Positions 1 through 64,000 of a DNA stretch of 64,000 nucleotides are shown piece by piece. The notes beneath the pieces are model-generated. The model saw only the letters and a program-made list of their open reading frames with translations. It had not been told where the DNA came from and made no database searches. The translations under genes and the position numbers were made by a program. The stretch's first letter is position 1, and each line of letters begins with the position of its first letter. Source of the stretch: Alphaproteobacteria bacterium (GTDB taxonomy: Bacteria; Pseudomonadota; Alphaproteobacteria; UBA828); the NCBI GenBank assembly GCA_965221125.1, contig CBDCRW010000004.1:448001-512000 (forward strand), written 5' to 3'.

Positions 1-1520
1 CGGAGCCTGTCCCGATGACGACGAATCGGGTGTCGTTGCCCTTGCACGCTCAGCGTGCTCACGGGGTCTTGCCGGAAGGCGCGCCCCAATCCTTCGAGAG
101 GAAAGGGCAACGACATGGCTGTCTATATCGGGCTGGATGTATCGCTGGCAAGCACGACAATCTGCGTGATCGGCGACAAGGGCAAGATCGTGACCGAGGC
201 TCAGGTCGCCAGCACGCCTGACGCGTTGGTTGCGTTCATGGGCAAGCTGGAGCACGAGATCGCCGTGATCGGTCTTGAGGCCGGTCCCCTGTCCCACTGG
301 TTGCACAAGGGGCTGACCGACGCCGGCTTCGAGGCCGTCCTTATGGAGACCCGGCGGGTGAAGGCGGCGCTGAAGGCGATGCCGATCAAGACGGATCGCC
401 GGGATGCCGAGGGCATCGCACGGCTCTTGCAGATGGGCTGGTTCAGGCCGGTGCACTGCAAGTCGGTATCGTCGCAGGAGATGCGCGCACTGCTGACCTC
501 GCGCAGGTCCGTGAAGGGCGCGCTCACCGATATGGAACTCTCGCTGCGCGGCGTGTTGCGCAACTTTGGCCTGAAGCTGGGCCAGGTCTCGAAGGGCCGC
601 TGGGAGGCCCGCGTCCGGGAGTTGATCGCAGGCAACGCGATGCTGGAGGCCGCCGCCGAACCGATCCTGCGCGCGCGGGTGGCTCTGCGCCGCGAGCTGG
701 CCGGCCTGGAGAAGCTGGTCCGCGATCTGGCCAGGGAGGATCCGGTATGCCGGCTGCTGATGACCATGCCCGGCGTAGGCGCGGTCGTGGCCCTGACCTT
801 CAAATCGGCGATTGACGATCCCGGGCGGTTCCGGAGATCGAAGGATGTCGGCCCCTGGGTGGGACTGACGCCGGGCCGGGACCAATCCGGCGAGCGAGAT
901 ATTGTCGGCGGCATCACGAAGTGCGGCGACGCAGGTCTGCGTACCGCGCTCTATCAGGCCGCCACGGTGATGCTGAACGGCACCGCCGGGCCGAACTGGC
1001 TGAAGGCCTGGGCGCTTCGTCTGGCGAAGCTCCGTGGCAAGAAGCGTGCGACCGTCGCCCTGGCCCGGCGCATCGGCGTGGTACTTCACCGGATGTGGCG
1101 GGACGGCACCGAGTTCCGCTTCACGCGCGAGGAGGCGATGGCGCTCCAGACGGCATAGGCGCGGCTGCATCCCACCGGCAATCGGAAGCGAGAGGAGGAA
1201 AGAGCCGCGCCTGAAGGTGGCGATCCACCGGTGTCCCCTCGCCGGGACGCGGTTCCCGTTGATGCACGCGCTGCGTCTTGTCGGCCGAACCGTTTCATCG
1301 CGTTCGAGCACGCGACCAAGATCGGCACTCGGGAATCGTTTGGACCAGGCATGACGTTGGCAGCCGCTGCGCTGACCACGGACGGAAGCGAGAGCCTGGC
1401 GACGGACACATCCGGGAATCCCGCTTCCTTCTTTGCCGCGCAGACGAGTCAGTTAGCCGCTCCCGCCATGGCAATCCGCTATGTTGACCGCGCCTGTGAT
1501 TCGATTTGCAACAGGCTACG
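1..1520 (+). mobile_element. IS110-family insertion sequence, IS1111-like layout (left end truncated by the window edge)
   Basis: IS110 transposase flanked by an imperfect inverted repeat: CGGAGCCTGT at 1-10 vs ACAGGCTACG at 1511-1520 (reverse complement CGTAGCCTGT). About 360 bp of non-coding DNA lies 3' of the transposase. Confidence 0.75.
115..1158 (+). CDS. IS110-family DEDD transposase/recombinase
   Basis: Motifs YIGLDVS, GLEAG and KTDRRDA (DEDD RuvC-like), PGVG helix-hairpin-helix, GLTP..QSG serine motif and C-terminal ALARR. ATG at 115 follows a purine-rich RBS. Confidence 0.95.
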   Translation: MAVYIGLDVSLASTTICVIGDKGKIVTEAQVASTPDALVAFMGKLEHEIAVIGLEAGPLSHWLHKGLTDAGFEAVLMETRRVKAALKAMPIKTDRRDAEGIARLLQMGWFRPVHCKSVSSQEMRALLTSRRSVKGALTDMELSLRGVLRNFGLKLGQVSKGRWEARVRELIAGNAMLEAAAEPILRARVALRRELAGLEKLVRDLAREDPVCRLLMTMPGVGAVVALTFKSAIDDPGRFRRSKDVGPWVGLTPGRDQSGERDIVGGITKCGDAGLRTALYQAATVMLNGTAGPNWLKAWALRLAKLRGKKRATVALARRIGVVLHRMWRDGTEFRFTREEAMALQTA

Positions 1521-1569
1521 GTGCTTCATGTGCGAGCCACCGTGCCAGGCCGGAAGATCGTGAAGATCG

Positions 1570-1890
1570 GTGTTTGACATCAACCGCCCCATTACGGAAG
1601 ATGCGGCGACGGGGGAGGTCGGTGATTTTGCCGACGTAGCGACCGCTTATCGGGTTCACCTGGGCGCAGCGTCGTTTGATCCGAATGGAACCTTCCGCAG
1701 TCAGGATGTGAGCATGAGTCTTGGCGGAGTGCCGTTGAGCGGGGGCGGCGCATGGGGAGGCCAGTTCTCCAACATCCCCGACGGCGACGGCGATCCACGT
1801 CTTGTTGCCGGAACTGCTGGCGGTGAATTCACCACGCCTGTCGGCGGCGAGGGCGCATTCATCGGCGCCTATTACGGCACTACGGAATAA
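1570..1890 (+). pseudogene. C-terminal fragment of a Gly-rich beta-barrel protein (transferrin-binding-protein-like), probably interrupted upstream
   Basis: Gly/aromatic beta-strand pattern (GAWGGQFSN...VAGTAGGEF...FIGAYYG) with no convincing start or signal peptide; lies immediately after the IS right end. Confidence 0.45.
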
Positions 1891-2053
1891 TGCAGCGGCT
1901 TGAAGAGTCTGGGAACTTAAGGTCGGAGGCCAAGCACTAGGCGGGGCGAGTTGCGCTGATGGACAGTGGGTCGCATGGCCATGAGAGCCATGCCGTCCCC
2001 CAAAATCCTGAACGGCGGTCTGACCTCCTCGTGCGGGAGGATCAGGCCGTAGA

Positions 2054-3058
2054 GGGTCTATCCCCGCGCGGGCGGGGGAGCCGCAATCCGCCCCGTATTC
2101 CACGCGCCCCAGGAGGGTCTATCCCCGCGCGGGCGGGGGAGCCGGATCGGGGGCGGACAAGAGCCTGGCGATCAAGGGTCTATCCCCGCGCGGGCGGGGG
2201 AGCCACGTAGTTTCGGAACTCGCCGTCGCCAGTGGCGGGTCTATCCCCGCGCGGGCGGGGGAGCCTTCCTGCAGCTCTTCGGCTCGGCGGCCGAGTGGGG
2301 TCTATCCCCGCGCGGGCGGGGGAGCCTCCGCCAGCTCAGCCACCAGGCTATACGCCTCGGGTCTATCCCCGCGCGGGCGGGGGAGCCACGATGTACGGGC
2401 GCTGGCGGGCATATCGCCAGGGTCTATCCCCGCGCGGGCGGGGGAGCCGTCTCGCCGGGGATGTAAGGTTCGCCGCGATAGGGTCTATCCCCGCGCGGGC
2501 GGGGGAGCCAAATCACTACGAAACAGCCTCACCGTAATGTTGGGTCTATCCCCGCGCGGGCGGGGGAGCCACGACCGGGGCGGTGGTCCCGACATCGGTG
2601 GCGGGTCTATCCCCGCGCGGGCGGGGGAGCCATCGGACGATACAGGAGCAGGCCGTTCTTCTCGGGTCTATCCCCGCGCGGGCGGGGGAGCCGCGTAGGC
2701 CACACTGATGTTGGTCAGTGGGCGGGGTCTATCCCCGCGCGGGCGGGGGAGCCAATTCGTGGTGCGAACCCTGGTGTCTGATCTGGGGTCTATCCCCGCG
2801 CGGGCGGGGGAGCCGGTTGAGACCGGCGTTCGCGAATGCATCCGCCGGGTCTATCCCCGCGCGGGCGGGGGAGCCGCCTCCTTACCAAGATCAGCACCAA
2901 TTGGATTGGGTCTATCCCCGCGCGGGCGGGGGAGCCGTAAGCAAATCCGTCCACTTCAACGTAAGCCGGGGTCTATCCCCGCGCGGGCGGGGGAGCCAGG
3001 TCGATGGCGTACTCAAGACCGCCCTCGCCGGGTCTATCCCCGCGCGGGCGGGGGAGCC
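2054..3058 (-). CRISPR. Type I-E CRISPR array, 17 identical 29-bp repeats and 16 spacers of 32 bp
   Basis: GGGTCTATCCCCGCGCGGGCGGGGGAGCC recurs every 61 bp from 2054 to 3030. The reverse complement GGCTCCCCCGCCCGCGCGGGGATAGACCC has the I-E hairpin and 3' handle. Adjacent to cas2. Confidence 0.99.
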
Positions 3059-3102
3059 TCTAGCGATCAACACTTTGATGTATTTACGATGTCAAAGAGC
3101 AG
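3059..3102 (-). promoter_or_regulatory. CRISPR leader with IHF-like site
   Basis: AT-rich. The minus strand at 3080-3068 reads CATCAAAGTGTTG, a near match to the IHF consensus WATCAANNNNTTR, 9 bp from the first repeat. GCTCTTTGACA overlaps the cas2 stop codon. Confidence 0.7.
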
Positions 3103-3415
3103 TGGGCGATGTACGCGAATCCCCTTGCCGTTTTACGAGAAGGACACCGTCTGCGTCCACGATCTCTTTGGGAGGCGCGCCGAGCGTCCGTATGCGGAGA
3201 TTTCCGACGGCTTGCGTGTCCCTCCATACCAGGACGATCGATCCTGTGCGCAGTGCCGACCACCATGCCGACAGCACGTCCCACACCCGTGTCCGCACGC
3301 CCGCCGACAGGTCGGGCGCCACGTAGACTCCGGGTGCAACTTCAAGCATGACGGAGGTCAGAAAGCCGCGATAGCGAGGTTCCACGTTACGGGTGACGAC
3401 CATTGCCATGGGCAT
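3092..3415 (-). CDS. cas2: Type I-E CRISPR-associated endoribonuclease Cas2
   Basis: MPMAMVVTRNVEPRYRGFL...LEVAPGVYV...DADGVLL is typical of I-E Cas2; located between cas1 and the array. Confidence 0.95.
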   Translation of the reverse strand: MPMAMVVTRNVEPRYRGFLTSVMLEVAPGVYVAPDLSAGVRTRVWDVLSAWWSALRTGSIVLVWRDTQAVGNLRIRTLGAPPKEIVDADGVLLVKRQGDSRTSPTAL

Positions 3416-3422
3416 CGTCCGA

Positions 3423-4307
3423 TCACTCCTCCCCGGAGGGGTCCTCGAAAAGAGATTTTATTCGCTCGATCATCGCTGGGATCACATGTTCGCGTGCCAA
3501 TGTTTCCCCCGTCAGCCGGCGGGCAAGCCGCTCGATGTTTTCATCCGGGCGTTCAGTGATCCGCTTGGCGGCACGGAAAGCGGAGGGAATGGTAATGCTG
3601 TCGCGATGAAGGTCAGCGATGTCCAGAACGAACGACTGCCCCGGATCCTCGTGGATGAAGCCGAGTTGCGGGATCGTCGCGGTAGCGGCGACGGCGATGG
3701 CGGCGGCGCCCTCGACCGCGCTCGATGCGTGGTTGAGGGCCTGATTGGGAAAGTCCGCCGCTCCCGGGTCAGCGCGATCATAGCGGCGTCCACGCCACTC
3801 GATCCGGGCTCGCTGGGCGTGCAAGCGATAACTCTCCTTCATTCGCGCGCCCTCGATGCCGCGCAGAACGTCCAGCGAGCGATGCGGCAATATTTCGCCC
3901 AGTCGCCAGGCATACATGCGACGGGCGACGGCAATACGTTCGGCGTCGTCGGCCCATAGCCGCGCTTGCCGCCGCGCCAGGCCGGAGCGGTCGGGAATCA
4001 GCGGCGGGGCGGTGTAGAGACGAACCCCATCCTCTCCCACCGCCGCGAGCCCGGTGCGCGCGTAGGCAAGTAGACGCAACGCGTCATGGCTGACCGTGGA
4101 GCCGGGGCCGAGCAAAATCATCGATACCCCCTGAAGCGGGATCGCGTAATCCCCGGGCCCGAGCGCGTCCGCCGCGGTCGCTTGCCCTTGCAGGAAGGCG
4201 AGCGTGCCGTCTCGGGCTGTCAACGCGCCGCGCGCAAGATAGAGCAACCCGGCCCGATCCCTGTGCGGGACCTTGGCGCTGTCGAGTCCAAGCCGGCCCT
4301 TCAGCAT
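3423..4307 (-). CDS. cas1: Type I-E CRISPR-associated endonuclease Cas1
   Basis: LLGPGSTVSHDAL, LRGIEGARM, LGFIH and FVLDIADL motifs. Confidence 0.97.
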   Translation of the reverse strand: MLKGRLGLDSAKVPHRDRAGLLYLARGALTARDGTLAFLQGQATAADALGPGDYAIPLQGVSMILLGPGSTVSHDALRLLAYARTGLAAVGEDGVRLYTAPPLIPDRSGLARRQARLWADDAERIAVARRMYAWRLGEILPHRSLDVLRGIEGARMKESYRLHAQRARIEWRGRRYDRADPGAADFPNQALNHASSAVEGAAAIAVAATATIPQLGFIHEDPGQSFVLDIADLHRDSITIPSAFRAAKRITERPDENIERLARRLTGETLAREHVIPAMIERIKSLFEDPSGEE

Positions 4308-5087
4308 CTACCGCACCGGAACCGGGCGGCCGGGCGGGCGCAGCAGCAGCATGCCGTAGCCATAGGCTCGATGCCGCCCAACGCCCCGCATCAGCAGCGC
4401 GGAGAACGCCGTCGGATCAGCCACGACGAGAACGCCGTGCACGGTCGCGTCCGGCCCCTCAGAATCGTGATTCTCTCGTGCGACCCGCTGGCGTCGGAAA
4501 CGAACAAGACGAGTTGCTGAACGGTCGAGCGTGGCCGTGGGGGTCAGCCGTTCGGCCAGCCAGTCGAGATAGACCTCCTGCCGTGTCCGGCCCTCGTTGC
4601 TCATGCCGTCCGGCGCTTCGGGGTGGCCGCGCAAGGCCTCTACCAGAAACGCATCGACCTCGCGGCCAGCGCGCACCCGCTCTCTCGAGCCGTTCAGGTC
4701 GCGCCGCAGGCGTCGGATCGGTCGAGCCCGCAGATCGAAGCCCAACCGTTGCCCCGCGCGCCAGTCCGCCGGCATCAGCTTGCTCTCCAGCCCTTCGAGG
4801 CGCAGGACCTTCAAGTGTTCCGGCAGGGCCTGGACGTCCGCCGCGGCGCACAAGGCTTCCGCGTCCATTGCCGAGTACGCGTAGAGATTGCCGGCCCGTC
4901 TGCGGGGCGGGACGAGAAACCTGAAGCAGGGGAGGACTCCCGGTCCCCAGACTTCGGTCACGAGATGGTGCAGGGCGCGGCCTTCGTCATACACGGCGTC
5001 TTTCGATCCGGTCCAACCGCGTTCGCCGGCCCATCGACCTAACTGGCCGGTGTCGACGGGAGCGCGGACCAGATGGAACGCCGTCAT
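4308..5087 (-). CDS. cas6e: Type I-E Cas6e (Cse3) crRNA-processing RAMP
   Basis: C-terminal G-loop GVGRHRAYGYGMLLL. ATG at 5087 overlaps the cas5 stop (ATGA). Confidence 0.93.
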   Translation of the reverse strand: MTAFHLVRAPVDTGQLGRWAGERGWTGSKDAVYDEGRALHHLVTEVWGPGVLPCFRFLVPPRRRAGNLYAYSAMDAEALCAAADVQALPEHLKVLRLEGLESKLMPADWRAGQRLGFDLRARPIRRLRRDLNGSRERVRAGREVDAFLVEALRGHPEAPDGMSNEGRTRQEVYLDWLAERLTPTATLDRSATRLVRFRRQRVARENHDSEGPDATVHGVLVVADPTAFSALLMRGVGRHRAYGYGMLLLRPPGRPVPVR

Positions 5088-5806
5088 GCCGCTGCGGCCG
5101 GAACGATCCAACCCTCTACCACCCGGCGCGTCCCGCCGTGCAGACCGGTGCGCCAGTTCCGCAGGTCGGCCAAATCGGCAACGCGATCCACGTTGTCACC
5201 CGACTCAGGCCCCTGGCCGGAGGGCCATTGGGCGCGCGCTGGCGTTCCGGCACCGGGTACGGCGCGGAGTGCTTCCCAGGCGGTGCCGGCGCTCACCCAC
5301 CGCTCGTCTCCACTCGCTAGCAGCAGTGCTGAGGGCAGGCACGGCTTGCGCCCCAGGAACAGCGGCCGCGCGGGTCGGTCGAGCGCCTCCGCCACCGCGA
5401 CGAGAGTCGGCGCTTCCTCGGCCGGATCCAGACGCAGGACGATGCGCAGCAATGCGTCGGCTAAGTAGTCTCGAAACCGCCTGTGCGGCGCGTCGTAACT
5501 GGCACCTGTCCGTCCCTCCGGCGCGCCATGGGTCGTCCAGCCCTTGTCCTTCCCGGCGAGTTGCGCATTCTGCGCGTCGGTCAACACCGCACCCTCCCGG
5601 TCGCAACGGGCCGCGAAGACCAACCGATCCTGCGTCGCTTGATGCGCGTCCCGGTCCGACCAGTGCCAGCCAAGTGCGTTGCCTATCAGCCCTGTCAGCA
5701 TCGAGGCGGCCGGGAAGTTCCGCGTCGGGCCGACCTGGTCGATGGCCACGCCGCCATAGGCCATCAGGGGCGCTTCGAGGCGCAGGATCAGCCAGTGGTG
5801 CGTCAC
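5084..5806 (-). CDS. cas5: Type I-E Cas5 (CasD)
   Basis: WLILRLEAPLMAYGG...PAASMLTGLIGNALG...RDYLAD...LFLGRKPC. GTG start overlaps the cas7 stop. Confidence 0.95.
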   Translation of the reverse strand: MTHHWLILRLEAPLMAYGGVAIDQVGPTRNFPAASMLTGLIGNALGWHWSDRDAHQATQDRLVFAARCDREGAVLTDAQNAQLAGKDKGWTTHGAPEGRTGASYDAPHRRFRDYLADALLRIVLRLDPAEEAPTLVAVAEALDRPARPLFLGRKPCLPSALLLASGDERWVSAGTAWEALRAVPGAGTPARAQWPSGQGPESGDNVDRVADLADLRNWRTGLHGGTRRVVEGWIVPAAAA

Positions 5807-6933
5807 GGCATAGCCCTTTCCGGCAGGGTTCGGGCCCATTCGGCCAAATCGGCCAGCGTACCGCGCTCGGCGCCAGGGAGATTGGTCTCGTTCGCCAGCG
5901 ACATCGCCCGCCGCTCCTCGCCAGTAGCGTAGGCTTGGTCTAGCGCGACGAGATGATTTGTGAGCGCCTCGATTGCCGGGCCCACGTGCGGAGCGCAAGG
6001 TGTCCGGTATGCCTCGGCGAGGCTGCGCGGCTGCCGGTCGCCGGCCTCCAGTAGCATTAGGGCCGCCCGGCCGTAAGGGGCGGTCGAGCCCAGCTTGGCG
6101 CCCGGTGAGACCTCGGCGATCAGGTAGACGAGATTGTGCAGCACGCTGCCCGCCATGCCGGTGTCGCAGCCGAGATTTGTCGCGAGGCCGGACAGATCGA
6201 CCGCGACGTAGCCATAGAACAGGCCGGAAGTGAGTTCGGTCTCCTGGATCGTGTCCGCACCGGGCTCGTCCTCCCCAAGATCGTCGACCGCCGTGAAGTA
6301 GTCGCTCTCCGGCTCTTCCTCGTGGACGGTGAAGGCATGGGCGACATGCACGGGCGCAGTGATGTTGGCTTCCGGATCGGATGTGACCATGCGCCCGAAC
6401 AACGCGGAGACCAAGCCGGCAGGCAGCGATGCGCCGTCGCGCATCGTCTTGATGTTCGCCTTGAAGTCCTTTCGCCATTTCTGGGCGCCGTCTGCCGCCG
6501 CTTTCGCATCGTCAGACGCCTGTTGCGCCAAATCCTCGGCCTGCTTCTTGAGCCAATTCAGCTCCGGTTCGCCCAACAGCAGTGTCTGGCGACTCGCCCT
6601 GTCGCCGCCCTTGTCACCATAGACTGCCACTTGAAATTCGCCTTCAAGAGCCGCGACAACGTCCTCGGAGAAGTTATCGCGCAAGGGACCGATGACCTTG
6701 CGTGTGACCAACTCGCGCGAACGGAACGCCGCAGTCGCTCCGTCAATCCTGTCCAGCCCGTGCGGATCATCGGCGATGCGCCAATGCCGCTTCAGGCACT
6801 GTGAGGAAATCCGCGTGCGCAGCGCTCTGCCGTAGGGTAACCGCTTGGCCAATCCGCTGTCGTCGCGGTTGAGCAGCGCGGCTGTATAGGAGGTCAAGGT
6901 GTGAACTTGGAGAAAACGGGGACGGGTCATCAT
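5803..6933 (-). CDS. cas7: Type I-E Cas7 (CasC/Cse4)
   Basis: LNRDDSGLAK, RISSQCLKRHWR, ALFGRM, VAHAFTVH and DYFTAVDDL motifs. Confidence 0.97.
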   Translation of the reverse strand: MMTRPRFLQVHTLTSYTAALLNRDDSGLAKRLPYGRALRTRISSQCLKRHWRIADDPHGLDRIDGATAAFRSRELVTRKVIGPLRDNFSEDVVAALEGEFQVAVYGDKGGDRASRQTLLLGEPELNWLKKQAEDLAQQASDDAKAAADGAQKWRKDFKANIKTMRDGASLPAGLVSALFGRMVTSDPEANITAPVHVAHAFTVHEEEPESDYFTAVDDLGEDEPGADTIQETELTSGLFYGYVAVDLSGLATNLGCDTGMAGSVLHNLVYLIAEVSPGAKLGSTAPYGRAALMLLEAGDRQPRSLAEAYRTPCAPHVGPAIEALTNHLVALDQAYATGEERRAMSLANETNLPGAERGTLADLAEWARTLPERAMP

Positions 6934-7511
6934 TCCGTTCCTTCCTCTGATTCCTGGGCCGCGAGCTCTGCGTGGTCGAGCCGGCGGTAGTAGGGTTCGG
7001 CCAGTTGACGTCGGTTATCGGGCGCCAACAGTGTATAGGCGATATCGATGACATTGATGCCGCCGCTTGGGTCGCGGCTCCGGGCCAGGGCGCGGGCCGC
7101 GCGCGTCAGCAGGACGGCGCGCTGCGGCCCACGCGCTGCCATAAGTTGCGCGAGACGCCGTTCGCTGAACACGGGTCTGGGAGGTCCATCGCCCGGCGGT
7201 GGCCATTTCTGGTCGCCTCCGTCACACAACACTTCACCGAGAGAGCGTCGGCGATCGTGCAGAGGGCGGCGCCTGGCGGGATTGCCCTTCTCGGTGAGAA
7301 TCGCAAGGACACGCACGATGGCGGTCCATTCGTGGTGTTGCTTTCGGTTTCCGATGGTGTCGGGATGCCGCGCGGCCAGTCGCCAGAATTCCGGCGCCGC
7401 CGCCTCTTCGGTCATCAGGCGCAATTCTGCAAGTGGGCCAGGTGGTAGGTGCTGCAACCTCTTGGCGGCGGCGCACGCGGCTTCCGCCGGTTTGTCATCA
7501 GACAGCGTCAT
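6930..7511 (-). CDS. cas11: Type I-E small subunit Cas11 (Cse2/CasB)
   Basis: Small helical ORF between cas8e and cas7 with L.PG.LAELR, SERRL and ..YY motifs. Start placed at MTLSDD. Confidence 0.85.
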   Translation of the reverse strand: MTLSDDKPAEAACAAAKRLQHLPPGPLAELRLMTEEAAAPEFWRLAARHPDTIGNRKQHHEWTAIVRVLAILTEKGNPARRRPLHDRRRSLGEVLCDGGDQKWPPPGDGPPRPVFSERRLAQLMAARGPQRAVLLTRAARALARSRDPSGGINVIDIAYTLLAPDNRRQLAEPYYRRLDHAELAAQESEEGTE

Positions 7512-9042
7512 CGGCCCCCTCCCGGTCGAACAACTCGGGGTAGTAGTGTTTCCACATTCGGTTACGGAGCGCCCGCCGTGCCCGTGCCTCAGCCCTCGGA
7601 CGCAAGGCCGTCGGGCAGGGGATGGACGGAAGCGCCGCCTCGAATTCTGTCTTCGCCGATTCCCACAGATCGGCAAGGAATGCCCGCCTCGTCTCGAAGG
7701 CCGCGTCGTCGCTTTCGGTTGCCGCGCCGGTCCGACGCCACAGGCTTGGAAAGAAGAGCCGGTCGGCGGCCTGATCGAAGCGCTTTCGGGCGGGCCCGGC
7801 ATGAGCGAAGTGTTTTTTTCCAATGGCGCCGTCTTCGGTCTTGCCGCCCGCAGCCGTCAACGCGAGCGCATATGCCAGCGCCTTGTCGAAGCTCTCGATC
7901 TCCTTTAGCTGCTCCGAGGCAAGTCTTCCGATGTCGCCGGACGAGAATAGCGGCACGACTCTTCCGGGCACCGGCACCACGCGCGACTTGAAGCCTCCGG
8001 TCTTGCTGTTGCCGCGCGCGAACGCCTCCGCCACGACGAGCATGTCGCCGGTCTCGTCGTCCCCCGGACAAGCGAGAAGCGGCCTGTTCCAATTGCCAGA
8101 GAACAGCAAGTCGTAGAGGCGGCGATAGTGGAAGTCGCCACTCTCGCTGAGGGTCAGGCTCTTGCCACTGTTGTCGACCGGCGTCCAAGGATCGCCGGTA
8201 TTGCCCCTGAGCGCCTTTGCGTCGATGCGCGTTCCTTTAGAAGTAGCGCGGTGCGCCGATAGTCGCCCGCCCGACTCTGTCAGGCGCACGCGGCGGCAAG
8301 TCTCGATGAACCAAGGATCGAGTGTGCGAATATCGAGCTGTCGGCCCTCCGGCCAGTCAAGGCACCAAAGCAGTGCTGGTCCGCCCCGCGTGCCGAGTTC
8401 GCCATGCGCGCCCTTCTCCCGTGCGGTCAACAACAGCTTCACGTCCCGCGCCCACCAAGCTGAGTGATCGATGGATATGCCCTCTCCTCGGGTCGGCGCG
8501 AGGCCCAGCAACGGGCGGCTGGACGAACCGCCGTTCATGCGCGCAATCCCGTTGTTCCCTCTGCCGCCGTATCCTTCGCAGGTCTGCAGCGACACCAGGG
8601 CGTAGACCCAGTCTTCGGCCGCCGCCTGCCGCGCGACCGCCTGCTTCAAGTCGTGATTGCGCGCGGTGATTAGCATGTCGAGTGCGTCGGGGGTGGGGAC
8701 CTCGGACCACTTCAATCCGCCCGGTGCCGGGGCCTGCAGGAAGGCGGGCTCGCTCCGATCCGCAACCGCTAATCGCCAAGGTGAGTCGTCCGGATGGTCC
8801 GCTGTCAGTCCACGCAGGGCAGCCATCCAGGACTCGACGTCCCGCGGCAGGTCGCTGCGGTCCGCGGTCCACAGCGCAAGCGCGCCGAGCTGAACGAGGA
8901 ACATATGCAAAGCCGGCCGCTGGTGAGGGCGCAGCGCCGTGAATCCTCCTACCTCGCCACGCACCAACGCGGCGAACAGGACAGGGAGCGAGGTCCTGGT
9001 GCCGTTGGAAACAGAGAAAACCGGATCGTGGAGCAGGTTCAT
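7498..9042 (-). CDS. cas8e: Type I-E large subunit Cas8e (Cse1/CasA)
   Basis: MNLLHDP start, RPHQ..ALHMFLVQL, PAFLQ and GYGGRGN.G..RMNGG motifs; operon position. Confidence 0.9.
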   Translation of the reverse strand: MNLLHDPVFSVSNGTRTSLPVLFAALVRGEVGGFTALRPHQRPALHMFLVQLGALALWTADRSDLPRDVESWMAALRGLTADHPDDSPWRLAVADRSEPAFLQAPAPGGLKWSEVPTPDALDMLITARNHDLKQAVARQAAAEDWVYALVSLQTCEGYGGRGNNGIARMNGGSSSRPLLGLAPTRGEGISIDHSAWWARDVKLLLTAREKGAHGELGTRGGPALLWCLDWPEGRQLDIRTLDPWFIETCRRVRLTESGGRLSAHRATSKGTRIDAKALRGNTGDPWTPVDNSGKSLTLSESGDFHYRRLYDLLFSGNWNRPLLACPGDDETGDMLVVAEAFARGNSKTGGFKSRVVPVPGRVVPLFSSGDIGRLASEQLKEIESFDKALAYALALTAAGGKTEDGAIGKKHFAHAGPARKRFDQAADRLFFPSLWRRTGAATESDDAAFETRRAFLADLWESAKTEFEAALPSIPCPTALRPRAEARARRALRNRMWKHYYPELFDREGADDAV

Positions 9043-9185
9043 CCGGGGGTCAGTTTCGTTCACCGTGCTGCGAGTGACAAACTGCCGGCTGCTTGCGCGG
9101 CAATCCTGATCGCATCGACAAAATACCAGAACCAACGGTTTCGGAACAAACAAGAAACACTGTCCTTGGGCGGGGACAGTAGGTC

Positions 9186-11735
9186 CTACGGGTCGTCTGC
9201 GACCCGGTGCAACCCCTCGCGGGAATAGCGAAACCGCCGCTCTCCGACCGACAGGACCAGGCCTTCCCCATTGGCGCTTGCTTTTACGGGCTCGTTCATG
9301 CCGATACCGCGGGACCAGCGTGCCGGCAGGGTGATCTGCTCTATCTGGCGACCGAAGGGGCCGACGGCCGGCGAATCGAGCCTCAGCACGACTCCCTCCT
9401 CACCGAGCCGTGTAACGATCCGCTCGTCCGAATCAGGAAAGATCGCGTCTTCAAATCTCTCCTCGCGGTCCAGGGAGTTGAGGCCGGCGATCATGCCTTC
9501 GGCCAACGCCGCGCCGCCGACCTTTCTCTCGTAACGCTTCCAATCGTGGCCTTTCTCTTCGATCAGCGCGGCGATGTGCTCGGGATGGGTAGCACCCTCG
9601 ACCAGCGCACGGTTCATCTGCGGTATCCGCCATTCCCGATTCTTTGCGATTGCTCGCCAAGTCAGCTCGAGCCCCGCGAGATCGCGATAGATTCCGTTGA
9701 TACCCTCCGGCGTCTCCCACGCGCCAAGTCCGTTCTTGAACGCCGGTTTCGCGAGTGGGTCCAGCCCATCCTCCGGTAACAGCACCGCAATGCGGGCACT
9801 ATCGAAATCAGACGGTCGCCGGCTAATGTCATGCCGGTGAAGCCGACCGATTCGTTGCAGCAGCACATCCATCGGGCACAAGTCCGTGACGAGGAAATCG
9901 GCGTCGATATCGAGCGACTGCTCCAGCGTCTGCGTGCCGATGACGATGCAGCCTTTGCATTCCCGGTCCTGTTCCGGCTTCAGCGCCGCCTCCACGGCTT
10001 GATCCAGGAGGAAGCGGTCCTCTGCGGCGAACCGCCCGTGATGCAACGCCGAGTGCCCTTCGACCTGCATGAGCAGGGTCTCCGCTTCGGCCTCCAGAAT
10101 CGCACGCCACGTCGCCACCGCCGCCGCCACCGTGTTGCGGATTACCAGGACCCGAGCGCCGTGCTTCGCCGCTGAGATCGACCGCGCCGCCGCCGCCACC
10201 GGGTCCATCGTAGACACGGTCTCCAAATGCGCTGTCTTTGAGCGCTCCGTTTCGGCGGCGGCACGTGGTCCGAGTTCTCCCCTCACCCACACCGCCGGGT
10301 AGGGCGCCGCATGAGCGGTCATGGAATCAGGCAAGGTCTCGCCGGTCCAGCGGACTCGAGCTCGCGCGCCGAGTGTGGCGGACATCAGCATCGCGTATCC
10401 GCCAATCGCGAGATGTCCATCGAGAAGCCGCTTCAGAACTTCTGTCATGTAGGCATCGGAGGCATGAACCTCATCGATCACCAGAATGCTGCGACTGAGC
10501 GCGCTGCCCCGCAGATGCGCGTGCTTGACCCGAAGGCCCGCGAGCATGGCTTGGTCCACCGTGCCCACGGCAATCGTCGCGGCGAGGAATCGGGTCGCGT
10601 GTTCGGCCGCCCAGCGCTGGGCAGCCGTATCCCTGTCGTCGTCCCATCGCACCTCCCATCCGGGCAGGCGATGGCCGTCGAACTCGCCCGCCCGCAACAT
10701 GCCGGGGATGGCCAGTACTGGGTCCGGCGCGTCCTCGCCGAAAGTGCGCTGCATCGCCTCGACGACGCGCCGGTGCAGCTGGCGCGCCGCCGCGCGCGTG
10801 GGCACAGCGAAATAGAGACCGGAAACCTTGCCTGCCGCAAAGAGTTGAGCAAACCGCCACAGCGCAGCTTCGGTCTTGCCCGATCCGGTCTCGGCTTCGA
10901 GAATGACCAGTCGGGCCTCAGCCCCCACCGCACCCACTACGTCCTGCGCGGGCCTCGGCGCTGCGAAACCCGTCATCTTCGTGAAATCGGGCGCAGACTC
11001 TTCGGCAAGCGTGCGAACATCCAGGCCAACCGTACTTAGTGCCAATGCCGCCTGACGATGCGCAGTGACGTCGTAGCAGGGATCGAATGGCGCCTGGAAC
11101 TCGAAAAACCGCTGGTCTGATCCAATCCAGTCGGCAAGGGCGGCGAGTCCGGCGACCGCATGGTGGAACCGGGGAGTATCCGGCAACGGCTCCGCGGCCG
11201 TATCGAAGGCTCCGGCAAACCACCGGGTAAACGCGTCGGCTATTGTCCGTGCCTCGGCTCGCCAATCGTAGTGCAGCAATGATCGCCCATTCCAGTCCCT
11301 GAGCGTCGGGCTGGCCGGCGGCGACACGGGTCGGCCGTGGTGCGCGACCGCTGCGGCCAGGAGAGGGCCGACCGCCTCACCCCATGTCATTATGCGGTGC
11401 ATCGTCCCATTGAATGGATGCTCCGGCCACTTGAGGGCGAGGGTCAAGAACGCCCAGCTTTCCTTCAGGTGGCCACGCACCGGCCCGGACCATGCCCTGT
11501 TTGGCCAGCCCTTGGCCTGAAATCCCGGATGCAGCTTCCCGATGTCGTGCAGGAACACCAACGCCGACAGCCGGTGTCGTTGCACGTCGTCCAGCGGCAC
11601 TCCGACCGCCTTGTCCAACCGGTCGCGAACGACCGGCAGTTCGATCATCCGCGCAAAGACCGCGGCGACATCCATGCAATGATGCGCGAGTGGATGAGTC
11701 CTCTCGCCGTCAAATTTGCCCCACGCCTCACGCAT
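9186..11735 (-). CDS. cas3: CRISPR-associated HD nuclease/SF2 helicase Cas3
   Basis: HD domain (LAHHCMDVA, LHDIGK, HHG, ADWIGS), Walker A ETGSGKT, IDEVH, MSAT and QRIGRLHRH. Confidence 0.97.
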   Translation of the reverse strand: MREAWGKFDGERTHPLAHHCMDVAAVFARMIELPVVRDRLDKAVGVPLDDVQRHRLSALVFLHDIGKLHPGFQAKGWPNRAWSGPVRGHLKESWAFLTLALKWPEHPFNGTMHRIMTWGEAVGPLLAAAVAHHGRPVSPPASPTLRDWNGRSLLHYDWRAEARTIADAFTRWFAGAFDTAAEPLPDTPRFHHAVAGLAALADWIGSDQRFFEFQAPFDPCYDVTAHRQAALALSTVGLDVRTLAEESAPDFTKMTGFAAPRPAQDVVGAVGAEARLVILEAETGSGKTEAALWRFAQLFAAGKVSGLYFAVPTRAAARQLHRRVVEAMQRTFGEDAPDPVLAIPGMLRAGEFDGHRLPGWEVRWDDDRDTAAQRWAAEHATRFLAATIAVGTVDQAMLAGLRVKHAHLRGSALSRSILVIDEVHASDAYMTEVLKRLLDGHLAIGGYAMLMSATLGARARVRWTGETLPDSMTAHAAPYPAVWVRGELGPRAAAETERSKTAHLETVSTMDPVAAAARSISAAKHGARVLVIRNTVAAAVATWRAILEAEAETLLMQVEGHSALHHGRFAAEDRFLLDQAVEAALKPEQDRECKGCIVIGTQTLEQSLDIDADFLVTDLCPMDVLLQRIGRLHRHDISRRPSDFDSARIAVLLPEDGLDPLAKPAFKNGLGAWETPEGINGIYRDLAGLELTWRAIAKNREWRIPQMNRALVEGATHPEHIAALIEEKGHDWKRYERKVGGAALAEGMIAGLNSLDREERFEDAIFPDSDERIVTRLGEEGVVLRLDSPAVGPFGRQIEQITLPARWSRGIGMNEPVKASANGEGLVLSVGERRFRYSREGLHRVADDP

Positions 11736-11868
11736 CTCGCTTCATTCAGCCACCTTGTTGCTACTCGTAGAACTGCCATCTCGCGCATGAATTCGCGTTC
11801 AGGAGCCACTCCAATGCACGATCGGATTTGGCCGCGATTTATTCCACGGGCCGCTATGATCTTGCGTC

Positions 11869-14800
11869 ATGGTCGCGACGGTCCGCAACCTGACCTCTTC
11901 GTCTGCCACCTCGGAGTATTTCCGCCAGGACGGCGGCTACTATCTCCGGGATGGCGAGGACGCAGCGGACCTTCGCGCCAAACGGGCCGAGCACCGAAAC
12001 GCAAGCACCTGGCACGGCAGCGGCGCTCTTGCCCTGGGATTGCATCCCGGCAAGCCGGTCGCGGCCGGCGCCTTCGAGAAGCTTCTTCAGGGCCACGTGA
12101 TCGGGACGAAGCAGCGCCTCGGTCGCCTGCGCGACGGGCAGCACGAGCACCGTCCGGGCTTCGACATCACGTTCTCGGCGCCGAAGTCTGTGTCGCTGGC
12201 GGCGCTTCTACCGACGGAAGAGCACCCGCACGGCGACCGGATGGTGATTCGCGCGCACAATGCGGCGGTGCGCGAGACGCTCGACTGGATCGAGGGTTCG
12301 CTTCTGGAGACGCGTGGCTGGGACCCCGCCACCGGCAGGCGGCCACGGGTGAAGGCGCCCTCGATGGTGGCCGCGCTGTTCCGCCACATCGCGAGCCGCA
12401 ACCTCGATCCGCAGCTCCACACTCACGCGGTGATCGCCAACATGACCCGGGACGGGGAGGGGCGGTGGAAGAGCGTGGAGCCGACGCTGCTGCACCGCAA
12501 TGCGAGACTGATCGGGGCGTATTACCGCGACCGGCTGGCACGGCAGCTGATGGAGAGGGGCTATTCGATCGTGCCGGCGATGGTGGGCCGGCTGCCGAGC
12601 TTCGAGCTTGCAGGCTATGGCCGGGAGCTGCGGGAAGCGTTCTCGACGCGCCGGCACGAGATCCTGGCCTATGTGGACGAGAAGGGCTGGGATCGCAGCG
12701 GGGTGGCGATGCAGGCGGCGACGCTGGCGACGCGCAAGCGGAAGGCGGAGCCGGTGCGGGCTCAGCTGCAGGAGCTGTGGCGGGAGCGCGCACAGGAATT
12801 GCGCCTCGACACGGCGCTCGCAGAGGCGCGCGCCGGGCAGGCGATCGTGCTTCCGGAGAGTCCGTCGGCGCTGGCGATCGTTCGCCGCTGCATGCGCCAG
12901 CTGGAGGAACGGCGATCGGTCTTCTCCGAGCACGATCTCGAGGCGCTGGCTCTCGGCCATTCGCCGGGCCGGCATTCGCTCGGGGAGATCCGGGACGCGA
13001 TCGCCTGGCTGGTCCGCGACGGCCACCTGGTCGAGGCCGAGCTGCGGCGCGCCGACCGGGCCTTCGTCACCGACCGCGCGCTGAAGGCGGAGCGGTCCAC
13101 GATCGCCATGATGAAGGCCGGGATCGGCGCCGGCGCGGTGCTGGCGCGGGAGAAGGACGTGGCGTCCCACCTCGACGGCGCCGGGCTCACCGAGGGACAG
13201 GAGGAGGCGGTTCGCACGATCCTGCTGGCGCACGACCGGGTCGTCGGCGTGCAGGGCCGGGCCGGGACCGGCAAGACGACGATGCTGCGCCAGGTGCGGG
13301 CGCTTGCCGGGGAGAAGCCGGTGATCGGCCTGGCACCCTCGACCGCCGCTGCCGCTGTGCTGGGGCGCGAGACCGGCATTCACGCCCGCACGCTGCAGTG
13401 GCTCCTGGCGCGCCGCCGGGCGGCGGGCGGCAACGGACAGGCGCTGGAGGCGTTGAAGGAGATTTTTGGGGGCGCGGTGCTGGTGCTGGACGAGGCATCG
13501 ATGGTGTCGACCGACCAGATGCGCTCGCTCCTGCGTGCGGCCGACGAGCTCGACACTGCCCGCGTGGTGCTGGTGGGCGACAGCAGCCAGCTCCGCGCGG
13601 TGGAGGCGGGGCAGCCGTTCCGGCTGTTGCAGCGGGCGGGGATGACGACGGCGGCGATGGACGACATCCTGCGCCAGCGGAACCCGGAGCTGCGGGCGGC
13701 GGTGCAGGCGGTTCTGGCGGGCGATCCCGGCGAGGCGGTGGAGTTGCTCGGCAGCAGCGTGCACGAAGTGGCGCACGAAGAGCTCGGTGAGAAGGCGGCG
13801 CAGGCCTGGCTGGCGCTCGACCCCGCCACCCGCGACAACACCCTCCTGGTCGCGCCCACCCATGCGCTGAGGGAAGAGATCAACCGGACCGTCCGGGAGG
13901 CACTGGCGAGCGAGGGGGTGCTCCGGGGGAAGGCGCTCGGGATCGAGCGCCTGGTCAGCCTGGGCTTGACCCGGACCGAGAAGGGGGACGTGCGCAACTA
14001 CCGGGAAGGGGACCTCGTGGTGTTCCACCACGACCTGGTGAACTACCGGCTGAAGAAGGACGAGATCCTGACGGTGACCGGGATCGAGTACGACCGGGTG
14101 ATGCTGCTGCATCCTGACGGCAAGCCGCGCTGGATCCGGCCTGCGGGCTCGGTCCGATACCAGCTCGACGTCTACGAGACCCGTCCCATGGAGATCCGAG
14201 CGGGCGACCGGGTCCGCTGGACCCGGAACGACAGGAAGCGGTCGCTCGTCAACGGCGAGCGGGCCGAGGTGGAGGGGATCGCCAAGGGCCGTGTGCGGTT
14301 CCGGCTGGATGACGGGCGGGGGCTGTCGCTGCGGGTGGACGATCCGCAGTTGCGGCATATCGACCACGCCTGGAGCTCGACGGTGCACGGCGCGCAGGGG
14401 AGCACGGCGGAGGGGGTGATCGCGGTGCTGGATTCGAGCCACGGCGCGCTCACCGACCAGTCGACCTTCTACGTCGAGATCAGCCGGGCGCGAGACCGGG
14501 CGGTGGTGCTCACCGACAACGCCGAGGAGCTGGTGAAGGTTCTGGCCGACAACACCGGGGAACGGCCGACGGCGCTTGAGGCGGTCGACGCGCCGATCGA
14601 GCTCGAGCCGGAGGAGATCGTCCGGCTGCTGGCGGAGGGGGAGCCGTCCTGGTCGCTGCGCGACGAATGGCAGGCGCTGGAACGGCAGGCGTGGCGCGAG
14701 GGCACGGTGCTGTTCCTGATGGAGGGCTACGGGGCGCTGATCGGACGGGCGCGGGAGCTCGCCGGGAACCCGGACCTGTCGGCCGCGACCAGGGAGGTGG

Positions 14801-17346
14801 TGGACGGGCTGTTGGCCTATGACCGCGCCTGCCGGGAGGGGGACAGGGCGGCGGTGGAGTTTCTCGGGCTTCTCGATGGGCATGACGCGAGGAGGCGCGG
14901 GCTGGACGAGGCCGCCAACTCTGCAACGTGCCCGGTTGCCGGGCTGGAAGACTACCCGGACTGGCGGGAGATGTCGGGGCGGCTCGCGGCGAACGGCGAG
15001 GTCCTGCTCGCGGAACTCGGCGAGCGCGCGGGCGAGGCCGGCGGCACGATCTCCCGGCGCCTCGGGCTGCTCGACGACCTGCTGGCGGTCGACGACGCGG
15101 TCCTCGAATTCGACACGCTGCACCGCGAGGTCGTGGCGCGGGCCGCGGCGGAAGGCACGATTCCGTTCTACGCCGATGGGCATGACGATCTCGCCGAGCG
15201 CGCCAGGAAACTCACGGAGCGGTCCCCACTCCCGGCATGGGCGCTCGGGGCGGCCAGGGAGGTTCTCGACCATGCAGAGGCCTGCGAAGAACGGAAGGCG
15301 GCAATCGTCGCGCTTCATGCTTCGGCGGCCGGGCTTCTGGACGAGCGCACGATGCTGGAGGACCGCGCCCGCACGGCTGGCCCGCCCCTGTTCACCCCGC
15401 CCACCGAATTGGCGGGCTATGCCGGCTGGTTGGCGCGTTGCGGGGAGGCGGGCGAGCGCTGGCGCGCCATGCGTGAAGAGCCGGATTCCAAGCGTGAAGA
15501 TCCAGATACATGGCGGCCCCATGATACATGGCAGCCCCATCTCGAGCGGCTGAAGGATGAAGCGGGGGAGATCGCAGCCGCCGTCGATCGGCTCGACCGG
15601 CTCCGCGGCCACGACCTGGCCTGGGCGGGGGTGTTCGAAAAGCGTCTGGCGATGGCGGAGCGGGCGAAGGCGGAGGGAGTCATCGCCTTCTATCTGCCGG
15701 GCTGGAAGGAGCTCGTCGACGAGGCCCGCGCGCTCGGCCGGCGGGAGGGCTTGCCGGACCAGGCCGGGGAGATGGCGCGGCGGGTGCTGGACTACGACCG
15801 CGAACGCGGCAGGGAGCGCGCCACCGTCGACGGTTTCCTCGACGGGGCCGGGCAACATGGGCAGTACTGGGACACCCTGCAGGAAGAGGCGAAGCGGCGG
15901 ACCGGGCAGGAGCCGGACTTTCTCGTCACCGAGCTGCCCGGCTACCGGTCCCTCACCGACTCTTGGGCGAAGCTGCTGACGACGGGACGTTCGATCCACA
16001 AGGACGAGGACACCTATGCTCCCCATCTCGACCGGATACCGGACGTCAGGGAAACGCTGGCTGCCGCGCTGGAGCGGATGGAGAGTCACCATCTGCTCGA
16101 CCGCTTCGTCTCGGTGAAGGCCCAGATCGAGGGTGCGAAGCACAGCGCGCTCGCGCAGGGCATATCGCCCGCCGACGACGAGGAGTGCGGCAAGGCCATG
16201 CGCCGAGCGGAGCGCCTGGCCAGGGAACCCGACCTTGACGAAGCGGCCCGGCGCTGGCTGCAGGCACAGATTGACGATCATGCTTCGCTGTCAGTCCATT
16301 GGACGGCGTTCCAGCGCCTGTTCCGGGAGGCGAACGAGCTGGACGAGCAATACCGTCAAATCGAGGAACGCGCGAAGCGAGAGAACGTGCCGTTGTCGCT
16401 GCTGGCCGAATGGCCGGCATGGCAGGAACGACACCGCGCGTTCGAGGAAGACGTCCGGTGGGCGCTGAACGGGGACGAAGACACCCAGGAGCGCTGGCAA
16501 GGCCGCCCCGAGCTGCTTGAGCGCATCGATAAGGGACTCCGGCTCTCACGCGAGCGGGAAGCCGTTCCGAAGCTGGAGGCGGCCCGGATCGCGGACATGG
16601 TGGGTGCCGAGCTTGCCCGGCTCCGCGACCCCGGCGCCTCTCATACATTCACCATCCCCTGGACGGGGCAGGAGCCGCTGCTCGCGGGCGAGCGGATCAG
16701 TCTGCAGCTACCGGAAGACGGGCCGCGTCTCGAAGCGGTGGTGCGCCGGCCGGGACGGGCCGGTGAATGGGCCCCCGAAGACGAGGTGGAGCTCGAGTGG
16801 GTTGCGGCGGTGACGGGCCAGATGCCGGAGGAACCAGTAAAAGAAATGTCCTGGCTGGAGCTCGCGGGCTGCGACGTCCTTCAGGCGGAGTGGAGTGACG
16901 AGAGGCTCCGGCAGGCGGAACTGGAGCGCCAGCGGCCGGAACCCCCGGACCGCTATGCGCTTGCCTGCTCACGGGATCTCACCGTGGGCGACCGGTTGTG
17001 GTGCAGCGAGGTCGTCGATACGGAGACGGCTGCGCCGGAGAGCACGCACCTGGGCCACCCGGCGGTCGTGCAGGTCGAGCTGGAGGCGGTCTACAGAACG
17101 GCGGGGAAGACCGAAGCGGAGGACATCTGCACGCTTCGCGAGCTCTCGCGTTCGGACGACGAGCCCTGCCGGGAGATCGACCTTTCGCTCCACGAACTTA
17201 TGGCGTTCGCGCGCGCGCGCGCATTCCGGGACGACGAGGACGAGCGCTGGTCCGAGGCGCTCGCCCAGAAGATGGAGCTGGACCAGAGACGGGCCATATT
17301 GCAACAGGAAGGACTGCACCGTGTCATGAGTATGAAGCCCTGGTGA
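11869..17346 (+). CDS. MOB-F (TrwC/TraI-like) relaxase-helicase with very long C-terminal extension
   Basis: N-terminal EYF..DGGYY tyrosines, FDITFSAPKSVS, HUH motif DPQLHTHAVIAN, FSTRR; RecD-like helicase QGRAGTGKTT, LDEASM, TVHGAQG, FYVEISRAR; then about 900 aa of repetitive unknown sequence. Confidence 0.95.
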   Translation: MVATVRNLTSSSATSEYFRQDGGYYLRDGEDAADLRAKRAEHRNASTWHGSGALALGLHPGKPVAAGAFEKLLQGHVIGTKQRLGRLRDGQHEHRPGFDITFSAPKSVSLAALLPTEEHPHGDRMVIRAHNAAVRETLDWIEGSLLETRGWDPATGRRPRVKAPSMVAALFRHIASRNLDPQLHTHAVIANMTRDGEGRWKSVEPTLLHRNARLIGAYYRDRLARQLMERGYSIVPAMVGRLPSFELAGYGRELREAFSTRRHEILAYVDEKGWDRSGVAMQAATLATRKRKAEPVRAQLQELWRERAQELRLDTALAEARAGQAIVLPESPSALAIVRRCMRQLEERRSVFSEHDLEALALGHSPGRHSLGEIRDAIAWLVRDGHLVEAELRRADRAFVTDRALKAERSTIAMMKAGIGAGAVLAREKDVASHLDGAGLTEGQEEAVRTILLAHDRVVGVQGRAGTGKTTMLRQVRALAGEKPVIGLAPSTAAAAVLGRETGIHARTLQWLLARRRAAGGNGQALEALKEIFGGAVLVLDEASMVSTDQMRSLLRAADELDTARVVLVGDSSQLRAVEAGQPFRLLQRAGMTTAAMDDILRQRNPELRAAVQAVLAGDPGEAVELLGSSVHEVAHEELGEKAAQAWLALDPATRDNTLLVAPTHALREEINRTVREALASEGVLRGKALGIERLVSLGLTRTEKGDVRNYREGDLVVFHHDLVNYRLKKDEILTVTGIEYDRVMLLHPDGKPRWIRPAGSVRYQLDVYETRPMEIRAGDRVRWTRNDRKRSLVNGERAEVEGIAKGRVRFRLDDGRGLSLRVDDPQLRHIDHAWSSTVHGAQGSTAEGVIAVLDSSHGALTDQSTFYVEISRARDRAVVLTDNAEELVKVLADNTGERPTALEAVDAPIELEPEEIVRLLAEGEPSWSLRDEWQALERQAWREGTVLFLMEGYGALIGRARELAGNPDLSAATREVVDGLLAYDRACREGDRAAVEFLGLLDGHDARRRGLDEAANSATCPVAGLEDYPDWREMSGRLAANGEVLLAELGERAGEAGGTISRRLGLLDDLLAVDDAVLEFDTLHREVVARAAAEGTIPFYADGHDDLAERARKLTERSPLPAWALGAAREVLDHAEACEERKAAIVALHASAAGLLDERTMLEDRARTAGPPLFTPPTELAGYAGWLARCGEAGERWRAMREEPDSKREDPDTWRPHDTWQPHLERLKDEAGEIAAAVDRLDRLRGHDLAWAGVFEKRLAMAERAKAEGVIAFYLPGWKELVDEARALGRREGLPDQAGEMARRVLDYDRERGRERATVDGFLDGAGQHGQYWDTLQEEAKRRTGQEPDFLVTELPGYRSLTDSWAKLLTTGRSIHKDEDTYAPHLDRIPDVRETLAAALERMESHHLLDRFVSVKAQIEGAKHSALAQGISPADDEECGKAMRRAERLAREPDLDEAARRWLQAQIDDHASLSVHWTAFQRLFREANELDEQYRQIEERAKRENVPLSLLAEWPAWQERHRAFEEDVRWALNGDEDTQERWQGRPELLERIDKGLRLSREREAVPKLEAARIADMVGAELARLRDPGASHTFTIPWTGQEPLLAGERISLQLPEDGPRLEAVVRRPGRAGEWAPEDEVELEWVAAVTGQMPEEPVKEMSWLELAGCDVLQAEWSDERLRQAELERQRPEPPDRYALACSRDLTVGDRLWCSEVVDTETAAPESTHLGHPAVVQVELEAVYRTAGKTEAEDICTLRELSRSDDEPCREIDLSLHELMAFARARAFRDDEDERWSEALAQKMELDQRRAILQQEGLHRVMSMKPW

Positions 17347-17501
17347 CCGATCCTGCCCGCACCGTCTGCATCGACGAGGGTTCTCAGGACCTGTCGCTCG
17401 TGTCTTGCACTCTCTGCCGTGAAGGAGGCCGGCGAACATATTGAAAGCGCCTTCTTTCCGATCGCCGGGTCGCCGCATGCGCAGCGCCGCCGGCGAGATG
17501 C

Positions 17502-18526
17502 TCACGACTTGATCCAGCCCGCCCGGTGCCTGGCCGCGCCGCCAAAGAAGGCAAGGCACGCCCGCGCCAGCGATCTCCGCCTTCCCGCCGTCGTGAGCAC
17601 GGCATGGAAGCTCCTGCCTGTCTCGACGAAGCCGCCCGCCTGCATCACCAGAGTGCCGGCCTCCACGTGCCGTCCGATCAGATGACGCCAACCGAGCACG
17701 AGGCCGCGGCCGGCAACGGCTGCGTCCAGCGCCTGGGCGTGGCTCTCGACGACTTCGTACCGGGGGTCCGGGGGCGGACGCCCCGCGGCCTCGAACCAGC
17801 GCTCCCAGGACGCTCCGCCCTCGTCAGGCCCTGCGAGATCGAGAAGGGTCAGCCCCTTCCAGCCCGCCGCAGGTCCATTCAGAACCTGCGCATGAGCGGC
17901 GGCGTAGCCGGGAGAGCAGAAGGCGCCAACGGCTCCCCCGGCAACCGTCACGCGGTGCTGGGTGCGGCAGTCTCCGCGTCCCAGGTCAGCATCAGATCGG
18001 CGGCGGTCTCGGACGGCGCGGGCGCTGCTGCGTTTGTGTGGGCGAGAATGCGGATCCGGACGTGATCTCCAAGCGCCGCTTTCAGCGCCTCATAGCGCTG
18101 CATCGCGAAGAGTTGCGACAACTCGTCCGGACAGGCGATCGCCACTTCCGTCCCGTCCTCGCTGGAGTGTTCCGCAATCTCCGCGGCCCCGTCATGGAGA
18201 GCGTCGAGAGCCACAAGGACCGCCTTGTGAAAGCGCAGCCCCGCGTCGGTCAGGCTCACCCCGGTCCGGGAGCGCTCGAACAGCCGTGCCGAGAGCTGGT
18301 CCTCCAGGCGCGCAATGAGTCGGCTGATCGCCGACTGCGAGGTGCCGAGCTCCCGCGCCGCATGGGAGAAGCTGCCGTGTCGCGCCGCGCTCTCGAAGGC
18401 GATCAGGGCGCTCATGGAGGGAAGCCGGTAGGGACTGCGATCGCTCAAGGGCGCGCGGGCGCGGCCGGAGCGCACGTTCCCGTCCCCGCGTTGCGCCACA
18501 TGGCGCGGCTCTCCGTCGTTGGCCAT
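17502..18526 (-). pseudogene. LysR-family (GcvA-like) regulator, frameshifted near 17950
   Basis: The HTH (LPSMSALIAFESAARHGSFSHAARELGTSQSAIS) is in 17948..18526 and the substrate-binding half (WERWF...AAVAGRGLVLGW) is in another frame at 17502..17951. Confidence 0.8.
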
Positions 18527-18609
18527 GCCTCCCTCCCCGGCACGTATGGCCGCGTGCGCCCGGTCTCCGCAGCCGCCAGGCGCTCAGGCCGCGAGAACCC
18601 CGCCGGGCC

Positions 18610-19055
18610 TCACTCCGCCTGCGCCGGCGCCACGCGCTTCGTCAGCATCACCACGTTGCGCCCGTCCTGCCGCCGGCAAGCCACCGTGTCCATCGTCTTC
18701 TGCACGAGATAGATGCCGAGACCGCCCTTGGCGCGATCCTGCAGTGCGGCGCGATATCCGGCGCCGGCGCCCGCAGCGGGTCGAACGCCCTGCCGTCGTC
18801 CGCGATCTCGATCGCCAGCGCTCCGGCCTCAAGGCGGAGGACGAGATCGATCCGATGCTCCCGGTCGTCGTCGTAGCCGTAGCCGATCGTGTTGGTCACC
18901 AGCTCGTCAGCCGCCAGATTGACCTCAAAGGCAATCTGCTTCGCCATCCCGTGCTCTGCACGGAACGCGCCGACGTTCTCGGCGGCGACGGCGACATTCC
19001 GCAGATCGTTGACCGGCGAGAGCTCGAGAGCGTCGCCGGTACCGGCGGCAGCCAT
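18610..19055 (-). pseudogene. Anti-sigma factor/HATPase_c (RsbW-like), frameshifted
   Basis: VNLAADELVTNTIGYGY and IEIADDGRAFDPL in one frame; GGLGIYLV and NVVMLTK continue out of that frame. Confidence 0.75.
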
Positions 19056-19114
19056 TTCCCCCGGGCCCGCCTGATGCAGCACGCGCCCGCCGCAGCTTGC
19101 GTCTCCGGCGGCCG

Positions 19115-19396
19115 CTACCGCGTAGCCGGCTCGACAATGATGCGCCCGCGGCCGCGCCTGACGAAGTAACCGCCACGCGGGATAGCGAGCGTGCCCTGCT
19201 GAACCAGCGGCCAGAGAGTATCGACGATCAGGGTCGCATTCTTGTCCGGCGCCGACCCCGCGGTCCCCGGCTGGGCCGCGAGCCATTCCAGGAAGGCCCT
19301 GTCGGCGATATCTCTGCCGATGGATTTTCGCAGCGCATTCAGTTTGCGCGCCTGCCCCCTGGTCAGGCCGCTCTCGTCAATCTCGATACCGGGCAC
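19115..19396 (-). CDS. Small hypothetical protein (93 aa)
   Basis: Strong GGAGGGAG RBS and protein-like composition (LNALRKSIGRDIADRAFLEWL). Confidence 0.7.
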   Translation of the reverse strand: MPGIEIDESGLTRGQARKLNALRKSIGRDIADRAFLEWLAAQPGTAGSAPDKNATLIVDTLWPLVQQGTLAIPRGGYFVRRGRGRIIVEPATR

Positions 19397-19856
19397 GGCA
19401 ATCGCTCCCTCCGATGTCGCTCAAGGGCGAGCGTTATAGCAGATCGCGCCGACAGGCATCTCCAGCGGTTTCACGGTCACGCAACCCGGTGTCGCTGCCA
19501 CGGGATGGGGTGCAGGAAGAAGACGGGCCACGCGCATGAGCGGGGCCGTCCGCATGTTCTCGCGCCCAGGCGGGCGTGGCGCACCGGCGTACGCGGCGCA
19601 CCGGCGTATGCGGCGCGAGCCATGTCCGCCATGCCGGTTTCGTGCTCGACCCGGCTCCCGGTGCCGCCGAGGACCGGGCCGTTCCCCCGGCGCACGGCCT
19701 CCCCGTCTCCCGCCGTATTTCTCTTTCTGCGCCGCCTTCACTTCGGCACGCCGCCAGGAGTCGGAGGCTGGCCGAAACGAGGGCGCGGCGGGTCGCGTCC
19801 CGGGAGAGGGGGGCGTCCCCGCCGTCTCCACCAACCTGCCAACGGGAGGCGGCACC

Positions 19857-20174
19857 ATGCGGACATCCGGGACAGTTCATCGAAGCGCACAAACGTTTCT
19901 GACCCATGTGTTCGGGCGCGGTCTCGACGACGAGCGCTATGTCGTCGAGAGATACGAGTCCGATTTCGAGGGCCAGATCCGGCCCTGGCGGCCGGGCAAG
20001 GGATCGAAGGACGCGCGCAAGGCAGCGCGGAAGGTGATGAGCCTTCGCGCCGTGCAACGGCTCCGGCCGGAGCGGAACGAGATCATAATTGCCACCGGCG
20101 TCGAGCTTGCCGGCGGCGTTCAGTACTACGGCGAGCATGCCATCTGGCCCCATATGTCGCGGCGGCATCGGTGA
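19857..20174 (+). CDS. Small basic hypothetical protein (105 aa)
   Basis: GGGAGG RBS before ATG 19857; protein-like sequence MRTSGTVHRS...GEHAIWP. Confidence 0.6.
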   Translation: MRTSGTVHRSAQTFLTHVFGRGLDDERYVVERYESDFEGQIRPWRPGKGSKDARKAARKVMSLRAVQRLRPERNEIIIATGVELAGGVQYYGEHAIWPHMSRRHR

Positions 20175-20286
20175 TCGAAGGATTGGCCGGGGCGTCCCTA
20201 CCGGGCGCTCCGGCCCTCGTCTTGCGCCGGAATACCGGTGGAAAGGCGCGCTCCTTGATCGTCGTCAACACGAAGGATCGCAGATC

Positions 20287-21093
20287 ATGCCCTACGCCGA
20301 CATCGAGAGGCGGAGAGCGCTCCAGCGCGAACGTCACCGGCGCCGTATCGTCGAGCGGGCCGCTCTCGGGCTCTGCACCCGATGTGGGATCCGCGCCGTG
20401 GCGCCCGGCCGGCGGCAGTGCGAGCCCTGCCGCAGAAAGGCGCGCGCCGCCGAGCGTGCGCGCTATGCTGCCGGCAAAGCCAGGGGCGAGCTCTACGGCG
20501 GCCGCCGGGTGGCAACCCGCAGGCGCGACAGCCGTGAGCGGGGCAGAGAGCGCCATCGCGCCCGGCGCGCGGCTGGAACGTGCACGATGTGCGGCCGGAT
20601 GCCACCCATGGTGGGCGCCGCCGTCTGCGAGGGTTGCAGGTCCGACCGTCGCGCCCGCGAGCGTGAGCGCTACGCCCGCCGCAGGGCCGAGGGCCGTTGC
20701 GTCCGCTGCAACGACGCGGCGCCGGCTGGGTCCTCCCGCTGCCGGCAGTGTGCGGCCATGGAGGCGTCGCGGCCGAAAGGGCGGAAGAATGCCCAAGACC
20801 GCAAGCGGTACGCGCGCCGTCGCGCCCGGAAGCTCTGCTCACGATGCGGGGCCTGGGCGGGTGCCGCCAGCACGTGCGACTCCTGTTCGCGGCAAGCCCG
20901 CGTGCGCTCGCCCGAGTATCGAGGAGTGCCGTTGTCCGGGCCCCTCTTCACCGTCGTCGAGATCGCGACCGGTCGAGAGTTGGACACGTTCGAGACCGAG
21001 GCCGAGGCGGCGGCCGCGCTGGCGTTTGCCGGCCTCGGCCCCGGCGATGTCGAGATAGTCTCGGACAACACGGCCGCACTGACCGCGTGGTAG
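20287..21093 (+). CDS. Arg-rich protein with four paired CxxC (zinc-finger-like) repeats
   Basis: CTRC/CEPC, CTMC/CEGC, CVRC/CRQC and CSRC/CDSC separated by R.RY..RR helices; GAAGGA RBS. Confidence 0.8.
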   Translation: MPYADIERRRALQRERHRRRIVERAALGLCTRCGIRAVAPGRRQCEPCRRKARAAERARYAAGKARGELYGGRRVATRRRDSRERGRERHRARRAAGTCTMCGRMPPMVGAAVCEGCRSDRRARERERYARRRAEGRCVRCNDAAPAGSSRCRQCAAMEASRPKGRKNAQDRKRYARRRARKLCSRCGAWAGAASTCDSCSRQARVRSPEYRGVPLSGPLFTVVEIATGRELDTFETEAEAAAALAFAGLGPGDVEIVSDNTAALTAW

Positions 21094-21587
21094 CCAGCGG
21101 CGATGCGTCCGCCGCGCCGCGCGCCATCCCTCAGCGCCTTGCGAGACCCTGGCCGGTGACGCCCGGAGCCCGACCGCAGCCCACGGCGGACACGCGCTCC
21201 AAACTCGACGGAATGCGCGGGAGCCGGCCAAAACAGGGATCACCGGCTCCCGCGCTCTCCTCGCGGAGACCCTCATGGGCAATCGGAGGTTACATCCCGG
21301 TGCGGACCTCCGGCAAGGCGCCGGCCGCCCCCGTGCCGGCCGCGCCGGCGATCCGCTTCCCGGAACTTGCGAGGCGGGTTAATGACACCACCCGGCGCGC
21401 CGGAACCGGCGCCGCCTGTCCGGTGAGTGCGTCGGCGCCACCGGCAAGCCCGAGCGGAACGTCACCGTGCAGGTCACGGGCAGGTCGCGGGCAGCCACCC
21501 GCGATCGCCGGCCTCCCCTGACGCGCCGCCGGTTCGGCAATTTCAGGGCAGGGGGTCCCGGCGCCACGGCAACCGGCACCGCCGGCT

Positions 21588-22922
21588 TCATGTCCACCGC
21601 CACAGGAGGTCCTTCGAGATCTGCCTCGCGATCCTGTCGCGCTGGCGCTCCAGGCCGTTGTGCGCCGACCCGAACTGCCCCCCCTCCAGCCGGATCACCC
21701 TGCCGATCCGCTTCATCAGGCGGTGGGTCTCTTCCTTCTTCTTCTCGTATTCCTCGCTGCCAAGCCCCATGACCTCGATCACGTAGCGCACCTTGTCGCT
21801 GCCGTCGGTGGAGCCGCCCGGGCGGCTGACGGTGAGAAGGCCGTCCGGATGACAACGGCCGTCGCGCACCCTTATCGGGAAGAGCGGCCTCTCAAGCTCG
21901 ACCCGGACGACACCGCCGAGCGCCTCCCGCAGCTCCTTGCCGCTTCGCAGATCCTCGACCAGTCGTGCAAGCGACAGGAGCGCCTGGCGCTCGTAGTCAG
22001 AGTCGACCGGGATCGGCAACTCCGGCGCGGCAATCGGCTCCGCGTAGGCCATGCGGCACTCCCATCCGTGCATGTCTGCGGACTGCGCCAGCGCGCCCAG
22101 GAAGAGATAGGGCCCCTCCACCCTGTTGTTGTGGATGAGCCGGGAGACCACGGGAGACGTCACCCTCACATGGCCGGCGCCCCCGGTCCTGCCGTTGATG
22201 TCGTGGCCCTCCACATCGTGCGCGACCCAGCACAGGTAGCCGCAGGGCGGGGGATCTTTCGGCCAATGCCGCGCGCGCTCGTCCAGCCTTTCCCGGAACT
22301 CACCCGAGTGCCAGCTCGCGGGGGCCGTGCACAGCACCTCCGACGCCGGAACCCCCGGCGCGACGGGGAACGCAACTGCGGCGCGTCTGAGTTCCGCGAG
22401 CCAGTCCTCCGATGACGGAAACCGCTCCACACCGGCCAGTGTGTGCAGCCGCGCCTCCCGGATGAAGCACTTGAGCATGTAGGCCACGACCGGGACCGAC
22501 CGGCCCGTCCCGCTCCAGGGCTTGTGTTCCAGGTCGCGTTCTGCCGAAGCCTCGACGTCCCGCTCGTGCGAGAGCGGATTGAAGAAGAACCGGGAGGCGC
22601 CTTGCAAGTGTTGCAGGCGGAAGACGCAGTTCCCGGCATGCGGCACGGAAGCGTCGGGAAGGTTGCCGAGACGCATGCTGCGCCGTCCCCGGCCGGGCAC
22701 GATGACAGGCTGCTCCAACCCATCGGGCAGACAATCGCACAACATCCAGCAATCCGCGTCGCAGAGGGCCCTGATCACGGCGTCGTGGAGCTTTCGCGCC
22801 GCCGGGTCCTCCTTCCGGCGCCTTACTCTTGCGTCCTTGACCTTGCGCAGGGCGTATTCCTCGAGAGACTCAAGCCAACGGACGTGCTCCCGGCTGAACG
22901 CCCTTATGACCTCGAGAGCCAT
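21588..22922 (-). CDS. DUF1173/CoiA-like protein, putative PD-(D/E)XK nuclease with N-terminal Zn site
   Basis: WMLCDC...HAGNC metal-ligand pattern; C-terminal HPDGLL...YVIEVMG....YEKKK; GGAGGGAGG RBS. Confidence 0.6.
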   Translation of the reverse strand: MALEVIRAFSREHVRWLESLEEYALRKVKDARVRRRKEDPAARKLHDAVIRALCDADCWMLCDCLPDGLEQPVIVPGRGRRSMRLGNLPDASVPHAGNCVFRLQHLQGASRFFFNPLSHERDVEASAERDLEHKPWSGTGRSVPVVAYMLKCFIREARLHTLAGVERFPSSEDWLAELRRAAVAFPVAPGVPASEVLCTAPASWHSGEFRERLDERARHWPKDPPPCGYLCWVAHDVEGHDINGRTGGAGHVRVTSPVVSRLIHNNRVEGPYLFLGALAQSADMHGWECRMAYAEPIAAPELPIPVDSDYERQALLSLARLVEDLRSGKELREALGGVVRVELERPLFPIRVRDGRCHPDGLLTVSRPGGSTDGSDKVRYVIEVMGLGSEEYEKKKEETHRLMKRIGRVIRLEGGQFGSAHNGLERQRDRIARQISKDLLWRWT

Positions 22923-23230
22923 GATCCTCCCTCCGATGCCCCCCGCTGCACTTCACCGACAGGAGCGCCGGGACGCCGGCGCCCGAAACGATCGCGGGAA
23001 GGGTGCCAGCGCCTGGCCCCGGCCCGCTCGATCCAACGCGGCGAGCGCTCCAGCCATTCGTCGACCAGGTGAATCCCGTCGGCCCCGGCCCTCGCCTCGG
23101 TGATCAGGGGACGCCATTGGAAGTGTCCCCGTCTTCTCAGCCGAAACCATCGACAGCACAAGCCCTCTCGGGTCGACCTGGCCCTCTCACCGGACCGCCG
23201 CACTTGTTCGTCCGATCTGCTTGCCTGCAA

Positions 23231-23746
23231 TCAGAACAGCTCCTTCTGACCGGAGTCGCCGACCCTTTTCCTTGGGCGCGCCGGCTTCTGCGGTTTCTTC
23301 GGCTCCTGCGGTTTCTGTGCCGGCGCCGGCGCCGTGCGCATATTCTGCATGAAAGCGGCGGCGATGATTGCCGCCCGCTCGTCGCCGAACACTTGCCGCA
23401 GGAGCGCCTCCGCGTCGCTGCTCCGGCCCTGCCGCACCATCGTCTCAAGCCGCGCCTTCAGCAGCGCGCCGAGGCCGTCCGTGACCTGCGAAGGCGCGTC
23501 GATGTCCGAGCGCAGGCTCCGCGCATGCTCGCTCACGGCCCGAGACACGGACTTCTGCTGTTTCTCGTCGAGCACCAGCCGGCGATGTTTCCGCGGCAAG
23601 GGATCCACCGTCAGCGCGCAATGGACCACCCAGGCCGACACCGACATTCCGGCCTCGTCCGCCCCCGACTCGACGTCGGCCCACTCCTCGTCGGTCGCGG
23701 AAATCGTCTGCGAGGTCCCCGCCCTGCGCACGCGCCGCCTTTTCAT
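23231..23746 (-). CDS. MobC/ribbon-helix-helix-like protein 3
   Basis: QTISATDEEWADVESGADEAGMSVSAWVV matches the MobC-type RHH pattern. Confidence 0.7.
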   Translation of the reverse strand: MKRRRVRRAGTSQTISATDEEWADVESGADEAGMSVSAWVVHCALTVDPLPRKHRRLVLDEKQQKSVSRAVSEHARSLRSDIDAPSQVTDGLGALLKARLETMVRQGRSSDAEALLRQVFGDERAAIIAAAFMQNMRTAPAPAQKPQEPKKPQKPARPRKRVGDSGQKELF

Positions 23747-24069
23747 GGCCCCCGCTCTTCTTCGCAGAGCAGCAGAAAGCGCACCACTTCATGGATCGCC
23801 AGGGTCGTCTTCCCGCCGTCCTGCGCATCGACAACGATGCTCTTCGACCGGGCGAGAACGCGGCTGTCCTCGTAGAGGCGACGCTGCGCGTCTTCGGCGA
23901 GCACCAGCGGATGACCAAGCGGTTCCGGAGGAGCGCTCGCGCTCGCAACCCGGCGGCAGCACAGAATGACCAGGCGCGAGAGCGATATCCCCGCCCTCTT
24001 GGCCCGCCGCCGCATCTTCTCCCGCGCCTCTGGCGAGCAGTAGATGCAGCGCTTCTTCGCCAGGATCAC
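23743..24069 (-). CDS. MobC/ribbon-helix-helix-like protein 2
   Basis: RCIYCSPEAREKMRRRAKRAGISLSRLVI RHH pattern; stop overlaps the next start. Confidence 0.65.
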   Translation of the reverse strand: MILAKKRCIYCSPEAREKMRRRAKRAGISLSRLVILCCRRVASASAPPEPLGHPLVLAEDAQRRLYEDSRVLARSKSIVVDAQDGGKTTLAIHEVVRFLLLCEEERGP

Positions 24070-24082
24070 GGCACTTTCCGCT

Positions 24083-24415
24083 TCATCCCAGATCGCCCTC
24101 GCCCTCGATCCAGGCGTCCACCGCGCCTACCGCCCTCCGCCACAGCTCTTCGCCCATCTCGCCGTCGTTCACGAGACGCAGCCTTTGCAGTTCTTCGAGG
24201 ATCAACACCGCCTTTGCCGCTCGCTGCAGCACCGGCGAGGGCAGAGCGGCATCGGTCGTGGCGGCCTGCGCCTTGCGGTCGAGGCAGCACCTGATGACGT
24301 AGTCGGAGTTCGACAATCCCGCCGCTTGTGCGCCCTCGTTGATCTCGGCCCACTCGGCATCGGTTGCACCGACCCAGCGCTGCTTCCGCTTTTCGCCCTT
24401 TTGTCTCGCCGGCAT
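24083..24415 (-). CDS. MobC/ribbon-helix-helix-like protein 1
   Basis: RWVGATDAEWAEINEGAQAAGLSNSDYVIRCCL RHH pattern. Confidence 0.7.
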   Translation of the reverse strand: MPARQKGEKRKQRWVGATDAEWAEINEGAQAAGLSNSDYVIRCCLDRKAQAATTDAALPSPVLQRAAKAVLILEELQRLRLVNDGEMGEELWRRAVGAVDAWIEGEGDLG

Positions 24416-24745
24416 CGGCCCGCCCGCGTCCCTATGGTGGATATCCGACTATATCCGCAAATGAACAGATAAAACCATACGTCCTGCATATCGACCTTCA
24501 GCCGTCATCCCACAAGCCGCAGATTACTGCGCAGATGATAGACACATCAACACCCGAGTGTCACTATCGCAACAAGAAAGACCTCTCCTGCCATGGAAAT
24601 ATGACCGTTACTTCCATAGTTGACTTCAGTATAACCATATGATGTAACACGCATGCAACGGATGACCATCGCATAACGAGTCTAACCACCGAACCACCGA
24701 ATCGTCGGTATTGTTTTCTACACGGAAACGCTCTGACTCTTTGTC
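24416..24745. other. AT-rich non-coding region, candidate oriT/island end
   Basis: Sharp GC drop. Direct repeats ATATCCG x2 (24441, 24451) and AACCACCG x2 (24684-24699). R388-like hairpin plus TGTCT^AT on the minus strand at 24562-24538. Confidence 0.55.
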
Positions 24746-24873
24746 GCTCACGGCAGCCGGTCTTCGACCGGCGCCTCCGCGTCGCGCGGCCACGCGCGCA
24801 GGGGCGCGCGATGTGCGCCGCATTCGCGGCCTATCGCGCGTCCGTCAGAGTCGGACGCGCTCCGACGCCGCTT

Positions 24874-25359
24874 TCAGCCGATGGGCGGGGTGCGCACCGT
24901 CATCTTGCCGCGCATCGCCGTCGGCGTCTCGTCCTCGGGGACCTCGCCGGTCGCGCTCGCCTGGTAGGCGCGGGCGTAGGCGATGACGTCCGCCGCATGG
25001 TCCGGCGTCAGGTGGCTGAAGCGCACGTGGTGCTTGCCGGCCTCGCGAAAGCCCACGTTGCACGGGCTCTTGCAACCGTTCAGGCAATAGACCGCGCGCA
25101 GGTTCAGGCTCTCCGGCAGCGGCTCCGCGTCGACCAGGTCCCTCACCGCGTCCAGCAGGAAGGTGCCCTGGCGCTTGCCGTCGCGCTCCCGCGCGGATTC
25201 GGACCAGACGCAGGAGCGGCAGACGTAGAACGTCGCCGGCGCATTCCCCGGCGGCTTCGCGGCTGGCCTCCTGCGCGCGGACCCCTTGCCGGTGCCGGCC
25301 CGCGCCCTGCCCGCGCGCGGCCGTGCGGCGTCGCGCTTCCCCGGTTTCCGCTCCGCCAC
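24874..25359 (-). CDS. DUF1636-family thioredoxin-like metal-binding protein
   Basis: FYVCRSC...VYCLNGCKSPCNVGF pattern. Confidence 0.8.
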   Translation of the reverse strand: MAERKPGKRDAARPRAGRARAGTGKGSARRRPAAKPPGNAPATFYVCRSCVWSESARERDGKRQGTFLLDAVRDLVDAEPLPESLNLRAVYCLNGCKSPCNVGFREAGKHHVRFSHLTPDHAADVIAYARAYQASATGEVPEDETPTAMRGKMTVRTPPIG

Positions 25360-25367
25360 GGGTCGGC

Positions 25368-26141
25368 CTAGCTGAAGCTGAAATAGAAGTTGAGAAGCAG
25401 GCCGTTCACCTGCGTCGGCTTCTCGACCGGGGTCCAGTGGCCGCAGCCGGGCAGGATGGCGACGCGGGAGCCGGCGATCCGGCCGCCGAGTGCCTTCACC
25501 GCCGGCGGCGGCGCGACGCCGTCCTCGTCGCCCGTGACCAGCAGGGTCGGGCAGCGGATGCCGGCGAGGTCCGCGCTCCTCGCGTCGGCGAGCGCCTCGC
25601 AGGTGCGCGCGTAGCCCTCGGCATCCTGGCGCATGAGGATCTCGCGCACGAATGCCGCCGTCGCCGGCTGGTGCGACCGGGTCTCGGCGGAGATCGCGAC
25701 CTCCACCAGGGTGTCGGCGATGGGCACCATGCCGTTCTTGCGCGCGACGCCCGCGCGGTCGCGGATTGCCTGGCGCGCGGGCTCCGGCGGCTCCGCCAGC
25801 GGACCCAGGAGTGCCAGGCTCTTCACCCGCTCAGGAGTCTCGGCGGCGAGGTGCTGGCAGACGATCGTGCCCATGGAGTGCCCGCAGAGGTGGGCGGTCG
25901 GGATGTCGAGCGCATCCATCACCGCGCGCACGTCGGCGACGAAGGAGGCGATGGAGAGCGCCCCCGTGGCGGGCGAGCGGCCCGAGCCCTCGAGGTCGAG
26001 CCGGACCACGCGGAAGGAGCGGGCTAGGGGGCCCGCCTGCGGGTGCCAGGTGTTGGCGGTGCCGCCGAGGCCGTGGACCATGACCACCGCGTCGCCGTCG
26101 CCCTGCTCCTCGACCGCGATCTGCTTGCCGTTAACCTCCAT
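25368..26141 (-). CDS. Alpha/beta hydrolase (enol-lactonase-like)
   Basis: VHGLGG, GHSMG nucleophile elbow, GDED acid and CGHW catalytic His. Start is approximate. Confidence 0.9.
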   Translation of the reverse strand: MEVNGKQIAVEEQGDGDAVVMVHGLGGTANTWHPQAGPLARSFRVVRLDLEGSGRSPATGALSIASFVADVRAVMDALDIPTAHLCGHSMGTIVCQHLAAETPERVKSLALLGPLAEPPEPARQAIRDRAGVARKNGMVPIADTLVEVAISAETRSHQPATAAFVREILMRQDAEGYARTCEALADARSADLAGIRCPTLLVTGDEDGVAPPPAVKALGGRIAGSRVAILPGCGHWTPVEKPTQVNGLLLNFYFSFS

Positions 26142-26232
26142 CGCCCTCGCTCCCGTGACCGGCAGGCCCAGCACATAGCATGCGGCGCCGCCGGCCGGGT
26201 AGGCGTTTTCCGCCGCCGCTCAGGGATTGCCG

Positions 26233-27930
26233 TCAGTCGAGGTGGGAGGTTTCGATTCTCTCGTATGCGGCGAGCGGGCGGAAGAAGCGCTGCCCCTTGC
26301 TCTCGCCGGGCCTGGGCGGCCCCGGCGCCGCCAGCTCCTGCGCGGCGAAGAGGCGGGCGACAACGGCCTTGCGCGCATCGCCGGCGCCCCAGTCGGCGGC
26401 CGCCTCCTCGATCAGAAGGGCCGCGGCAAGCCCTCTCGCCATGCGGTCCATCAGCCGGTACGCCTGGCGCGGCCCCTCGGCTTCGTCCTCCTGAATGAGC
26501 GCCGTCAGCGCAGCCACCTCCCGCCGGGCCTGAAAGACGAGCGCCCGCGCCCGCACGAGGGCGGAGTGATTGGCGGCAAGGGGCATGTTGAGAATGGCGT
26601 CGAGCCTGGCGTGGAAGGCCGCGAGCCCCGGCGACTCCGCGCCTGCGAGGCGCAGCACCTCCAGCGCCTGGATGTTGGGCGGGCCTTCCCACACGGTGAG
26701 CACCTGGGCATCGCGGTAGAGCCTGGCCGTGGGGTATTCCTCGGTGTAGCCGTTGCCCCCCAGGATCTCGATGGCGCGGCTGGTCGCGGTGATCGCCCAT
26801 GCCGCCGTCAGGTACTTGGCGAGCGCGGTGACGAGCCGCATCCAGGGCTGCTCCTCTGGTGCGCTCTGCGCCGCGTCGAACGCGCGGGCCGCGGCGAAGG
26901 CCAGCGCCACGCTCGCCTCCAGGCGCACCTGCATCTCGACGAGCTGATCCTGCACCATGGGATAGGCGGCGAGGCGATTGCCGAAGGCCTGGCGCGTCTC
27001 GGCATGGGCGAGCGATTCGGCGAAGGCACGGCGCTGTATGCCGGCCGACGCCATCGCGTTGTGGATGCGGCTGTAGCCGAGCGCCGCCATCATCGTCCTG
27101 AGACCGTCCGGCGGCGGCGTCACCTCCACCGCGTGGGCGCCCTCCAGCTCGATCTCTCCGGTCGCGAGCCCGCGCGTGCCGAGCTTCTCCTTCAGCCGCC
27201 TGATCCGGTAGCGGTTGGGCCCGCCGTCGGGACTGCGCGCCGGCACCAGGTAGAGGCCGAGCCCGGCGCCGCCACCGGCCGCCCCCTCGGGCCGGGCGAG
27301 GGTGAGCGCCAGCCCGCCGTCCACGTTGCTGGCGAACCACTTGAGACCGCTGAGCACGATGCCTTCGTTGGTGCGCCGCGCAACGGTCTCTGTGGCGCCG
27401 ACGTCGCTGCCGCCCAGCTTCTCCGTGACCCAGGTGCCGCCGGTCGCCGCGCTGCCGTCCATGCGCACGAGGGCCGGCAGGTGGTCATCCCGCACCTCCT
27501 CCGGCGCGAAGCGGTCGAGCACGTGGGCGACCGCGCCGGTGAGCGTCACCGGGCAGTGGACCGAGATGTCGGACTGGGCGAGCAGGTAGCCCATCGCGAA
27601 GGTGAGCGTGAAGGGGCGGGGCTCAGGGCCATAGTTGAGGCCGACGATGCCGCGCTCGTAGACCTCGCGGTGAACTGCGGCATAGAGCGGGTTGTGGCGG
27701 ACGACCGAGCGCGGGCGCCCGCCCTCGTCCAGGGTTTCGAGAACCGGCGGGGCGAAGCGGTTGGTGTAGTCGGCCTGCTCGTCGACGGCGCTCACCACCC
27801 AGCCGCCGAAGCTGCTCAGCCGCTCGGCATCGTCCTCGCTGAGCCAGGACGCGCTGCGGCCCAGCAGAGCCTGGAGGTTCCGGTCGCTCCGGTAGGCGTT
27901 ACCTCGAAGTCCGCCGTTCCCGTCCGCCAT
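26233..27930 (-). CDS. Acyl-CoA dehydrogenase (AidB-like)
   Basis: CPVTLT, WVTEKLGGSDV, LKWFASN, LKEKLGTR, GGNGY and VWEGPPNI motifs. Confidence 0.92.
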   Translation of the reverse strand: MADGNGGLRGNAYRSDRNLQALLGRSASWLSEDDAERLSSFGGWVVSAVDEQADYTNRFAPPVLETLDEGGRPRSVVRHNPLYAAVHREVYERGIVGLNYGPEPRPFTLTFAMGYLLAQSDISVHCPVTLTGAVAHVLDRFAPEEVRDDHLPALVRMDGSAATGGTWVTEKLGGSDVGATETVARRTNEGIVLSGLKWFASNVDGGLALTLARPEGAAGGGAGLGLYLVPARSPDGGPNRYRIRRLKEKLGTRGLATGEIELEGAHAVEVTPPPDGLRTMMAALGYSRIHNAMASAGIQRRAFAESLAHAETRQAFGNRLAAYPMVQDQLVEMQVRLEASVALAFAAARAFDAAQSAPEEQPWMRLVTALAKYLTAAWAITATSRAIEILGGNGYTEEYPTARLYRDAQVLTVWEGPPNIQALEVLRLAGAESPGLAAFHARLDAILNMPLAANHSALVRARALVFQARREVAALTALIQEDEAEGPRQAYRLMDRMARGLAAALLIEEAAADWGAGDARKAVVARLFAAQELAAPGPPRPGESKGQRFFRPLAAYERIETSHLD

Positions 27931-28047
27931 GGGGGTGCGACCTTTTGCGACGCAGGCGGTGCCTGCGGGGTATAGTCTCCCATAGTATCCCTATTGGCCA
28001 TGCACCGGGCGACATAAGCGATGCCCGTGCGCGGTATGAGGCGGGCG

Positions 28048-28821
28048 ATGGCGAGACTGGCTGGCAAGGTGGCGATCGTGACCGGGGCGACCAGCGGGCT
28101 CGGCGCCGCAGCGGCGGTGCGCATGGCCGAGGAAGGCGCGGCCGTGCTGGTGACGGGGCGCGACGAAGGCCGCGGCCAGGCTGTCGCCCAAGCCATCACC
28201 GCGGCGGGAGGCACGGCGCGGTTCCGCCCCCTCGACGTGACGGACGAGGCTGCCTGGCAGGAGACGGTGGACGGCGTGGAGGCGGAGCACGGGCGCCTCG
28301 ACATCCTCTTCAACAACGCCGGGGCTACCCGGGCCGAGCCCATCGCTGACGTCACGCTGGAGACCTGGCGGCGGATCATGGCGGTCAACGCGGACGGCGT
28401 CTTTCTCGGCACCAAGGCCGCGATTCTCGCCATGCGGCGCTCCGGCGGCGGCTCCATCATCAACATGTCGTCGGTGCTCGGCATCGTCGGCACGGCGCAT
28501 CTCGCCGCCTACACGGCGTCGAAGGGCGCGGTCCGCTACTTCACCAAGTGCGTGGCGCTGGAATGCGCGCGCGACGGCAGCGGCATCCGCGTCAACTCGA
28601 TCCACCCCGCCTTCATCCACACGCCGATGATGGACGAGACGGCGATCCGCATGTTCGGCGACGCAGAAGCGGGACCGGCGGAGTTCGGCAAGCTGCACCC
28701 GGTGGGCCACGTCGGCGAGCCCGACGACGTCGCCAACGGCGTGGTCTATCTGGCCTCGGACGAGGCGAAGTTCGTCACCGGCACCGAGCTGGTGATCGAC
28801 GGCGGCTACACGGCGGAATAG
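28048..28821 (+). CDS. Short-chain dehydrogenase/reductase
   Basis: TGATSGLG, NNAG, YTASK and DGGY motifs. Confidence 0.95.
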   Translation: MARLAGKVAIVTGATSGLGAAAAVRMAEEGAAVLVTGRDEGRGQAVAQAITAAGGTARFRPLDVTDEAAWQETVDGVEAEHGRLDILFNNAGATRAEPIADVTLETWRRIMAVNADGVFLGTKAAILAMRRSGGGSIINMSSVLGIVGTAHLAAYTASKGAVRYFTKCVALECARDGSGIRVNSIHPAFIHTPMMDETAIRMFGDAEAGPAEFGKLHPVGHVGEPDDVANGVVYLASDEAKFVTGTELVIDGGYTAE

Positions 28822-28856
28822 GTGCAGCTACGCGCCGCCCGTCGGGGAGAGCGATC

Positions 28857-29639
28857 ATGGCAGACGACTTCAAGGTGTACTGGCAGCCGGGATGCTCGAG
28901 CTGCCTCCGGGCCAAGGAGTTCCTGGCCAAGCGCGGGATCGGCTACGAATCGATCAACGTCCGCGCGAGGCCGGAGGCGATGGAGGAGCTCGCCGGCCTC
29001 GGCGCCCGGTCGGTGCCGGTGGTGGCGCTGGGGAAGCGCTTCGTCTTCGCCCAGGATTTAGGGGATCTCGCGCGCTTCATCGGCGTCGAGCTGGACCGGA
29101 CGCCGTTGCCGCCGGCGGAGCTGGTGCGGAAGATCGACCTGGTCCTCGCCGCGACCCAGCGCTACCTCGGCCAGTTCCCCGTCGCCGACCTGGAAGAGGG
29201 GCTGCCCGGCCGCGAGCGCACCATCCTCGATCTCGGCTACCACATCTTCGTGATCCCCGCCGCATTCCTCGACGCCGCCCACGGCGCCCGGCTCACCTTC
29301 GACTATTTCGAGCGCACGCCCGGCCCCGACATGCGGAGCGCAGCCCAGGTGGCCGCCTACGGCCAGACCGTGCGCGAGGCGCTTGAGTCATGGTGGCGCG
29401 GGGCGGACGCAGGGCGCCTCGGCACGCTCGACACCTACTACGGCATCCACCCGGCGGAGAGCGTGTTGGAGCGGACGGCGTGGCACGCCGCCCAGCACGC
29501 TCGTCAGCTCATGGCGCTCCTGGAGCAGCGCGGCATCGCGCCGGACGGCGCCCTGGGCGACGACGAGCTGGACGGCCTGCCGCTGCCGGAAGAGATCTAC
29601 GACGACGAGGTGAAGCTCGGGGCCGGCGCCGGCGCCTGA
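28857..29639 (+). CDS. Glutaredoxin-like domain fused to a DinB-like four-helix domain
   Basis: YWQPGCSSC and SVPVV (Grx); LGYHIF and WHAAQHARQL (DinB-type His ligands). Confidence 0.75.
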   Translation: MADDFKVYWQPGCSSCLRAKEFLAKRGIGYESINVRARPEAMEELAGLGARSVPVVALGKRFVFAQDLGDLARFIGVELDRTPLPPAELVRKIDLVLAATQRYLGQFPVADLEEGLPGRERTILDLGYHIFVIPAAFLDAAHGARLTFDYFERTPGPDMRSAAQVAAYGQTVREALESWWRGADAGRLGTLDTYYGIHPAESVLERTAWHAAQHARQLMALLEQRGIAPDGALGDDELDGLPLPEEIYDDEVKLGAGAGA

Positions 29640-29666
29640 TCCGGGCGCGAAAGCGGACTCCGCCGG

Positions 29667-30269
29667 CTACCAGCCGCCGGTTTCGAGCCAGCGCTCGACC
29701 ATGTCCAGCCGGTCGTGGCCCCAGAACATCTCGTCGCCGACGAAGACCGTGGGCGAGCCGAAGACGCCGCGCTCGATCGCCGCATCGTTCTCGGCGCGCA
29801 GGCGGTCCTTCACCGCCTGATCCTGCACCGCCGCCACCAGCGCGTCGCCGTCGACGCCGAGCGTGCTCGCGGCCTCGACCACCGTCTCCGGCTGGCTCAG
29901 GTCGCGGTTGTCCACGAAGTAGCCGCGATAGAGCGCGAGCGCGAAGTCGTGCGCGGTGCCGGGGTCGCCATCCGCCAGCCAGTAGTAGGCGCGGCAGGCG
30001 GCGATGCTGTTGACCGGGAAGTTGTCGGGCACGTTGAAGGCGATGCCGTGGAGGCGCGCCGAGCGCAGCATGTCGTGGCGCGAATACGGCCCCTTCAGGG
30101 GTTGGTTCACCAGCGGGCTGCCGCCGATCTTCTGGAAGACGGCGCCGAGCAGCATCGGCCGCCATGTCGCCGTGCGCCCGTGCTTCGCCGCAAGGGCGTC
30201 GATGCGCTCGGCCGCAAGGTAGCCGTAGGGCGATGAGAAATCGAAGTAGAAGTCGAGGCTGTCGCTCAT
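29667..30269 (-). CDS. 2-hydroxychromene-2-carboxylate isomerase/kappa GST (DsbA-fold) family
   Basis: FYFDFSSPYGY, GVFGSPT and FWGHDRL motifs. Confidence 0.93.
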   Translation of the reverse strand: MSDSLDFYFDFSSPYGYLAAERIDALAAKHGRTATWRPMLLGAVFQKIGGSPLVNQPLKGPYSRHDMLRSARLHGIAFNVPDNFPVNSIAACRAYYWLADGDPGTAHDFALALYRGYFVDNRDLSQPETVVEAASTLGVDGDALVAAVQDQAVKDRLRAENDAAIERGVFGSPTVFVGDEMFWGHDRLDMVERWLETGGW

Positions 30270-30275
30270 GGCCGC

Positions 30276-31427
30276 TTACTCCCGCGCGAGCGCCCGGCTG
30301 ATGACCAGCCGCTGGACGTCGCTCGTGCCCTCGTAGATCGTGCAGACGCGCTGGTCCCGGTAGATGCGCTCGACCGGGAAATCGCTCAGGTAGCCGTAGC
30401 CGCCGAGGGTCTGAATCGCCTTGGAGCAAACCCGCTCGGCGGTCTCGGAGGCGAAGAGCTTGGCCATCGAGGCTTTCTTCAGGCAGGGCTCGCCGGCATC
30501 GCGGAGCTGCGCCGCCTGCAGCGTGAGCAGCCGCGCCGCCTCGATCTCTGTCGCCATGTCGGCGAGCCGAAAACCCACCGCCTGATGCTCGATCAGCGGC
30601 TTGCCGAAGCTCGTGCGCTCCCTGGCGTAGGCGAGCGCGGCCTCGTAAGCCGAGCGCATGGCCCCGGTGGCCTGGGCGGCGACGCCGATGCGCCCGCCTT
30701 CGAGATTGCCGAGGGCGATGGCGTAGCCCTGCCCCGGCTCGCCCAGCATGAGGTCGGGCGTAAGCCGCACGTCCTCGAAGACGATCTGGCAGGTGTCGTG
30801 CGCCCGCTGGCCCATCTTGGTCTCGTGGCTCGCGACCGTGTAGCCCTCAGCGTCGGTCGGCACGAGGAAGCAGCTGATCCCCTTCTTGCCCGCGTCCGGG
30901 TCGGTCACGGCGAAGACCATGGCGAGGTCCGCCTTCGAGCCGCTGGAGACGAACTGCTTGGTGCCGCTCAGGCGGTAGCCGTTGCCGTCCGCCACCGCAC
31001 GGGTCCGCAGGTTGGACGCGTCCGAGCCCGCCTGCGGCTCGGTGAGGCAGAAGCAGCCCAGCATGTCGCCCCGCGCGAGCGGGCGGAGGAAGCGCTCCTT
31101 CTGCGCCTCGGAGCCGCCCCTGAGAATGCCAGCGCAGACGAGCGAGTTGTTGACGCTCATCGCCGTGGACGTGCCGACGTCGCCGGCCGCGATCTCCTCC
31201 ATGGCGAGCGCGTAGGCCACGTGGTCGGCGCCGGCGCCGTCCCATTCCGGCGGCACCAGCATCCCCATCAGCCCGAGCCGGCCCATGCGGGGCAGGATGT
31301 CGTCCGGGAAGCCGCCGTTCAGGTCCCACGTGCCGGCATGGGGCGCGAGCTCGTTCGCGGCGAAGTCGCGCGCCATGTCGCGGATCATGCGCTGCTCGTC
31401 GGAGAGGAAGATGCCGTTCGCTGCCAT
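30276..31427 (-). CDS. Acyl-CoA dehydrogenase (short/branched-chain type)
   Basis: FCLTEPQAGSDA, GGRIGVAAQ, GGYGY and IYEGTSDVQR motifs. Confidence 0.95.
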   Translation of the reverse strand: MAANGIFLSDEQRMIRDMARDFAANELAPHAGTWDLNGGFPDDILPRMGRLGLMGMLVPPEWDGAGADHVAYALAMEEIAAGDVGTSTAMSVNNSLVCAGILRGGSEAQKERFLRPLARGDMLGCFCLTEPQAGSDASNLRTRAVADGNGYRLSGTKQFVSSGSKADLAMVFAVTDPDAGKKGISCFLVPTDAEGYTVASHETKMGQRAHDTCQIVFEDVRLTPDLMLGEPGQGYAIALGNLEGGRIGVAAQATGAMRSAYEAALAYARERTSFGKPLIEHQAVGFRLADMATEIEAARLLTLQAAQLRDAGEPCLKKASMAKLFASETAERVCSKAIQTLGGYGYLSDFPVERIYRDQRVCTIYEGTSDVQRLVISRALARE

Positions 31428-31438
31428 GGCCTTGGCCC

Positions 31439-32038
31439 TCAGAGCCGCTCGTAGGCGGCGTCCACCGGCGTACACGCGACGCCGTTGATGGGGAGGATGT
31501 CCTGCGGGCAGCAGGAGAACGCGAGCACGATATCCATCTCCGCCCGCAGCACCACGTGATCGCCGGGGCTGGCGACGCCCGCCTCGAATGAGACCGAGCC
31601 GTTCGCGCCCACGGGGATGTTCATCCACATGTTCCAGGGTGAGGGCGTCTTCGGCGCCCTGAGGCCGAGGTCGCCAAGCGCGTCGTGTAGGTTGTCCTCG
31701 CAGTTGTCGTGGTCGTCGCCCGCGCCGAGCAGGATGTAGCGCCAGCGGTCGCAGGCGGCGATCAGCGTGTCGTGGATGCCGGGCGAGGTGTCCTCGACGA
31801 GGGTGAGGATGGGGCGCCGCTTGCCCGTGACCATGGTGTCGCCGGGTTTGGGGAAGATCCCGCCGATGGCGACGCGGGAGTGCTCCATCGACATGCACTC
31901 GGCCATGTCGTCGGCGTTGAAGGCCCAGGTGTCGACCACCTGGGTGCCGTGGGTGTTGATGAGCCTGAGCGACTCGCCCGCGCCGAGCCGCACCGCCCGG
32001 CCGCCCCGGGCCGGAATGGTCTCGCGCCCGCCCGCCAT
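31439..32038 (-). CDS. DUF1989/urea carboxylase-associated family protein
   Basis: GTQVVDTWAF, HDTLIAACD, NCEDNL and SCCPQD motifs. Confidence 0.88.
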   Translation of the reverse strand: MAGGRETIPARGGRAVRLGAGESLRLINTHGTQVVDTWAFNADDMAECMSMEHSRVAIGGIFPKPGDTMVTGKRRPILTLVEDTSPGIHDTLIAACDRWRYILLGAGDDHDNCEDNLHDALGDLGLRAPKTPSPWNMWMNIPVGANGSVSFEAGVASPGDHVVLRAEMDIVLAFSCCPQDILPINGVACTPVDAAYERL

Positions 32039-32049
32039 GGCGGCGGCTC

Positions 32050-33237
32050 CTAGTGGAGGCGCTCGACGGCGAGCGCCGTGGCCTCGCCGCCGCCGATGCA
32101 GAGCGCGGCCGCGCCCTTGTCGAGGCCGTACTTCTCCAGCGCCGCCAGCAGGGTAATGACGATGCGGGCACCCGACGCGCCGACCGGATGGCCGAGGGCG
32201 CAGGCGCCGCCGTGGACGTTCACCTTCTCGTGGTCGAGGTCGAGGTCGCGCATCGCCGCCATCGTGACGACGGCGAAGGCCTCGTTGATCTCGTAGAGGT
32301 CTACGTCGTCCGCCTCCCAGCCCACCTTCTCGAAGAGCTTGCGGAGCGCGGGCCCCGGCGCGGTGGTGAACCAGGCCGGCGCTTGCGCGTGCGTCGCGTG
32401 GCCGTGGATGATGGCGATGGGCTCGAGCCCCCGCATCTCGGCCTCGGAGCGCCGCATCAGCACCAGCGCCGCGCCGCCGTCCGAAATCGAGCTGGAGTTG
32501 GCGGCGGTCACCGAGCCGTCCTTGGCGAAGGCGGGGCGCAGCGTCGGGATCTTGTCGAAATCGGCGGTGAGCGGCTGCTCGTCTTGGGCGACGACGGTCT
32601 CGCCCTTGCGGTGCCTGACGGTGACCGGCGTCACCTCGCCGTCGAAGGAGCCGTCCTCGATCGCCGTCTTCGCGCGGGTGAGCGAGGTGATGGCGAACTC
32701 GTCCTGCTGCTCGCGGGTGAACTGGTAGCTGCGCGCCGTCTCCTCGGCGAAGTGGCCCATCAGCTTGCCCTTGTCGTAGGCGTCCTCCAGGCCGTCGAGG
32801 AACATGTGGTCCTGCACCTTGCCGTGGCCGATGCGGTAGCCGCCGCGCGCGCGGTCGAGCAGGTAGGGCGCGTTGGTCATGCTCTCCATGCCGCCGGCCA
32901 CGACGATGGCGCCGGAGCCGGCCGCGATCAGGTCGTGGGCGAACATGGTGGCCTTCATGCCGGAGCCGCACATCTTGTTGATGGTGGTGCAGCCGACGGC
33001 CTCGGGGATGCCGGCGCCGATGGAGGCCTGGCGCGCCGGCGCCTGCCCCTGGCCGGCGGAGAGGATGTTGCCCATGATCACTTCGTCGACCTCGTCGGCG
33101 GCGACGCCAGCGCGATCCAGCGCCGCTTCGATCGCGGCAGAGCCCAGCTCGGGCGCCCGCGCATCCTTCAGCGCACCCTGAAACCCGCCCATGGGGGTGC
33201 GCGCCATGCCAACGATGACGATCGGATCATCCATCAT
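32050..33237 (-). CDS. Acetyl-CoA C-acyltransferase (thiolase)
   Basis: [22 protein letters not shown] and LCIGGGE motifs. Confidence 0.97.
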
Positions 33238-33387
33238 GTTCTGTGTTCTCCCGGCTCGAGCGCGCCAATGCTGCGCTGCAGCACACTACATAGTCCCTGC
33301 CCCGGCGAATATCCAATTTTCATGTTTCCCGGACGCGGGCTTCTCGATCTGGTGGGGCCGCGCGGCGAGCGAAGTGGCGAACGAAAG

Positions 33388-33415
33388 CCGGCCGGATGAG
33401 ATCCCATCCGGCCGG
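33388..33415 (-). terminator. Hairpin terminator after the sox cluster
   Basis: 11-bp perfect stem CCGGCCGGATG/CATCCGGCCGG followed on the minus strand by CTTTCGTT; a second hairpin lies at ~33437-33471. Confidence 0.6.
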
Positions 33416-33477
33416 GTCGTGCCTCAGCGGGAACGACGGCGGCGCCCCGAGTCAGAGGGGGAGCGCCGCCGGCAGGA

Positions 33478-34773
33478 TCAGCTGAACATGTCGTCGCTAA
33501 TGGCGGCGTACCAGCCGAGCGATTCCTCGTAGGTCGCCTTGCGCAGCTCCGCGCTTTCCCCGGTCTTGGAGATGAAGCCGTCGGTCTTGGCGATCTTCTC
33601 GTCGGTCGCCTCGTAGGAGGCGCCGACCTTGACGCCGTCGTCGGTGCCGATCAGCGACCAGCAGGTGTTGGAGAAGCGCGGCGGGAATACCGAGGAGTCG
33701 GTAAGCGCGCCGCGCACCGCCATGGCGCAGGCCTTCGCCTGGCTGTTGGCCGAGAAGCCAGACTTCGGCATGTCGCCCTGGTGCGCGGCATCACCGAGTA
33801 CGTGGATGTTCTCGTCGGCCCGGCTCTGCATGGTGTGCGGCACGATGGGCGCCCAGCCGGCCTCGTTGGTGATGCCGGCGACCGCGGCGATGCGCCCGGC
33901 CTGCTGCGCCGGGATGACGTTGCAGACGTCCACCTTCATGGCCTCGCCGTCCACCACCACCTCCATGGCCTCAGGGCGCACCTCGACCTTGTCGCCCCCA
34001 AAATCCGGGCCGATGCGCTCGACCATGCCGGGGTAGTGGCGCTGCCAGCCGTCCTCGAACAGCCCCTGCTTGGAGAACTTCTCCTTGGGGTCGACGATGA
34101 TGATCTTCGCCGAAGGATTCGACTGCTTCAGCACGTGGGCCACCATCGAGATGCGCTCGTAGGGCCCGGGCGGGCAGCGGAAGGGGTTGGGGGGCGCCAC
34201 CATGCAGTAGGTGCCGCCCTCCGGCATGGCCTCGATCTGCGCCTTGAGAAGCTGGGTCTGCGAGCCGGCCTTGTAGGCGTGCGGCATGCGGTTTTGCTGC
34301 GAGAGGTCCCATCCGGGGACGGAGCCGTCGCGGAAGTCGATGCCCGGCGAGAGCACGAGGCGGTCGTAGGCGAGGCTGCCGCCGCCCGCGAGCCCTACGC
34401 TCCGCGTGTCGCGGTCGACGGAGACCGCCCAGTCGTGCACGACGTTGATTCCGTGGTTCGCGGCCAGCGCGCCGTAGCTGTGCCCGATGGACGCGTATTC
34501 GCGGAAGCCGCCGATGTAGAGGTTGGAGAAGAAGCAGGAGTAGTAGGCGCGGCTCGGCTCCACGAGCGTCACGTCCACCGCACCTTTCGAATCCTTGGCG
34601 ATGTAGCGGGCTGCCGTCGCGCCGCCCGCGCCGCCGCCCACGACCACGACGCGGGGGCGTCCCTCGGCCATCACCGCCGGCGCCGAGAGCGCCGATACCG
34701 CCGTCGTCGCCGCAGCCGCGGATGCAAGGAATCCGCGACGGCTGAGACCGTTCTTTCCGTTCTGTTTGCTCAT
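33478..34773 (-). CDS. soxF: Flavocytochrome c sulfide dehydrogenase flavoprotein (SoxF/FccB-like)
   Basis: Tat signal SRRGFL, VVGGGAGG, CFFSNLY, RCPPGPYER, MPKSGFSANSQAK and NTCWS motifs. Confidence 0.9.
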   Translation of the reverse strand: MSKQNGKNGLSRRGFLASAAAATTAVSALSAPAVMAEGRPRVVVVGGGAGGATAARYIAKDSKGAVDVTLVEPSRAYYSCFFSNLYIGGFREYASIGHSYGALAANHGINVVHDWAVSVDRDTRSVGLAGGGSLAYDRLVLSPGIDFRDGSVPGWDLSQQNRMPHAYKAGSQTQLLKAQIEAMPEGGTYCMVAPPNPFRCPPGPYERISMVAHVLKQSNPSAKIIIVDPKEKFSKQGLFEDGWQRHYPGMVERIGPDFGGDKVEVRPEAMEVVVDGEAMKVDVCNVIPAQQAGRIAAVAGITNEAGWAPIVPHTMQSRADENIHVLGDAAHQGDMPKSGFSANSQAKACAMAVRGALTDSSVFPPRFSNTCWSLIGTDDGVKVGASYEATDEKIAKTDGFISKTGESAELRKATYEESLGWYAAISDDMFS

Positions 34774-34790
34774 CACGCGTCTCCCCTGGT

Positions 34791-35585
34791 TCACGGGTTG
34801 TCTTCTGCTCTCTGGAAATGCGCAGCGAGAGCGGCGATCTCCTCGTCCGACAGGCGCCCGGCCACGAGCTGCATGACGGGATGGACCCTCTTTCCGCCCT
34901 TGTACGCGTGCAAGGCTATCACGAAGTCATCGAGCGGCCATCCGGTTATCGAGGGGATGCCCTCGTCCGTGCCGTCGATCCTGTGGCAGGTGGTGCATTC
35001 GCCCGCGAGGTAGGCGCCGTATTCCGGGTCTCCCTGGATGGCGAGGATATCGGGGTCGAGGCCGTATTCCTCGGGCGTGGCCGTCGGTTCCGCCGGCGGC
35101 AGATCGGCGCCCGCGCCGGAGAAGCCGCGCAGCCACGCCAGGAGCAGCGCCCGGTCCTCCGCACCCTCCATGCCGTCGAAGCTCATGCGCGAGTGCGGCA
35201 CGAAGGTGTGCGGATCGGCGAGAAACGCATCCAGGGTCGCCTCGCTCCAGACCAGGCCGCCGGCACCGGCCTCCCGCATCGCCTGGGAGTAGCGAAAGCC
35301 GGCAAGCGAGCCGGCGGTGCGGCCGAAGACGTCGTTGAGGTGCGGGCCGATCCGGTTCTCCGCGCCGCCGCCCGCCTGGTGGCAGCGCTTGCACTGGGCG
35401 AAGAGCGCCTTGCCGCGCTCGGCATCGGCGCTCCATGCGCCGGAGGCGGGGAGAACCATGAGCAGGCCCAGGGCAAGCAGGCCGGAAGCGAGGCATGCCG
35501 CGAGACCGGCCGGCCAGGGCCCGCGTCTCCGGGCGGCTCTAGTCGACCTCAACCCGCTTGCTGAGCGTGTAGACGGAGCCGTCAT
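34791..35585 (-). CDS. soxE: Di-heme c-type cytochrome (SoxE-like)
   Basis: Two CxxCH motifs (CKRCH, CTTCH) and a signal peptide; lies between soxZ and soxF. Start is uncertain. Confidence 0.75.
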   Translation of the reverse strand: MTAPSTRSASGLRSTRAARRRGPWPAGLAACLASGLLALGLLMVLPASGAWSADAERGKALFAQCKRCHQAGGGAENRIGPHLNDVFGRTAGSLAGFRYSQAMREAGAGGLVWSEATLDAFLADPHTFVPHSRMSFDGMEGAEDRALLLAWLRGFSGAGADLPPAEPTATPEEYGLDPDILAIQGDPEYGAYLAGECTTCHRIDGTDEGIPSITGWPLDDFVIALHAYKGGKRVHPVMQLVAGRLSDEEIAALAAHFQRAEDNP

Positions 35586-35865
35586 CGTCGACCCATTGGA
35601 AATCCAGCTGGCCCGACTCCGGGACGGCCATCTCGAACTGGATGTAGGGATCGGCCGAGACCGCCGGCTCCAGATCGGCGGAGAACGCCACCTCGCCGTT
35701 GTAGCTCACCACGAAGCGGTTGATGATCCGGCGGGGCACGAGCGCGCCCTCGCTGTCGTGGCGCTCGCCCGTGTGCATCGGATGGGTGATGCGGGTCCTG
35801 ACCGTGAACGGGACGCCCGCCGCGATCGACCTCGGCAGCTTCACGCGCGGTGTGGGTTCCGCCAT
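35539..35865 (-). CDS. soxZ: Sulfur carrier SoxZ
   Basis: ITHPMHTG.R, VSADPYIQF and WVDDDG motifs. Confidence 0.92.
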   Translation of the reverse strand: MAEPTPRVKLPRSIAAGVPFTVRTRITHPMHTGERHDSEGALVPRRIINRFVVSYNGEVAFSADLEPAVSADPYIQFEMAVPESGQLDFQWVDDDGSVYTLSKRVEVD

Positions 35866-35875
35866 CGCCCGTTCC

Positions 35876-36295
35876 TCAGCCGCAGCCGCCGACCGTCACC
35901 GCGATCTTCTGGGAGGCCTCGCGGTATGTGCCGTCCGCCATCTCAGCCACCGCGTAGACCGTCTGGCTCTTGGCGAGGCGGATGCGGATCGTGGCTTCAG
36001 CCGGCACCAGCCTGCCGAAGTTGAAGACCGCGACGCCCGGATTGGGGTTGCCGTCGTTGAAGAGCGCGATGCGCCGCGCGCCCTCGGCGACGACACGGAC
36101 CGGCACGGCGCCGCCGTTGTCGAAGATCTCCGGCGCGTCCAGGAGCACGCCGCCTTCCAGCCTGAGCGCGCCGCCGGTGAACGCGTCGATGGCCTGGAAC
36201 ACGCCGTTGGAGGCGCTGGCCGCGCCGGCGGGAAGCAGCGCGGCCGCGGCGGCCCCGGCGCTTGCCAGCAACACATCCCTTCGTGTCGGAGTCAC
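35876..36295 (-). CDS. soxY: Sulfur carrier SoxY
   Basis: Tat signal TRRDVL, NPNP, RIRLAKSQ and the C-terminal VTVGGCG swinging arm. Confidence 0.93.
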   Translation of the reverse strand: MTPTRRDVLLASAGAAAAALLPAGAASASNGVFQAIDAFTGGALRLEGGVLLDAPEIFDNGGAVPVRVVAEGARRIALFNDGNPNPGVAVFNFGRLVPAEATIRIRLAKSQTVYAVAEMADGTYREASQKIAVTVGGCG

Positions 36296-36453
36296 GATGC
36301 AGCCTCCACCAGCCCGCAGGGCCTAGGGCGATATGGCGCCCCATTCGGGCGCCGTCAAGCCCCCGTTGCGGCCCGTCACATGCGTTGACGGGGGCGGGCC
36401 TTCGCGCCAGCATAACGGATTCCGCGAGCGTGGCTCTCAGGGAGGAACGGGAC

Positions 36454-37731
36454 ATGGCGCGCACCGTCTTCACCAACGTCAGCATCTACGACGGCAACGG
36501 CAAGAGGCCCTTCCGGGGCGAGGTGTCGATTCAGGGCAACCGCATCGAGAGGGTCGCGAGGAACGGCCAGAAACTCTCGCGGCGGGGCGCCGCGGTGGTG
36601 GACGGCGACGGCGCCACGCTCATGCCGGGGCTCGTGAACGCCCACTGCCACATGAGCTACACCGGGCCGCAGTCGATGGCCGAGATCCCGCCCGAGGAGC
36701 ACACGCTCATCACCATGCACAACGCCAGGACGATCATCGACCACGGCGTGACGGCGGCGGTGGGCGCGGGCGCCGCAAAGACCCGCCTCGACATCGTGAT
36801 CCGGAACGAGATCGACGCGGGCCGCATCCCCGGCCCCCGCTACCGCGCGTGCTCGCCGGAGATCACCGTCACCGGCGGCCTCGGCGACCAGCGCATGGAG
36901 CACTACTACAAGAACGACCTCTCGCTCTTCGCCGACGGGCCGGAGGAGATCCGCCAGGCCTGTCGCATGCTGGTCCGCGAGGGGGTCGACATCATCAAGC
37001 TCATGCCGTCGGGCGATCATCTGATTCCGGGCTCGTGCGACGCCACCCAGAGCGCGATGGACGAGGATGAGATCGCCGCTGGTGCCAAGGTCGCGCACCA
37101 GCGGGGCCGCCGCCTCGCCGCGCACGCGCGCAACCCGGACTCCATCAGGCTCTGCATCAAGTACGGGATCGAGCTGATCTATCACGCGACCTACGCGGAC
37201 GAGGAATCCCTCGACCTGCTGGAAGAGCACAAGGACAAGCACTGGGTGGTGCCGGCCATCGGCTTCACCCATGCGACCGCCTACGAGGCCGGCGACTTCG
37301 GCATCACGCCGGAAGAGGCCGAGCGCTGGGGCTTCGTCCGCGAGCTTCAGATCGGGGCGGAGACGCTGAAGAAGATGCACAAGCGCGGCATCAAGGTGCT
37401 GCCCTTCGGCGACTATGGCTTCCCCTGGACGCCCCACGGCCAGATGGCGCGGGACTTCGAGCACTTCGTCAACTATCTCGGCATGAAACCCCATGAGATC
37501 CTGCGCGCCGCGACCCAGTACGGCGCCGAGGCCTTCGCTGCGCCGGACGAGCTGGGCCGAATCAAGCCCGGCTACCTCGCCGACCTGCTGCTGATCGACG
37601 GCAACCCCTTCGCCGACCTGACGCTCTTCCAGGACGAGGCGAACATCCTGATGGTCATGAAGGACGGCGCCTACCACAAGCCGCCGCGGGAAAGGCGCGC
37701 GCTCGCCCAGCAGGTCGCCGCCGCGGAATAG
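36454..37731 (+). CDS. Amidohydrolase superfamily protein (Xaa-Pro dipeptidase-like)
   Basis: MPGLVNAHCH, IIKLM, AAHA, IYHA and G.IKPGYLADLL motifs. Confidence 0.9.
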   Translation: MARTVFTNVSIYDGNGKRPFRGEVSIQGNRIERVARNGQKLSRRGAAVVDGDGATLMPGLVNAHCHMSYTGPQSMAEIPPEEHTLITMHNARTIIDHGVTAAVGAGAAKTRLDIVIRNEIDAGRIPGPRYRACSPEITVTGGLGDQRMEHYYKNDLSLFADGPEEIRQACRMLVREGVDIIKLMPSGDHLIPGSCDATQSAMDEDEIAAGAKVAHQRGRRLAAHARNPDSIRLCIKYGIELIYHATYADEESLDLLEEHKDKHWVVPAIGFTHATAYEAGDFGITPEEAERWGFVRELQIGAETLKKMHKRGIKVLPFGDYGFPWTPHGQMARDFEHFVNYLGMKPHEILRAATQYGAEAFAAPDELGRIKPGYLADLLLIDGNPFADLTLFQDEANILMVMKDGAYHKPPRERRALAQQVAAAE

Positions 37732-37744
37732 CCGCGCGCCCGCC

Positions 37745-38917
37745 ATGGCGGCGCTCGACCGGGAGACCCTGCTCGCGCGTGCGGAGGCGCTGATCCCCGC
37801 GCTGCGCGAGCGGGCCGCCCAGGCCGAGGAGCTGCGGCGGATCCCCGACGAGAGCATTGGCGACCTTATCGAAAGCGGCCTGATCCGGGCGACGCTGCCG
37901 TCTCGCTTCGGCGGCGCCGAGGTGGATTACCGCACGATGATGGAGGTCGTGGCGCTGATCTCCCGCGGCTGTGCCTCCACCGGCTGGGTCTACTGCAACC
38001 TCGCGAGCTGCACCTTCAAGCTCGCGCTCTGGCCCCGCGAGGCGCAGGACGAAATCTGGGAGGCGGACAGGGACGCGCTGCTCACCGGCAACCTGATCTT
38101 CCCCTGCGGCAAGGCGACACGGGTGGAGGGCGGCTATCGGCTGAGCGGGCGCTGGCCCTTCGGCAGCGGCATCGACCACGCCTGCGCCAACTTCTTCGCC
38201 GCCATGGTGACGGGCAAGGAGCCGCCGGAGTTCCGCCTCTTCCTGGTGCCGAAGGGGGAGTACACGGTCCTCGACACCTGGCGGGCCTCCGGCCTGCGCG
38301 GCACCGGCAGCAACGACGCGGCCGTGGACGACCTGTTCGTGCCGGAATACCGCACCATCGATGCGAAGGATACGCGCAACGGCGCCGCACCCGGCAACGC
38401 GGTCAACCCCGGCACGGTCTACCGTCTGCCGCTCTTCGCCATGTTCTTCACCTGGGTGGGCGCGGCCGTGCTCGGCATGGCGGAAGCGGCGGTGGAAGGC
38501 TATGTCGAGGCCACGCGCACCCGCGCGGCGCACTACTCGGGCCAGCGCCTGGCGGAGCTCGGCACCATCCACGTCAAGATCGCCGAGGCCCGCGCTGCGG
38601 TGGCGACGGCGCGGCGCATCTACCTCGGCAACTGCGACGAGGCGACGGCGATCGCCGAGGGCGGCGCGCTGCCGGATGCCGAGGCCCGCGCCCGCTACCG
38701 GGCCGAGGGCGCCTTTGCCGCCCGGCTCTGCTGCCAGGCGGTCGATCTGATCACGGCGGCGAGCGGCGGCGGCGGCGTCTACGACACGAACCCGCTATCC
38801 CGCGCCTTCCGCGACATTCACGCGGGCACCGCCCACATCACCCAGACCTGGGACCCCAATGCCGTCACCTACGGCCGCCTCGCGCTCGGCCTGGAGACGG
38901 ACAACCCGCTGCTCTAA
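37745..38917 (+). CDS. Flavin-dependent monooxygenase oxygenase subunit (HsaA/HpaH-like, ACAD fold)
   Basis: CASTGW, SGRWPFGSGIDH, WRASGLRGTGSND and RAFRD..AG.AH motifs. Confidence 0.85.
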   Translation: MAALDRETLLARAEALIPALRERAAQAEELRRIPDESIGDLIESGLIRATLPSRFGGAEVDYRTMMEVVALISRGCASTGWVYCNLASCTFKLALWPREAQDEIWEADRDALLTGNLIFPCGKATRVEGGYRLSGRWPFGSGIDHACANFFAAMVTGKEPPEFRLFLVPKGEYTVLDTWRASGLRGTGSNDAAVDDLFVPEYRTIDAKDTRNGAAPGNAVNPGTVYRLPLFAMFFTWVGAAVLGMAEAAVEGYVEATRTRAAHYSGQRLAELGTIHVKIAEARAAVATARRIYLGNCDEATAIAEGGALPDAEARARYRAEGAFAARLCCQAVDLITAASGGGGVYDTNPLSRAFRDIHAGTAHITQTWDPNAVTYGRLALGLETDNPLL

Positions 38918-38941
38918 TCCCCTCACGCTCCGGCAGTTGCG

Positions 38942-39571
38942 TCAGTGCTGCTTGAGCGCGGGGAAGCCGGAGTATTCCGCGGAATGATCGCCCGCGTGGT
39001 TCTCCATGCCGGGCTTGGTGAGGCAGCCCTTGGGCAGGACGTAGCTGTCGATGCGTCTGACGGGCCTCTCGTGCCAGCGCAGGTTGAAGGCGGCGTATCT
39101 GGGGAAGAACATCATGTCCGAATACGGCAGGTTGTCGTGCACCCACCAGGCGAGCGCCCGCCACGGCGTGCCTGCCTCGTAGCGCCGGACGAACCAAGGG
39201 ATCACGATGCAGGCGGTCGCCCCCATGAGGCCGTCGGCGTCCCGCCGGTCCCACACGTGGCGGCTGTGGTTCCAGGTCGTCTCGGCGCAGTTGTAGCCGT
39301 GGTCCCGGCGCTCGTGGCCGAACTGGTTCACCCTGACGGAGCGAAACGCGGAACGGATCGACACGTGGCCGAAGGTGGCGTGCAGCGGCTCCAGCAATTC
39401 CTCGCAGAGCCGGGTTCCCGCCGCGATGGCGAGATCTGGATCGTCCGGCATGTTCGTGATGCCGTGAAAATTTGCGATTTCGCTATAGAGCATCTCGCGC
39501 ATGAAGAAGTGTTCCGACAACCGGACCCGGCCGAGCGTCTCGAGAGCCTTCATGGAAGCGGGTTTTTGCAT
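38942..39571 (-). CDS. Peptidase M15-like hypothetical protein
   Basis: RLSEHFFMRE, N.PDD, LLEPL and IRSAFRS..VN pattern; AAGGAG RBS. Confidence 0.65.
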   Translation of the reverse strand: MQKPASMKALETLGRVRLSEHFFMREMLYSEIANFHGITNMPDDPDLAIAAGTRLCEELLEPLHATFGHVSIRSAFRSVRVNQFGHERRDHGYNCAETTWNHSRHVWDRRDADGLMGATACIVIPWFVRRYEAGTPWRALAWWVHDNLPYSDMMFFPRYAAFNLRWHERPVRRIDSYVLPKGCLTKPGMENHAGDHSAEYSGFPALKQH

Positions 39572-39848
39572 GGCATGCTCCTTCCGCAGTCGCCGTCGGT
39601 CTATTGCAGAATACGCAATCGAGAGGCGGCGGCGACAGCCATCAAACTTGGGGGGCGCCCGGCGAGTCCCGTCGCCCGCCCCTTCACTCGCCCGCCCCAA
39701 TGTGATTCGGATGTGCCATCGGGCATGGCACCGGCAGGCTGAATCCGTGTATGATCCGCCTGATGCGTGCGCGGGGGCCGCGCCACGGCCAGGAGCGGCA
39801 GCCCGGCGCGAAACATTTTGGCGTGCTGACAGGCAAGGGAGGCTCAGC

Positions 39849-41042
39849 ATGAGCGAGAAATGGGGTAATCCGGACATATCGCGCCGCGGCGTGCTTAAGG
39901 GCGCGGCGGCCACAGCGGCGGTGGCTGCCGCGGGCACGCTTGGCGCGACGCGCGGCGTGCAGGCAGCGTCGACGACGGTCAAGGGCTACGGCGTCACCAC
40001 GTCGCAGCTCAAGGACTGGTCCATCATGGAGAAGGCCATCGGCATCACGATGGAGTTCACCGGGACCAACGCCGACATCGGCACCTACATGCGGGACGTG
40101 ATCTCGAACGACCTCGGCGAGACGCACGACATCTTCATCTTCGACGGCGGCACCGAGGACATCCTGGGGCCGCAGGGCTACTACGCCACGGTCATCGAGG
40201 ATCATCCGAACCTCGAGCTCTGGGGGCGGACGTCGGACGACTGGAAGCGCACCGACCTGCTGCAGGACAACGACGGCAACCAGTTCGGCGTGCCCGTCAT
40301 CGGTAATGCGGACAGCTTCGGCTACTTCCCCGAGGCGATCGGCGCCAACCCGGAGGGTCTCGACGAGATCCCCTGGAGCAAGATGTTCGAGGACGAGGAC
40401 ACCAAGGGCCGCGTCTCGCTCGACCGCAGCTGGCTGCTGTCCAGCCCCGAGGTCGCACTCTACCTCAAGGCGAACGGCCGGGCCGAGATCGACGACGTCG
40501 CCAACATGACCGGCGAGGAGGCCCGCGTGGTCGCGGACTTCGCGGCGGACCGCAAGCGCGCCGGCCAGTTCCGCTCGCTCCACGCGGCCTTCGAGGAGCA
40601 GGTGCAGCTTCTCAGCAACAAGGAGATCGACCTGATCAACTGCTGGGAGCCCGCGACCAAGGAGGCCAACAACATCCTCGGCCCCGGCACGGTGATCTAC
40701 GCATTCACCGTCGAGGGCTATTACAAGTGGGGCCACGGCGCCTACATGCACACCAAGGCCGGCGAGCGCGACAACGTCGACAACATCTACAAGGTCCTGA
40801 ACTACTACATGACCGGCGAGTACCGCGCCTATCAGGCGATCCAGCGCGGCTACGCCGGCCCCAACATGGACCTCGGCGTGCAGTTCGCGCAGGAGAACGG
40901 CTGGCCGGAGGAGCAGGTCGAAGAGCTCAAGTGGACCGAGGTCAAGGTCAACAAGAAGTTCGAGAAGCCCTTCTTCGGCAAGCCCGCGGCGCCGAACTCG
41001 GACGTGATGGAAGAGGAGTGGCAGCGGTTCCTGAACGCCTGA
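39849..41042 (+). CDS. Tat-exported ABC substrate-binding protein (PotD/PotF-like)
   Basis: SRRGVLK Tat signal; precedes two PotB/C-like permeases. Confidence 0.85.
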   Translation: MSEKWGNPDISRRGVLKGAAATAAVAAAGTLGATRGVQAASTTVKGYGVTTSQLKDWSIMEKAIGITMEFTGTNADIGTYMRDVISNDLGETHDIFIFDGGTEDILGPQGYYATVIEDHPNLELWGRTSDDWKRTDLLQDNDGNQFGVPVIGNADSFGYFPEAIGANPEGLDEIPWSKMFEDEDTKGRVSLDRSWLLSSPEVALYLKANGRAEIDDVANMTGEEARVVADFAADRKRAGQFRSLHAAFEEQVQLLSNKEIDLINCWEPATKEANNILGPGTVIYAFTVEGYYKWGHGAYMHTKAGERDNVDNIYKVLNYYMTGEYRAYQAIQRGYAGPNMDLGVQFAQENGWPEEQVEELKWTEVKVNKKFEKPFFGKPAAPNSDVMEEEWQRFLNA

Positions 41043-41066
41043 TCGCACACTCCTGATGTGACCAAG

Positions 41067-41119
41067 GCCCCGGTGCGCCCCGCGAACACCTTCGCACGGC
41101 GCGCCGGGGCTCTTTCTTT
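41067..41119 (+). terminator. Long intergenic hairpin with U-rich tail after the SBP gene
   Basis: GCCCCGG...CCGGGGC stem followed by TCTTTCTTT. Confidence 0.55.
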
Positions 41120-41130
41120 GTCGGCGAGCG

Positions 41131-42051
41131 ATGACTGACTCGGCGGGAAGCGGCTTCCTGGACGACCTCCGCGCCGGCTACACCCGGATGTTCTCGGGCA
41201 ACTGGGTGGTGCCGGTCTTCGTCGCGGTCTGGGTGATCATCGTCGTCCTGCCGCTGCTCGTCATGGTGGCGCACTCGTTCTTCGAGATGAAGAACTACCA
41301 GGTGTCCTACGACGCCGGGTTCAAGACGTGGAACTCGCTGATCGATTCCGGGCGCTGGATCGCGGCGGTGCGCACGCTCCGCGTCGTGCTCGTGATGACG
41401 GTCGTCGAGTTCCTGATCGCCTTCCCCTTCGCGCTGTGGCTCGCCAAGACCTGCAAGTCGAAGGTGACCAAGGCGGTCATCATCACGTTGCTCACCATCC
41501 CGTTCTTCCTCGACCCCTCGTCGCGGACGATCATCTGGCGCGCCATCCTCGGCAAGAACGGCATCATCAACACCGTCCTCATGGAGCTCGGCATCATCAG
41601 CGAGCCCATGGAATGGATGCTGTTCTCAGAATTCGCGGTCCACTTCGGGATGCTCGCGCCCTACTTCCCGACGATGGTGTTCCCCATCTTCCTGGTCGTC
41701 AGCCTCATCGACGACCACTACCTGGAGGCGAGCCGCGACCTCGGCGCGAGCAAGCTGCACACGCTCTTCTACATCATCCTGCCGCTCTCGCTGCCGGGCA
41801 TCGTCGCGGGCGCGGTCTTCACCATGGTGCCGCTCATGGCGACCTGGGTGGAGCCCGAGATGCTGGGCGGCGGCTTCGTCAACCTGCTCGGTCCATCGGT
41901 GGAAGCGGCGATTCGAAACCTGAAATACCCGACCGCGGCCGCGCTCTCGGTCTTCGTCATCATCGTGCTCGCGCTGCTGCTCACGCTGCTGATCCTGGCG
42001 ACGCGGCGGCTGGGCTCCATCGGCGACGTCTTCCAGGCGATGAGGCGCTAG
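41131..42051 (+). CDS. ABC permease (PotB-like)
   Basis: Multiple TM segments; EAA loop YLEASRDLGA...LPLSLPG. Confidence 0.92.
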   Translation: MTDSAGSGFLDDLRAGYTRMFSGNWVVPVFVAVWVIIVVLPLLVMVAHSFFEMKNYQVSYDAGFKTWNSLIDSGRWIAAVRTLRVVLVMTVVEFLIAFPFALWLAKTCKSKVTKAVIITLLTIPFFLDPSSRTIIWRAILGKNGIINTVLMELGIISEPMEWMLFSEFAVHFGMLAPYFPTMVFPIFLVVSLIDDHYLEASRDLGASKLHTLFYIILPLSLPGIVAGAVFTMVPLMATWVEPEMLGGGFVNLLGPSVEAAIRNLKYPTAAALSVFVIIVLALLLTLLILATRRLGSIGDVFQAMRR

Positions 42052-42055
42052 GACG

Positions 42056-42931
42056 ATGAGCGACCGGGCGCAGCACAGGATGGCGGCCACCATCGACGAC
42101 CAGATCGGCCACGGCGGCGCGCTCTTCCTGCGCCGCATGTCGTCGTGGCGGCTCTGGACCGGGATCGCCAAGTGGCTCGGGCTGATCGTCATCCTGCTGA
42201 TGTATATCCCGCTGGTCTGGCTCGCGGTGATGTCCTTCAGCGGCCGGCCGCTCTCGGGTATCCCCTACCCGCTCACCATGGAGCACTACGACGAGCTCAT
42301 GGGCGCGTTCAACAAGTGGGGCGAGCCGCTCTACGAGAGCATCGCCATGGGCGTGGTCGTCGGCATCGTCTGCATGATCGTGGCGACCGCCGTGGGGCGC
42401 GCGATGCCGCGCATGCGCAAGCCCGGCGGGGTCATCCTGGTCGCGCTCATTCCTCTCTTCGTGCCCGGGCTCACCATGGGGGCCGCGCTCTTCATCTCCA
42501 TCCGCTCCTTCCTCGATCTCCGGCTTGGGCTCTGGTCGATCTTCGTCGGCCACATGGTGTGGTCGCTGCCGTTCTCGCTGCTGCTCGTGCTGATCATCGC
42601 GACCCGCTTCGACCACCGCCTGCTGGAGGCGGCGCAGGATCTCGGCGCCACCGGCTGGCGCCGCTTCTGGGACATCGAGTTCCCGATCCTCCGCCCCGGC
42701 ATCATCGGCGCCGGCATCTTCGGCTTCCTGCTCTCCTTCAACGAGCTGCTGCGCTCGATCTTCCTGCGGGGCTCCGAGACGACGATGCCGATCTACAACT
42801 GGACCATGACGGCCTCGCACCAGTCGCAGGTGCCGATCATCTTCTCGCTGTCGACGATCATCCTGGGCGTGACGCTGCCGATCCTCGGCGCCTTCTTCTG
42901 GCTGCTCTTCGCGAAGCTCGACCGCAGCTGA
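42056..42931 (+). CDS. ABC permease (PotC-like)
   Basis: LLEAAQDLGA and LLSFNE motifs; TM segments. Confidence 0.92.
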   Translation: MSDRAQHRMAATIDDQIGHGGALFLRRMSSWRLWTGIAKWLGLIVILLMYIPLVWLAVMSFSGRPLSGIPYPLTMEHYDELMGAFNKWGEPLYESIAMGVVVGIVCMIVATAVGRAMPRMRKPGGVILVALIPLFVPGLTMGAALFISIRSFLDLRLGLWSIFVGHMVWSLPFSLLLVLIIATRFDHRLLEAAQDLGATGWRRFWDIEFPILRPGIIGAGIFGFLLSFNELLRSIFLRGSETTMPIYNWTMTASHQSQVPIIFSLSTIILGVTLPILGAFFWLLFAKLDRS

Positions 42932-43027
42932 GCCGCAACGCTCGCCGCCCGTGAAGCATGCTTGCGAGCGCCGGGCGATTTGGATAGGGTCCGCCGCGTG
43001 GCCGGCGCCGGGCGCCGCGCTACCCGC

Positions 43028-43104
43028 GCGCTCGTAGCTCAGCTGGATAGAGCACCAGACTACGAATCTGGGGGTCGGGGGTTCGAATCCTCCCGAGCGC
43101 GCCA
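43028..43104 (+). tRNA. tRNA-Arg (anticodon ACG)
   Basis: Acceptor GCGCTCG/CGAGCGC, D-arm TAGCTCAGCTGGATAGAGC, anticodon arm CCAGA-CTACGAA-TCTGG, T-loop GTTCGAATC, encoded CCA. Confidence 0.98.
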
Positions 43105-43182
43105 TCCCATTCCTGCAGCTCCGCTGACGTGCCGGCCGTCCTGCGATTCCGCGCGCCTGCTGGCGCGACGGCGGCTTGCGCG

Positions 43183-44178
43183 TCAGGCGAAGTGGCAGGC
43201 GCCGTGGTGGCCGGGGGCAAGCGCGCGAAAGGCCGGCTTCTGCTCGCGGCAGATGGCCTCGGCGCGCGGGCAGCGCGGATGGAAGCGGCAGCCCGACGGC
43301 GGGTCGATCGGGCTCGGGATCTCGCCCTCGATCGGCACCAGCGTGCGCCGGCGCCTCGTCGTGGGCTCGGGGATCGCCGCCAGCAGCGCCTGCGTGTAGG
43401 GGTGGCGCGGCTCGCGGAAGAGCACCGCAGTCTCCGCCAGCTCCACCATCTCGCCGAGATACATCACGCCCACCCGGTCGCAGACGAAGCGGACGACGGA
43501 GAGGTCGTGCGAGATGAAGAGGATGCTGAGCGCGTAGCGGCGCTGGATCGCCTGCAGCATGTTGAGGATCTGCGCCTGCACCGAAACGTCGAGCGCGGAC
43601 ACGGGCTCGTCGGCCACCAACAGCTTGGGATCGAGCGCGAGCGCGCGGGCGAGGCCGATGCGCTGGCGCTGCCCGCCGCTGAACTGGTGCGGATAGCGCT
43701 GCGCGTGGCTGGGGTCGAGGCCCACCGCATCGAGCAGCTCGCTCACCCGCTGCCTGAGCGCGCGGCGCGCCACCACGCGGTGGGTGACGAGCGGCTCGGC
43801 CACGATGTGGAACACCGACCAGCGCGGGTCGAGCGAGGCGTAGGGGTTCTGAAAGATCATCTGCACGTCGCGGCGGCGGCGGCGGAGCGCGTCGCCCGAG
43901 AATGCGAGCCAGTCCTCGCCGTCGAGGATGACCTTCCCCGCGCTCGCCGGGATCAGGCGGGCGATGACCTTGCCGGTGGTCGACTTGCCGCTGCCGCTCT
44001 CTCCCACCAGGCCGAAGGTCTCCTCGCGCCCGATGGTGAAGGTGAGCCCGTCGACGGCGTGGACCACGCGGCGCTTGCCGAGCAGCGTCTCCGCCATGTC
44101 ACGGCGGACCGGGAAGTGCTTGGTGAGGCCGTCGACCTCCAGCAGGGGCGCGGTTGTCGGCTCGGACAAAACGGTCAC
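43183..44178 (-). CDS. Peptide/nickel ABC ATPase (DppF/OppF-like)
   Basis: [20 protein letters not shown] and C-terminal HPYT...CRFHPRC motifs. Confidence 0.95.
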
Positions 44179-45155
44179 GGGCCGGCCTCCGCGTAGAGGT
44201 GGCAGGCCGCAGCATGGCCGCCGTCCACGGCGAGCAAGTCCGGCCGCGCCGTGCGGCAGAGATCGTGCACGTGGGCGCAGCGCGGATTGAACTTGCAGCC
44301 GGGCGGCGGGCGGATCGGGTCCGCCACGACGCCGGGGATCGGGTTGAGAGTCTGGCCCTCCACGTCGAGGCGCGGGATCGATTCGATCAGGCCGACGGTG
44401 TAAGGGTGCCGGGGGTTCTCCAGCACCTCCTCGGTCGTGCCCGCCTCGACGATGGTGCCGGCGTACATGACGCAGACGCGCTCGCACATCTGGGCGACGA
44501 CGCCGAGGTCGTGGCTGATGAGGATGATCGAGGTGTTGGCCTCGCTCTCCTGCAGGCGCTTCAGCAGCGCGAGAATCTGCATCTGCACCGTGACGTCGAG
44601 CGCCGTGGTGGGCTCGTCGGCGATCACCAGCGCCGGATGCAGGATCAGGGCCGCGGCGATGATCACGCGCTGCTGCATGCCGCCCGAGAACTCGTGCGGG
44701 TAGTCGCGGTAGCGCTCGTGCGGCCGGGGAATGCCGACGTTGTCCAGCATCTCGATCACGCGCTCCCGCGCCGCCCGCGCGCCGATGCGCTCGTGGTAGC
44801 GGAACATCTCGGCGATCTGGTCGCCGATGGGCAGCACCGGGTTGAGCGTCGTGATCGGGTCCTGGAAGATCATCGAGATGCGGGCACCCCGGATGCGCCG
44901 CATCTCCTCCGGCGTCTTGTCCAGCAGGTTCTCGCCCTCGAAGACGATCTCGCCGCCGGCGATGTGGCCGGGCGGCTCGATCAGGCCGATGATCGAGTGA
45001 CCCGTGGCCGACTTGCCGCAGCCGCTCTCGCCGACGAGGCCGAGCGTCTCGCCCCGGCCGACACGGAAGCTCACGTCGTCCACCGCGTGCACGGTGCCGC
45101 GCTTGGTTGCGAAGTTCGTGACCAGCCCCCGGACATCGAGCAGCGCGTCCGCCAT
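44175..45155 (-). CDS. Peptide/nickel ABC ATPase (DppD/OppD-like)
   Basis: [16 protein letters not shown] and DEPTTALDV motifs. Confidence 0.95.
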
Positions 45156-45163
45156 CGCCCGCC

Positions 45164-46093
45164 TCACAAGCCCGCCAGCCTGGGGTCGTAGGTGTCGCGC
45201 AGGAAGTCGCCGAAGAGGTTGATGGCGACGGCGGTGATCAGGATCGCGAGCCCCGGCCCCAGCGTCATCCACAGGCTCTCGAACATGTAGTTGCGCCCGT
45301 CCGAGATCATCACGCCCCAGGACGGCGTCGGCGGCTGGATGCCGAGGCCGAGGAAGCTCAGCGCCGCCTCGAAGATGATGACGAAGGCGATGTCGAGCGT
45401 CGCCATCACGATGATGGACGGCAGCACGTTGGGTACCACGTGGCGCAGGATGATGATGCTGTGGCGGACGCCAATGGAGCGCGCGGCCTGGATGAACTCC
45501 AGCTCGCGCAGCTTGAGCGTCTCGCCGCGCACGAGGCGCGCGTAGTTGACCCAGATCGCGACGGCGAGCGCGATCACCAGGCTGGTGAAGCCCGGTCCGA
45601 AGATCGCCATGAAGATGATGGCGAGCAGGATGAAGGGGAAGGAGAGCTGGAAGTCCGTGAGCCGCATGATGAAGCTGTCGACCAGCCCACCGAAGTAGCC
45701 GGCGATGGCGCCCAAGGCCGAGCCCACCACCAGCGCCAGCATCACCACGAAGGCGCCGACCGCCACGGACGTCTGCGTGCCCAGGATCACGCGGGAGAAG
45801 ATGTCGCGGCCGAGGTTGTCCGCGCCCAGGAAGTGCGGCCACTCGCCGCCCGCGAAGACCGGCGGCATGAAGCGGTTCTTGATGATCTGCTCGGTGGGGT
45901 CCGCCGGCAGCAGCAGGGGGGCGAAGATCGCGACGATGACGATGACCGCCATGCAGACGAAGCCGGTCATCCCCTTGGGGCTGGCCCGGAGCTCCTGGAA
46001 GAAGCGCCGGAGCGGCGGCACGTGATCGTCGAGCGGCGCGTCCGCGCGCGCCTCGGGCATGCCCTTTGCCTCGCCCGGCTCAAGCGCGGTCAT
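45164..46093 (-). CDS. Peptide ABC permease (DppC-like)
   Basis: [21 protein letters not shown] and SFLGLG..PP.PSWG motifs. Confidence 0.95.
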
Positions 46094-47075
46094 AGCGGAT
46101 CCTCGGGTCGACCATGCGGTAGATCACGTCGATGCCGATGTTGATGAGCACGAAGAGGCCGCCGATCACCACCACGATGCCCTGGATGATCGGGTAGTCG
46201 CGCCAGAAGATCGCCTGCACCGCGAGCCGGCCCACGCCCGGCCAGGCGAAGACGTTCTCGATCACGAAAGTGCCGCCCAGCAGGTAGCCGAGCTGCAGGC
46301 CCAGGATCGTGATGGTCGGGATCATCGCGTTGCGGAAGGCGTGGCGGATGTAGACCGCGCGATTCGGCAGCCCCTTGGCGCGGGCGAACTGCACGTAGTC
46401 CTGGCGCAGCGCCTCCAGCATGGCCGACCGCGTGAGCCGCGCGTTCCACGCCGTGATCGAGAGCGCGAGCGCCACCGACGGCAGCAGCAGGTAGCGAAAG
46501 CTCTTCCAGAAGACGCCGGCATCGCCCTCCACGACCGCGTTGTAGGCGGCGGTCAGGATGAACTCGCCGCGGCCCGACGCCGGCAGCCAGCGCAGGTCCA
46601 CCGCGAAGATGATGATGAGCAGGATCCCCAGCACGAAGCTCGGAATCGAGACGCCGAGGATCGCGACCACGGTGCCGGAGTAGTCGACCATCGAGCCCCG
46701 CCTGAGCGCCGTCACGACGCCCAAGGGAAGCGCGATCAGCATCGCGATGATCATCGAGAAGACCGTGAGCTCCAGCGTCGCCGGCAGGCGCTCGGCGATG
46801 AGCTGGGTCACGGGCACGCGGAAGCGGATGGACTGGCCGAGATCGCCCTGCACGGCGCCGGTGAGATAGGACGCGAATTGCTCGAGCGCCGGCCGCGTCA
46901 GGCCGAGCTGGGCGCGCAGCTTGTCCTTCTGCTCCTCGGTGATGCCGGGGTTGCCGGCCGCCATCACGTCGACGGGATCGCCGGGGATCACCTTGACGAT
47001 GAGCGAGACGACGAAGACCACCACCACGATGACGATGACGGCATGGACCAGCCGCTGGAGCAGGTATGACGGCAT
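46080..47075 (-). CDS. Peptide ABC permease (DppB-like)
   Basis: PGDP, GDLGQS, ARAKGL, ENVFAWPGVG and DPRI motifs. Confidence 0.95.
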   Translation of the reverse strand: MPSYLLQRLVHAVIVIVVVVFVVSLIVKVIPGDPVDVMAAGNPGITEEQKDKLRAQLGLTRPALEQFASYLTGAVQGDLGQSIRFRVPVTQLIAERLPATLELTVFSMIIAMLIALPLGVVTALRRGSMVDYSGTVVAILGVSIPSFVLGILLIIIFAVDLRWLPASGRGEFILTAAYNAVVEGDAGVFWKSFRYLLLPSVALALSITAWNARLTRSAMLEALRQDYVQFARAKGLPNRAVYIRHAFRNAMIPTITILGLQLGYLLGGTFVIENVFAWPGVGRLAVQAIFWRDYPIIQGIVVVIGGLFVLINIGIDVIYRMVDPRIRYDRA

Positions 47076-47129
47076 GGGCAGGGCCCGCCGCGGCCCCTCA
47101 GCGACCGCGGCGGGTCAACGAATCGTACC

Positions 47130-48789
47130 CTACTCTTCGAGCCATATCTCCTGGAGGTGGTGGAAGCCCACGACGTTGAGCGTGACTCCGTGCACCTCTT
47201 CTCTCATGGCTGCGACGTACTTCCCTTCGTAGAGGATGGCCGAGTAGGCCATGCCGACGTAGCGCTCCTGAACCTTCTGCCAGAGCGCCTTGCGCTCCGC
47301 AGCGTCGAATATGTAGCGCTGGTCGGAGAGCATCTGGTCGAGCTCGGCATCCTCCGTGAACGACCAGTTGAAGGGCGTGGCCGTGCCCAGCATGTTGAAC
47401 AGGATGTCCGGATCCGAATAGGTGTACCAGATTATGGCCATGTCCTGATCGCCCTTCTGCGCGAGCGGGATGTACTCGGCGACAGGGAAGGCCTGGATGG
47501 AGACATTGATGCCGATCTTCGCCAGGTCCTCCTGCACGACCTCCGCGATGCGGCGGAACATCTCGGACGCCACCGTGTAGAACAGGACATCGATGCCATC
47601 GCCGTGGCCCGCCTCCTCCACGAGCTGCCGCGCCTTCTCGGGATCGTGGGGGTAGCCGAGGTCAGCCGAGCCCTCGAAATACTGCGGGAAGGAGGTCGCC
47701 ACCGGGCTGTGCGCGGTCGCGGCCTGGCCGTCCATCACCAGCGCAATGATCTTCTCGCGGTCGATGGCGTAGTTGACCGCCTTTCGCAGCCGCTCGTCCG
47801 CGAACGCCTTCTTGTTGTTAAGGTTGATGAAGTGCACACCGGCCGAGAGCCGCGTGAAGGTCTTCAGCCCCGGCGTCTGTCCGAGTTGGCGCACCTTGTC
47901 GAGCGGCAGGGCCTCGTCGCCCGAAATCATGTCGATGTCGCCCGAGCGCAAGGCGGCGAGCCGCGTCGCCTCCTCGGGAATCACCACGTACTCGACGCTG
48001 TCGAGGTAGGCCTTGCCCTGATTGTTGTACCAGGGCGTCGCCCAGTCGTGCTCCTCGTTGCGCTCCAGGCGAATGCCCTGATCGGGCCGCCAGCTCACGA
48101 ACTTGAACGGGCCGGTGCCGACCGGATTGCGGCCGTAGAGATCGCCGTGCTTCTTGGCCGCCGTCGGGCTGATGGGCGCGCAATAGGAGTAGCTGAGACC
48201 CACCCATAGCGGCACGAAGGGCTCGGTGTAGTGGTAGGCGACGGTGAGATCGTCGATCACCTCCACCCGGTCGAGCGGCCCCAGCAGGAACGCATTGGGC
48301 GAGGCCGTCTCCGGCGCGACATGCCGGTCCGCCGTGAACTTCATCGCCTCGGCGTTGAGCGGCGTGCCGTCGTGGAAATTCAGGCCCGGCCGCAGCTTGA
48401 AGGTGACGGTGAGGTTGTCGTTGGAGAACGCCCAGCTCTCGGCAGCCCCCGGATAGACGTTGCCGCTCGCGTCCAGGTAGATCAGCGAGTCGTAGATCTG
48501 CCACATGATCTCGTGGCTCACGAGCAGGAACGTCTTGTGCGGGTCAAGAGTGTCCGAATCCTGCGCGCGGCCGATCCTCAGGTGGCCGCCCGCTTGCTGC
48601 GCCTGTGCCGCCCGCTTGCTGCGCCTGTGCCGCCCGCGTGCCGAACCCTGCAAGCGCGAGGCCGCCCGCTGCAGCGGCCGATTGCAGGAACCCGCGGCGG
48701 GAAAGCGCCCAGTTCCGCGCATAGTCGTAGGTCTGTTGCTCGAAGGATTTCGCAACGGTGGTATCGGATGGTGACCGCTTGCTTGCCAT
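47130..48789 (-). pseudogene. Family 5 ABC substrate-binding protein, frameshifted by a 22-bp tandem duplication
   Basis: The start and Tat signal (MASK...SRRGFL) are in one frame and the mature domain (GGHLRIG...DTLDP...GTGPF) in another. The duplication is at 48585-48628. Confidence 0.88.
48585..48637. repeat. 22-bp tandem duplication
   Basis: GCCGCCCGCTTGCTGCGCCTGT x2 followed by GCCGCCCGC. Confidence 0.95.
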
Positions 48790-48895
48790 CGTTTCCTCCC
48801 TATGGCGTGCGTTGAAGGGCCCTTTCTTGTTGTTGCGAACCATCTCGCTGCTTGTCGGGGGGGGGGGCCGCAGGCCGCCCCCCAACACGCAGAAC

Positions 48896-50539
48896 TCAGA
48901 CGTCGAGCCAGACGTCCTGCAGGTGGTGGAAGCCCACGAGGTTGAGCTCCAGCCCCTGCACCTCCTCCTTCATCGCGGCGACGTAGGTGCCCTCATAGAG
49001 GTAGAGCCAGTAGGCGTCCTTCACCGCGACCTCCTGGATCTGGCGGATCTGCTCCGCGCGCTTCTCCGCGTCGAACTCGATGCGCTGGGCTTCGATCAGG
49101 ACATCCAGATCGGCGTTCTCCGAGAAGGTCCAGTTGAGCCCGGCCCCGGTCAGCATCATGGGGTAGATCAGGTCGGGGTCGCTGTAGGTGTAGTAGAAGA
49201 AACTCGTGTGGAACTTGCCCTGGCCGCCCAAGGCGAACCACTCGGCCACCGGGTAGGACTGGATCTCCATCGAGACGTTGATCTGCGAGAGGTCCTCCTG
49301 GATCACCTCCGCGACCCGCCGGAAGATCGGGCTCTCGATGTTGAGGTAGCTCATGGTGAAGCCGTCCGCGAGCCCGGCTTCGGCCATGAGCGCCTTGGCC
49401 TTCTCCAGGTCGTGGCGGAAGCCGTAGGTCTCGGTCTCCGGGTTGTATTGGGCGTAGGACGACGCCACCGGGCTGAAGGCGGGCTGGCCCTGGCCGTCGA
49501 GGACCAGCGCGATGATCTTGTCGCGGTTGACCGCGTAGTTGAGCGCCTGGCGCACGCGCACGTCGTCAAGCGGCGCCATCTTGTGGTTGAACATGGCGAA
49601 GAAGACGCCGACGGCGGGCCGGCTGTAAATCTTGTAGCCCTCCGTCGCCTCGATCTGGCGCAGCTTGTCCACCGGCACCGCCTCGGTGCCCGAGATGCAG
49701 TCCACGTCGCCGCTGAGCAGCGCCGCGAGGCGGGTCGCATCCTCCGGGATCACCACGTATTCGACCCGCTCGAGATAGGCCTTGCCCTCGTTGCTGTACC
49801 AGGGCGTGGCCCAGTTGTGCTCGTCGTTGCGCACGAGCTCGATGCCCTGGTCCGGGTCCCAGCGCACGAACTTGAAGGGCCCCGTGCCGCTGGGATTGCG
49901 GCCGAAGGCATCGCCTCGTTCCTCGACGGCCGCCTTGCTGATGGGCGCGCAGTAGGAATACCCGAGCCCCACCCAGAGCGGCACGAAGGGATCGGTGTAG
50001 TGATAGGCGATCGTCATGTCGTCGATCACCTCGGTGCCTTCGATGGGGCCCAGCATCCACGAGGTGGGGGACGCCGTGGTCTCGGCGCGGTGGCGCTCCA
50101 CGGTCCAGCGCACGACCTCGGCGTTGAAGGGCGAGCCGTCGTGGAAGTTGACGCCTTCGCGCAGCTTGAAGGTGACCGTCTTGCCCTCGTTGGAGAACTC
50201 CCAGCTGGTGGCGAGGCCCGGATAGACCGTGCCTGCCTCGTCCAGGTAAATCAGCGAATCGTAGATCTGCCATGCGATCTCGTGGGCGACGAGCAGGGTG
50301 GTCTTCTGCGGGTCGAGGGTGTCGGACTCCTGCCCGCGCGCGATGCGGAGCGTGCCCCCCGGCTTGGCGGCATTCGCGCTCGGAATGCTGAGGCCGGCGA
50401 ACGCTGCCGTGCCGCCCAGCGCCGCGCCGGCCTTGAGGAAATCGCGCCTGTTCATCTGCGCCCAGGCGCGCGCGTAGGCATATGTCTTCTCCTCGAAGGT
50501 CATCTCTTCGATGGGCTTCTTGTCGTGCGTGTCCGTCAT
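48896..50539 (-). CDS. Family 5 ABC substrate-binding protein (Tat-exported), paralog of the adjacent gene
   Basis: NRRDFLK Tat signal; DTLDP, FHDGSP, GTGPF and VRQALNYA motifs. Confidence 0.95.
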   Translation of the reverse strand: MTDTHDKKPIEEMTFEEKTYAYARAWAQMNRRDFLKAGAALGGTAAFAGLSIPSANAAKPGGTLRIARGQESDTLDPQKTTLLVAHEIAWQIYDSLIYLDEAGTVYPGLATSWEFSNEGKTVTFKLREGVNFHDGSPFNAEVVRWTVERHRAETTASPTSWMLGPIEGTEVIDDMTIAYHYTDPFVPLWVGLGYSYCAPISKAAVEERGDAFGRNPSGTGPFKFVRWDPDQGIELVRNDEHNWATPWYSNEGKAYLERVEYVVIPEDATRLAALLSGDVDCISGTEAVPVDKLRQIEATEGYKIYSRPAVGVFFAMFNHKMAPLDDVRVRQALNYAVNRDKIIALVLDGQGQPAFSPVASSYAQYNPETETYGFRHDLEKAKALMAEAGLADGFTMSYLNIESPIFRRVAEVIQEDLSQINVSMEIQSYPVAEWFALGGQGKFHTSFFYYTYSDPDLIYPMMLTGAGLNWTFSENADLDVLIEAQRIEFDAEKRAEQIRQIQEVAVKDAYWLYLYEGTYVAAMKEEVQGLELNLVGFHHLQDVWLDV

Positions 50540-50653
50540 CTCCCCGTCTCCCTATCTTGCTTCGTGTTTGTTGGTTGGAAGTAGCGTAACCCGGATTACT
50601 CGCCACGGTCACGGCCGAAGCCGGCGATCCGGCCCTTTGTGATCGGCGGGCGG

Positions 50654-51763
50654 TCACACCTCCACCCGCACGGCGCCGGCCGCGAGGGGCGCGAGGCGTG
50701 CGGGATCGAAGGGCGCGAGGTCGACGGTGCTGGCCTCTCCGTCGGCGATCAGCTCCGCGACCGCCTCGCCCGTGGCCGGGCCGTTCAGCATCCCCCACAC
50801 CGAGTGGGCCGTCGCCACGTAGGCGCCCGCAGCGCCTGGAACGGCGCCGATGAGCGGCAGCCCGTCCTCGACCACAGGGCGGTAGCAGGCCTGCTCGGCC
50901 AACACCTCGGCGCTGCCCAGCGCCGGCGCGAACTGCGCCGTCATGGCGCGGAGCCTGTCGCAGCCGCCCTCGTCCGGCACTACCGCGGCGGGGTCCACCG
51001 GCAGCGGCTGCTCGCTGGAAAGGCCGCAGACGTAGGTGGTGCCATCGGGCCGGGGCATCACCTCGGGCGAGGCGAGGATGCCGCCCTCGGCCTCCAGCTC
51101 CACGAAGAGCGCGTTGGGCACGGGCTCCGGCGCATAGCGGAAGACCAGGCTGTGGCCCTTCAGGCCGTAAATCGCCGGGAGCGGCAGCCAGTTGCTCGCG
51201 AGGACCGACCAGGGGCCCATGGCGATGACGACCGCATCGCCCGCCATCTCGTGCCCGTCCACCACGACGCCCCGCACGGCGCCATCGGCCTCCCGCGCCA
51301 CGCCGCTGACGGTGCCGATGGTCACCCGCGCGCCTTCGCTGAGCGCCGCCCGCATCATGGCGCCGGTGAACGCGGCGGGGTCGAGCTGGGCCGTGGTCTC
51401 GGCGGTGCCGAGCCTGGCGTGGACCGCCGCGCTGCCCGCGAGCCAGTCCGGCGCCGCGAGCTTGCGATAGAAGCCCACGTCGCGGCGGGCGCTGCTCACG
51501 ACGCCGAGGGTGTCGAGCCTGCGATACCCCCACTCGTCGTCGATGCGCTCGGCAAGCTCCGCGTGGAGCGCGAAGCTGCGCCGCGCCAGCGCCTCGACCG
51601 GCGAGCCGTCGCACCAGTCGAGCGCGAGGAACCCGCCCGACTTGCCGGAGGCCGCATTGGCGATGCCGGTGCGCTCGATCACCGTGCACGCGATGCCGCG
51701 CAGGCTGAGGAAGTAGGCGATCGACGTGCCGATCACGCCGCCACCGCAGATCAGCACCCGCAT
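50654..51763 (-). CDS. FAD-dependent oxidoreductase (DAO/glycine oxidase family)
   Basis: ICGGGVIG, ASGKSGG, CYRP, PLIG and HSVWG motifs. Confidence 0.9.
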   Translation of the reverse strand: MRVLICGGGVIGTSIAYFLSLRGIACTVIERTGIANAASGKSGGFLALDWCDGSPVEALARRSFALHAELAERIDDEWGYRRLDTLGVVSSARRDVGFYRKLAAPDWLAGSAAVHARLGTAETTAQLDPAAFTGAMMRAALSEGARVTIGTVSGVAREADGAVRGVVVDGHEMAGDAVVIAMGPWSVLASNWLPLPAIYGLKGHSLVFRYAPEPVPNALFVELEAEGGILASPEVMPRPDGTTYVCGLSSEQPLPVDPAAVVPDEGGCDRLRAMTAQFAPALGSAEVLAEQACYRPVVEDGLPLIGAVPGAAGAYVATAHSVWGMLNGPATGEAVAELIADGEASTVDLAPFDPARLAPLAAGAVRVEV

Positions 51764-51922
51764 GCGCGCCTCGCGGTGGCCACTCCTGACCGCATGGTGG
51801 TCGACACGGCGTCTCCAATCGCGTGAGCGACGCTCAGCCTAGCGCCGGCCCGGCAGCGGTTGCAAAGGCAGGCCCCTCGGCTACAGTCGGCGCCCTTTCA
51901 TCCCATGCACGGACGGACGCCC

Positions 51923-52306
51923 ATGCTCACCCGCGCGGAACTGATCGCACTCGTCGAGGACGCCTATTTCGCCAATGTCGACAACAAGAACCTGGAGCCT
52001 GCGGTCGCGTGCTTCGCGGAGGACGCGGAGCTCCGCATCCAGTCGGCGCACGTGAGCCACACCGGCCACGACCAGATCAGGCGCATGTTCAGCGACTTTA
52101 TGGGCGCGACCAAGATCATCTATCACGGCGACTTCACGCACGTCGTCGACGTGGAGCGCCAGTGGATCGCCTCGCAGTTCGTCGCCCGCAACGACTACGA
52201 CGACGGCCGCAACGTGGAGATGCGCAACTGCAACTTCTTCCAGGTCGAGGACGGCCGCTTCAAGCGCGTCACCATCTACATGACCGACGAGAACCCGCTG
52301 GTCTGA
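51923..52306 (+). CDS. NTF2/SnoaL-like protein
   Basis: YF..VD, CFAEDA, G.DQIR and DGRFKRV pattern. Confidence 0.85.
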   Translation: MLTRAELIALVEDAYFANVDNKNLEPAVACFAEDAELRIQSAHVSHTGHDQIRRMFSDFMGATKIIYHGDFTHVVDVERQWIASQFVARNDYDDGRNVEMRNCNFFQVEDGRFKRVTIYMTDENPLV

Positions 52307-52385
52307 TTGGGGCGTTGCCGGGCGGCTTCTTGCGGCATCCGGTGCTATTCGCCAGACTCGGCGCCGAAATCGCGAAGGATAAGGC

Positions 52386-53396
52386 ATGAGCGAACGCCCG
52401 CAGATCGACCCGCCCTATCTGCTCTTCCTCGGCGATGCGCGCGATGCGCTCGCCGCCAAGACCGCGCGCGGCGTGTTCGTCTTCCGCCCGGAGTGGTGCC
52501 TCGGCCAGATCAGGCTGCCGGGCTGCAAACCCCGCCTCGACCTGCCCGAGATGACGGTGGAGGAGGCGGCGGCCAAGGGTGCCAAGAGCCTCATCGTCGG
52601 AGTCGCCAACGCGGGCGGCGTGGTCAGCGAGAGCTGGATCGAGACCCTCGTGGCGGCGCTGGAAGCGGGCCTCGACGTCGCCAGTGGGCTGCACGTGCGC
52701 CTGAGCGACCTGCCGGCGGTGCGGGATGCCGCCGAGGCGAACGGCCGGCACCTCTTCGACGTGCGCCACCCGTCGCAGGAGTTCAAGGTGGGCTCCGGCG
52801 TGAAGAGGGCCGGCAAGCGCCTGCTTACGGTGGGCACCGACGCCTCGGTCGGCAAGATGTACGCCACGCTCGCGCTCGAAGCCGAGTGGCGCCGGCGCGG
52901 CGTCCCCTGCACCTTCCGCGCGACCGGGCAAACCGGCATCTTCGTCGCGGGCCGCGGGGTCTCGGTCGACGCGGTGGTGGCGGACTTCATCTCCGGCGCC
53001 ACCGAGTGGCTTACGCCTGAGAACGACCCGGAGCATTGGGACCTGGTCGAGGGGCAGGGCTCGCTCCACCATCCCTCCTACGCGGGCGTGACCCTCGGCC
53101 TGATCCACGGCGCCCAGCCGGACGCCATCGTGGTCTGCCACGAGCCGACGCGGACCAACATGCGCGGCCTGCCGCACTGGCCGCTGCCGGAGCTCGGCGA
53201 GAGCATCGAGGCCAACCTGCAGGCGGCGCGGCTCACCAATCCGGACGTCGTCTGCGCCGGCATCTGCGTCAACACCGAGGCGCTCGGCGACGCGGAGGCC
53301 GCGGCGCTGCTGGACGAGCTCGGCGCGGCCCACGGGCTCCCCTGCGTCGATCCCATCCGCACCGGCACGGGCTCCATCGCCGACCGCGTGCTGTAG
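52386..53396 (+). CDS. dgcN: DUF1611 P-loop protein, D-glutamate N-acetyltransferase DgcN-like
   Basis: AKTA.G, ASGLH, GTDASVGKM, ATGQTG, DFISGA.E and EGQGSL motifs; upstream of a DgcA-like gene. Confidence 0.85.
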   Translation: MSERPQIDPPYLLFLGDARDALAAKTARGVFVFRPEWCLGQIRLPGCKPRLDLPEMTVEEAAAKGAKSLIVGVANAGGVVSESWIETLVAALEAGLDVASGLHVRLSDLPAVRDAAEANGRHLFDVRHPSQEFKVGSGVKRAGKRLLTVGTDASVGKMYATLALEAEWRRRGVPCTFRATGQTGIFVAGRGVSVDAVVADFISGATEWLTPENDPEHWDLVEGQGSLHHPSYAGVTLGLIHGAQPDAIVVCHEPTRTNMRGLPHWPLPELGESIEANLQAARLTNPDVVCAGICVNTEALGDAEAAALLDELGAAHGLPCVDPIRTGTGSIADRVL

Positions 53397-53408
53397 AGGC
53401 CGGGCCCC

Positions 53409-54389
53409 GTGAGGCGGCTCACCGTTCGCCTCGAAACCTGGCCGCTCGCGAGCGCCTTCCGCATCTCGCGCGGCGCCAAGACCGAGGCGCACGTCGTCGT
53501 CGCCGAGGTCGCCGACGGCGCCTGCGCCGGCCGGGGCGAGGCGGTTCCCTATCCCCGCTACGACGAGACGCCGGAGGGCACGCGGGCGGAGATCGAGAGC
53601 GTGCGGGACGCCGTGGAGGGCGGACTCGGCCGCGAGGCCCTGCTGGAGGCGCTGCCGCCGGGCGCCGCCCGCAACGCGCTCGACTGCGCTCTCTGGGATC
53701 TCGAAGCGAAGCAGGCGGGCCAGCCGGCCTGGGCGCTGGCGGGGCTCGCAGCGCCGAAGCCCTGCGTCACCGCCGTGACGCTCAGCCTCGATACGCCGGA
53801 GAACATGGGTGCAGCCGCGGCCCGGCATGCGCACCTGCCCCTGCTCAAGCTCAAGGTCACCGGCGAGGGCGACGCGGAGCGCATCCGTGCCGTGCGCGAG
53901 AACGCGCCCCGCGCCCGGCTGATCGTGGATGCGAACGAGGGCTGGTCGCTACCCATGCTGGACGAGCTGCTGCCGGCCCTTGCCGCGCTCGGGGTGGAGA
54001 TGGTGGAGCAGCCGCTGCCTGAGGCGGAGGACGCGGCGCTCGAAGGCCGCCAACCGGCCATCCCGCTTTGCGCCGACGAGAGCTGCCACACCCGTGCCGA
54101 CCTGCCCCGGCTCGCCGGCCGCTATCCCGTGGTCAACATCAAGCTGGACAAGACCGGAGGGCTGACGGAGGCGCTGGCGCTGGCCAGGGAGGCGCAGGCC
54201 ATGGGCTTTCGCATCATGGTCGGCAGCATGGTCGGCACCTCGCTCGCCATGGCGCCGGCGGCGCTGCTCGCGGGCTTTGCCGAGTACGTCGATCTCGACG
54301 GCCCCCTGCTGCTGGCCCGCGACCGCGCGCCGGGGCTCGTCTACGACGGCGCGGTGATGTCACCGCCCGATCCCGCGCTTTGGGGATAG
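53409..54389 (+). CDS. dgcA: N-acetyl-D-Glu racemase DgcA / L-Ala-D/L-Glu epimerase (enolase superfamily)
   Basis: FRISRGAKT, KLK, DANEGW, EQP, ADES, NIKLDKTGG and DLDGP motifs. Confidence 0.85.
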   Translation: MRRLTVRLETWPLASAFRISRGAKTEAHVVVAEVADGACAGRGEAVPYPRYDETPEGTRAEIESVRDAVEGGLGREALLEALPPGAARNALDCALWDLEAKQAGQPAWALAGLAAPKPCVTAVTLSLDTPENMGAAAARHAHLPLLKLKVTGEGDAERIRAVRENAPRARLIVDANEGWSLPMLDELLPALAALGVEMVEQPLPEAEDAALEGRQPAIPLCADESCHTRADLPRLAGRYPVVNIKLDKTGGLTEALALAREAQAMGFRIMVGSMVGTSLAMAPAALLAGFAEYVDLDGPLLLARDRAPGLVYDGAVMSPPDPALWG

Positions 54390-54403
54390 CGTCCCACCGT
54401 CGA

Positions 54404-54432
54404 TTCTTTACCAATTGCGTTAGGGTAAAGAA
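54404..54432. promoter_or_regulatory. Inverted-repeat operator upstream of the TA operon
   Basis: Perfect 9-bp arms TTCTTTACC-N11-GGTAAAGAA in an AT-rich promoter region. Confidence 0.65.
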
Positions 54433-54478
54433 ATAGATAGTGTTTGCGCGAGTTGGCTGTGCCCGAAGGGACGACCGC

Positions 54479-54706
54479 ATGCCGCGAGTCAGCGCCAAGC
54501 GACAGATCACGCTTCCCATCGATCAGTGCAGGGAAGTCGGGATCGGGCCGGGGGACGAGTACCGGAGCTTCGTCGCCGACGGCCGCATCACCATCGTGCG
54601 GAAGACCTCCGGCGCGGCCCGAGGGTTCCTGCGCCATGTCGCCGGCGATCCTGCCGTCAGCGACGATGAGTCCCTGCAGGACGCGCTGGACGAGCCGACG
54701 TCTTGA
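54479..54706 (+). CDS. AbrB/MazE/SpoVT-family antitoxin
   Basis: MPRVSAKRQITLP...GIGPGD pattern; overlaps the PIN gene start. Confidence 0.88.
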   Translation: MPRVSAKRQITLPIDQCREVGIGPGDEYRSFVADGRITIVRKTSGAARGFLRHVAGDPAVSDDESLQDALDEPTS

Positions 54707-55137
54707 TCGCCGTCGACACCAGTGTCCTGCTCCGGTATCTGCTGCACGACGATGAGGCCCAGGCGGCACGGGCGGATGCTGTTTTCGCTGCGGGCGAGAC
54801 CGTCCTGATCACGGACGTCGTGCTGGCGGAGGCCGTGTGGACCCTCGCCGGGCGCAAGTACCGGCTGGGCAGGGCCGGGCTGGCGGCCGTCCTGGAACGG
54901 CTCTTCAGCGAGCCGAACGTCCGTTTCGAGGACGACCAGGTGGTCTGGCGCGCCCTGCAGGCGTACCGACGCGCCGCCCCGGCGGGCGAGGCCGGATCAG
55001 CGAAGGGTGCCGGCTTCGCCGATGCGTTGATCGTGTTCAAGGCTCGGCGCGCCGCGGCGGACTCCGACCAGGCGTTGAGGGGCGTCTGCACCTTCGACGC
55101 GGCCATGGGGCGGCTGCCGCACGCCGTATCGCTCTGA
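54703..55137 (+). CDS. vapC: PIN-domain VapC-like toxin
   Basis: IAVDTSVLLRYL, LAE.VW.L, FADAL and TFD motifs. Confidence 0.9.
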   Translation: MIAVDTSVLLRYLLHDDEAQAARADAVFAAGETVLITDVVLAEAVWTLAGRKYRLGRAGLAAVLERLFSEPNVRFEDDQVVWRALQAYRRAAPAGEAGSAKGAGFADALIVFKARRAAADSDQALRGVCTFDAAMGRLPHAVSL

Positions 55138-55256
55138 AAGCGCCTGCCCTTTGTAATTCAATCGGGCTGTAGTCTTGTCTCTGCCGGTCCTATCTGAAAT
55201 TCTGGCCGCGACATCGGGAGGCCCGGCGCGGACCGGGCCGGCACAGCGAGGGGGCG

Positions 55257-55910
55257 ATGGGCCGCCTGTTGGAGCTCGGGGAGCGGGTGGAGCTTGTCTC
55301 CATGGACCCGCACTTCCACGACATCAGCATCGCCCTCTACCGCTGCAGTGGGGAGGGCGGCGCGTCGTGTTACCTCGTCCACAGCTACAGCGGGAAGGAG
55401 GGCGCCGCCGAACGGCTGGCCTTCGTGATGCGGGCGATGGCGGTCATGGGCGGCATGGGGCCCGCGCCGGGGCAACCGGGTCGCCTGGCCTTCGCCTGCG
55501 GCGCCGAGCACCGGGCGGCGGTCAAGCGGCTCTTCCTCGAAGCCTGCAAGAAGGCACCGGGTTCGGACGTCGAAGCGCTGCCCATGAGCATCTACGACAA
55601 GAAGAACGACTTCACCATCAGCGCGACCAATATCGGCGGGGGCGCCTACCGGCTCGCAGCCGACGTCGGCGCGGCGGACGACAAGGTGGCGCGGCGCGTG
55701 GACGGCGTGACGCGCGGGCTGATCAAGCTCGCCGAGATGGAGCCGGGCGAGGCGCCGGGCGAGGCCCGCTTTGCCTGCGGCACGGCCCATGACGAGCTCG
55801 TGGGCCTCCTGCTCGGCCGGGCGCTCAACGTCCGCGCCGCCATGCGCGAGGCGGAGGCCGCGGCGGCGCGGGGCGTCCTCGCCGCGCCGAGCGCGCAACA
55901 GCAGACCTGA
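55257..55910 (+). CDS. Hypothetical protein, first gene of the corrinoid methyltransferase cluster
   Basis: Host-like codon usage, RBS, and an 18-bp gap to the next gene. Confidence 0.85.
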   Translation: MGRLLELGERVELVSMDPHFHDISIALYRCSGEGGASCYLVHSYSGKEGAAERLAFVMRAMAVMGGMGPAPGQPGRLAFACGAEHRAAVKRLFLEACKKAPGSDVEALPMSIYDKKNDFTISATNIGGGAYRLAADVGAADDKVARRVDGVTRGLIKLAEMEPGEAPGEARFACGTAHDELVGLLLGRALNVRAAMREAEAAAARGVLAAPSAQQQT

Positions 55911-55928
55911 GGATCGGGAGCGAGAGCG

Positions 55929-56972
55929 ATGACGGCAGTACCCTCGATGACCAGCCGCGAGCGGGTGCTCGCAGCGCTGAACCGCAAGCCGGTGGATCGC
56001 ACGCCCGTGTGCAACCCCACCTCGGTCGCCACGGTGGAGCTGATGGACCTGGTGGACGCGAACTTTCCGTTCGCGAACCGCGACCCGGAGCTGATGGCGC
56101 GGCTCGCCGCCACCAGCTACACCGAATTGGGCTTCGACAGCATCATGCCGGTCTTCTCGATCATCCAGGAGTCGTCGGCGCTCGGCTGCAAGATGCAATG
56201 GGAGCAGAAGGACAATTGGCCGACCGTGCGCATGCGCGAGCCGATCTGGGAGGACGTGGACGACATCCGCATCCCCAACGACTTTCTCCTGCACCCGGAC
56301 ATGGCTTGCGTGATCGAGGGGATCCGCATGCTGCGCCGCGAGTTCGGCAACGAGGTCGCAATCATCGGCAAGACCATGGGGCCGTGGACCCTCGGCTATC
56401 ACTGCTTCGGCGTCGAGCCCTTCCTGCTGATGTCCCTCGACGATCCGGGCAAGACCAAGCTCGCGCTCGACCGCATGAAGGAGGCGACGATCATCTTCGG
56501 GCTGGCACAGATCGAGGCGGGCGCGGACGCGCTCACGCTCCCCGATCACGCCACCGGCGACCTGGTGAGCGCGGACTACTACAGGCGCTATCTCAAGGAT
56601 CTCCACATCGAGTTCGTGGAGCGCCTGCCGGTGCCGATCATCCTCCACATCTGCGGGCGCACCGTGGACCGCATGGGCTATATCGCCGAGACCGGGATCG
56701 CCGCCTTCCACTTCGATTCCAAGAACGCACCGGCCGAGTCCATGCAGATGATGGACGATCGCGTCTCGCTGGTCGGCAACATCAACAATCCCGAGACGCT
56801 GTTCGCCAAGGGGCCGGAGGACGTGCGCAAGGAGGTGTATGCCAACCTCGACGCCGGCGTGCAGGGAGTGGGGCCGGAATGCGCCATCCCGCTCCAGACT
56901 TCGATCGAGAACCTGCGCGAGATACCGCTGGCGGTGCGCGACTGGCACGCCGAGCACGGCCGCTCTCACTGA
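55929..56972 (+). CDS. MtaA/CmuA-family (URO-D fold) corrinoid methyltransferase
   Basis: MTSRERV, DRTPV, E..ALGC, GPWTL, Zn ligands ILHICG and GPEC, LVGNI. Confidence 0.9.
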   Translation: MTAVPSMTSRERVLAALNRKPVDRTPVCNPTSVATVELMDLVDANFPFANRDPELMARLAATSYTELGFDSIMPVFSIIQESSALGCKMQWEQKDNWPTVRMREPIWEDVDDIRIPNDFLLHPDMACVIEGIRMLRREFGNEVAIIGKTMGPWTLGYHCFGVEPFLLMSLDDPGKTKLALDRMKEATIIFGLAQIEAGADALTLPDHATGDLVSADYYRRYLKDLHIEFVERLPVPIILHICGRTVDRMGYIAETGIAAFHFDSKNAPAESMQMMDDRVSLVGNINNPETLFAKGPEDVRKEVYANLDAGVQGVGPECAIPLQTSIENLREIPLAVRDWHAEHGRSH

Positions 56973-57019
56973 TCGCCTTGGCCTCCTGACGCCCCGCCGA
57001 ATCCACCACTGAGTCCCCG

Positions 57020-57769
57020 ATGGTCGAGCTTGCCGACATCGCCAACGCGGTGATCCGCGACGAGATCGAGGAGTTTCTCGAGCGCCCCGACGAGATCGAG
57101 CGCAACGTCGCGCTCTTCGCCCGCATGCGGCCCGAGATGCAGGACATCGCTGCCGCCCTGATCGAAGGCGACAACCACACGGTGGACGCGCTCACGACCA
57201 AGGCGCTGGAGGAAGGCACCGAGGCGCTGGAGATCATGGACGACGGGCTCATCGCCGGCATGGGGATCGTCGGCATCAAGTTCCGCGAGAATTTCATCTT
57301 CGTGCCCGAGGTGCTGGCGTGTGCGCGGGCGATGAAGGCGGGCATGGCCCACATCGAGCCGATTCTCTCCGCCTCGGGTGTGGAGCCCATCGGCACCGTC
57401 ATCATGGGCACGGTCAAGGGCGACCTCCACGATATCGGCAAGAACCTCTGCATCATGATGCTTTCGGGCGCCGGCTTCGACGTGGTCGACCTCGGCGTCG
57501 ACACCTCCGAGGACGAGTTCATCGCGGCGCTGGAGGAGCACGAGGCACCGATCATGGGCATGTCCGCGTTGCTCACCACGACGATGCCGAACATGGGCAA
57601 GACCATCGAGGCGCTGATCGACGCCGACCTGCGCGACGACGTGATGGTGATGGTGGGCGGTGCGCCGGTGACGCAAGAGTTCGCCGACGACATGGGCGCC
57701 GACGGCTACGGCAAGGACGCGCTCTCCTGCGTGGCGCTCGCCAAGAAGCTGGTGGAAGAGCGCGGTTAG
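57020..57769 (+). CDS. Corrinoid (B12-binding) protein
   Basis: Cap domain GLIAGM..VG..F....FVPEVL; GDLHDIGKNL, DLGVD, SALLTTTM and VGGAP motifs. Confidence 0.96.
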   Translation: MVELADIANAVIRDEIEEFLERPDEIERNVALFARMRPEMQDIAAALIEGDNHTVDALTTKALEEGTEALEIMDDGLIAGMGIVGIKFRENFIFVPEVLACARAMKAGMAHIEPILSASGVEPIGTVIMGTVKGDLHDIGKNLCIMMLSGAGFDVVDLGVDTSEDEFIAALEEHEAPIMGMSALLTTTMPNMGKTIEALIDADLRDDVMVMVGGAPVTQEFADDMGADGYGKDALSCVALAKKLVEERG

Positions 57770-57778
57770 GCGAAGCCG

Positions 57779-59773
57779 TTGCCGAAGATCAGCCAGCAGG
57801 ACTACCAGAAGCGGCTCGACCGGCTCACCGAGATCTTTTCGGACATCGTGAGCCACGCCGACGTACAGGCCACGCAACGCTGCCCCTACCGCGATGCGCG
57901 CGACCGCTGCACCGCCGCCTTCTCCTGCGGCAACCAGATCCCTGCCGTGGAAAAGGACGAGCCCGCCACCTGCGGCCACGACGGCACCTTCGACTACAGC
58001 CTGGCGTGGGAGAGCGATCCCGCCACCCGCGATCGCGCGCGCAAGCAGCTCGACCGCGTCAAGCAGGATGCCGCGGCGCGGCGCGAGGGCGGCGCGCTGC
58101 CGGCAGGGCCCGGCACGGTCTCCCACGACGGCAAGACGGAGCCGATCGCCGTCGGCATGACGCTCTTCGACTGCGCCGACGAGCTTGCCGTCGAAGTGCC
58201 GACCTCGTGCCTCCGCAACGGTCGCTGCCACGAGTGCGTGGTCGAGGTGAGCGCGGGCGACGACGCGCTCTGCGCGCGCACGGAGGCCGAGGGCTTCCTG
58301 CGGCCTCCCTACCGCCTCGCCTGCCAGGCGCTGGTCGAGCGCGACGACATCGACGTGGCCTTCGCGCCGCTCCGCCGCCGCCCGCGCATCCTGGTGCGCG
58401 CCCGTGCAGATGCGGCGGCCCTGCCCGAAACCCTCGACCCCCTCGTCACCCGGCGGGGCGACGATGTGCTCTACGACGGCGCGGTGGTGGACCGCTACCG
58501 CGGGCGCATGCTGGGGCTCGCGGTCGACCTCGGCACCACGACGGTGGTGCTCGACTTCGTCGATCTGGAGACGGGAAAGAGCGTGCACAGCGCCGCCTTC
58601 GAGAACCCGCAGGCCTTCGGCGGCAGCGACGTGATGCACCGCATCTCCTACGACCGCGACGACAAGGCCGGCGAGCTGCAGAAGGCCGCAGCGTCGGCCA
58701 TCAGCCGCGTCGTGGTGGACGGTTGCGCCCGGCTCGGGCTCGGCCGTGAGACGATCTACGAGATCGTGGTGGCGGCCAATCCCACCATGCGCGACATCCT
58801 GTTCAAGCTCGACGTGCAGGGCATCGGCCAGAAGCCCTACAAGTCGTCGGTCGAGCACGCCTTCCTCGCGGGCGAGCGGGCGAACACGGCGCTCTGCGCG
58901 CTGGCCCGGCGCCTCGGCCTGCGCGCGAACCGGGAGGCGCGGGTCTATGGCTTGCCGCTGATCGCGAGCCACGTGGGCGGCGATGCCGCCGCCGCCCTGG
59001 TGGCACTGGAACAGGGGTTCGCGGACGCGGAGACCGTGATGCTCGTGGACATGGGCACCAACACCGAGGTCGTGCTGAAGCACCGGGGACGGATGCTATC
59101 TGCCTCCTGCCCGGCGGGGCCTGCGTTCGAGGGCGGGCTGGTGCGCTACGGCATGCCGGCCTGCGACGGCGCCATCGAGACGGTGCGGCTCGGGGCGGAC
59201 GGCGCGGCCGCCTGGGAGACCATCGGCGGTGGGGAGCCCACGGGCCTCTGCGGCTCCGGCCTGATCGACCTGGTGGCGGAGCTCCGGCGAGGCGACGTGC
59301 TCACCGCCAAGGGCGTCTTCACCGCCGACCGCAAGCAGAAGGAGACGACCGTGGTGCCCGAGCACGGCATCACCTTCTCCAGGGAGGACGCCAGCAACCT
59401 GGGCCAGGCCAAGGCCGCCAACTACTGCGGGCAATACATCGTCATGCGCGCGCTCGGCGTCGATCCGGCCGCCATCGAGCGGCTCTATCTCGCGGGCGGC
59501 TTTGCCAACTACGTGAACGTGCAGAACGCCCAGTCCATCGGCCTGCTGGCGCCGGTGCCGGAGAAGCGCGTGGTCAAGGCCGGCAACGCGGCGGCGCGGG
59601 GCGCGAGGGCGATTCTGCTCTCGGGCAGCCGGCGCCGTGCGCTGGAACGCGAAGTCCAGGCCATCGAGCATATCGAGCTCGAGACCACGCCGGATTTCTT
59701 CGACCTCTTCGTGGACGGCTGCCAGTTCAAGCCGATGCCCGCGCATCTCGTACCGGAAGGGACCGCCGCATGA
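57779..59773 (+). CDS. ASKHA-type reductive activator of corrinoid enzymes (RACE, DUF4445) with 2Fe-2S domain
   Basis: CLRNGRCHEC...LACQ ferredoxin; VDLGTTT, NPQ.FG.DV..RI, DMGTNTE, AGPAFEG and LAGGF motifs. TTG start. Confidence 0.92.
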   Translation: MPKISQQDYQKRLDRLTEIFSDIVSHADVQATQRCPYRDARDRCTAAFSCGNQIPAVEKDEPATCGHDGTFDYSLAWESDPATRDRARKQLDRVKQDAAARREGGALPAGPGTVSHDGKTEPIAVGMTLFDCADELAVEVPTSCLRNGRCHECVVEVSAGDDALCARTEAEGFLRPPYRLACQALVERDDIDVAFAPLRRRPRILVRARADAAALPETLDPLVTRRGDDVLYDGAVVDRYRGRMLGLAVDLGTTTVVLDFVDLETGKSVHSAAFENPQAFGGSDVMHRISYDRDDKAGELQKAAASAISRVVVDGCARLGLGRETIYEIVVAANPTMRDILFKLDVQGIGQKPYKSSVEHAFLAGERANTALCALARRLGLRANREARVYGLPLIASHVGGDAAAALVALEQGFADAETVMLVDMGTNTEVVLKHRGRMLSASCPAGPAFEGGLVRYGMPACDGAIETVRLGADGAAAWETIGGGEPTGLCGSGLIDLVAELRRGDVLTAKGVFTADRKQKETTVVPEHGITFSREDASNLGQAKAANYCGQYIVMRALGVDPAAIERLYLAGGFANYVNVQNAQSIGLLAPVPEKRVVKAGNAAARGARAILLSGSRRRALEREVQAIEHIELETTPDFFDLFVDGCQFKPMPAHLVPEGTAA

Positions 59774-60801
59774 CCGCCCCGCCAACGCTCATCGTCATCG
59801 GCGAGAACATCCACTGCACCCGCGTGGCACTCCGCAAGGGCAAGCGCATCGCCGAGCGCGACGGGGCCGAGGTCATCCTCTACGAGAGCGCGGATGGCGA
59901 GGCGCGTGCCCTGCCGGTGACGGCGGAAGCCAAGCGGACCAAGGACTACGAGGAAGGCCGCGTCAAGCACGTGCACGTCGCCATCGAGACGGCGATGGAG
60001 ACGGCGGCGGGCGATCCCGCCGAGGGAATGCGCTACATCGAGGCGCTCATCCGCCATCAGGAGCGCGCGGGCGCGGCCTTCCTCGACCTCAACGTCGACG
60101 AGATGTCACCCAAGCTCAGCGTGCAGACCGGCGCCATGGCCTGGCTCGCGGCGACGGTGCAGGACCTGACCGAACTTCCGCTCTCCATCGATTCGTCCAG
60201 CGTCGACGTGATCCGCGCAGGGCTGGAAGCGATCGCGCCGGCCAAGATGCGCCCGATGCTCAACTCCGCCTCGCTGGAGCGGCAGGACGCGCTCGACCTC
60301 GCACGGGAGCACGACTGCCGCGTGGTGGTGACCGCCGCCGGCGAGCGCGGCATGCCGAACGGCGCCGACGAGCGGGTGGCGAATGCGTCCCGCATGGTGG
60401 AAGCAGCGCTCGCCAGGGGCTTCGCGCTGGGCGATCTCTACGTCGACCCGCTGGTCTTCCCTATCTCGGTCGATTCCACCTTCGGCCATCACTGCTTCGA
60501 TGCGATCCGCGCCTTACGGGAGCGTTTCGGCAGCGAGATCCACATCACAGGTGGCATGAGCAACGTCTCCTTCGGGCTGCCGGCGCGGAAGCTTCTGAAT
60601 GAGATGTTCGTGCTGCTGGCGGTGGACGCCGGCGCCGACGGCGGCATCATGGACCCGGTGGCAAGCCCGCCGGAGGCGATCTTCGCCATCGACCGCGCGG
60701 ACCCCAACTACAAGCTCGCCGAGGACGTGCTGCTGGGCCGCGACGAGCACTGCATGGCCTACATCCGCGCCTGGCGGAAGAGCAGGCGCAAGCCCAAGTG
60801 A
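59770..60801 (+). CDS. Pterin-binding methyltransferase (methyl-THF:corrinoid, AcsE/MeTr-like)
   Basis: IGENI, LDLNV, LSIDSS, LNS, YVDPLV and GMSNVSFGLP motifs. Confidence 0.9.
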   Translation: MTAPPTLIVIGENIHCTRVALRKGKRIAERDGAEVILYESADGEARALPVTAEAKRTKDYEEGRVKHVHVAIETAMETAAGDPAEGMRYIEALIRHQERAGAAFLDLNVDEMSPKLSVQTGAMAWLAATVQDLTELPLSIDSSSVDVIRAGLEAIAPAKMRPMLNSASLERQDALDLAREHDCRVVVTAAGERGMPNGADERVANASRMVEAALARGFALGDLYVDPLVFPISVDSTFGHHCFDAIRALRERFGSEIHITGGMSNVSFGLPARKLLNEMFVLLAVDAGADGGIMDPVASPPEAIFAIDRADPNYKLAEDVLLGRDEHCMAYIRAWRKSRRKPK

Positions 60802-60814
60802 AGAAGAGGCCGCC

Positions 60815-61216
60815 ATGACCGAGACCGAACGGCCACCGCAAACCGAGCCTGCGCTCCGCACGCTCGCCATGCCCGCCGACGCCAACCCCAACGGCGACAT
60901 CTTCGGCGGCTGGGTGCTGGCGCAGATGGACCTCGCCGGCGGCGTCGTGGCGGCGCGGCGCGCGCGCGGGCGCCTGGCCACGGTGGCGGTGGAGGCGATG
61001 CGCTTCCACGCGCCGATCGCCGTGGGCGACCTGGTGACCTGCTACGCCGAGATTGCGAAGACCGGGACGACCTCGATCACCGTCTCCATCGAGACCTGGG
61101 CCCGGCGACGCCGCGGCCCCATGGAGGTGAAGGTGACCGAGGGCACCTTCATCTACGTCGCGATCGACGACGCGGGCCGCCCCCGGCCGCTTCCCGAAGA
61201 GCCGGCGGAGGGCTGA
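60815..61216 (+). CDS. Acyl-CoA thioesterase (YciA-like hotdog fold)
   Basis: AMPADANPNGDIFGGWVLAQMD motif. Confidence 0.93.
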   Translation: MTETERPPQTEPALRTLAMPADANPNGDIFGGWVLAQMDLAGGVVAARRARGRLATVAVEAMRFHAPIAVGDLVTCYAEIAKTGTTSITVSIETWARRRRGPMEVKVTEGTFIYVAIDDAGRPRPLPEEPAEG

Positions 61217-61249
61217 CGGCAGGGCAGGTTGCCGCGCCGGTTCGCCCCG

Positions 61250-62674
61250 TCAGGAGGCGGCGCCGAGGGCGTGGTCGTGTTCCGGATCGAGGCCGCGGAT
61301 GATGACGCAGGGCATGGGTGACGCGCGAAGCGCCCGGCATGCCCTGACGGCGTCGCTCTTGTAGAGCCCCAGGAAGCGCGCCCGGTAGAGCGTGCCGGGC
61401 CCCATATCGCTGGGAACGAGAGTCGGTATCGCGTCACCGAGCAGCGGCGCCCGCGTGGACGCCCGGCGCATGGCGATTTCGGCCGCCGTCACCGACTCGT
61501 AGGCGCCGACTTGGATGCCCCAGGGGCGGGCGGTCACCGAATCCGCCCGGAACCCCTTCGGCGACGCCGGAGATTCGGGTGCAGGCGTCAACGCCGCGAC
61601 CGCCGTGGTCTCGGCCCCCGGCTTTGCGGGTGGAATCTCCGGGGGCGGCGGGCCCGCGGCAACTTCCGCCTCCATCGCCTCGACAGTCACGATCGGCTCG
61701 GCCGCAGGCGCGGCAGCTCCTTCGGCCAGCTCAGGCGCTTCGACAGCCGCCACCATGATCGCCGCGGGCTTGAAGCGCGCAGCCGGTGCGGCGAGGCCGG
61801 ACCCGGCGGGCGGGCGGGGAATGCCTGCGTAGCGAACGCGGCCGCGCTTGGCGTCACGCTCGGCGATGCGCGTGAAGCCGAGGTCGAGAAGGGTGGTCAT
61901 ATGCTGATTGCGCGAGCGCGCGGTCTTGCCGCCGAAGACCACCGCGATGACACGCCGGCCGTCGCGTTCCGCCGACGCCACGAGATTGAAGCCGGAGGCC
62001 CGGATGTAGCCGGTCTTGATGCCGTCCATGCCGCGATAGCTGCCGAGCAGCCGGTTCGGCGAGCGATGCGACCGCCCGCTGTAGCGGAAGCGCTGGTCGT
62101 CGAAATAGTGGTAGCGGTGGGGAAAGTCCCGCATGAGCGCGCGCGCGAGAAAAGACATGTCGCGCGCCGTGCTGCGCTGCTTGCGGTTGGGCAGGCCGGA
62201 CGCATTGCGGAACGTGGTTCGGGACATGCCGAGCGCCTGGGCCTTTCTCGTCATCATCCGGGCGAACTCGACCTCGGTTCCGCCCAGCGCCTCGGCGACC
62301 ACGACCGCGATATCGTTGGCCGACTTGACCACCAGCGCCTTGATCGCGTCCTCGACCTCGATCGTGGAGCCCGCAGGAAGGCCCAGCTTCGACGGCGGCT
62401 GGCCGGCGGCCCGCTGCGAGACCTTGAGCTTGGAGGTGAGGTTGAGCCGCCCCTCGTCGATCGCCTCGAAGAGCAGATAGAGAGTCATCATCTTGGTGAG
62501 CGACGCCGGATACCTGCGGATGTCGGCGTTGCGGGAGCGCAGGACCTCGCCGGTTTCGGCGTCGACGACGATGGAGGCGTAACGCGCTTCGGCCCTCTCG
62601 GCGGCGAACACCTGGGACATGACGACGACGCTGAGCGAGAGGACGAGACCGAGAATGATGGAGCCGGGCCGCAT
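61250..62674 (-). CDS. D-alanyl-D-alanine carboxypeptidase (S11) with C-terminal SPOR domain
   Basis: PASLTKMM (SxxK), KSAND (SxN), IKTGY (KTG); WGIQVGAY...YRARF SPOR domain. Confidence 0.93.
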   Translation of the reverse strand: MRPGSIILGLVLSLSVVVMSQVFAAERAEARYASIVVDAETGEVLRSRNADIRRYPASLTKMMTLYLLFEAIDEGRLNLTSKLKVSQRAAGQPPSKLGLPAGSTIEVEDAIKALVVKSANDIAVVVAEALGGTEVEFARMMTRKAQALGMSRTTFRNASGLPNRKQRSTARDMSFLARALMRDFPHRYHYFDDQRFRYSGRSHRSPNRLLGSYRGMDGIKTGYIRASGFNLVASAERDGRRVIAVVFGGKTARSRNQHMTTLLDLGFTRIAERDAKRGRVRYAGIPRPPAGSGLAAPAARFKPAAIMVAAVEAPELAEGAAAPAAEPIVTVEAMEAEVAAGPPPPEIPPAKPGAETTAVAALTPAPESPASPKGFRADSVTARPWGIQVGAYESVTAAEIAMRRASTRAPLLGDAIPTLVPSDMGPGTLYRARFLGLYKSDAVRACRALRASPMPCVIIRGLDPEHDHALGAAS

Positions 62675-62926
62675 GATTCTTCTTCTTTTTTGCCGCGCTT
62701 TCACGTGCGCCCCGCCCCGTCGCCGACTCGAAACGACGCTCCATATGGGTTCAAACGGACATGTTCGTCAAGCACAGCCTGTGAAAAAGGCTCTGGAACT
62801 CGTTGATTCGGCGACATCTCTTGCCGAATGACAAGAGCCTATAGGGCATATCGGCGGACGCCGAGGGCATGGGAAGCGTGGCCGCACCCAGCTCCGTCGC
62901 CCGAGTCGCGCCGGGATCGGCCGCCC

Positions 62927-64000
62927 TCAGAAATCCGGTGGCTCGACCCCGCTTGCCCGCAGTTGCAGCGCGAGATCGTCCTTCAGGCGCCGCAGGGCGG
63001 CTTGGTCGGCGGCCTCGCATCGGGCCACCAGCATGGGCTGGGTGTTGGAGGCGCGCAGCAGCCACCAGCCGTCCGTGCTCTCGGCCCGGACTCCGTCGAT
63101 GCCCGTGAACCTTGCCCCGGCGGCGCTGAGCCGCTCGCGAATCTCGTCGGCCACCCGGAACTTGCGCGCGTCCGGGCAGGGGAAGCGGACTTCTGGGGTG
63201 CTCACCGGGCACGGCAGCTCGGCCCTGAGGGCGGCGAGCGAGCGCCCCTCACCGGCGATCAGCCGCAGCAGGCGGAGGGCAGCGTAGATCGCGTCGTCGA
63301 AGCCGTAGTAGCGGTCGGCGAAGAAGACATGGCCGCTCATCTCGCCGGCGAGCGGTGCGCCGATCTCCGCCATCTTCGCCTTGATCGGCGCGTGGCCTGT
63401 CCGCCACATCAAGGGCCTGCCGCCGAGGCGGGCGATCTCGTCGAACAGGACCCGGCTCGCCTTGACGTCGCCGATGACGGTGGCGCCGGGCCGCTCGCGC
63501 AGCACCTCGCGCGCGAGGAGCGCCACGAGCTGGTCGCCCCAGAGGATCGCGCCCGTCTCGTCCACGACCCCGATGCGGTCGCCGTCGCCATCGAAGGCGA
63601 TGCCGAGATCGCAGCGCTCGGCCCGCACCATGTCGATGAGCTGGGCCAGGTTCTCGGCTACCGTGGGGTCGGGGTGGTGCGCGGGAAAGGTGCCGTCGAC
63701 CTCCGCGTTCAGCAGGATGTGGCGGCCGGAGAGGCCGTCCGTGAGCGCACCGAGCACCGCGCCGGCGGCGCCGTTGCCTGCGTCCCACGCCACCGCAAGC
63801 GGCGTCTTCACCGCCTCGGTGAGAAGGCGCGCGACGTAGGGCGTGGCAAGGTCGGCGTCTGCCACCTTGCCCGTGCTGCCTGCGTGATCGCTGCCGGCGG
63901 CAACGGTTCGTGCCAGCTCCTCGATATCGGGGCCGAAGAACGGGCGCCTGCCCAGCACCATCTTGACGCCGTTGTAGTCCGGCGGATTGTGCGAGCCGGT
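62927..64000 (-). CDS. Phosphomannomutase/phosphoglucomutase (5' end outside the window)
   Basis: TGSHNP active-site serine at the window edge; FDGDGDR, GEMSGH and RASNT motifs. Confidence 0.96.
   Translation of the reverse strand, partial: TGSHNPPDYNGVKMVLGRRPFFGPDIEELARTVAAGSDHAGSTGKVADADLATPYVARLLTEAVKTPLAVAWDAGNGAAGAVLGALTDGLSGRHILLNAEVDGTFPAHHPDPTVAENLAQLIDMVRAERCDLGIAFDGDGDRIGVVDETGAILWGDQLVALLAREVLRERPGATVIGDVKASRVLFDEIARLGGRPLMWRTGHAPIKAKMAEIGAPLAGEMSGHVFFADRYYGFDDAIYAALRLLRLIAGEGRSLAALRAELPCPVSTPEVRFPCPDARKFRVADEIRERLSAAGARFTGIDGVRAESTDGWWLLRASNTQPMLVARCEAADQAALRRLKDDLALQLRASGVEPPDF

Follow-up and report, generated by a model that had tools for sequence, protein, structure and literature searches.

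The 64-kb stretch of DNA analysed here (the window) places a complete type I-E CRISPR-Cas locus next to the gene of a giant MOBF relaxase, which raises the question of whether the two belong to one mobile island. We have scanned the 55 ORFs of the window with Pfam and compared it with 79 related relaxase loci (L-numbers), each scored for the absence of window-type cas genes within 10 kb; 17 loci were annotated in full, and in 52 others the scan covered the one or two nearest upstream ORFs. The giant-relaxase clade has 13 members, window included. We favour, with moderate confidence, the reading that 11.81-24.725 kb is the mobilisation backbone of an IME-like island family, with the cas locus in a slot as separately acquired cargo.

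A type I-E locus beside a divergent relaxase gene

The left part of the window contains the following features:

2..1600, plus strand: IS110-family insertion sequence, transposase at 55-1158 (Pfam Transposase_20, DEDD_Tnp_IS110)
2054..3059, minus strand: CRISPR array, 17 repeats of 29 nt and 16 spacers of 32 nt, period 61 nt
3092..11735, minus strand: complete type I-E cas operon of eight genes (PADLOC; Pfam and NCBIfam agree)
3092-3415, minus strand: cas2 (PADLOC Cas2e, 8.6e-46)
3423-4307, minus strand: cas1 (Cas1e, 1.6e-143)
4308-5111, minus strand: cas6e (Cas6e, 3.9e-29)
about 5084-5800, minus strand: cas5e (Cas5e, 9.6e-59)
5803-6933, minus strand: cas7e (Cas7e, 5.6e-95)
6930 to about 7499, minus strand: cas11e (Cas11e, 5.5e-44)
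7498-9153, minus strand: cas8e (Cas8e, 1.6e-150)
9186-11735, minus strand: cas3 (Cas3e, 9.5e-166)

All eight proteins cover nearly the full length of their PADLOC profiles (the figures above are E-values), and the repeat orientation indicates transcription of the array on the minus strand. The last repeat is separated from cas2 by only 32 nt, an unusually short CRISPR leader. When searched against the window and the 79 loci, the spacers gave nothing beyond 13-18 nt seeds; matching none of the fetched related elements, they show no sign of inter-element conflict. As the preliminary description had it, the locus lies 133 bp from the divergent relaxase gene (cas3 start at 11735 on the minus strand, relaxase start at 11869 on the plus strand). 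The same description listed no integrase or Tns genes, which holds; the IS110-family element has to be added to it. This element continues past the left window edge and shares 91% nucleotide identity over 1617 bp with a copy in L020, where the IS adjoins a short relaxase gene with no match to its first 47 residues.

The genes from the array through the RHH genes have GC3 values of 0.72-0.87, below those of the host genes on the right (0.90-0.94). Within this range, cas1, cas7, cse1 and cas3 (0.72-0.77) differ from the relaxase gene (0.87), which suggests a different history. The nearest Cas3 homologues (85-90% identity) are on contigs of 9-21 kb, whose sizes match none of those bearing the 120 best relaxase homologues, weakly suggesting that the cas locus also exists without such a relaxase.

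A conserved backbone with a sharp right end

To the right of the cas operon lie the following features:

11812..11868, plus strand: short conserved region at the cargo/backbone junction (alignment), with a TATGAT box 8 nt before the relaxase ATG
11869..17346, plus strand: giant MOBF relaxase-helicase, 1825 aa (Pfam, NCBIfam)
17502..18526, minus strand: LysR-family regulator pseudogene (NCBIfam/Pfam, profile positions 2-142 and 160-281)
18648..21093, both strands: variable internal cargo of three ORFs (Pfam)
18648-19286, minus strand: HATPase_c_2 (anti-sigma-kinase-like) ORF (Pfam)
19536-20174 and 20089-21093, plus strand: two ORFs without annotated function, with homologues beside relaxases in L017 and L041
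21588..22922, minus strand: DUF1173-like protein (u444), 444 aa (homology; local Pfam gave no match)
23231-23746, minus strand: RHH1, NikA/TrwA-like (Pfam, below cut-off)
23743-24069, minus strand: RHH2, NikA/TrwA-like (Pfam, below cut-off)
24083-24415, minus strand: RHH3, NikA/TrwA-like (Pfam NikA-like, 36.5 bits)
24416..24725, plus strand: AT-rich, oriT-like end region (GC, conservation, motif)
24535-24564, minus strand: promoter-like site for the RHH operon, within the end region
near 24620, unstranded: conserved TTGAC block, within the end region
24696-24709, plus strand: 5-bp hairpin, within the end region
24716-24725, plus strand: terminal motif at which homology with relatives stops (comparison of copies)
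24726..24873, unstranded: flank past the element end, GC-rich with two hairpins, common only to L002 (72% identity)

The relaxase consists of a TrwC-type HUH domain (about residues 1-315; TrwC 250 bits; NCBIfam MobF 238 bits, cut-off 100), an SF1B helicase (about 440-880; AAA_30 166 bits) and a C-terminal extension of 925 aa. Its N-terminus aligns to the TrwC structure 1OMH (E 5e-38), and Y17, Y24, Y25, D99, H173, H184, H186 and D541/E542 are invariant in 21 family members, as is the P-loop stretch G463-T470 except for T467. Since it has the full length of the family and the invariant catalytic residues, the relaxase looks intact. The C-terminus was modelled by AF2 (pLDDT 84) as a helical rod with two small beta domains, for which the PDB gave no meaningful match. 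No sigma-70 consensus site was called in 11812..11868.

Between the relaxase and RHH genes, the two halves of the LysR pseudogene lie in different frames (N-terminal 17948-18526, C-terminal 17502-17951), and its homologue in L001 is a single intact ORF of 337 aa. This frameshift and the IS110 element are signs of decay. The two unannotated cargo ORFs matched nothing in Pfam or PADLOC, and 18905-20849 has no counterpart in L001. The u444 protein combines an N-terminal CxC...Hx3C zinc motif (C62, C64, H95 and C99 are invariant in its family) with a C-terminal PD-(D/E)xK-like domain; its AF2 model (pLDDT 81) gave only weak nuclease matches in Foldseek (best E 3e-3), and its nearest Atlas clusters are DUF1173 and Endonuc-like_C. 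A large protein set holds 96 homologues, labelled PF27227. The protein thus resembles the DUF1173 (PF06666)/PF27227 Endonuc-like_C family (PMC3045609), with its CxC...Hx3-5C zinc motif and its PD-(D/E)xK-related fold lacking the canonical signature; what differs is the constant relaxase linkage seen here, u444 homologues being found in 9 of the 79 loci and adjoining a giant relaxase each time.

The three RHH genes noted earlier beyond the relaxase start 5.9 kb past its stop codon and form an operon (23231..24415, minus strand) whose products are paralogous in their N-terminal part. Only RHH3 passes the NikA-like Pfam cut-off of 27 bits (25.3 and 22.4 bits for the remaining two). The AT-rich region beyond them is equally evident, with a GC content of 0.47-0.52 in windows from about 24400 to about 24760 versus about 0.69 around, and genes of host type (DUF1636, alpha/beta hydrolase, acyl-CoA dehydrogenases and others) resume at 24874.

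Comparison with relatives reveals that these parts recur together. The window and L001 are about 90% identical in nucleotides over 11851-18905, 20849-21156 and 21573-24724, while the window and L002 are 81-87% identical over 11847-17328 and 21498-24862; the genes flanking the backbone are unrelated between the three. The RHH trio is kept with the giant relaxase in L001, L002, L003, L005, L006, L009, L010 and L011, and the backbone sits at unrelated chromosomal sites in uncultured bacteria. The relaxase, the DUF1173-like gene, the RHH trio and the end region are one conserved mobile backbone, bearing out this part of the earlier proposal, with a precise right end in addition. In all nine copies with RHH3 in view (the window and the eight loci just named), a [TC][TG]CTACAC motif lies 300-410 nt from the RHH3 start with unrelated flanks beyond it; host genes begin within tens of nucleotides of it in L003 and L006, and soon after it in L009. 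The right border of the island is sharp, at 24724/5. The extent of 2054..24745 given previously overshoots this conserved end by about 20 bp. The flank at 24726..24873 has no repeat elsewhere in the window or the loci.

These data also move the putative nick from about 24539, now occupied by the promoter-like site, to near 24720. A passage of PMC4176350 places a hairpin 5′ of the nic motif in R388. Because the hairpin in the window likewise precedes the end motif on the plus strand, transfer would probably proceed toward higher coordinates, out of the island, reversing the previously predicted course from about 24539 through the relaxase and cas genes.

Conservation that stops at a short motif after a small hairpin in 9/9 copies at unrelated sites could also mean that integration and excision of the island are carried out by its own relaxase, with the right terminus as the nic site and no need for a recombinase. 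A passage of PMC3264647 offers a laboratory precedent, describing integration by TrwC into 17-bp nic-like targets with enhancement by TrwA; the two invariant tyrosine positions in the family and the lack of a recombinase in the window would fit as well. We nevertheless regard this as improbable, as many loci have recombinases within 10 kb of the relaxase (L008, L009, L015, L026, L033, L058, L060, L069 and others), either of the tyrosine type, often as tandem pairs, or of the serine type. Moreover, none of the left junctions had a recognisable nic-like half-site, and the hairpin is weak, shifts position between copies and in the window also matches the pattern of a terminator.

The slot upstream of the relaxase

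At the other end, the alignments with close relatives break off 18-25 bp before the relaxase ATG (blastn breakpoints at 11844-11853 against L001, L002, L017 and L003), so the cas locus lies outside the minimal conserved unit. Since homology with relatives begins there, 11812..11868 marks the cargo/backbone junction. None of the 79 loci has a homologue of the window cas genes within 10 kb of its relaxase; as even the closest relatives (L001, L002 and L017) carry the backbone without cas genes, the two are separable. Other genes occupy the relaxase-side flank:

Window: type I-E, IS110
L001: IS66 and DDE transposases
L002: IS3, relaxase fragment
L004: type I RM
L005: MqsA-like protein, IS
L006: Mrr, MmeI_N, HigB, IS21-like
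L008: two tyrosine recombinases
L009: serine recombinase, reverse transcriptase
L010: CRISPR array, last base 60 bp before the ATG
L011: Cas9-Cas1-Cas2 with a 15-repeat array
L017: MmeI/Eco57I-like
L012: porin

Defence or mobile genes are thus present in this flank in 11 of the 13 giant-clade copies, 12 of which (all but L007) were annotated there. Past the terminal motif, defence genes occur in none of nine copies and a mobile gene in one (L001). The slot just upstream of the relaxase repeatedly holds defence systems, other CRISPR types included. Defence genes also occur inside the backbone: in L005, the stretch from the relaxase to the RHH trio encodes a methylase, a TIR protein, MNT/HepT and a ResIII helicase, none of which is present in its same-genome paralogue L006, and in L011 an Eco57I-like gene separates the DUF1173 gene from the RHH trio.

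The mobile unit might instead be the conserved core only (about 11812-24725), with the cas locus separate, either resident or independently acquired; the core would then have inserted beside it, or both would have collected in one hotspot or defence island. The recurrent breakpoints are sharp, 3-25 bp upstream of the ATG (window/L001/L002/L017, and the L008/L010/L011 pairs), and the shared core of L005, L006 and L009 ends just as sharply in its own arrangement, at the DUF1173 stop codon; the cas-free closest relatives and the GC3 difference point the same way. Random insertion, however, predicts like flanks on both sides, in conflict with the left-right asymmetry described above. L003 has its RHH/end module upstream of the relaxase, which makes the same slot internal to the element there, and the left core edge has no terminal motif or repeat. 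We therefore consider a core-only unit rather unlikely; most likely the cas locus is island cargo.

Integration state and transfer functions

The Pfam scan of the 55 ORFs agreed with the earlier account in detecting no T4SS, T4CP, Tns or integrase genes, and neither the recombinases nor the T4CP/TraG proteins of the relatives, used as tblastn queries, matched the 64 kb. The window likewise shows no att repeat and, with up to three mismatches allowed, no second copy of the end motif. There is no tRNA gene at either element end in the window and no visible left border. Since there is no recombinase and no left border, and an IS110 element and a pseudogene are present, this copy is probably unable to excise alone and may be only partly functional.

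One could go further and regard the locus as an immobile fossil, the decaying remnant of an integrated element whose cas genes now serve as a plain chromosomal defence locus. The lack of a recombinase and of helper genes, the LysR pseudogene, the IS110 element at the left and the short gap between array and cas2 all fit such a state. Yet the relaxase gene, the DUF1173-like gene and the whole RHH trio retain their full length and invariant residues, every conserved block of the end region is kept, and the identity of about 90% to the L001 copy in another genomic context argues for recent movement. A fossil thus seems unlikely, if still deserving of weight.

As for helper functions, none of the 13 giant-clade members has a T4CP gene within 10 kb of its relaxase; T4CP genes are found in 27-28 of the 79 loci, all of another relaxase clade. 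Three such loci share genomes with giant-clade relatives (L074 with L002, L050 with L007 and L077 with L003). Mobilisation in trans, as put forward previously, is consistent with a backbone free of T4SS and T4CP genes and with these co-resident elements, whose relaxases are related; the dependence on a helper we infer. For the cargo-bearing island, the RHH proteins would bind the end region, the relaxase would nick near the terminal motif, and the DNA could be exported through the T4SS and coupling protein of a conjugative element in the same cell whose relaxase is related. The cas locus, acquired separately from the backbone, would travel as cargo in the slot upstream of the relaxase.

Comparison with known systems

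The module resembles the Dtr module of R388 (oriT-trwA-trwB-trwC) in its TrwC-type N-terminal domain followed by an SF1B helicase, in RHH accessory genes that adjoin the oriT-like region and point away from it, and, by the passage of PMC4176350 cited above, in the order of hairpin and short conserved motif. It differs in being chromosomal, in lacking trwB (T4CP), in having a DUF1173-like gene and in the number of RHH genes, three rather than one. Plasmid MobF relaxases share only about 33-36% identity with this relaxase, confined to the first 900 or so residues, and its 925-aa C-terminal region is extra.

CRISPR-Cas systems are known as plasmid accessories. Here, too, a complete locus lies physically beside conjugative-type transfer functions, but its probable carrier is an integrated island devoid of a T4SS. 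Like IMEs carrying defence systems, the island is chromosomal, with its own relaxase and oriT-like region, no T4SS and defence cargo; unlike them, this copy showed neither an integration/excision module nor att sites in the window, and its backbone unites an approximately 1800-aa relaxase with a DUF1173-like protein and three RHH genes. Literature searches found no description of this combination. Taken together, the integrated, mobilisable-type backbone and its defence cargo slot partly support the earlier view of an island that may spread adaptive immunity, tempered by the separable cas genes and the missing left border; the island belongs to a widespread and apparently undescribed family whose members often carry defence genes but lack the means to transfer on their own.

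Organization of the locus

Since the window is ~69% GC, genes were selected by third-position GC and then subjected to profile searches. From left to right the features are:

2-1600: IS110-family element
2054-3059: CRISPR array, 17 repeats of 29 nt with 32-nt spacers, 61-nt period
3092-11735, minus strand: complete type I-E cas operon (PADLOC, Pfam, NCBIfam)
11869-17346: MOBF relaxase-helicase, 1825 aa, divergent from the cas operon across a 133-bp gap
Downstream of the relaxase: LysR gene split by a frameshift
Downstream of the LysR gene: HATPase_c_2 ORF and two ORFs without assigned family
21588-22922: DUF1173-like protein, 444 aa
23231-24415: three paralogous RHH genes
Beyond the RHH genes: AT-rich stretch of ~310 bp, GC ~0.5
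From 24874: host-type genes, GC3 0.90-0.94, the first two being DUF1636 (24874-25359) and a hydrolase (25368-26174)

The anatomy sketched in the preliminary description, with a I-E locus 133 bp from a divergent MOBF relaxase, was borne out by PADLOC, Pfam and NCBIfam; the IS110 element at 2-1600 has to be added to it. All eight subtype-specific PADLOC profiles were matched (cas3, cas8e, cas11e, cas7e, cas5e, cas6e, cas1e and cas2e), Pfam and NCBIfam concur on this gene set, and the array adjoining cas2 has the 29-nt repeats and 32-nt spacers of a type I-E system. The repeats are perfect at either end of the array. Only 32 AT-rich nucleotides (3060-3091) separate the array from the cas2 stop codon, so that a leader would be very short or overlap cas2. 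A search of the spacers against the window and the 79 related loci described below gave nothing beyond 13-18-nt seeds. A reading of 19536-21093 as a single frameshifted gene was withdrawn, the counterpart in one related locus (L041) likewise being two ORFs.

The host part of the window carries sulfur-oxidation genes (33478-36295; flavocytochrome c sulfide dehydrogenase, SoxY and SoxZ) and a corrinoid methyltransferase set (55929-59773; URO-D-like, B12-binding and RACo activase proteins). At 54523-55137, also among host genes, a PIN-domain gene preceded by a small ORF has the look of a VapBC-type toxin-antitoxin pair.

The giant relaxase and its neighbours

The relaxase scores 250 bits with Pfam TrwC, 238 bits with NCBIfam MobF (cut-off 100) and 166 bits with AAA_30 (1e-48), UvrD_C_2 also being matched in the helicase part, and its N-terminus aligns to the TrwC structure 1OMH (E 5e-38). 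In an alignment of 21 family members, H173, H184, H186, Y17, Y24 and Y25 are invariant, as are the DEAS motif and seven of the eight Walker A residues, T467 being nearly so. The protein thus has the HUH domain with histidine triad and N-terminal tyrosines, and the fused SF1B helicase, of the MOBF family. We infer that the counterparts of TrwC Y18 and Y26 are among these tyrosines, from which they are offset in the printed alignment. No match to plasmids was found for the gene by megablast, and tblastn against plasmid MobF genes gave only ~31-36% identity over 47-53% of the protein, roughly its first half.

No family was matched by residues 900-1825. An AlphaFold model of the C-terminus (pLDDT 84) predicts an elongated rod of helices and then two small beta domains; Foldseek against the PDB returned generic helical rods only, the TraI translocation-signal domain appearing at just E 0.13, and no weight is placed on these matches. 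This 925-aa extension (14569-17346), with about four repeated helical hairpin modules before the two beta domains, is conserved at 33-82% identity in 10 relatives and has neither a Pfam family nor a PDB match.

The 444-aa protein has 96 homologues in a large protein set under the precomputed label PF27227; a local Pfam search gave no match. In the Atlas it groups with DUF1173 / Endonuc-like_C clusters at 0.96-0.97. Residues C62, C64, H95 and C99 (CxC...Hx3C) are invariant, and in the predicted structure (pLDDT 81) the C-terminal half weakly resembles PD-(D/E)xK nucleases (Bax1, VRR_NUC, PaqCI and R2 endonuclease; best E 3e-3), matches on which we do not rely. Zinc motif and PD-(D/E)xK-like C-terminal domain together place it in DUF1173 / PF27227. 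It fits the published description of DUF1173, a family with no known function that shares this zinc motif and has a C-terminus resembling a nuclease but lacking the active-site signature (PMC3045609).

Against the NikA-like RHH profile of Pfam, RHH3 scores 36.5 bits, above the cut-off of 27, and RHH1 (25.3) and RHH2 (22.4) fall below it. The three are paralogous, and the gene set adjoins an oriT-like region; they are putative NikA/TrwA-type relaxosome accessory proteins.

A backbone found in different genomic surroundings

The relaxase gave 3625 matches in a large protein set, the best 120 being nearly all full length at 54-94% identity. More than 100 full-length homologues are listed, many on Mb-size contigs, with several per contig possible. 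Scanning species-representative genomes with the alignment of 21 relaxases yielded 79 loci (numbered from L001, taken with 10-kb flanks), all from uncultured bacteria, against which 32 window proteins were run by tblastn. The DUF1173-like protein is present in 9 of the 79 loci, and RHH1, RHH2 and RHH3 in 16, 12 and 16. The full RHH trio accompanies a giant relaxase in L001, L002, L003, L005, L006, L009, L010 and L011.

The window is ~90% identical in nucleotides to L001 over 11851-18905, 20849-21156 and 21573-24724, and 81-87% identical to L002 over 11847-17328 and 21498-24862, and the genes around both copies are unrelated to those of the window. Shared DNA in unrelated surroundings indicates that the relaxase, the DUF1173-like gene, the RHH trio and the AT-rich region form one backbone, which, to judge from these comparisons, has recently sat in different genomic places.

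Eukaryote-like repeat proteins (WD40, LRR, ankyrin, MORN) are frequent beside the relaxase loci (L002 24526-25521; L004 19353-24680; L013 6950-8929; L054 8571-9674; L055 7873-9435).

A sharp right end

In all nine copies with that region in view, a motif [TC][TG]CTACAC lies 300-410 nt from the start of RHH3, and directly past it the nine sequences are unrelated. In L003 and L006, host genes (3-hydroxyacyl-CoA dehydrogenase and DUF1244, respectively) begin no more than tens of nucleotides away, and in L009 one (PhzF) comes shortly afterwards. In the window the motif occupies 24716-24725, putting the end of the element at 24724/5 and not at the 24745 given in the preliminary description. Beyond the RHH genes of 10 loci of the neighbouring short-relaxase clades the motif does not occur, apart from a single CTACAC without context in L016.

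On the plus strand, a hairpin (24696-24709, 5-bp stem, 4-nt loop) stands 5' of the motif. The other copies have a small hairpin too, at variable distance from the motif, and it must be regarded as a weak feature because its position varies. On grounds of conservation, 24696-24725 is a candidate nic site. A promoter-like site on the minus strand (GTGACA-18-TATCAT, 24564 to 24535) overlaps a family-conserved block and fits the RHH operon. A conserved TTGAC block ~100 nt before the end resembles an outward promoter in some relatives; it was uncalled in the window scan and dropped as evidence.

About 140 bp past the motif (24726-24873) are shared with L002 only (18850-18973, 72% identity), and could be a shared target sequence or a co-transferred flank. 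Since it was found in L002 only, this ~150-bp stretch (24725-24875) was rejected as a repeated element. It contains two GC-rich hairpins, and the neighbouring genes differ between the window and L002. In L001, a tyrosine integrase gene (20527-21522) is cut at about residue 290, exactly at the end motif of that copy, as if the element end had replaced the 3' part of the integrase.

The left side and the missing recombinase

Homology between close relatives begins 3-25 bp upstream of the relaxase ATG (window/L001/L002/L017/L003; L008/L010/L011), with weaker family-wide similarity reaching to about -60. A second arrangement is seen in L005, L006 and L009: relaxase and DUF1173 gene are divergent, with the latter upstream, and the shared core starts at the DUF1173 stop codon. 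The left edges of the core carry no repeat of the end motif (window, up to 3 mismatches; L005/L006/L009), and across the loci the motif pattern gave only scattered matches without matching context. A left end was not found within the window. The sole tRNA, at 43028, is not nearby and was set aside as an integration site.

No recombinase was detected in the 64 kb either, whether with Pfam (55 ORFs) or with tblastn using four such enzymes taken from relatives. As the IS110 element is cut by the window's left edge, a recombinase may lie further left. Loci with tyrosine recombinases (often as tandem pairs) or serine recombinases no more than 10 kb from the relaxase are L008, L009, L015, L026, L033, L058, L060, L069 and others. 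Since these enzymes are common in relatives, the window copy has either lost its recombinase or keeps it left of the window; given the LysR frameshift and the IS110, this copy may be partly decayed.

The IS110 element is 91% identical in nucleotides to a copy in L020 (8355-9963), which is on the same chromosome as L001; there the element lies directly next to a short relaxase gene with its first 47 residues unmatched. This raises the question of whether this IS targets relaxase 5' ends, and of what adjoins the window on the left.

The cas locus as probable island cargo

By themselves, left edges without an end-motif repeat would suggest that the mobile unit is the core alone, with the cas locus outside. 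Several observations agree with this: in the closest relatives the backbone occurs with no cas genes, the GC3 of the cas genes is unlike that of the relaxase, and the window shows no left border, att repeat or recombinase. Searched by tblastn with the window proteins, none of the 79 loci has cas1, cas2, cas3, cas5, cas6e, cas7, cse1 or cse2. The best Cas3 homologues (85-90% identity) are on contigs of 9-21 kb, whose sizes match none of the top 120 relaxase-homologue contigs. Linking cas3 and relaxase homologues through shared contig sizes was abandoned, as it gave two coincidences only (23477, 3541060) and cannot show adjacency.

The flanks of the giant clade (13 relaxase copies of ~1800 aa, that of the window included) speak for a different arrangement. 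On the relaxase side, defence or mobile genes are present in 11 of the 13 copies, 12 of which (all but L007) were annotated. Past the end motif, defence genes were found in none of nine copies and a mobile gene in one (the truncated integrase of L001).

Table. Genes on the relaxase side of giant-clade copies
Window: I-E CRISPR-Cas, IS110
L001: IS66 and DDE transposases
L002: IS3, relaxase fragment
L004: type I restriction-modification
L005: MqsA-like protein, IS
L006: Mrr, MmeI_N, HigB, IS21-like
L008: two tyrosine recombinases
L009: serine recombinase, reverse transcriptase
L010: 27-repeat CRISPR array, 28-nt repeats, ending 60 bp before the ATG (1-1713)
L011: Cas9-Cas1-Cas2 and 15-repeat array (type II; 4187-9667), cas9 diverging, 333-bp gap
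L012: porin
L017: MmeI/Eco57I-like genes

With flanks so one-sided, insertion of the core alone is unlikely to explain the neighbours. Cargo also occurs within the backbone: between relaxase and RHH trio, L005 has a methylase, a TIR protein, MNT/HepT and a ResIII helicase, and L011 an Eco57I-like gene, with nothing at this place in L006, a ~90%-identical paralogue on the chromosome of L005. The RHH/end module of L003 is found on the upstream side of the relaxase, which makes the slot before the relaxase internal in that copy. Four CRISPR repeat types are found beside family relaxases (window, L010, L011 and L048), two of the four array loci being reported as giant-clade and directly at the slot. 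Assuming one to three arrays per genome, the chance of an array in a random 20-kb stretch would, as a rough estimate, be below 1%. Every gene from the array to the RHH trio has a GC3 of 0.72-0.87, below that of the host genes. Island families usually consist of a conserved module with a fixed hotspot exchanging variable DNA. From the flanks, the internal cargo, L003, the arrays and GC3, the simplest reading is that the cas locus lies inside an island of this kind.

As a separate observation, the array in L048 (39 repeats, with cas1/cas2; 18292-22104) lies beside a coupling-protein-linked element.

Transfer and integration

The absence of a T4SS, coupling protein, Tns gene and integrase from the window, noted from the start, was confirmed by Pfam on 55 ORFs and by tblastn, which included T4SS and coupling proteins of relatives. 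The T4SS and coupling protein of an ICE are accordingly lacking in the window, and none was found in the 13-member giant clade. In a tree of 63 N-terminal relaxase sequences (17 loci were excluded, with a matched stretch below 700 residues or stops), the window falls in the 13-row clade (SH-aLRT 100), nested in a 22-row clade. No row of the latter has a coupling-protein label by tblastn, and Pfam scans of some rows concur; a separate clade contains 23 of the 24 coupling-protein-linked rows. By tblastn a coupling protein is present in 27-28 of the 79 loci. In Pfam searches, 24 loci have a TrwB-type coupling protein immediately upstream of the relaxase (one more copy is partial), and 9 of them have TraG_N further upstream. 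Coupling-protein loci share assemblies with giant-clade copies (L074 with L002, L050 with L007, L077 with L003), and a helper acting in trans for such islands is thus plausible.

Twenty-four loci within L027-L077 have coupling-protein and TraG_N (F-type) genes directly upstream (~4300-10000) of closely related relaxases and are labelled Pseudomonadota, Thermodesulfobacteriota or unclassified bacteria, which suggests that coupling-protein elements have been exchanged across phyla.

As a general rule, transfer genes enter the recipient last. The order of hairpin and motif on the plus strand is that of the R388 nic region, described as a hairpin with single-stranded DNA on its 3' side, leading up to the point of cleavage (PMC4176350). 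By this analogy, hairpin-motif orientation and the late entry of transfer genes point to transfer toward higher coordinates, out of the island, the opposite of the course from ~24539 toward lower coordinates predicted in the preliminary description. With transfer leading outward, effective spread would need prior excision.

Conservation that ends at the candidate nic leaves room for integration by the relaxase itself. The giant HUH relaxase would then be the island integrase, assisted by the nuclease-fold DUF1173-like protein and the three RHH proteins, with the terminal motif as nic site and strand transfer into nic-like chromosomal targets. Such a process would be the natural counterpart of laboratory integration by TrwC, which uses 17-bp targets and is helped by TrwA (PMC3264647). 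We consider it improbable, since relatives carry recombinases.

Classification and implications

CRISPR-Cas on plasmids is already known. That integrated mobilisable elements carry defence systems is well documented (PMC10201445). As in an IME, the element has its own relaxase and an oriT-like end region without T4SS; a recombinase of its own was not found in 64 kb. Of its ends, the right one was mapped to 24724/5, and a second motif copy, a nearby tRNA and the left end were not found. A literature search, with most subscription journals outside it, found no account of the backbone, the relaxase clade or the DUF1173 link.

The family is large, with several copies per genome, and its unusually large relaxase is paired with DUF1173, whose role is not known. 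At one fixed slot, members of this backbone family exchange CRISPR types and restriction systems. The sharp conserved end is a testable handle on the cut site of giant relaxases, and also lets one test whether a relaxase can set the border of a natural integrated element. If the relaxase were indeed the integrase, the islands would form a defence-carrying class that spreads among uncultured bacteria with no recombinase dedicated to the task; their cargo would comprise CRISPR systems (I-E, type II and others) as well as restriction systems. Should the backbone take the cas locus along, adaptive immunity in these uncultured bacteria would move on small islands that use the secretion systems of other elements.
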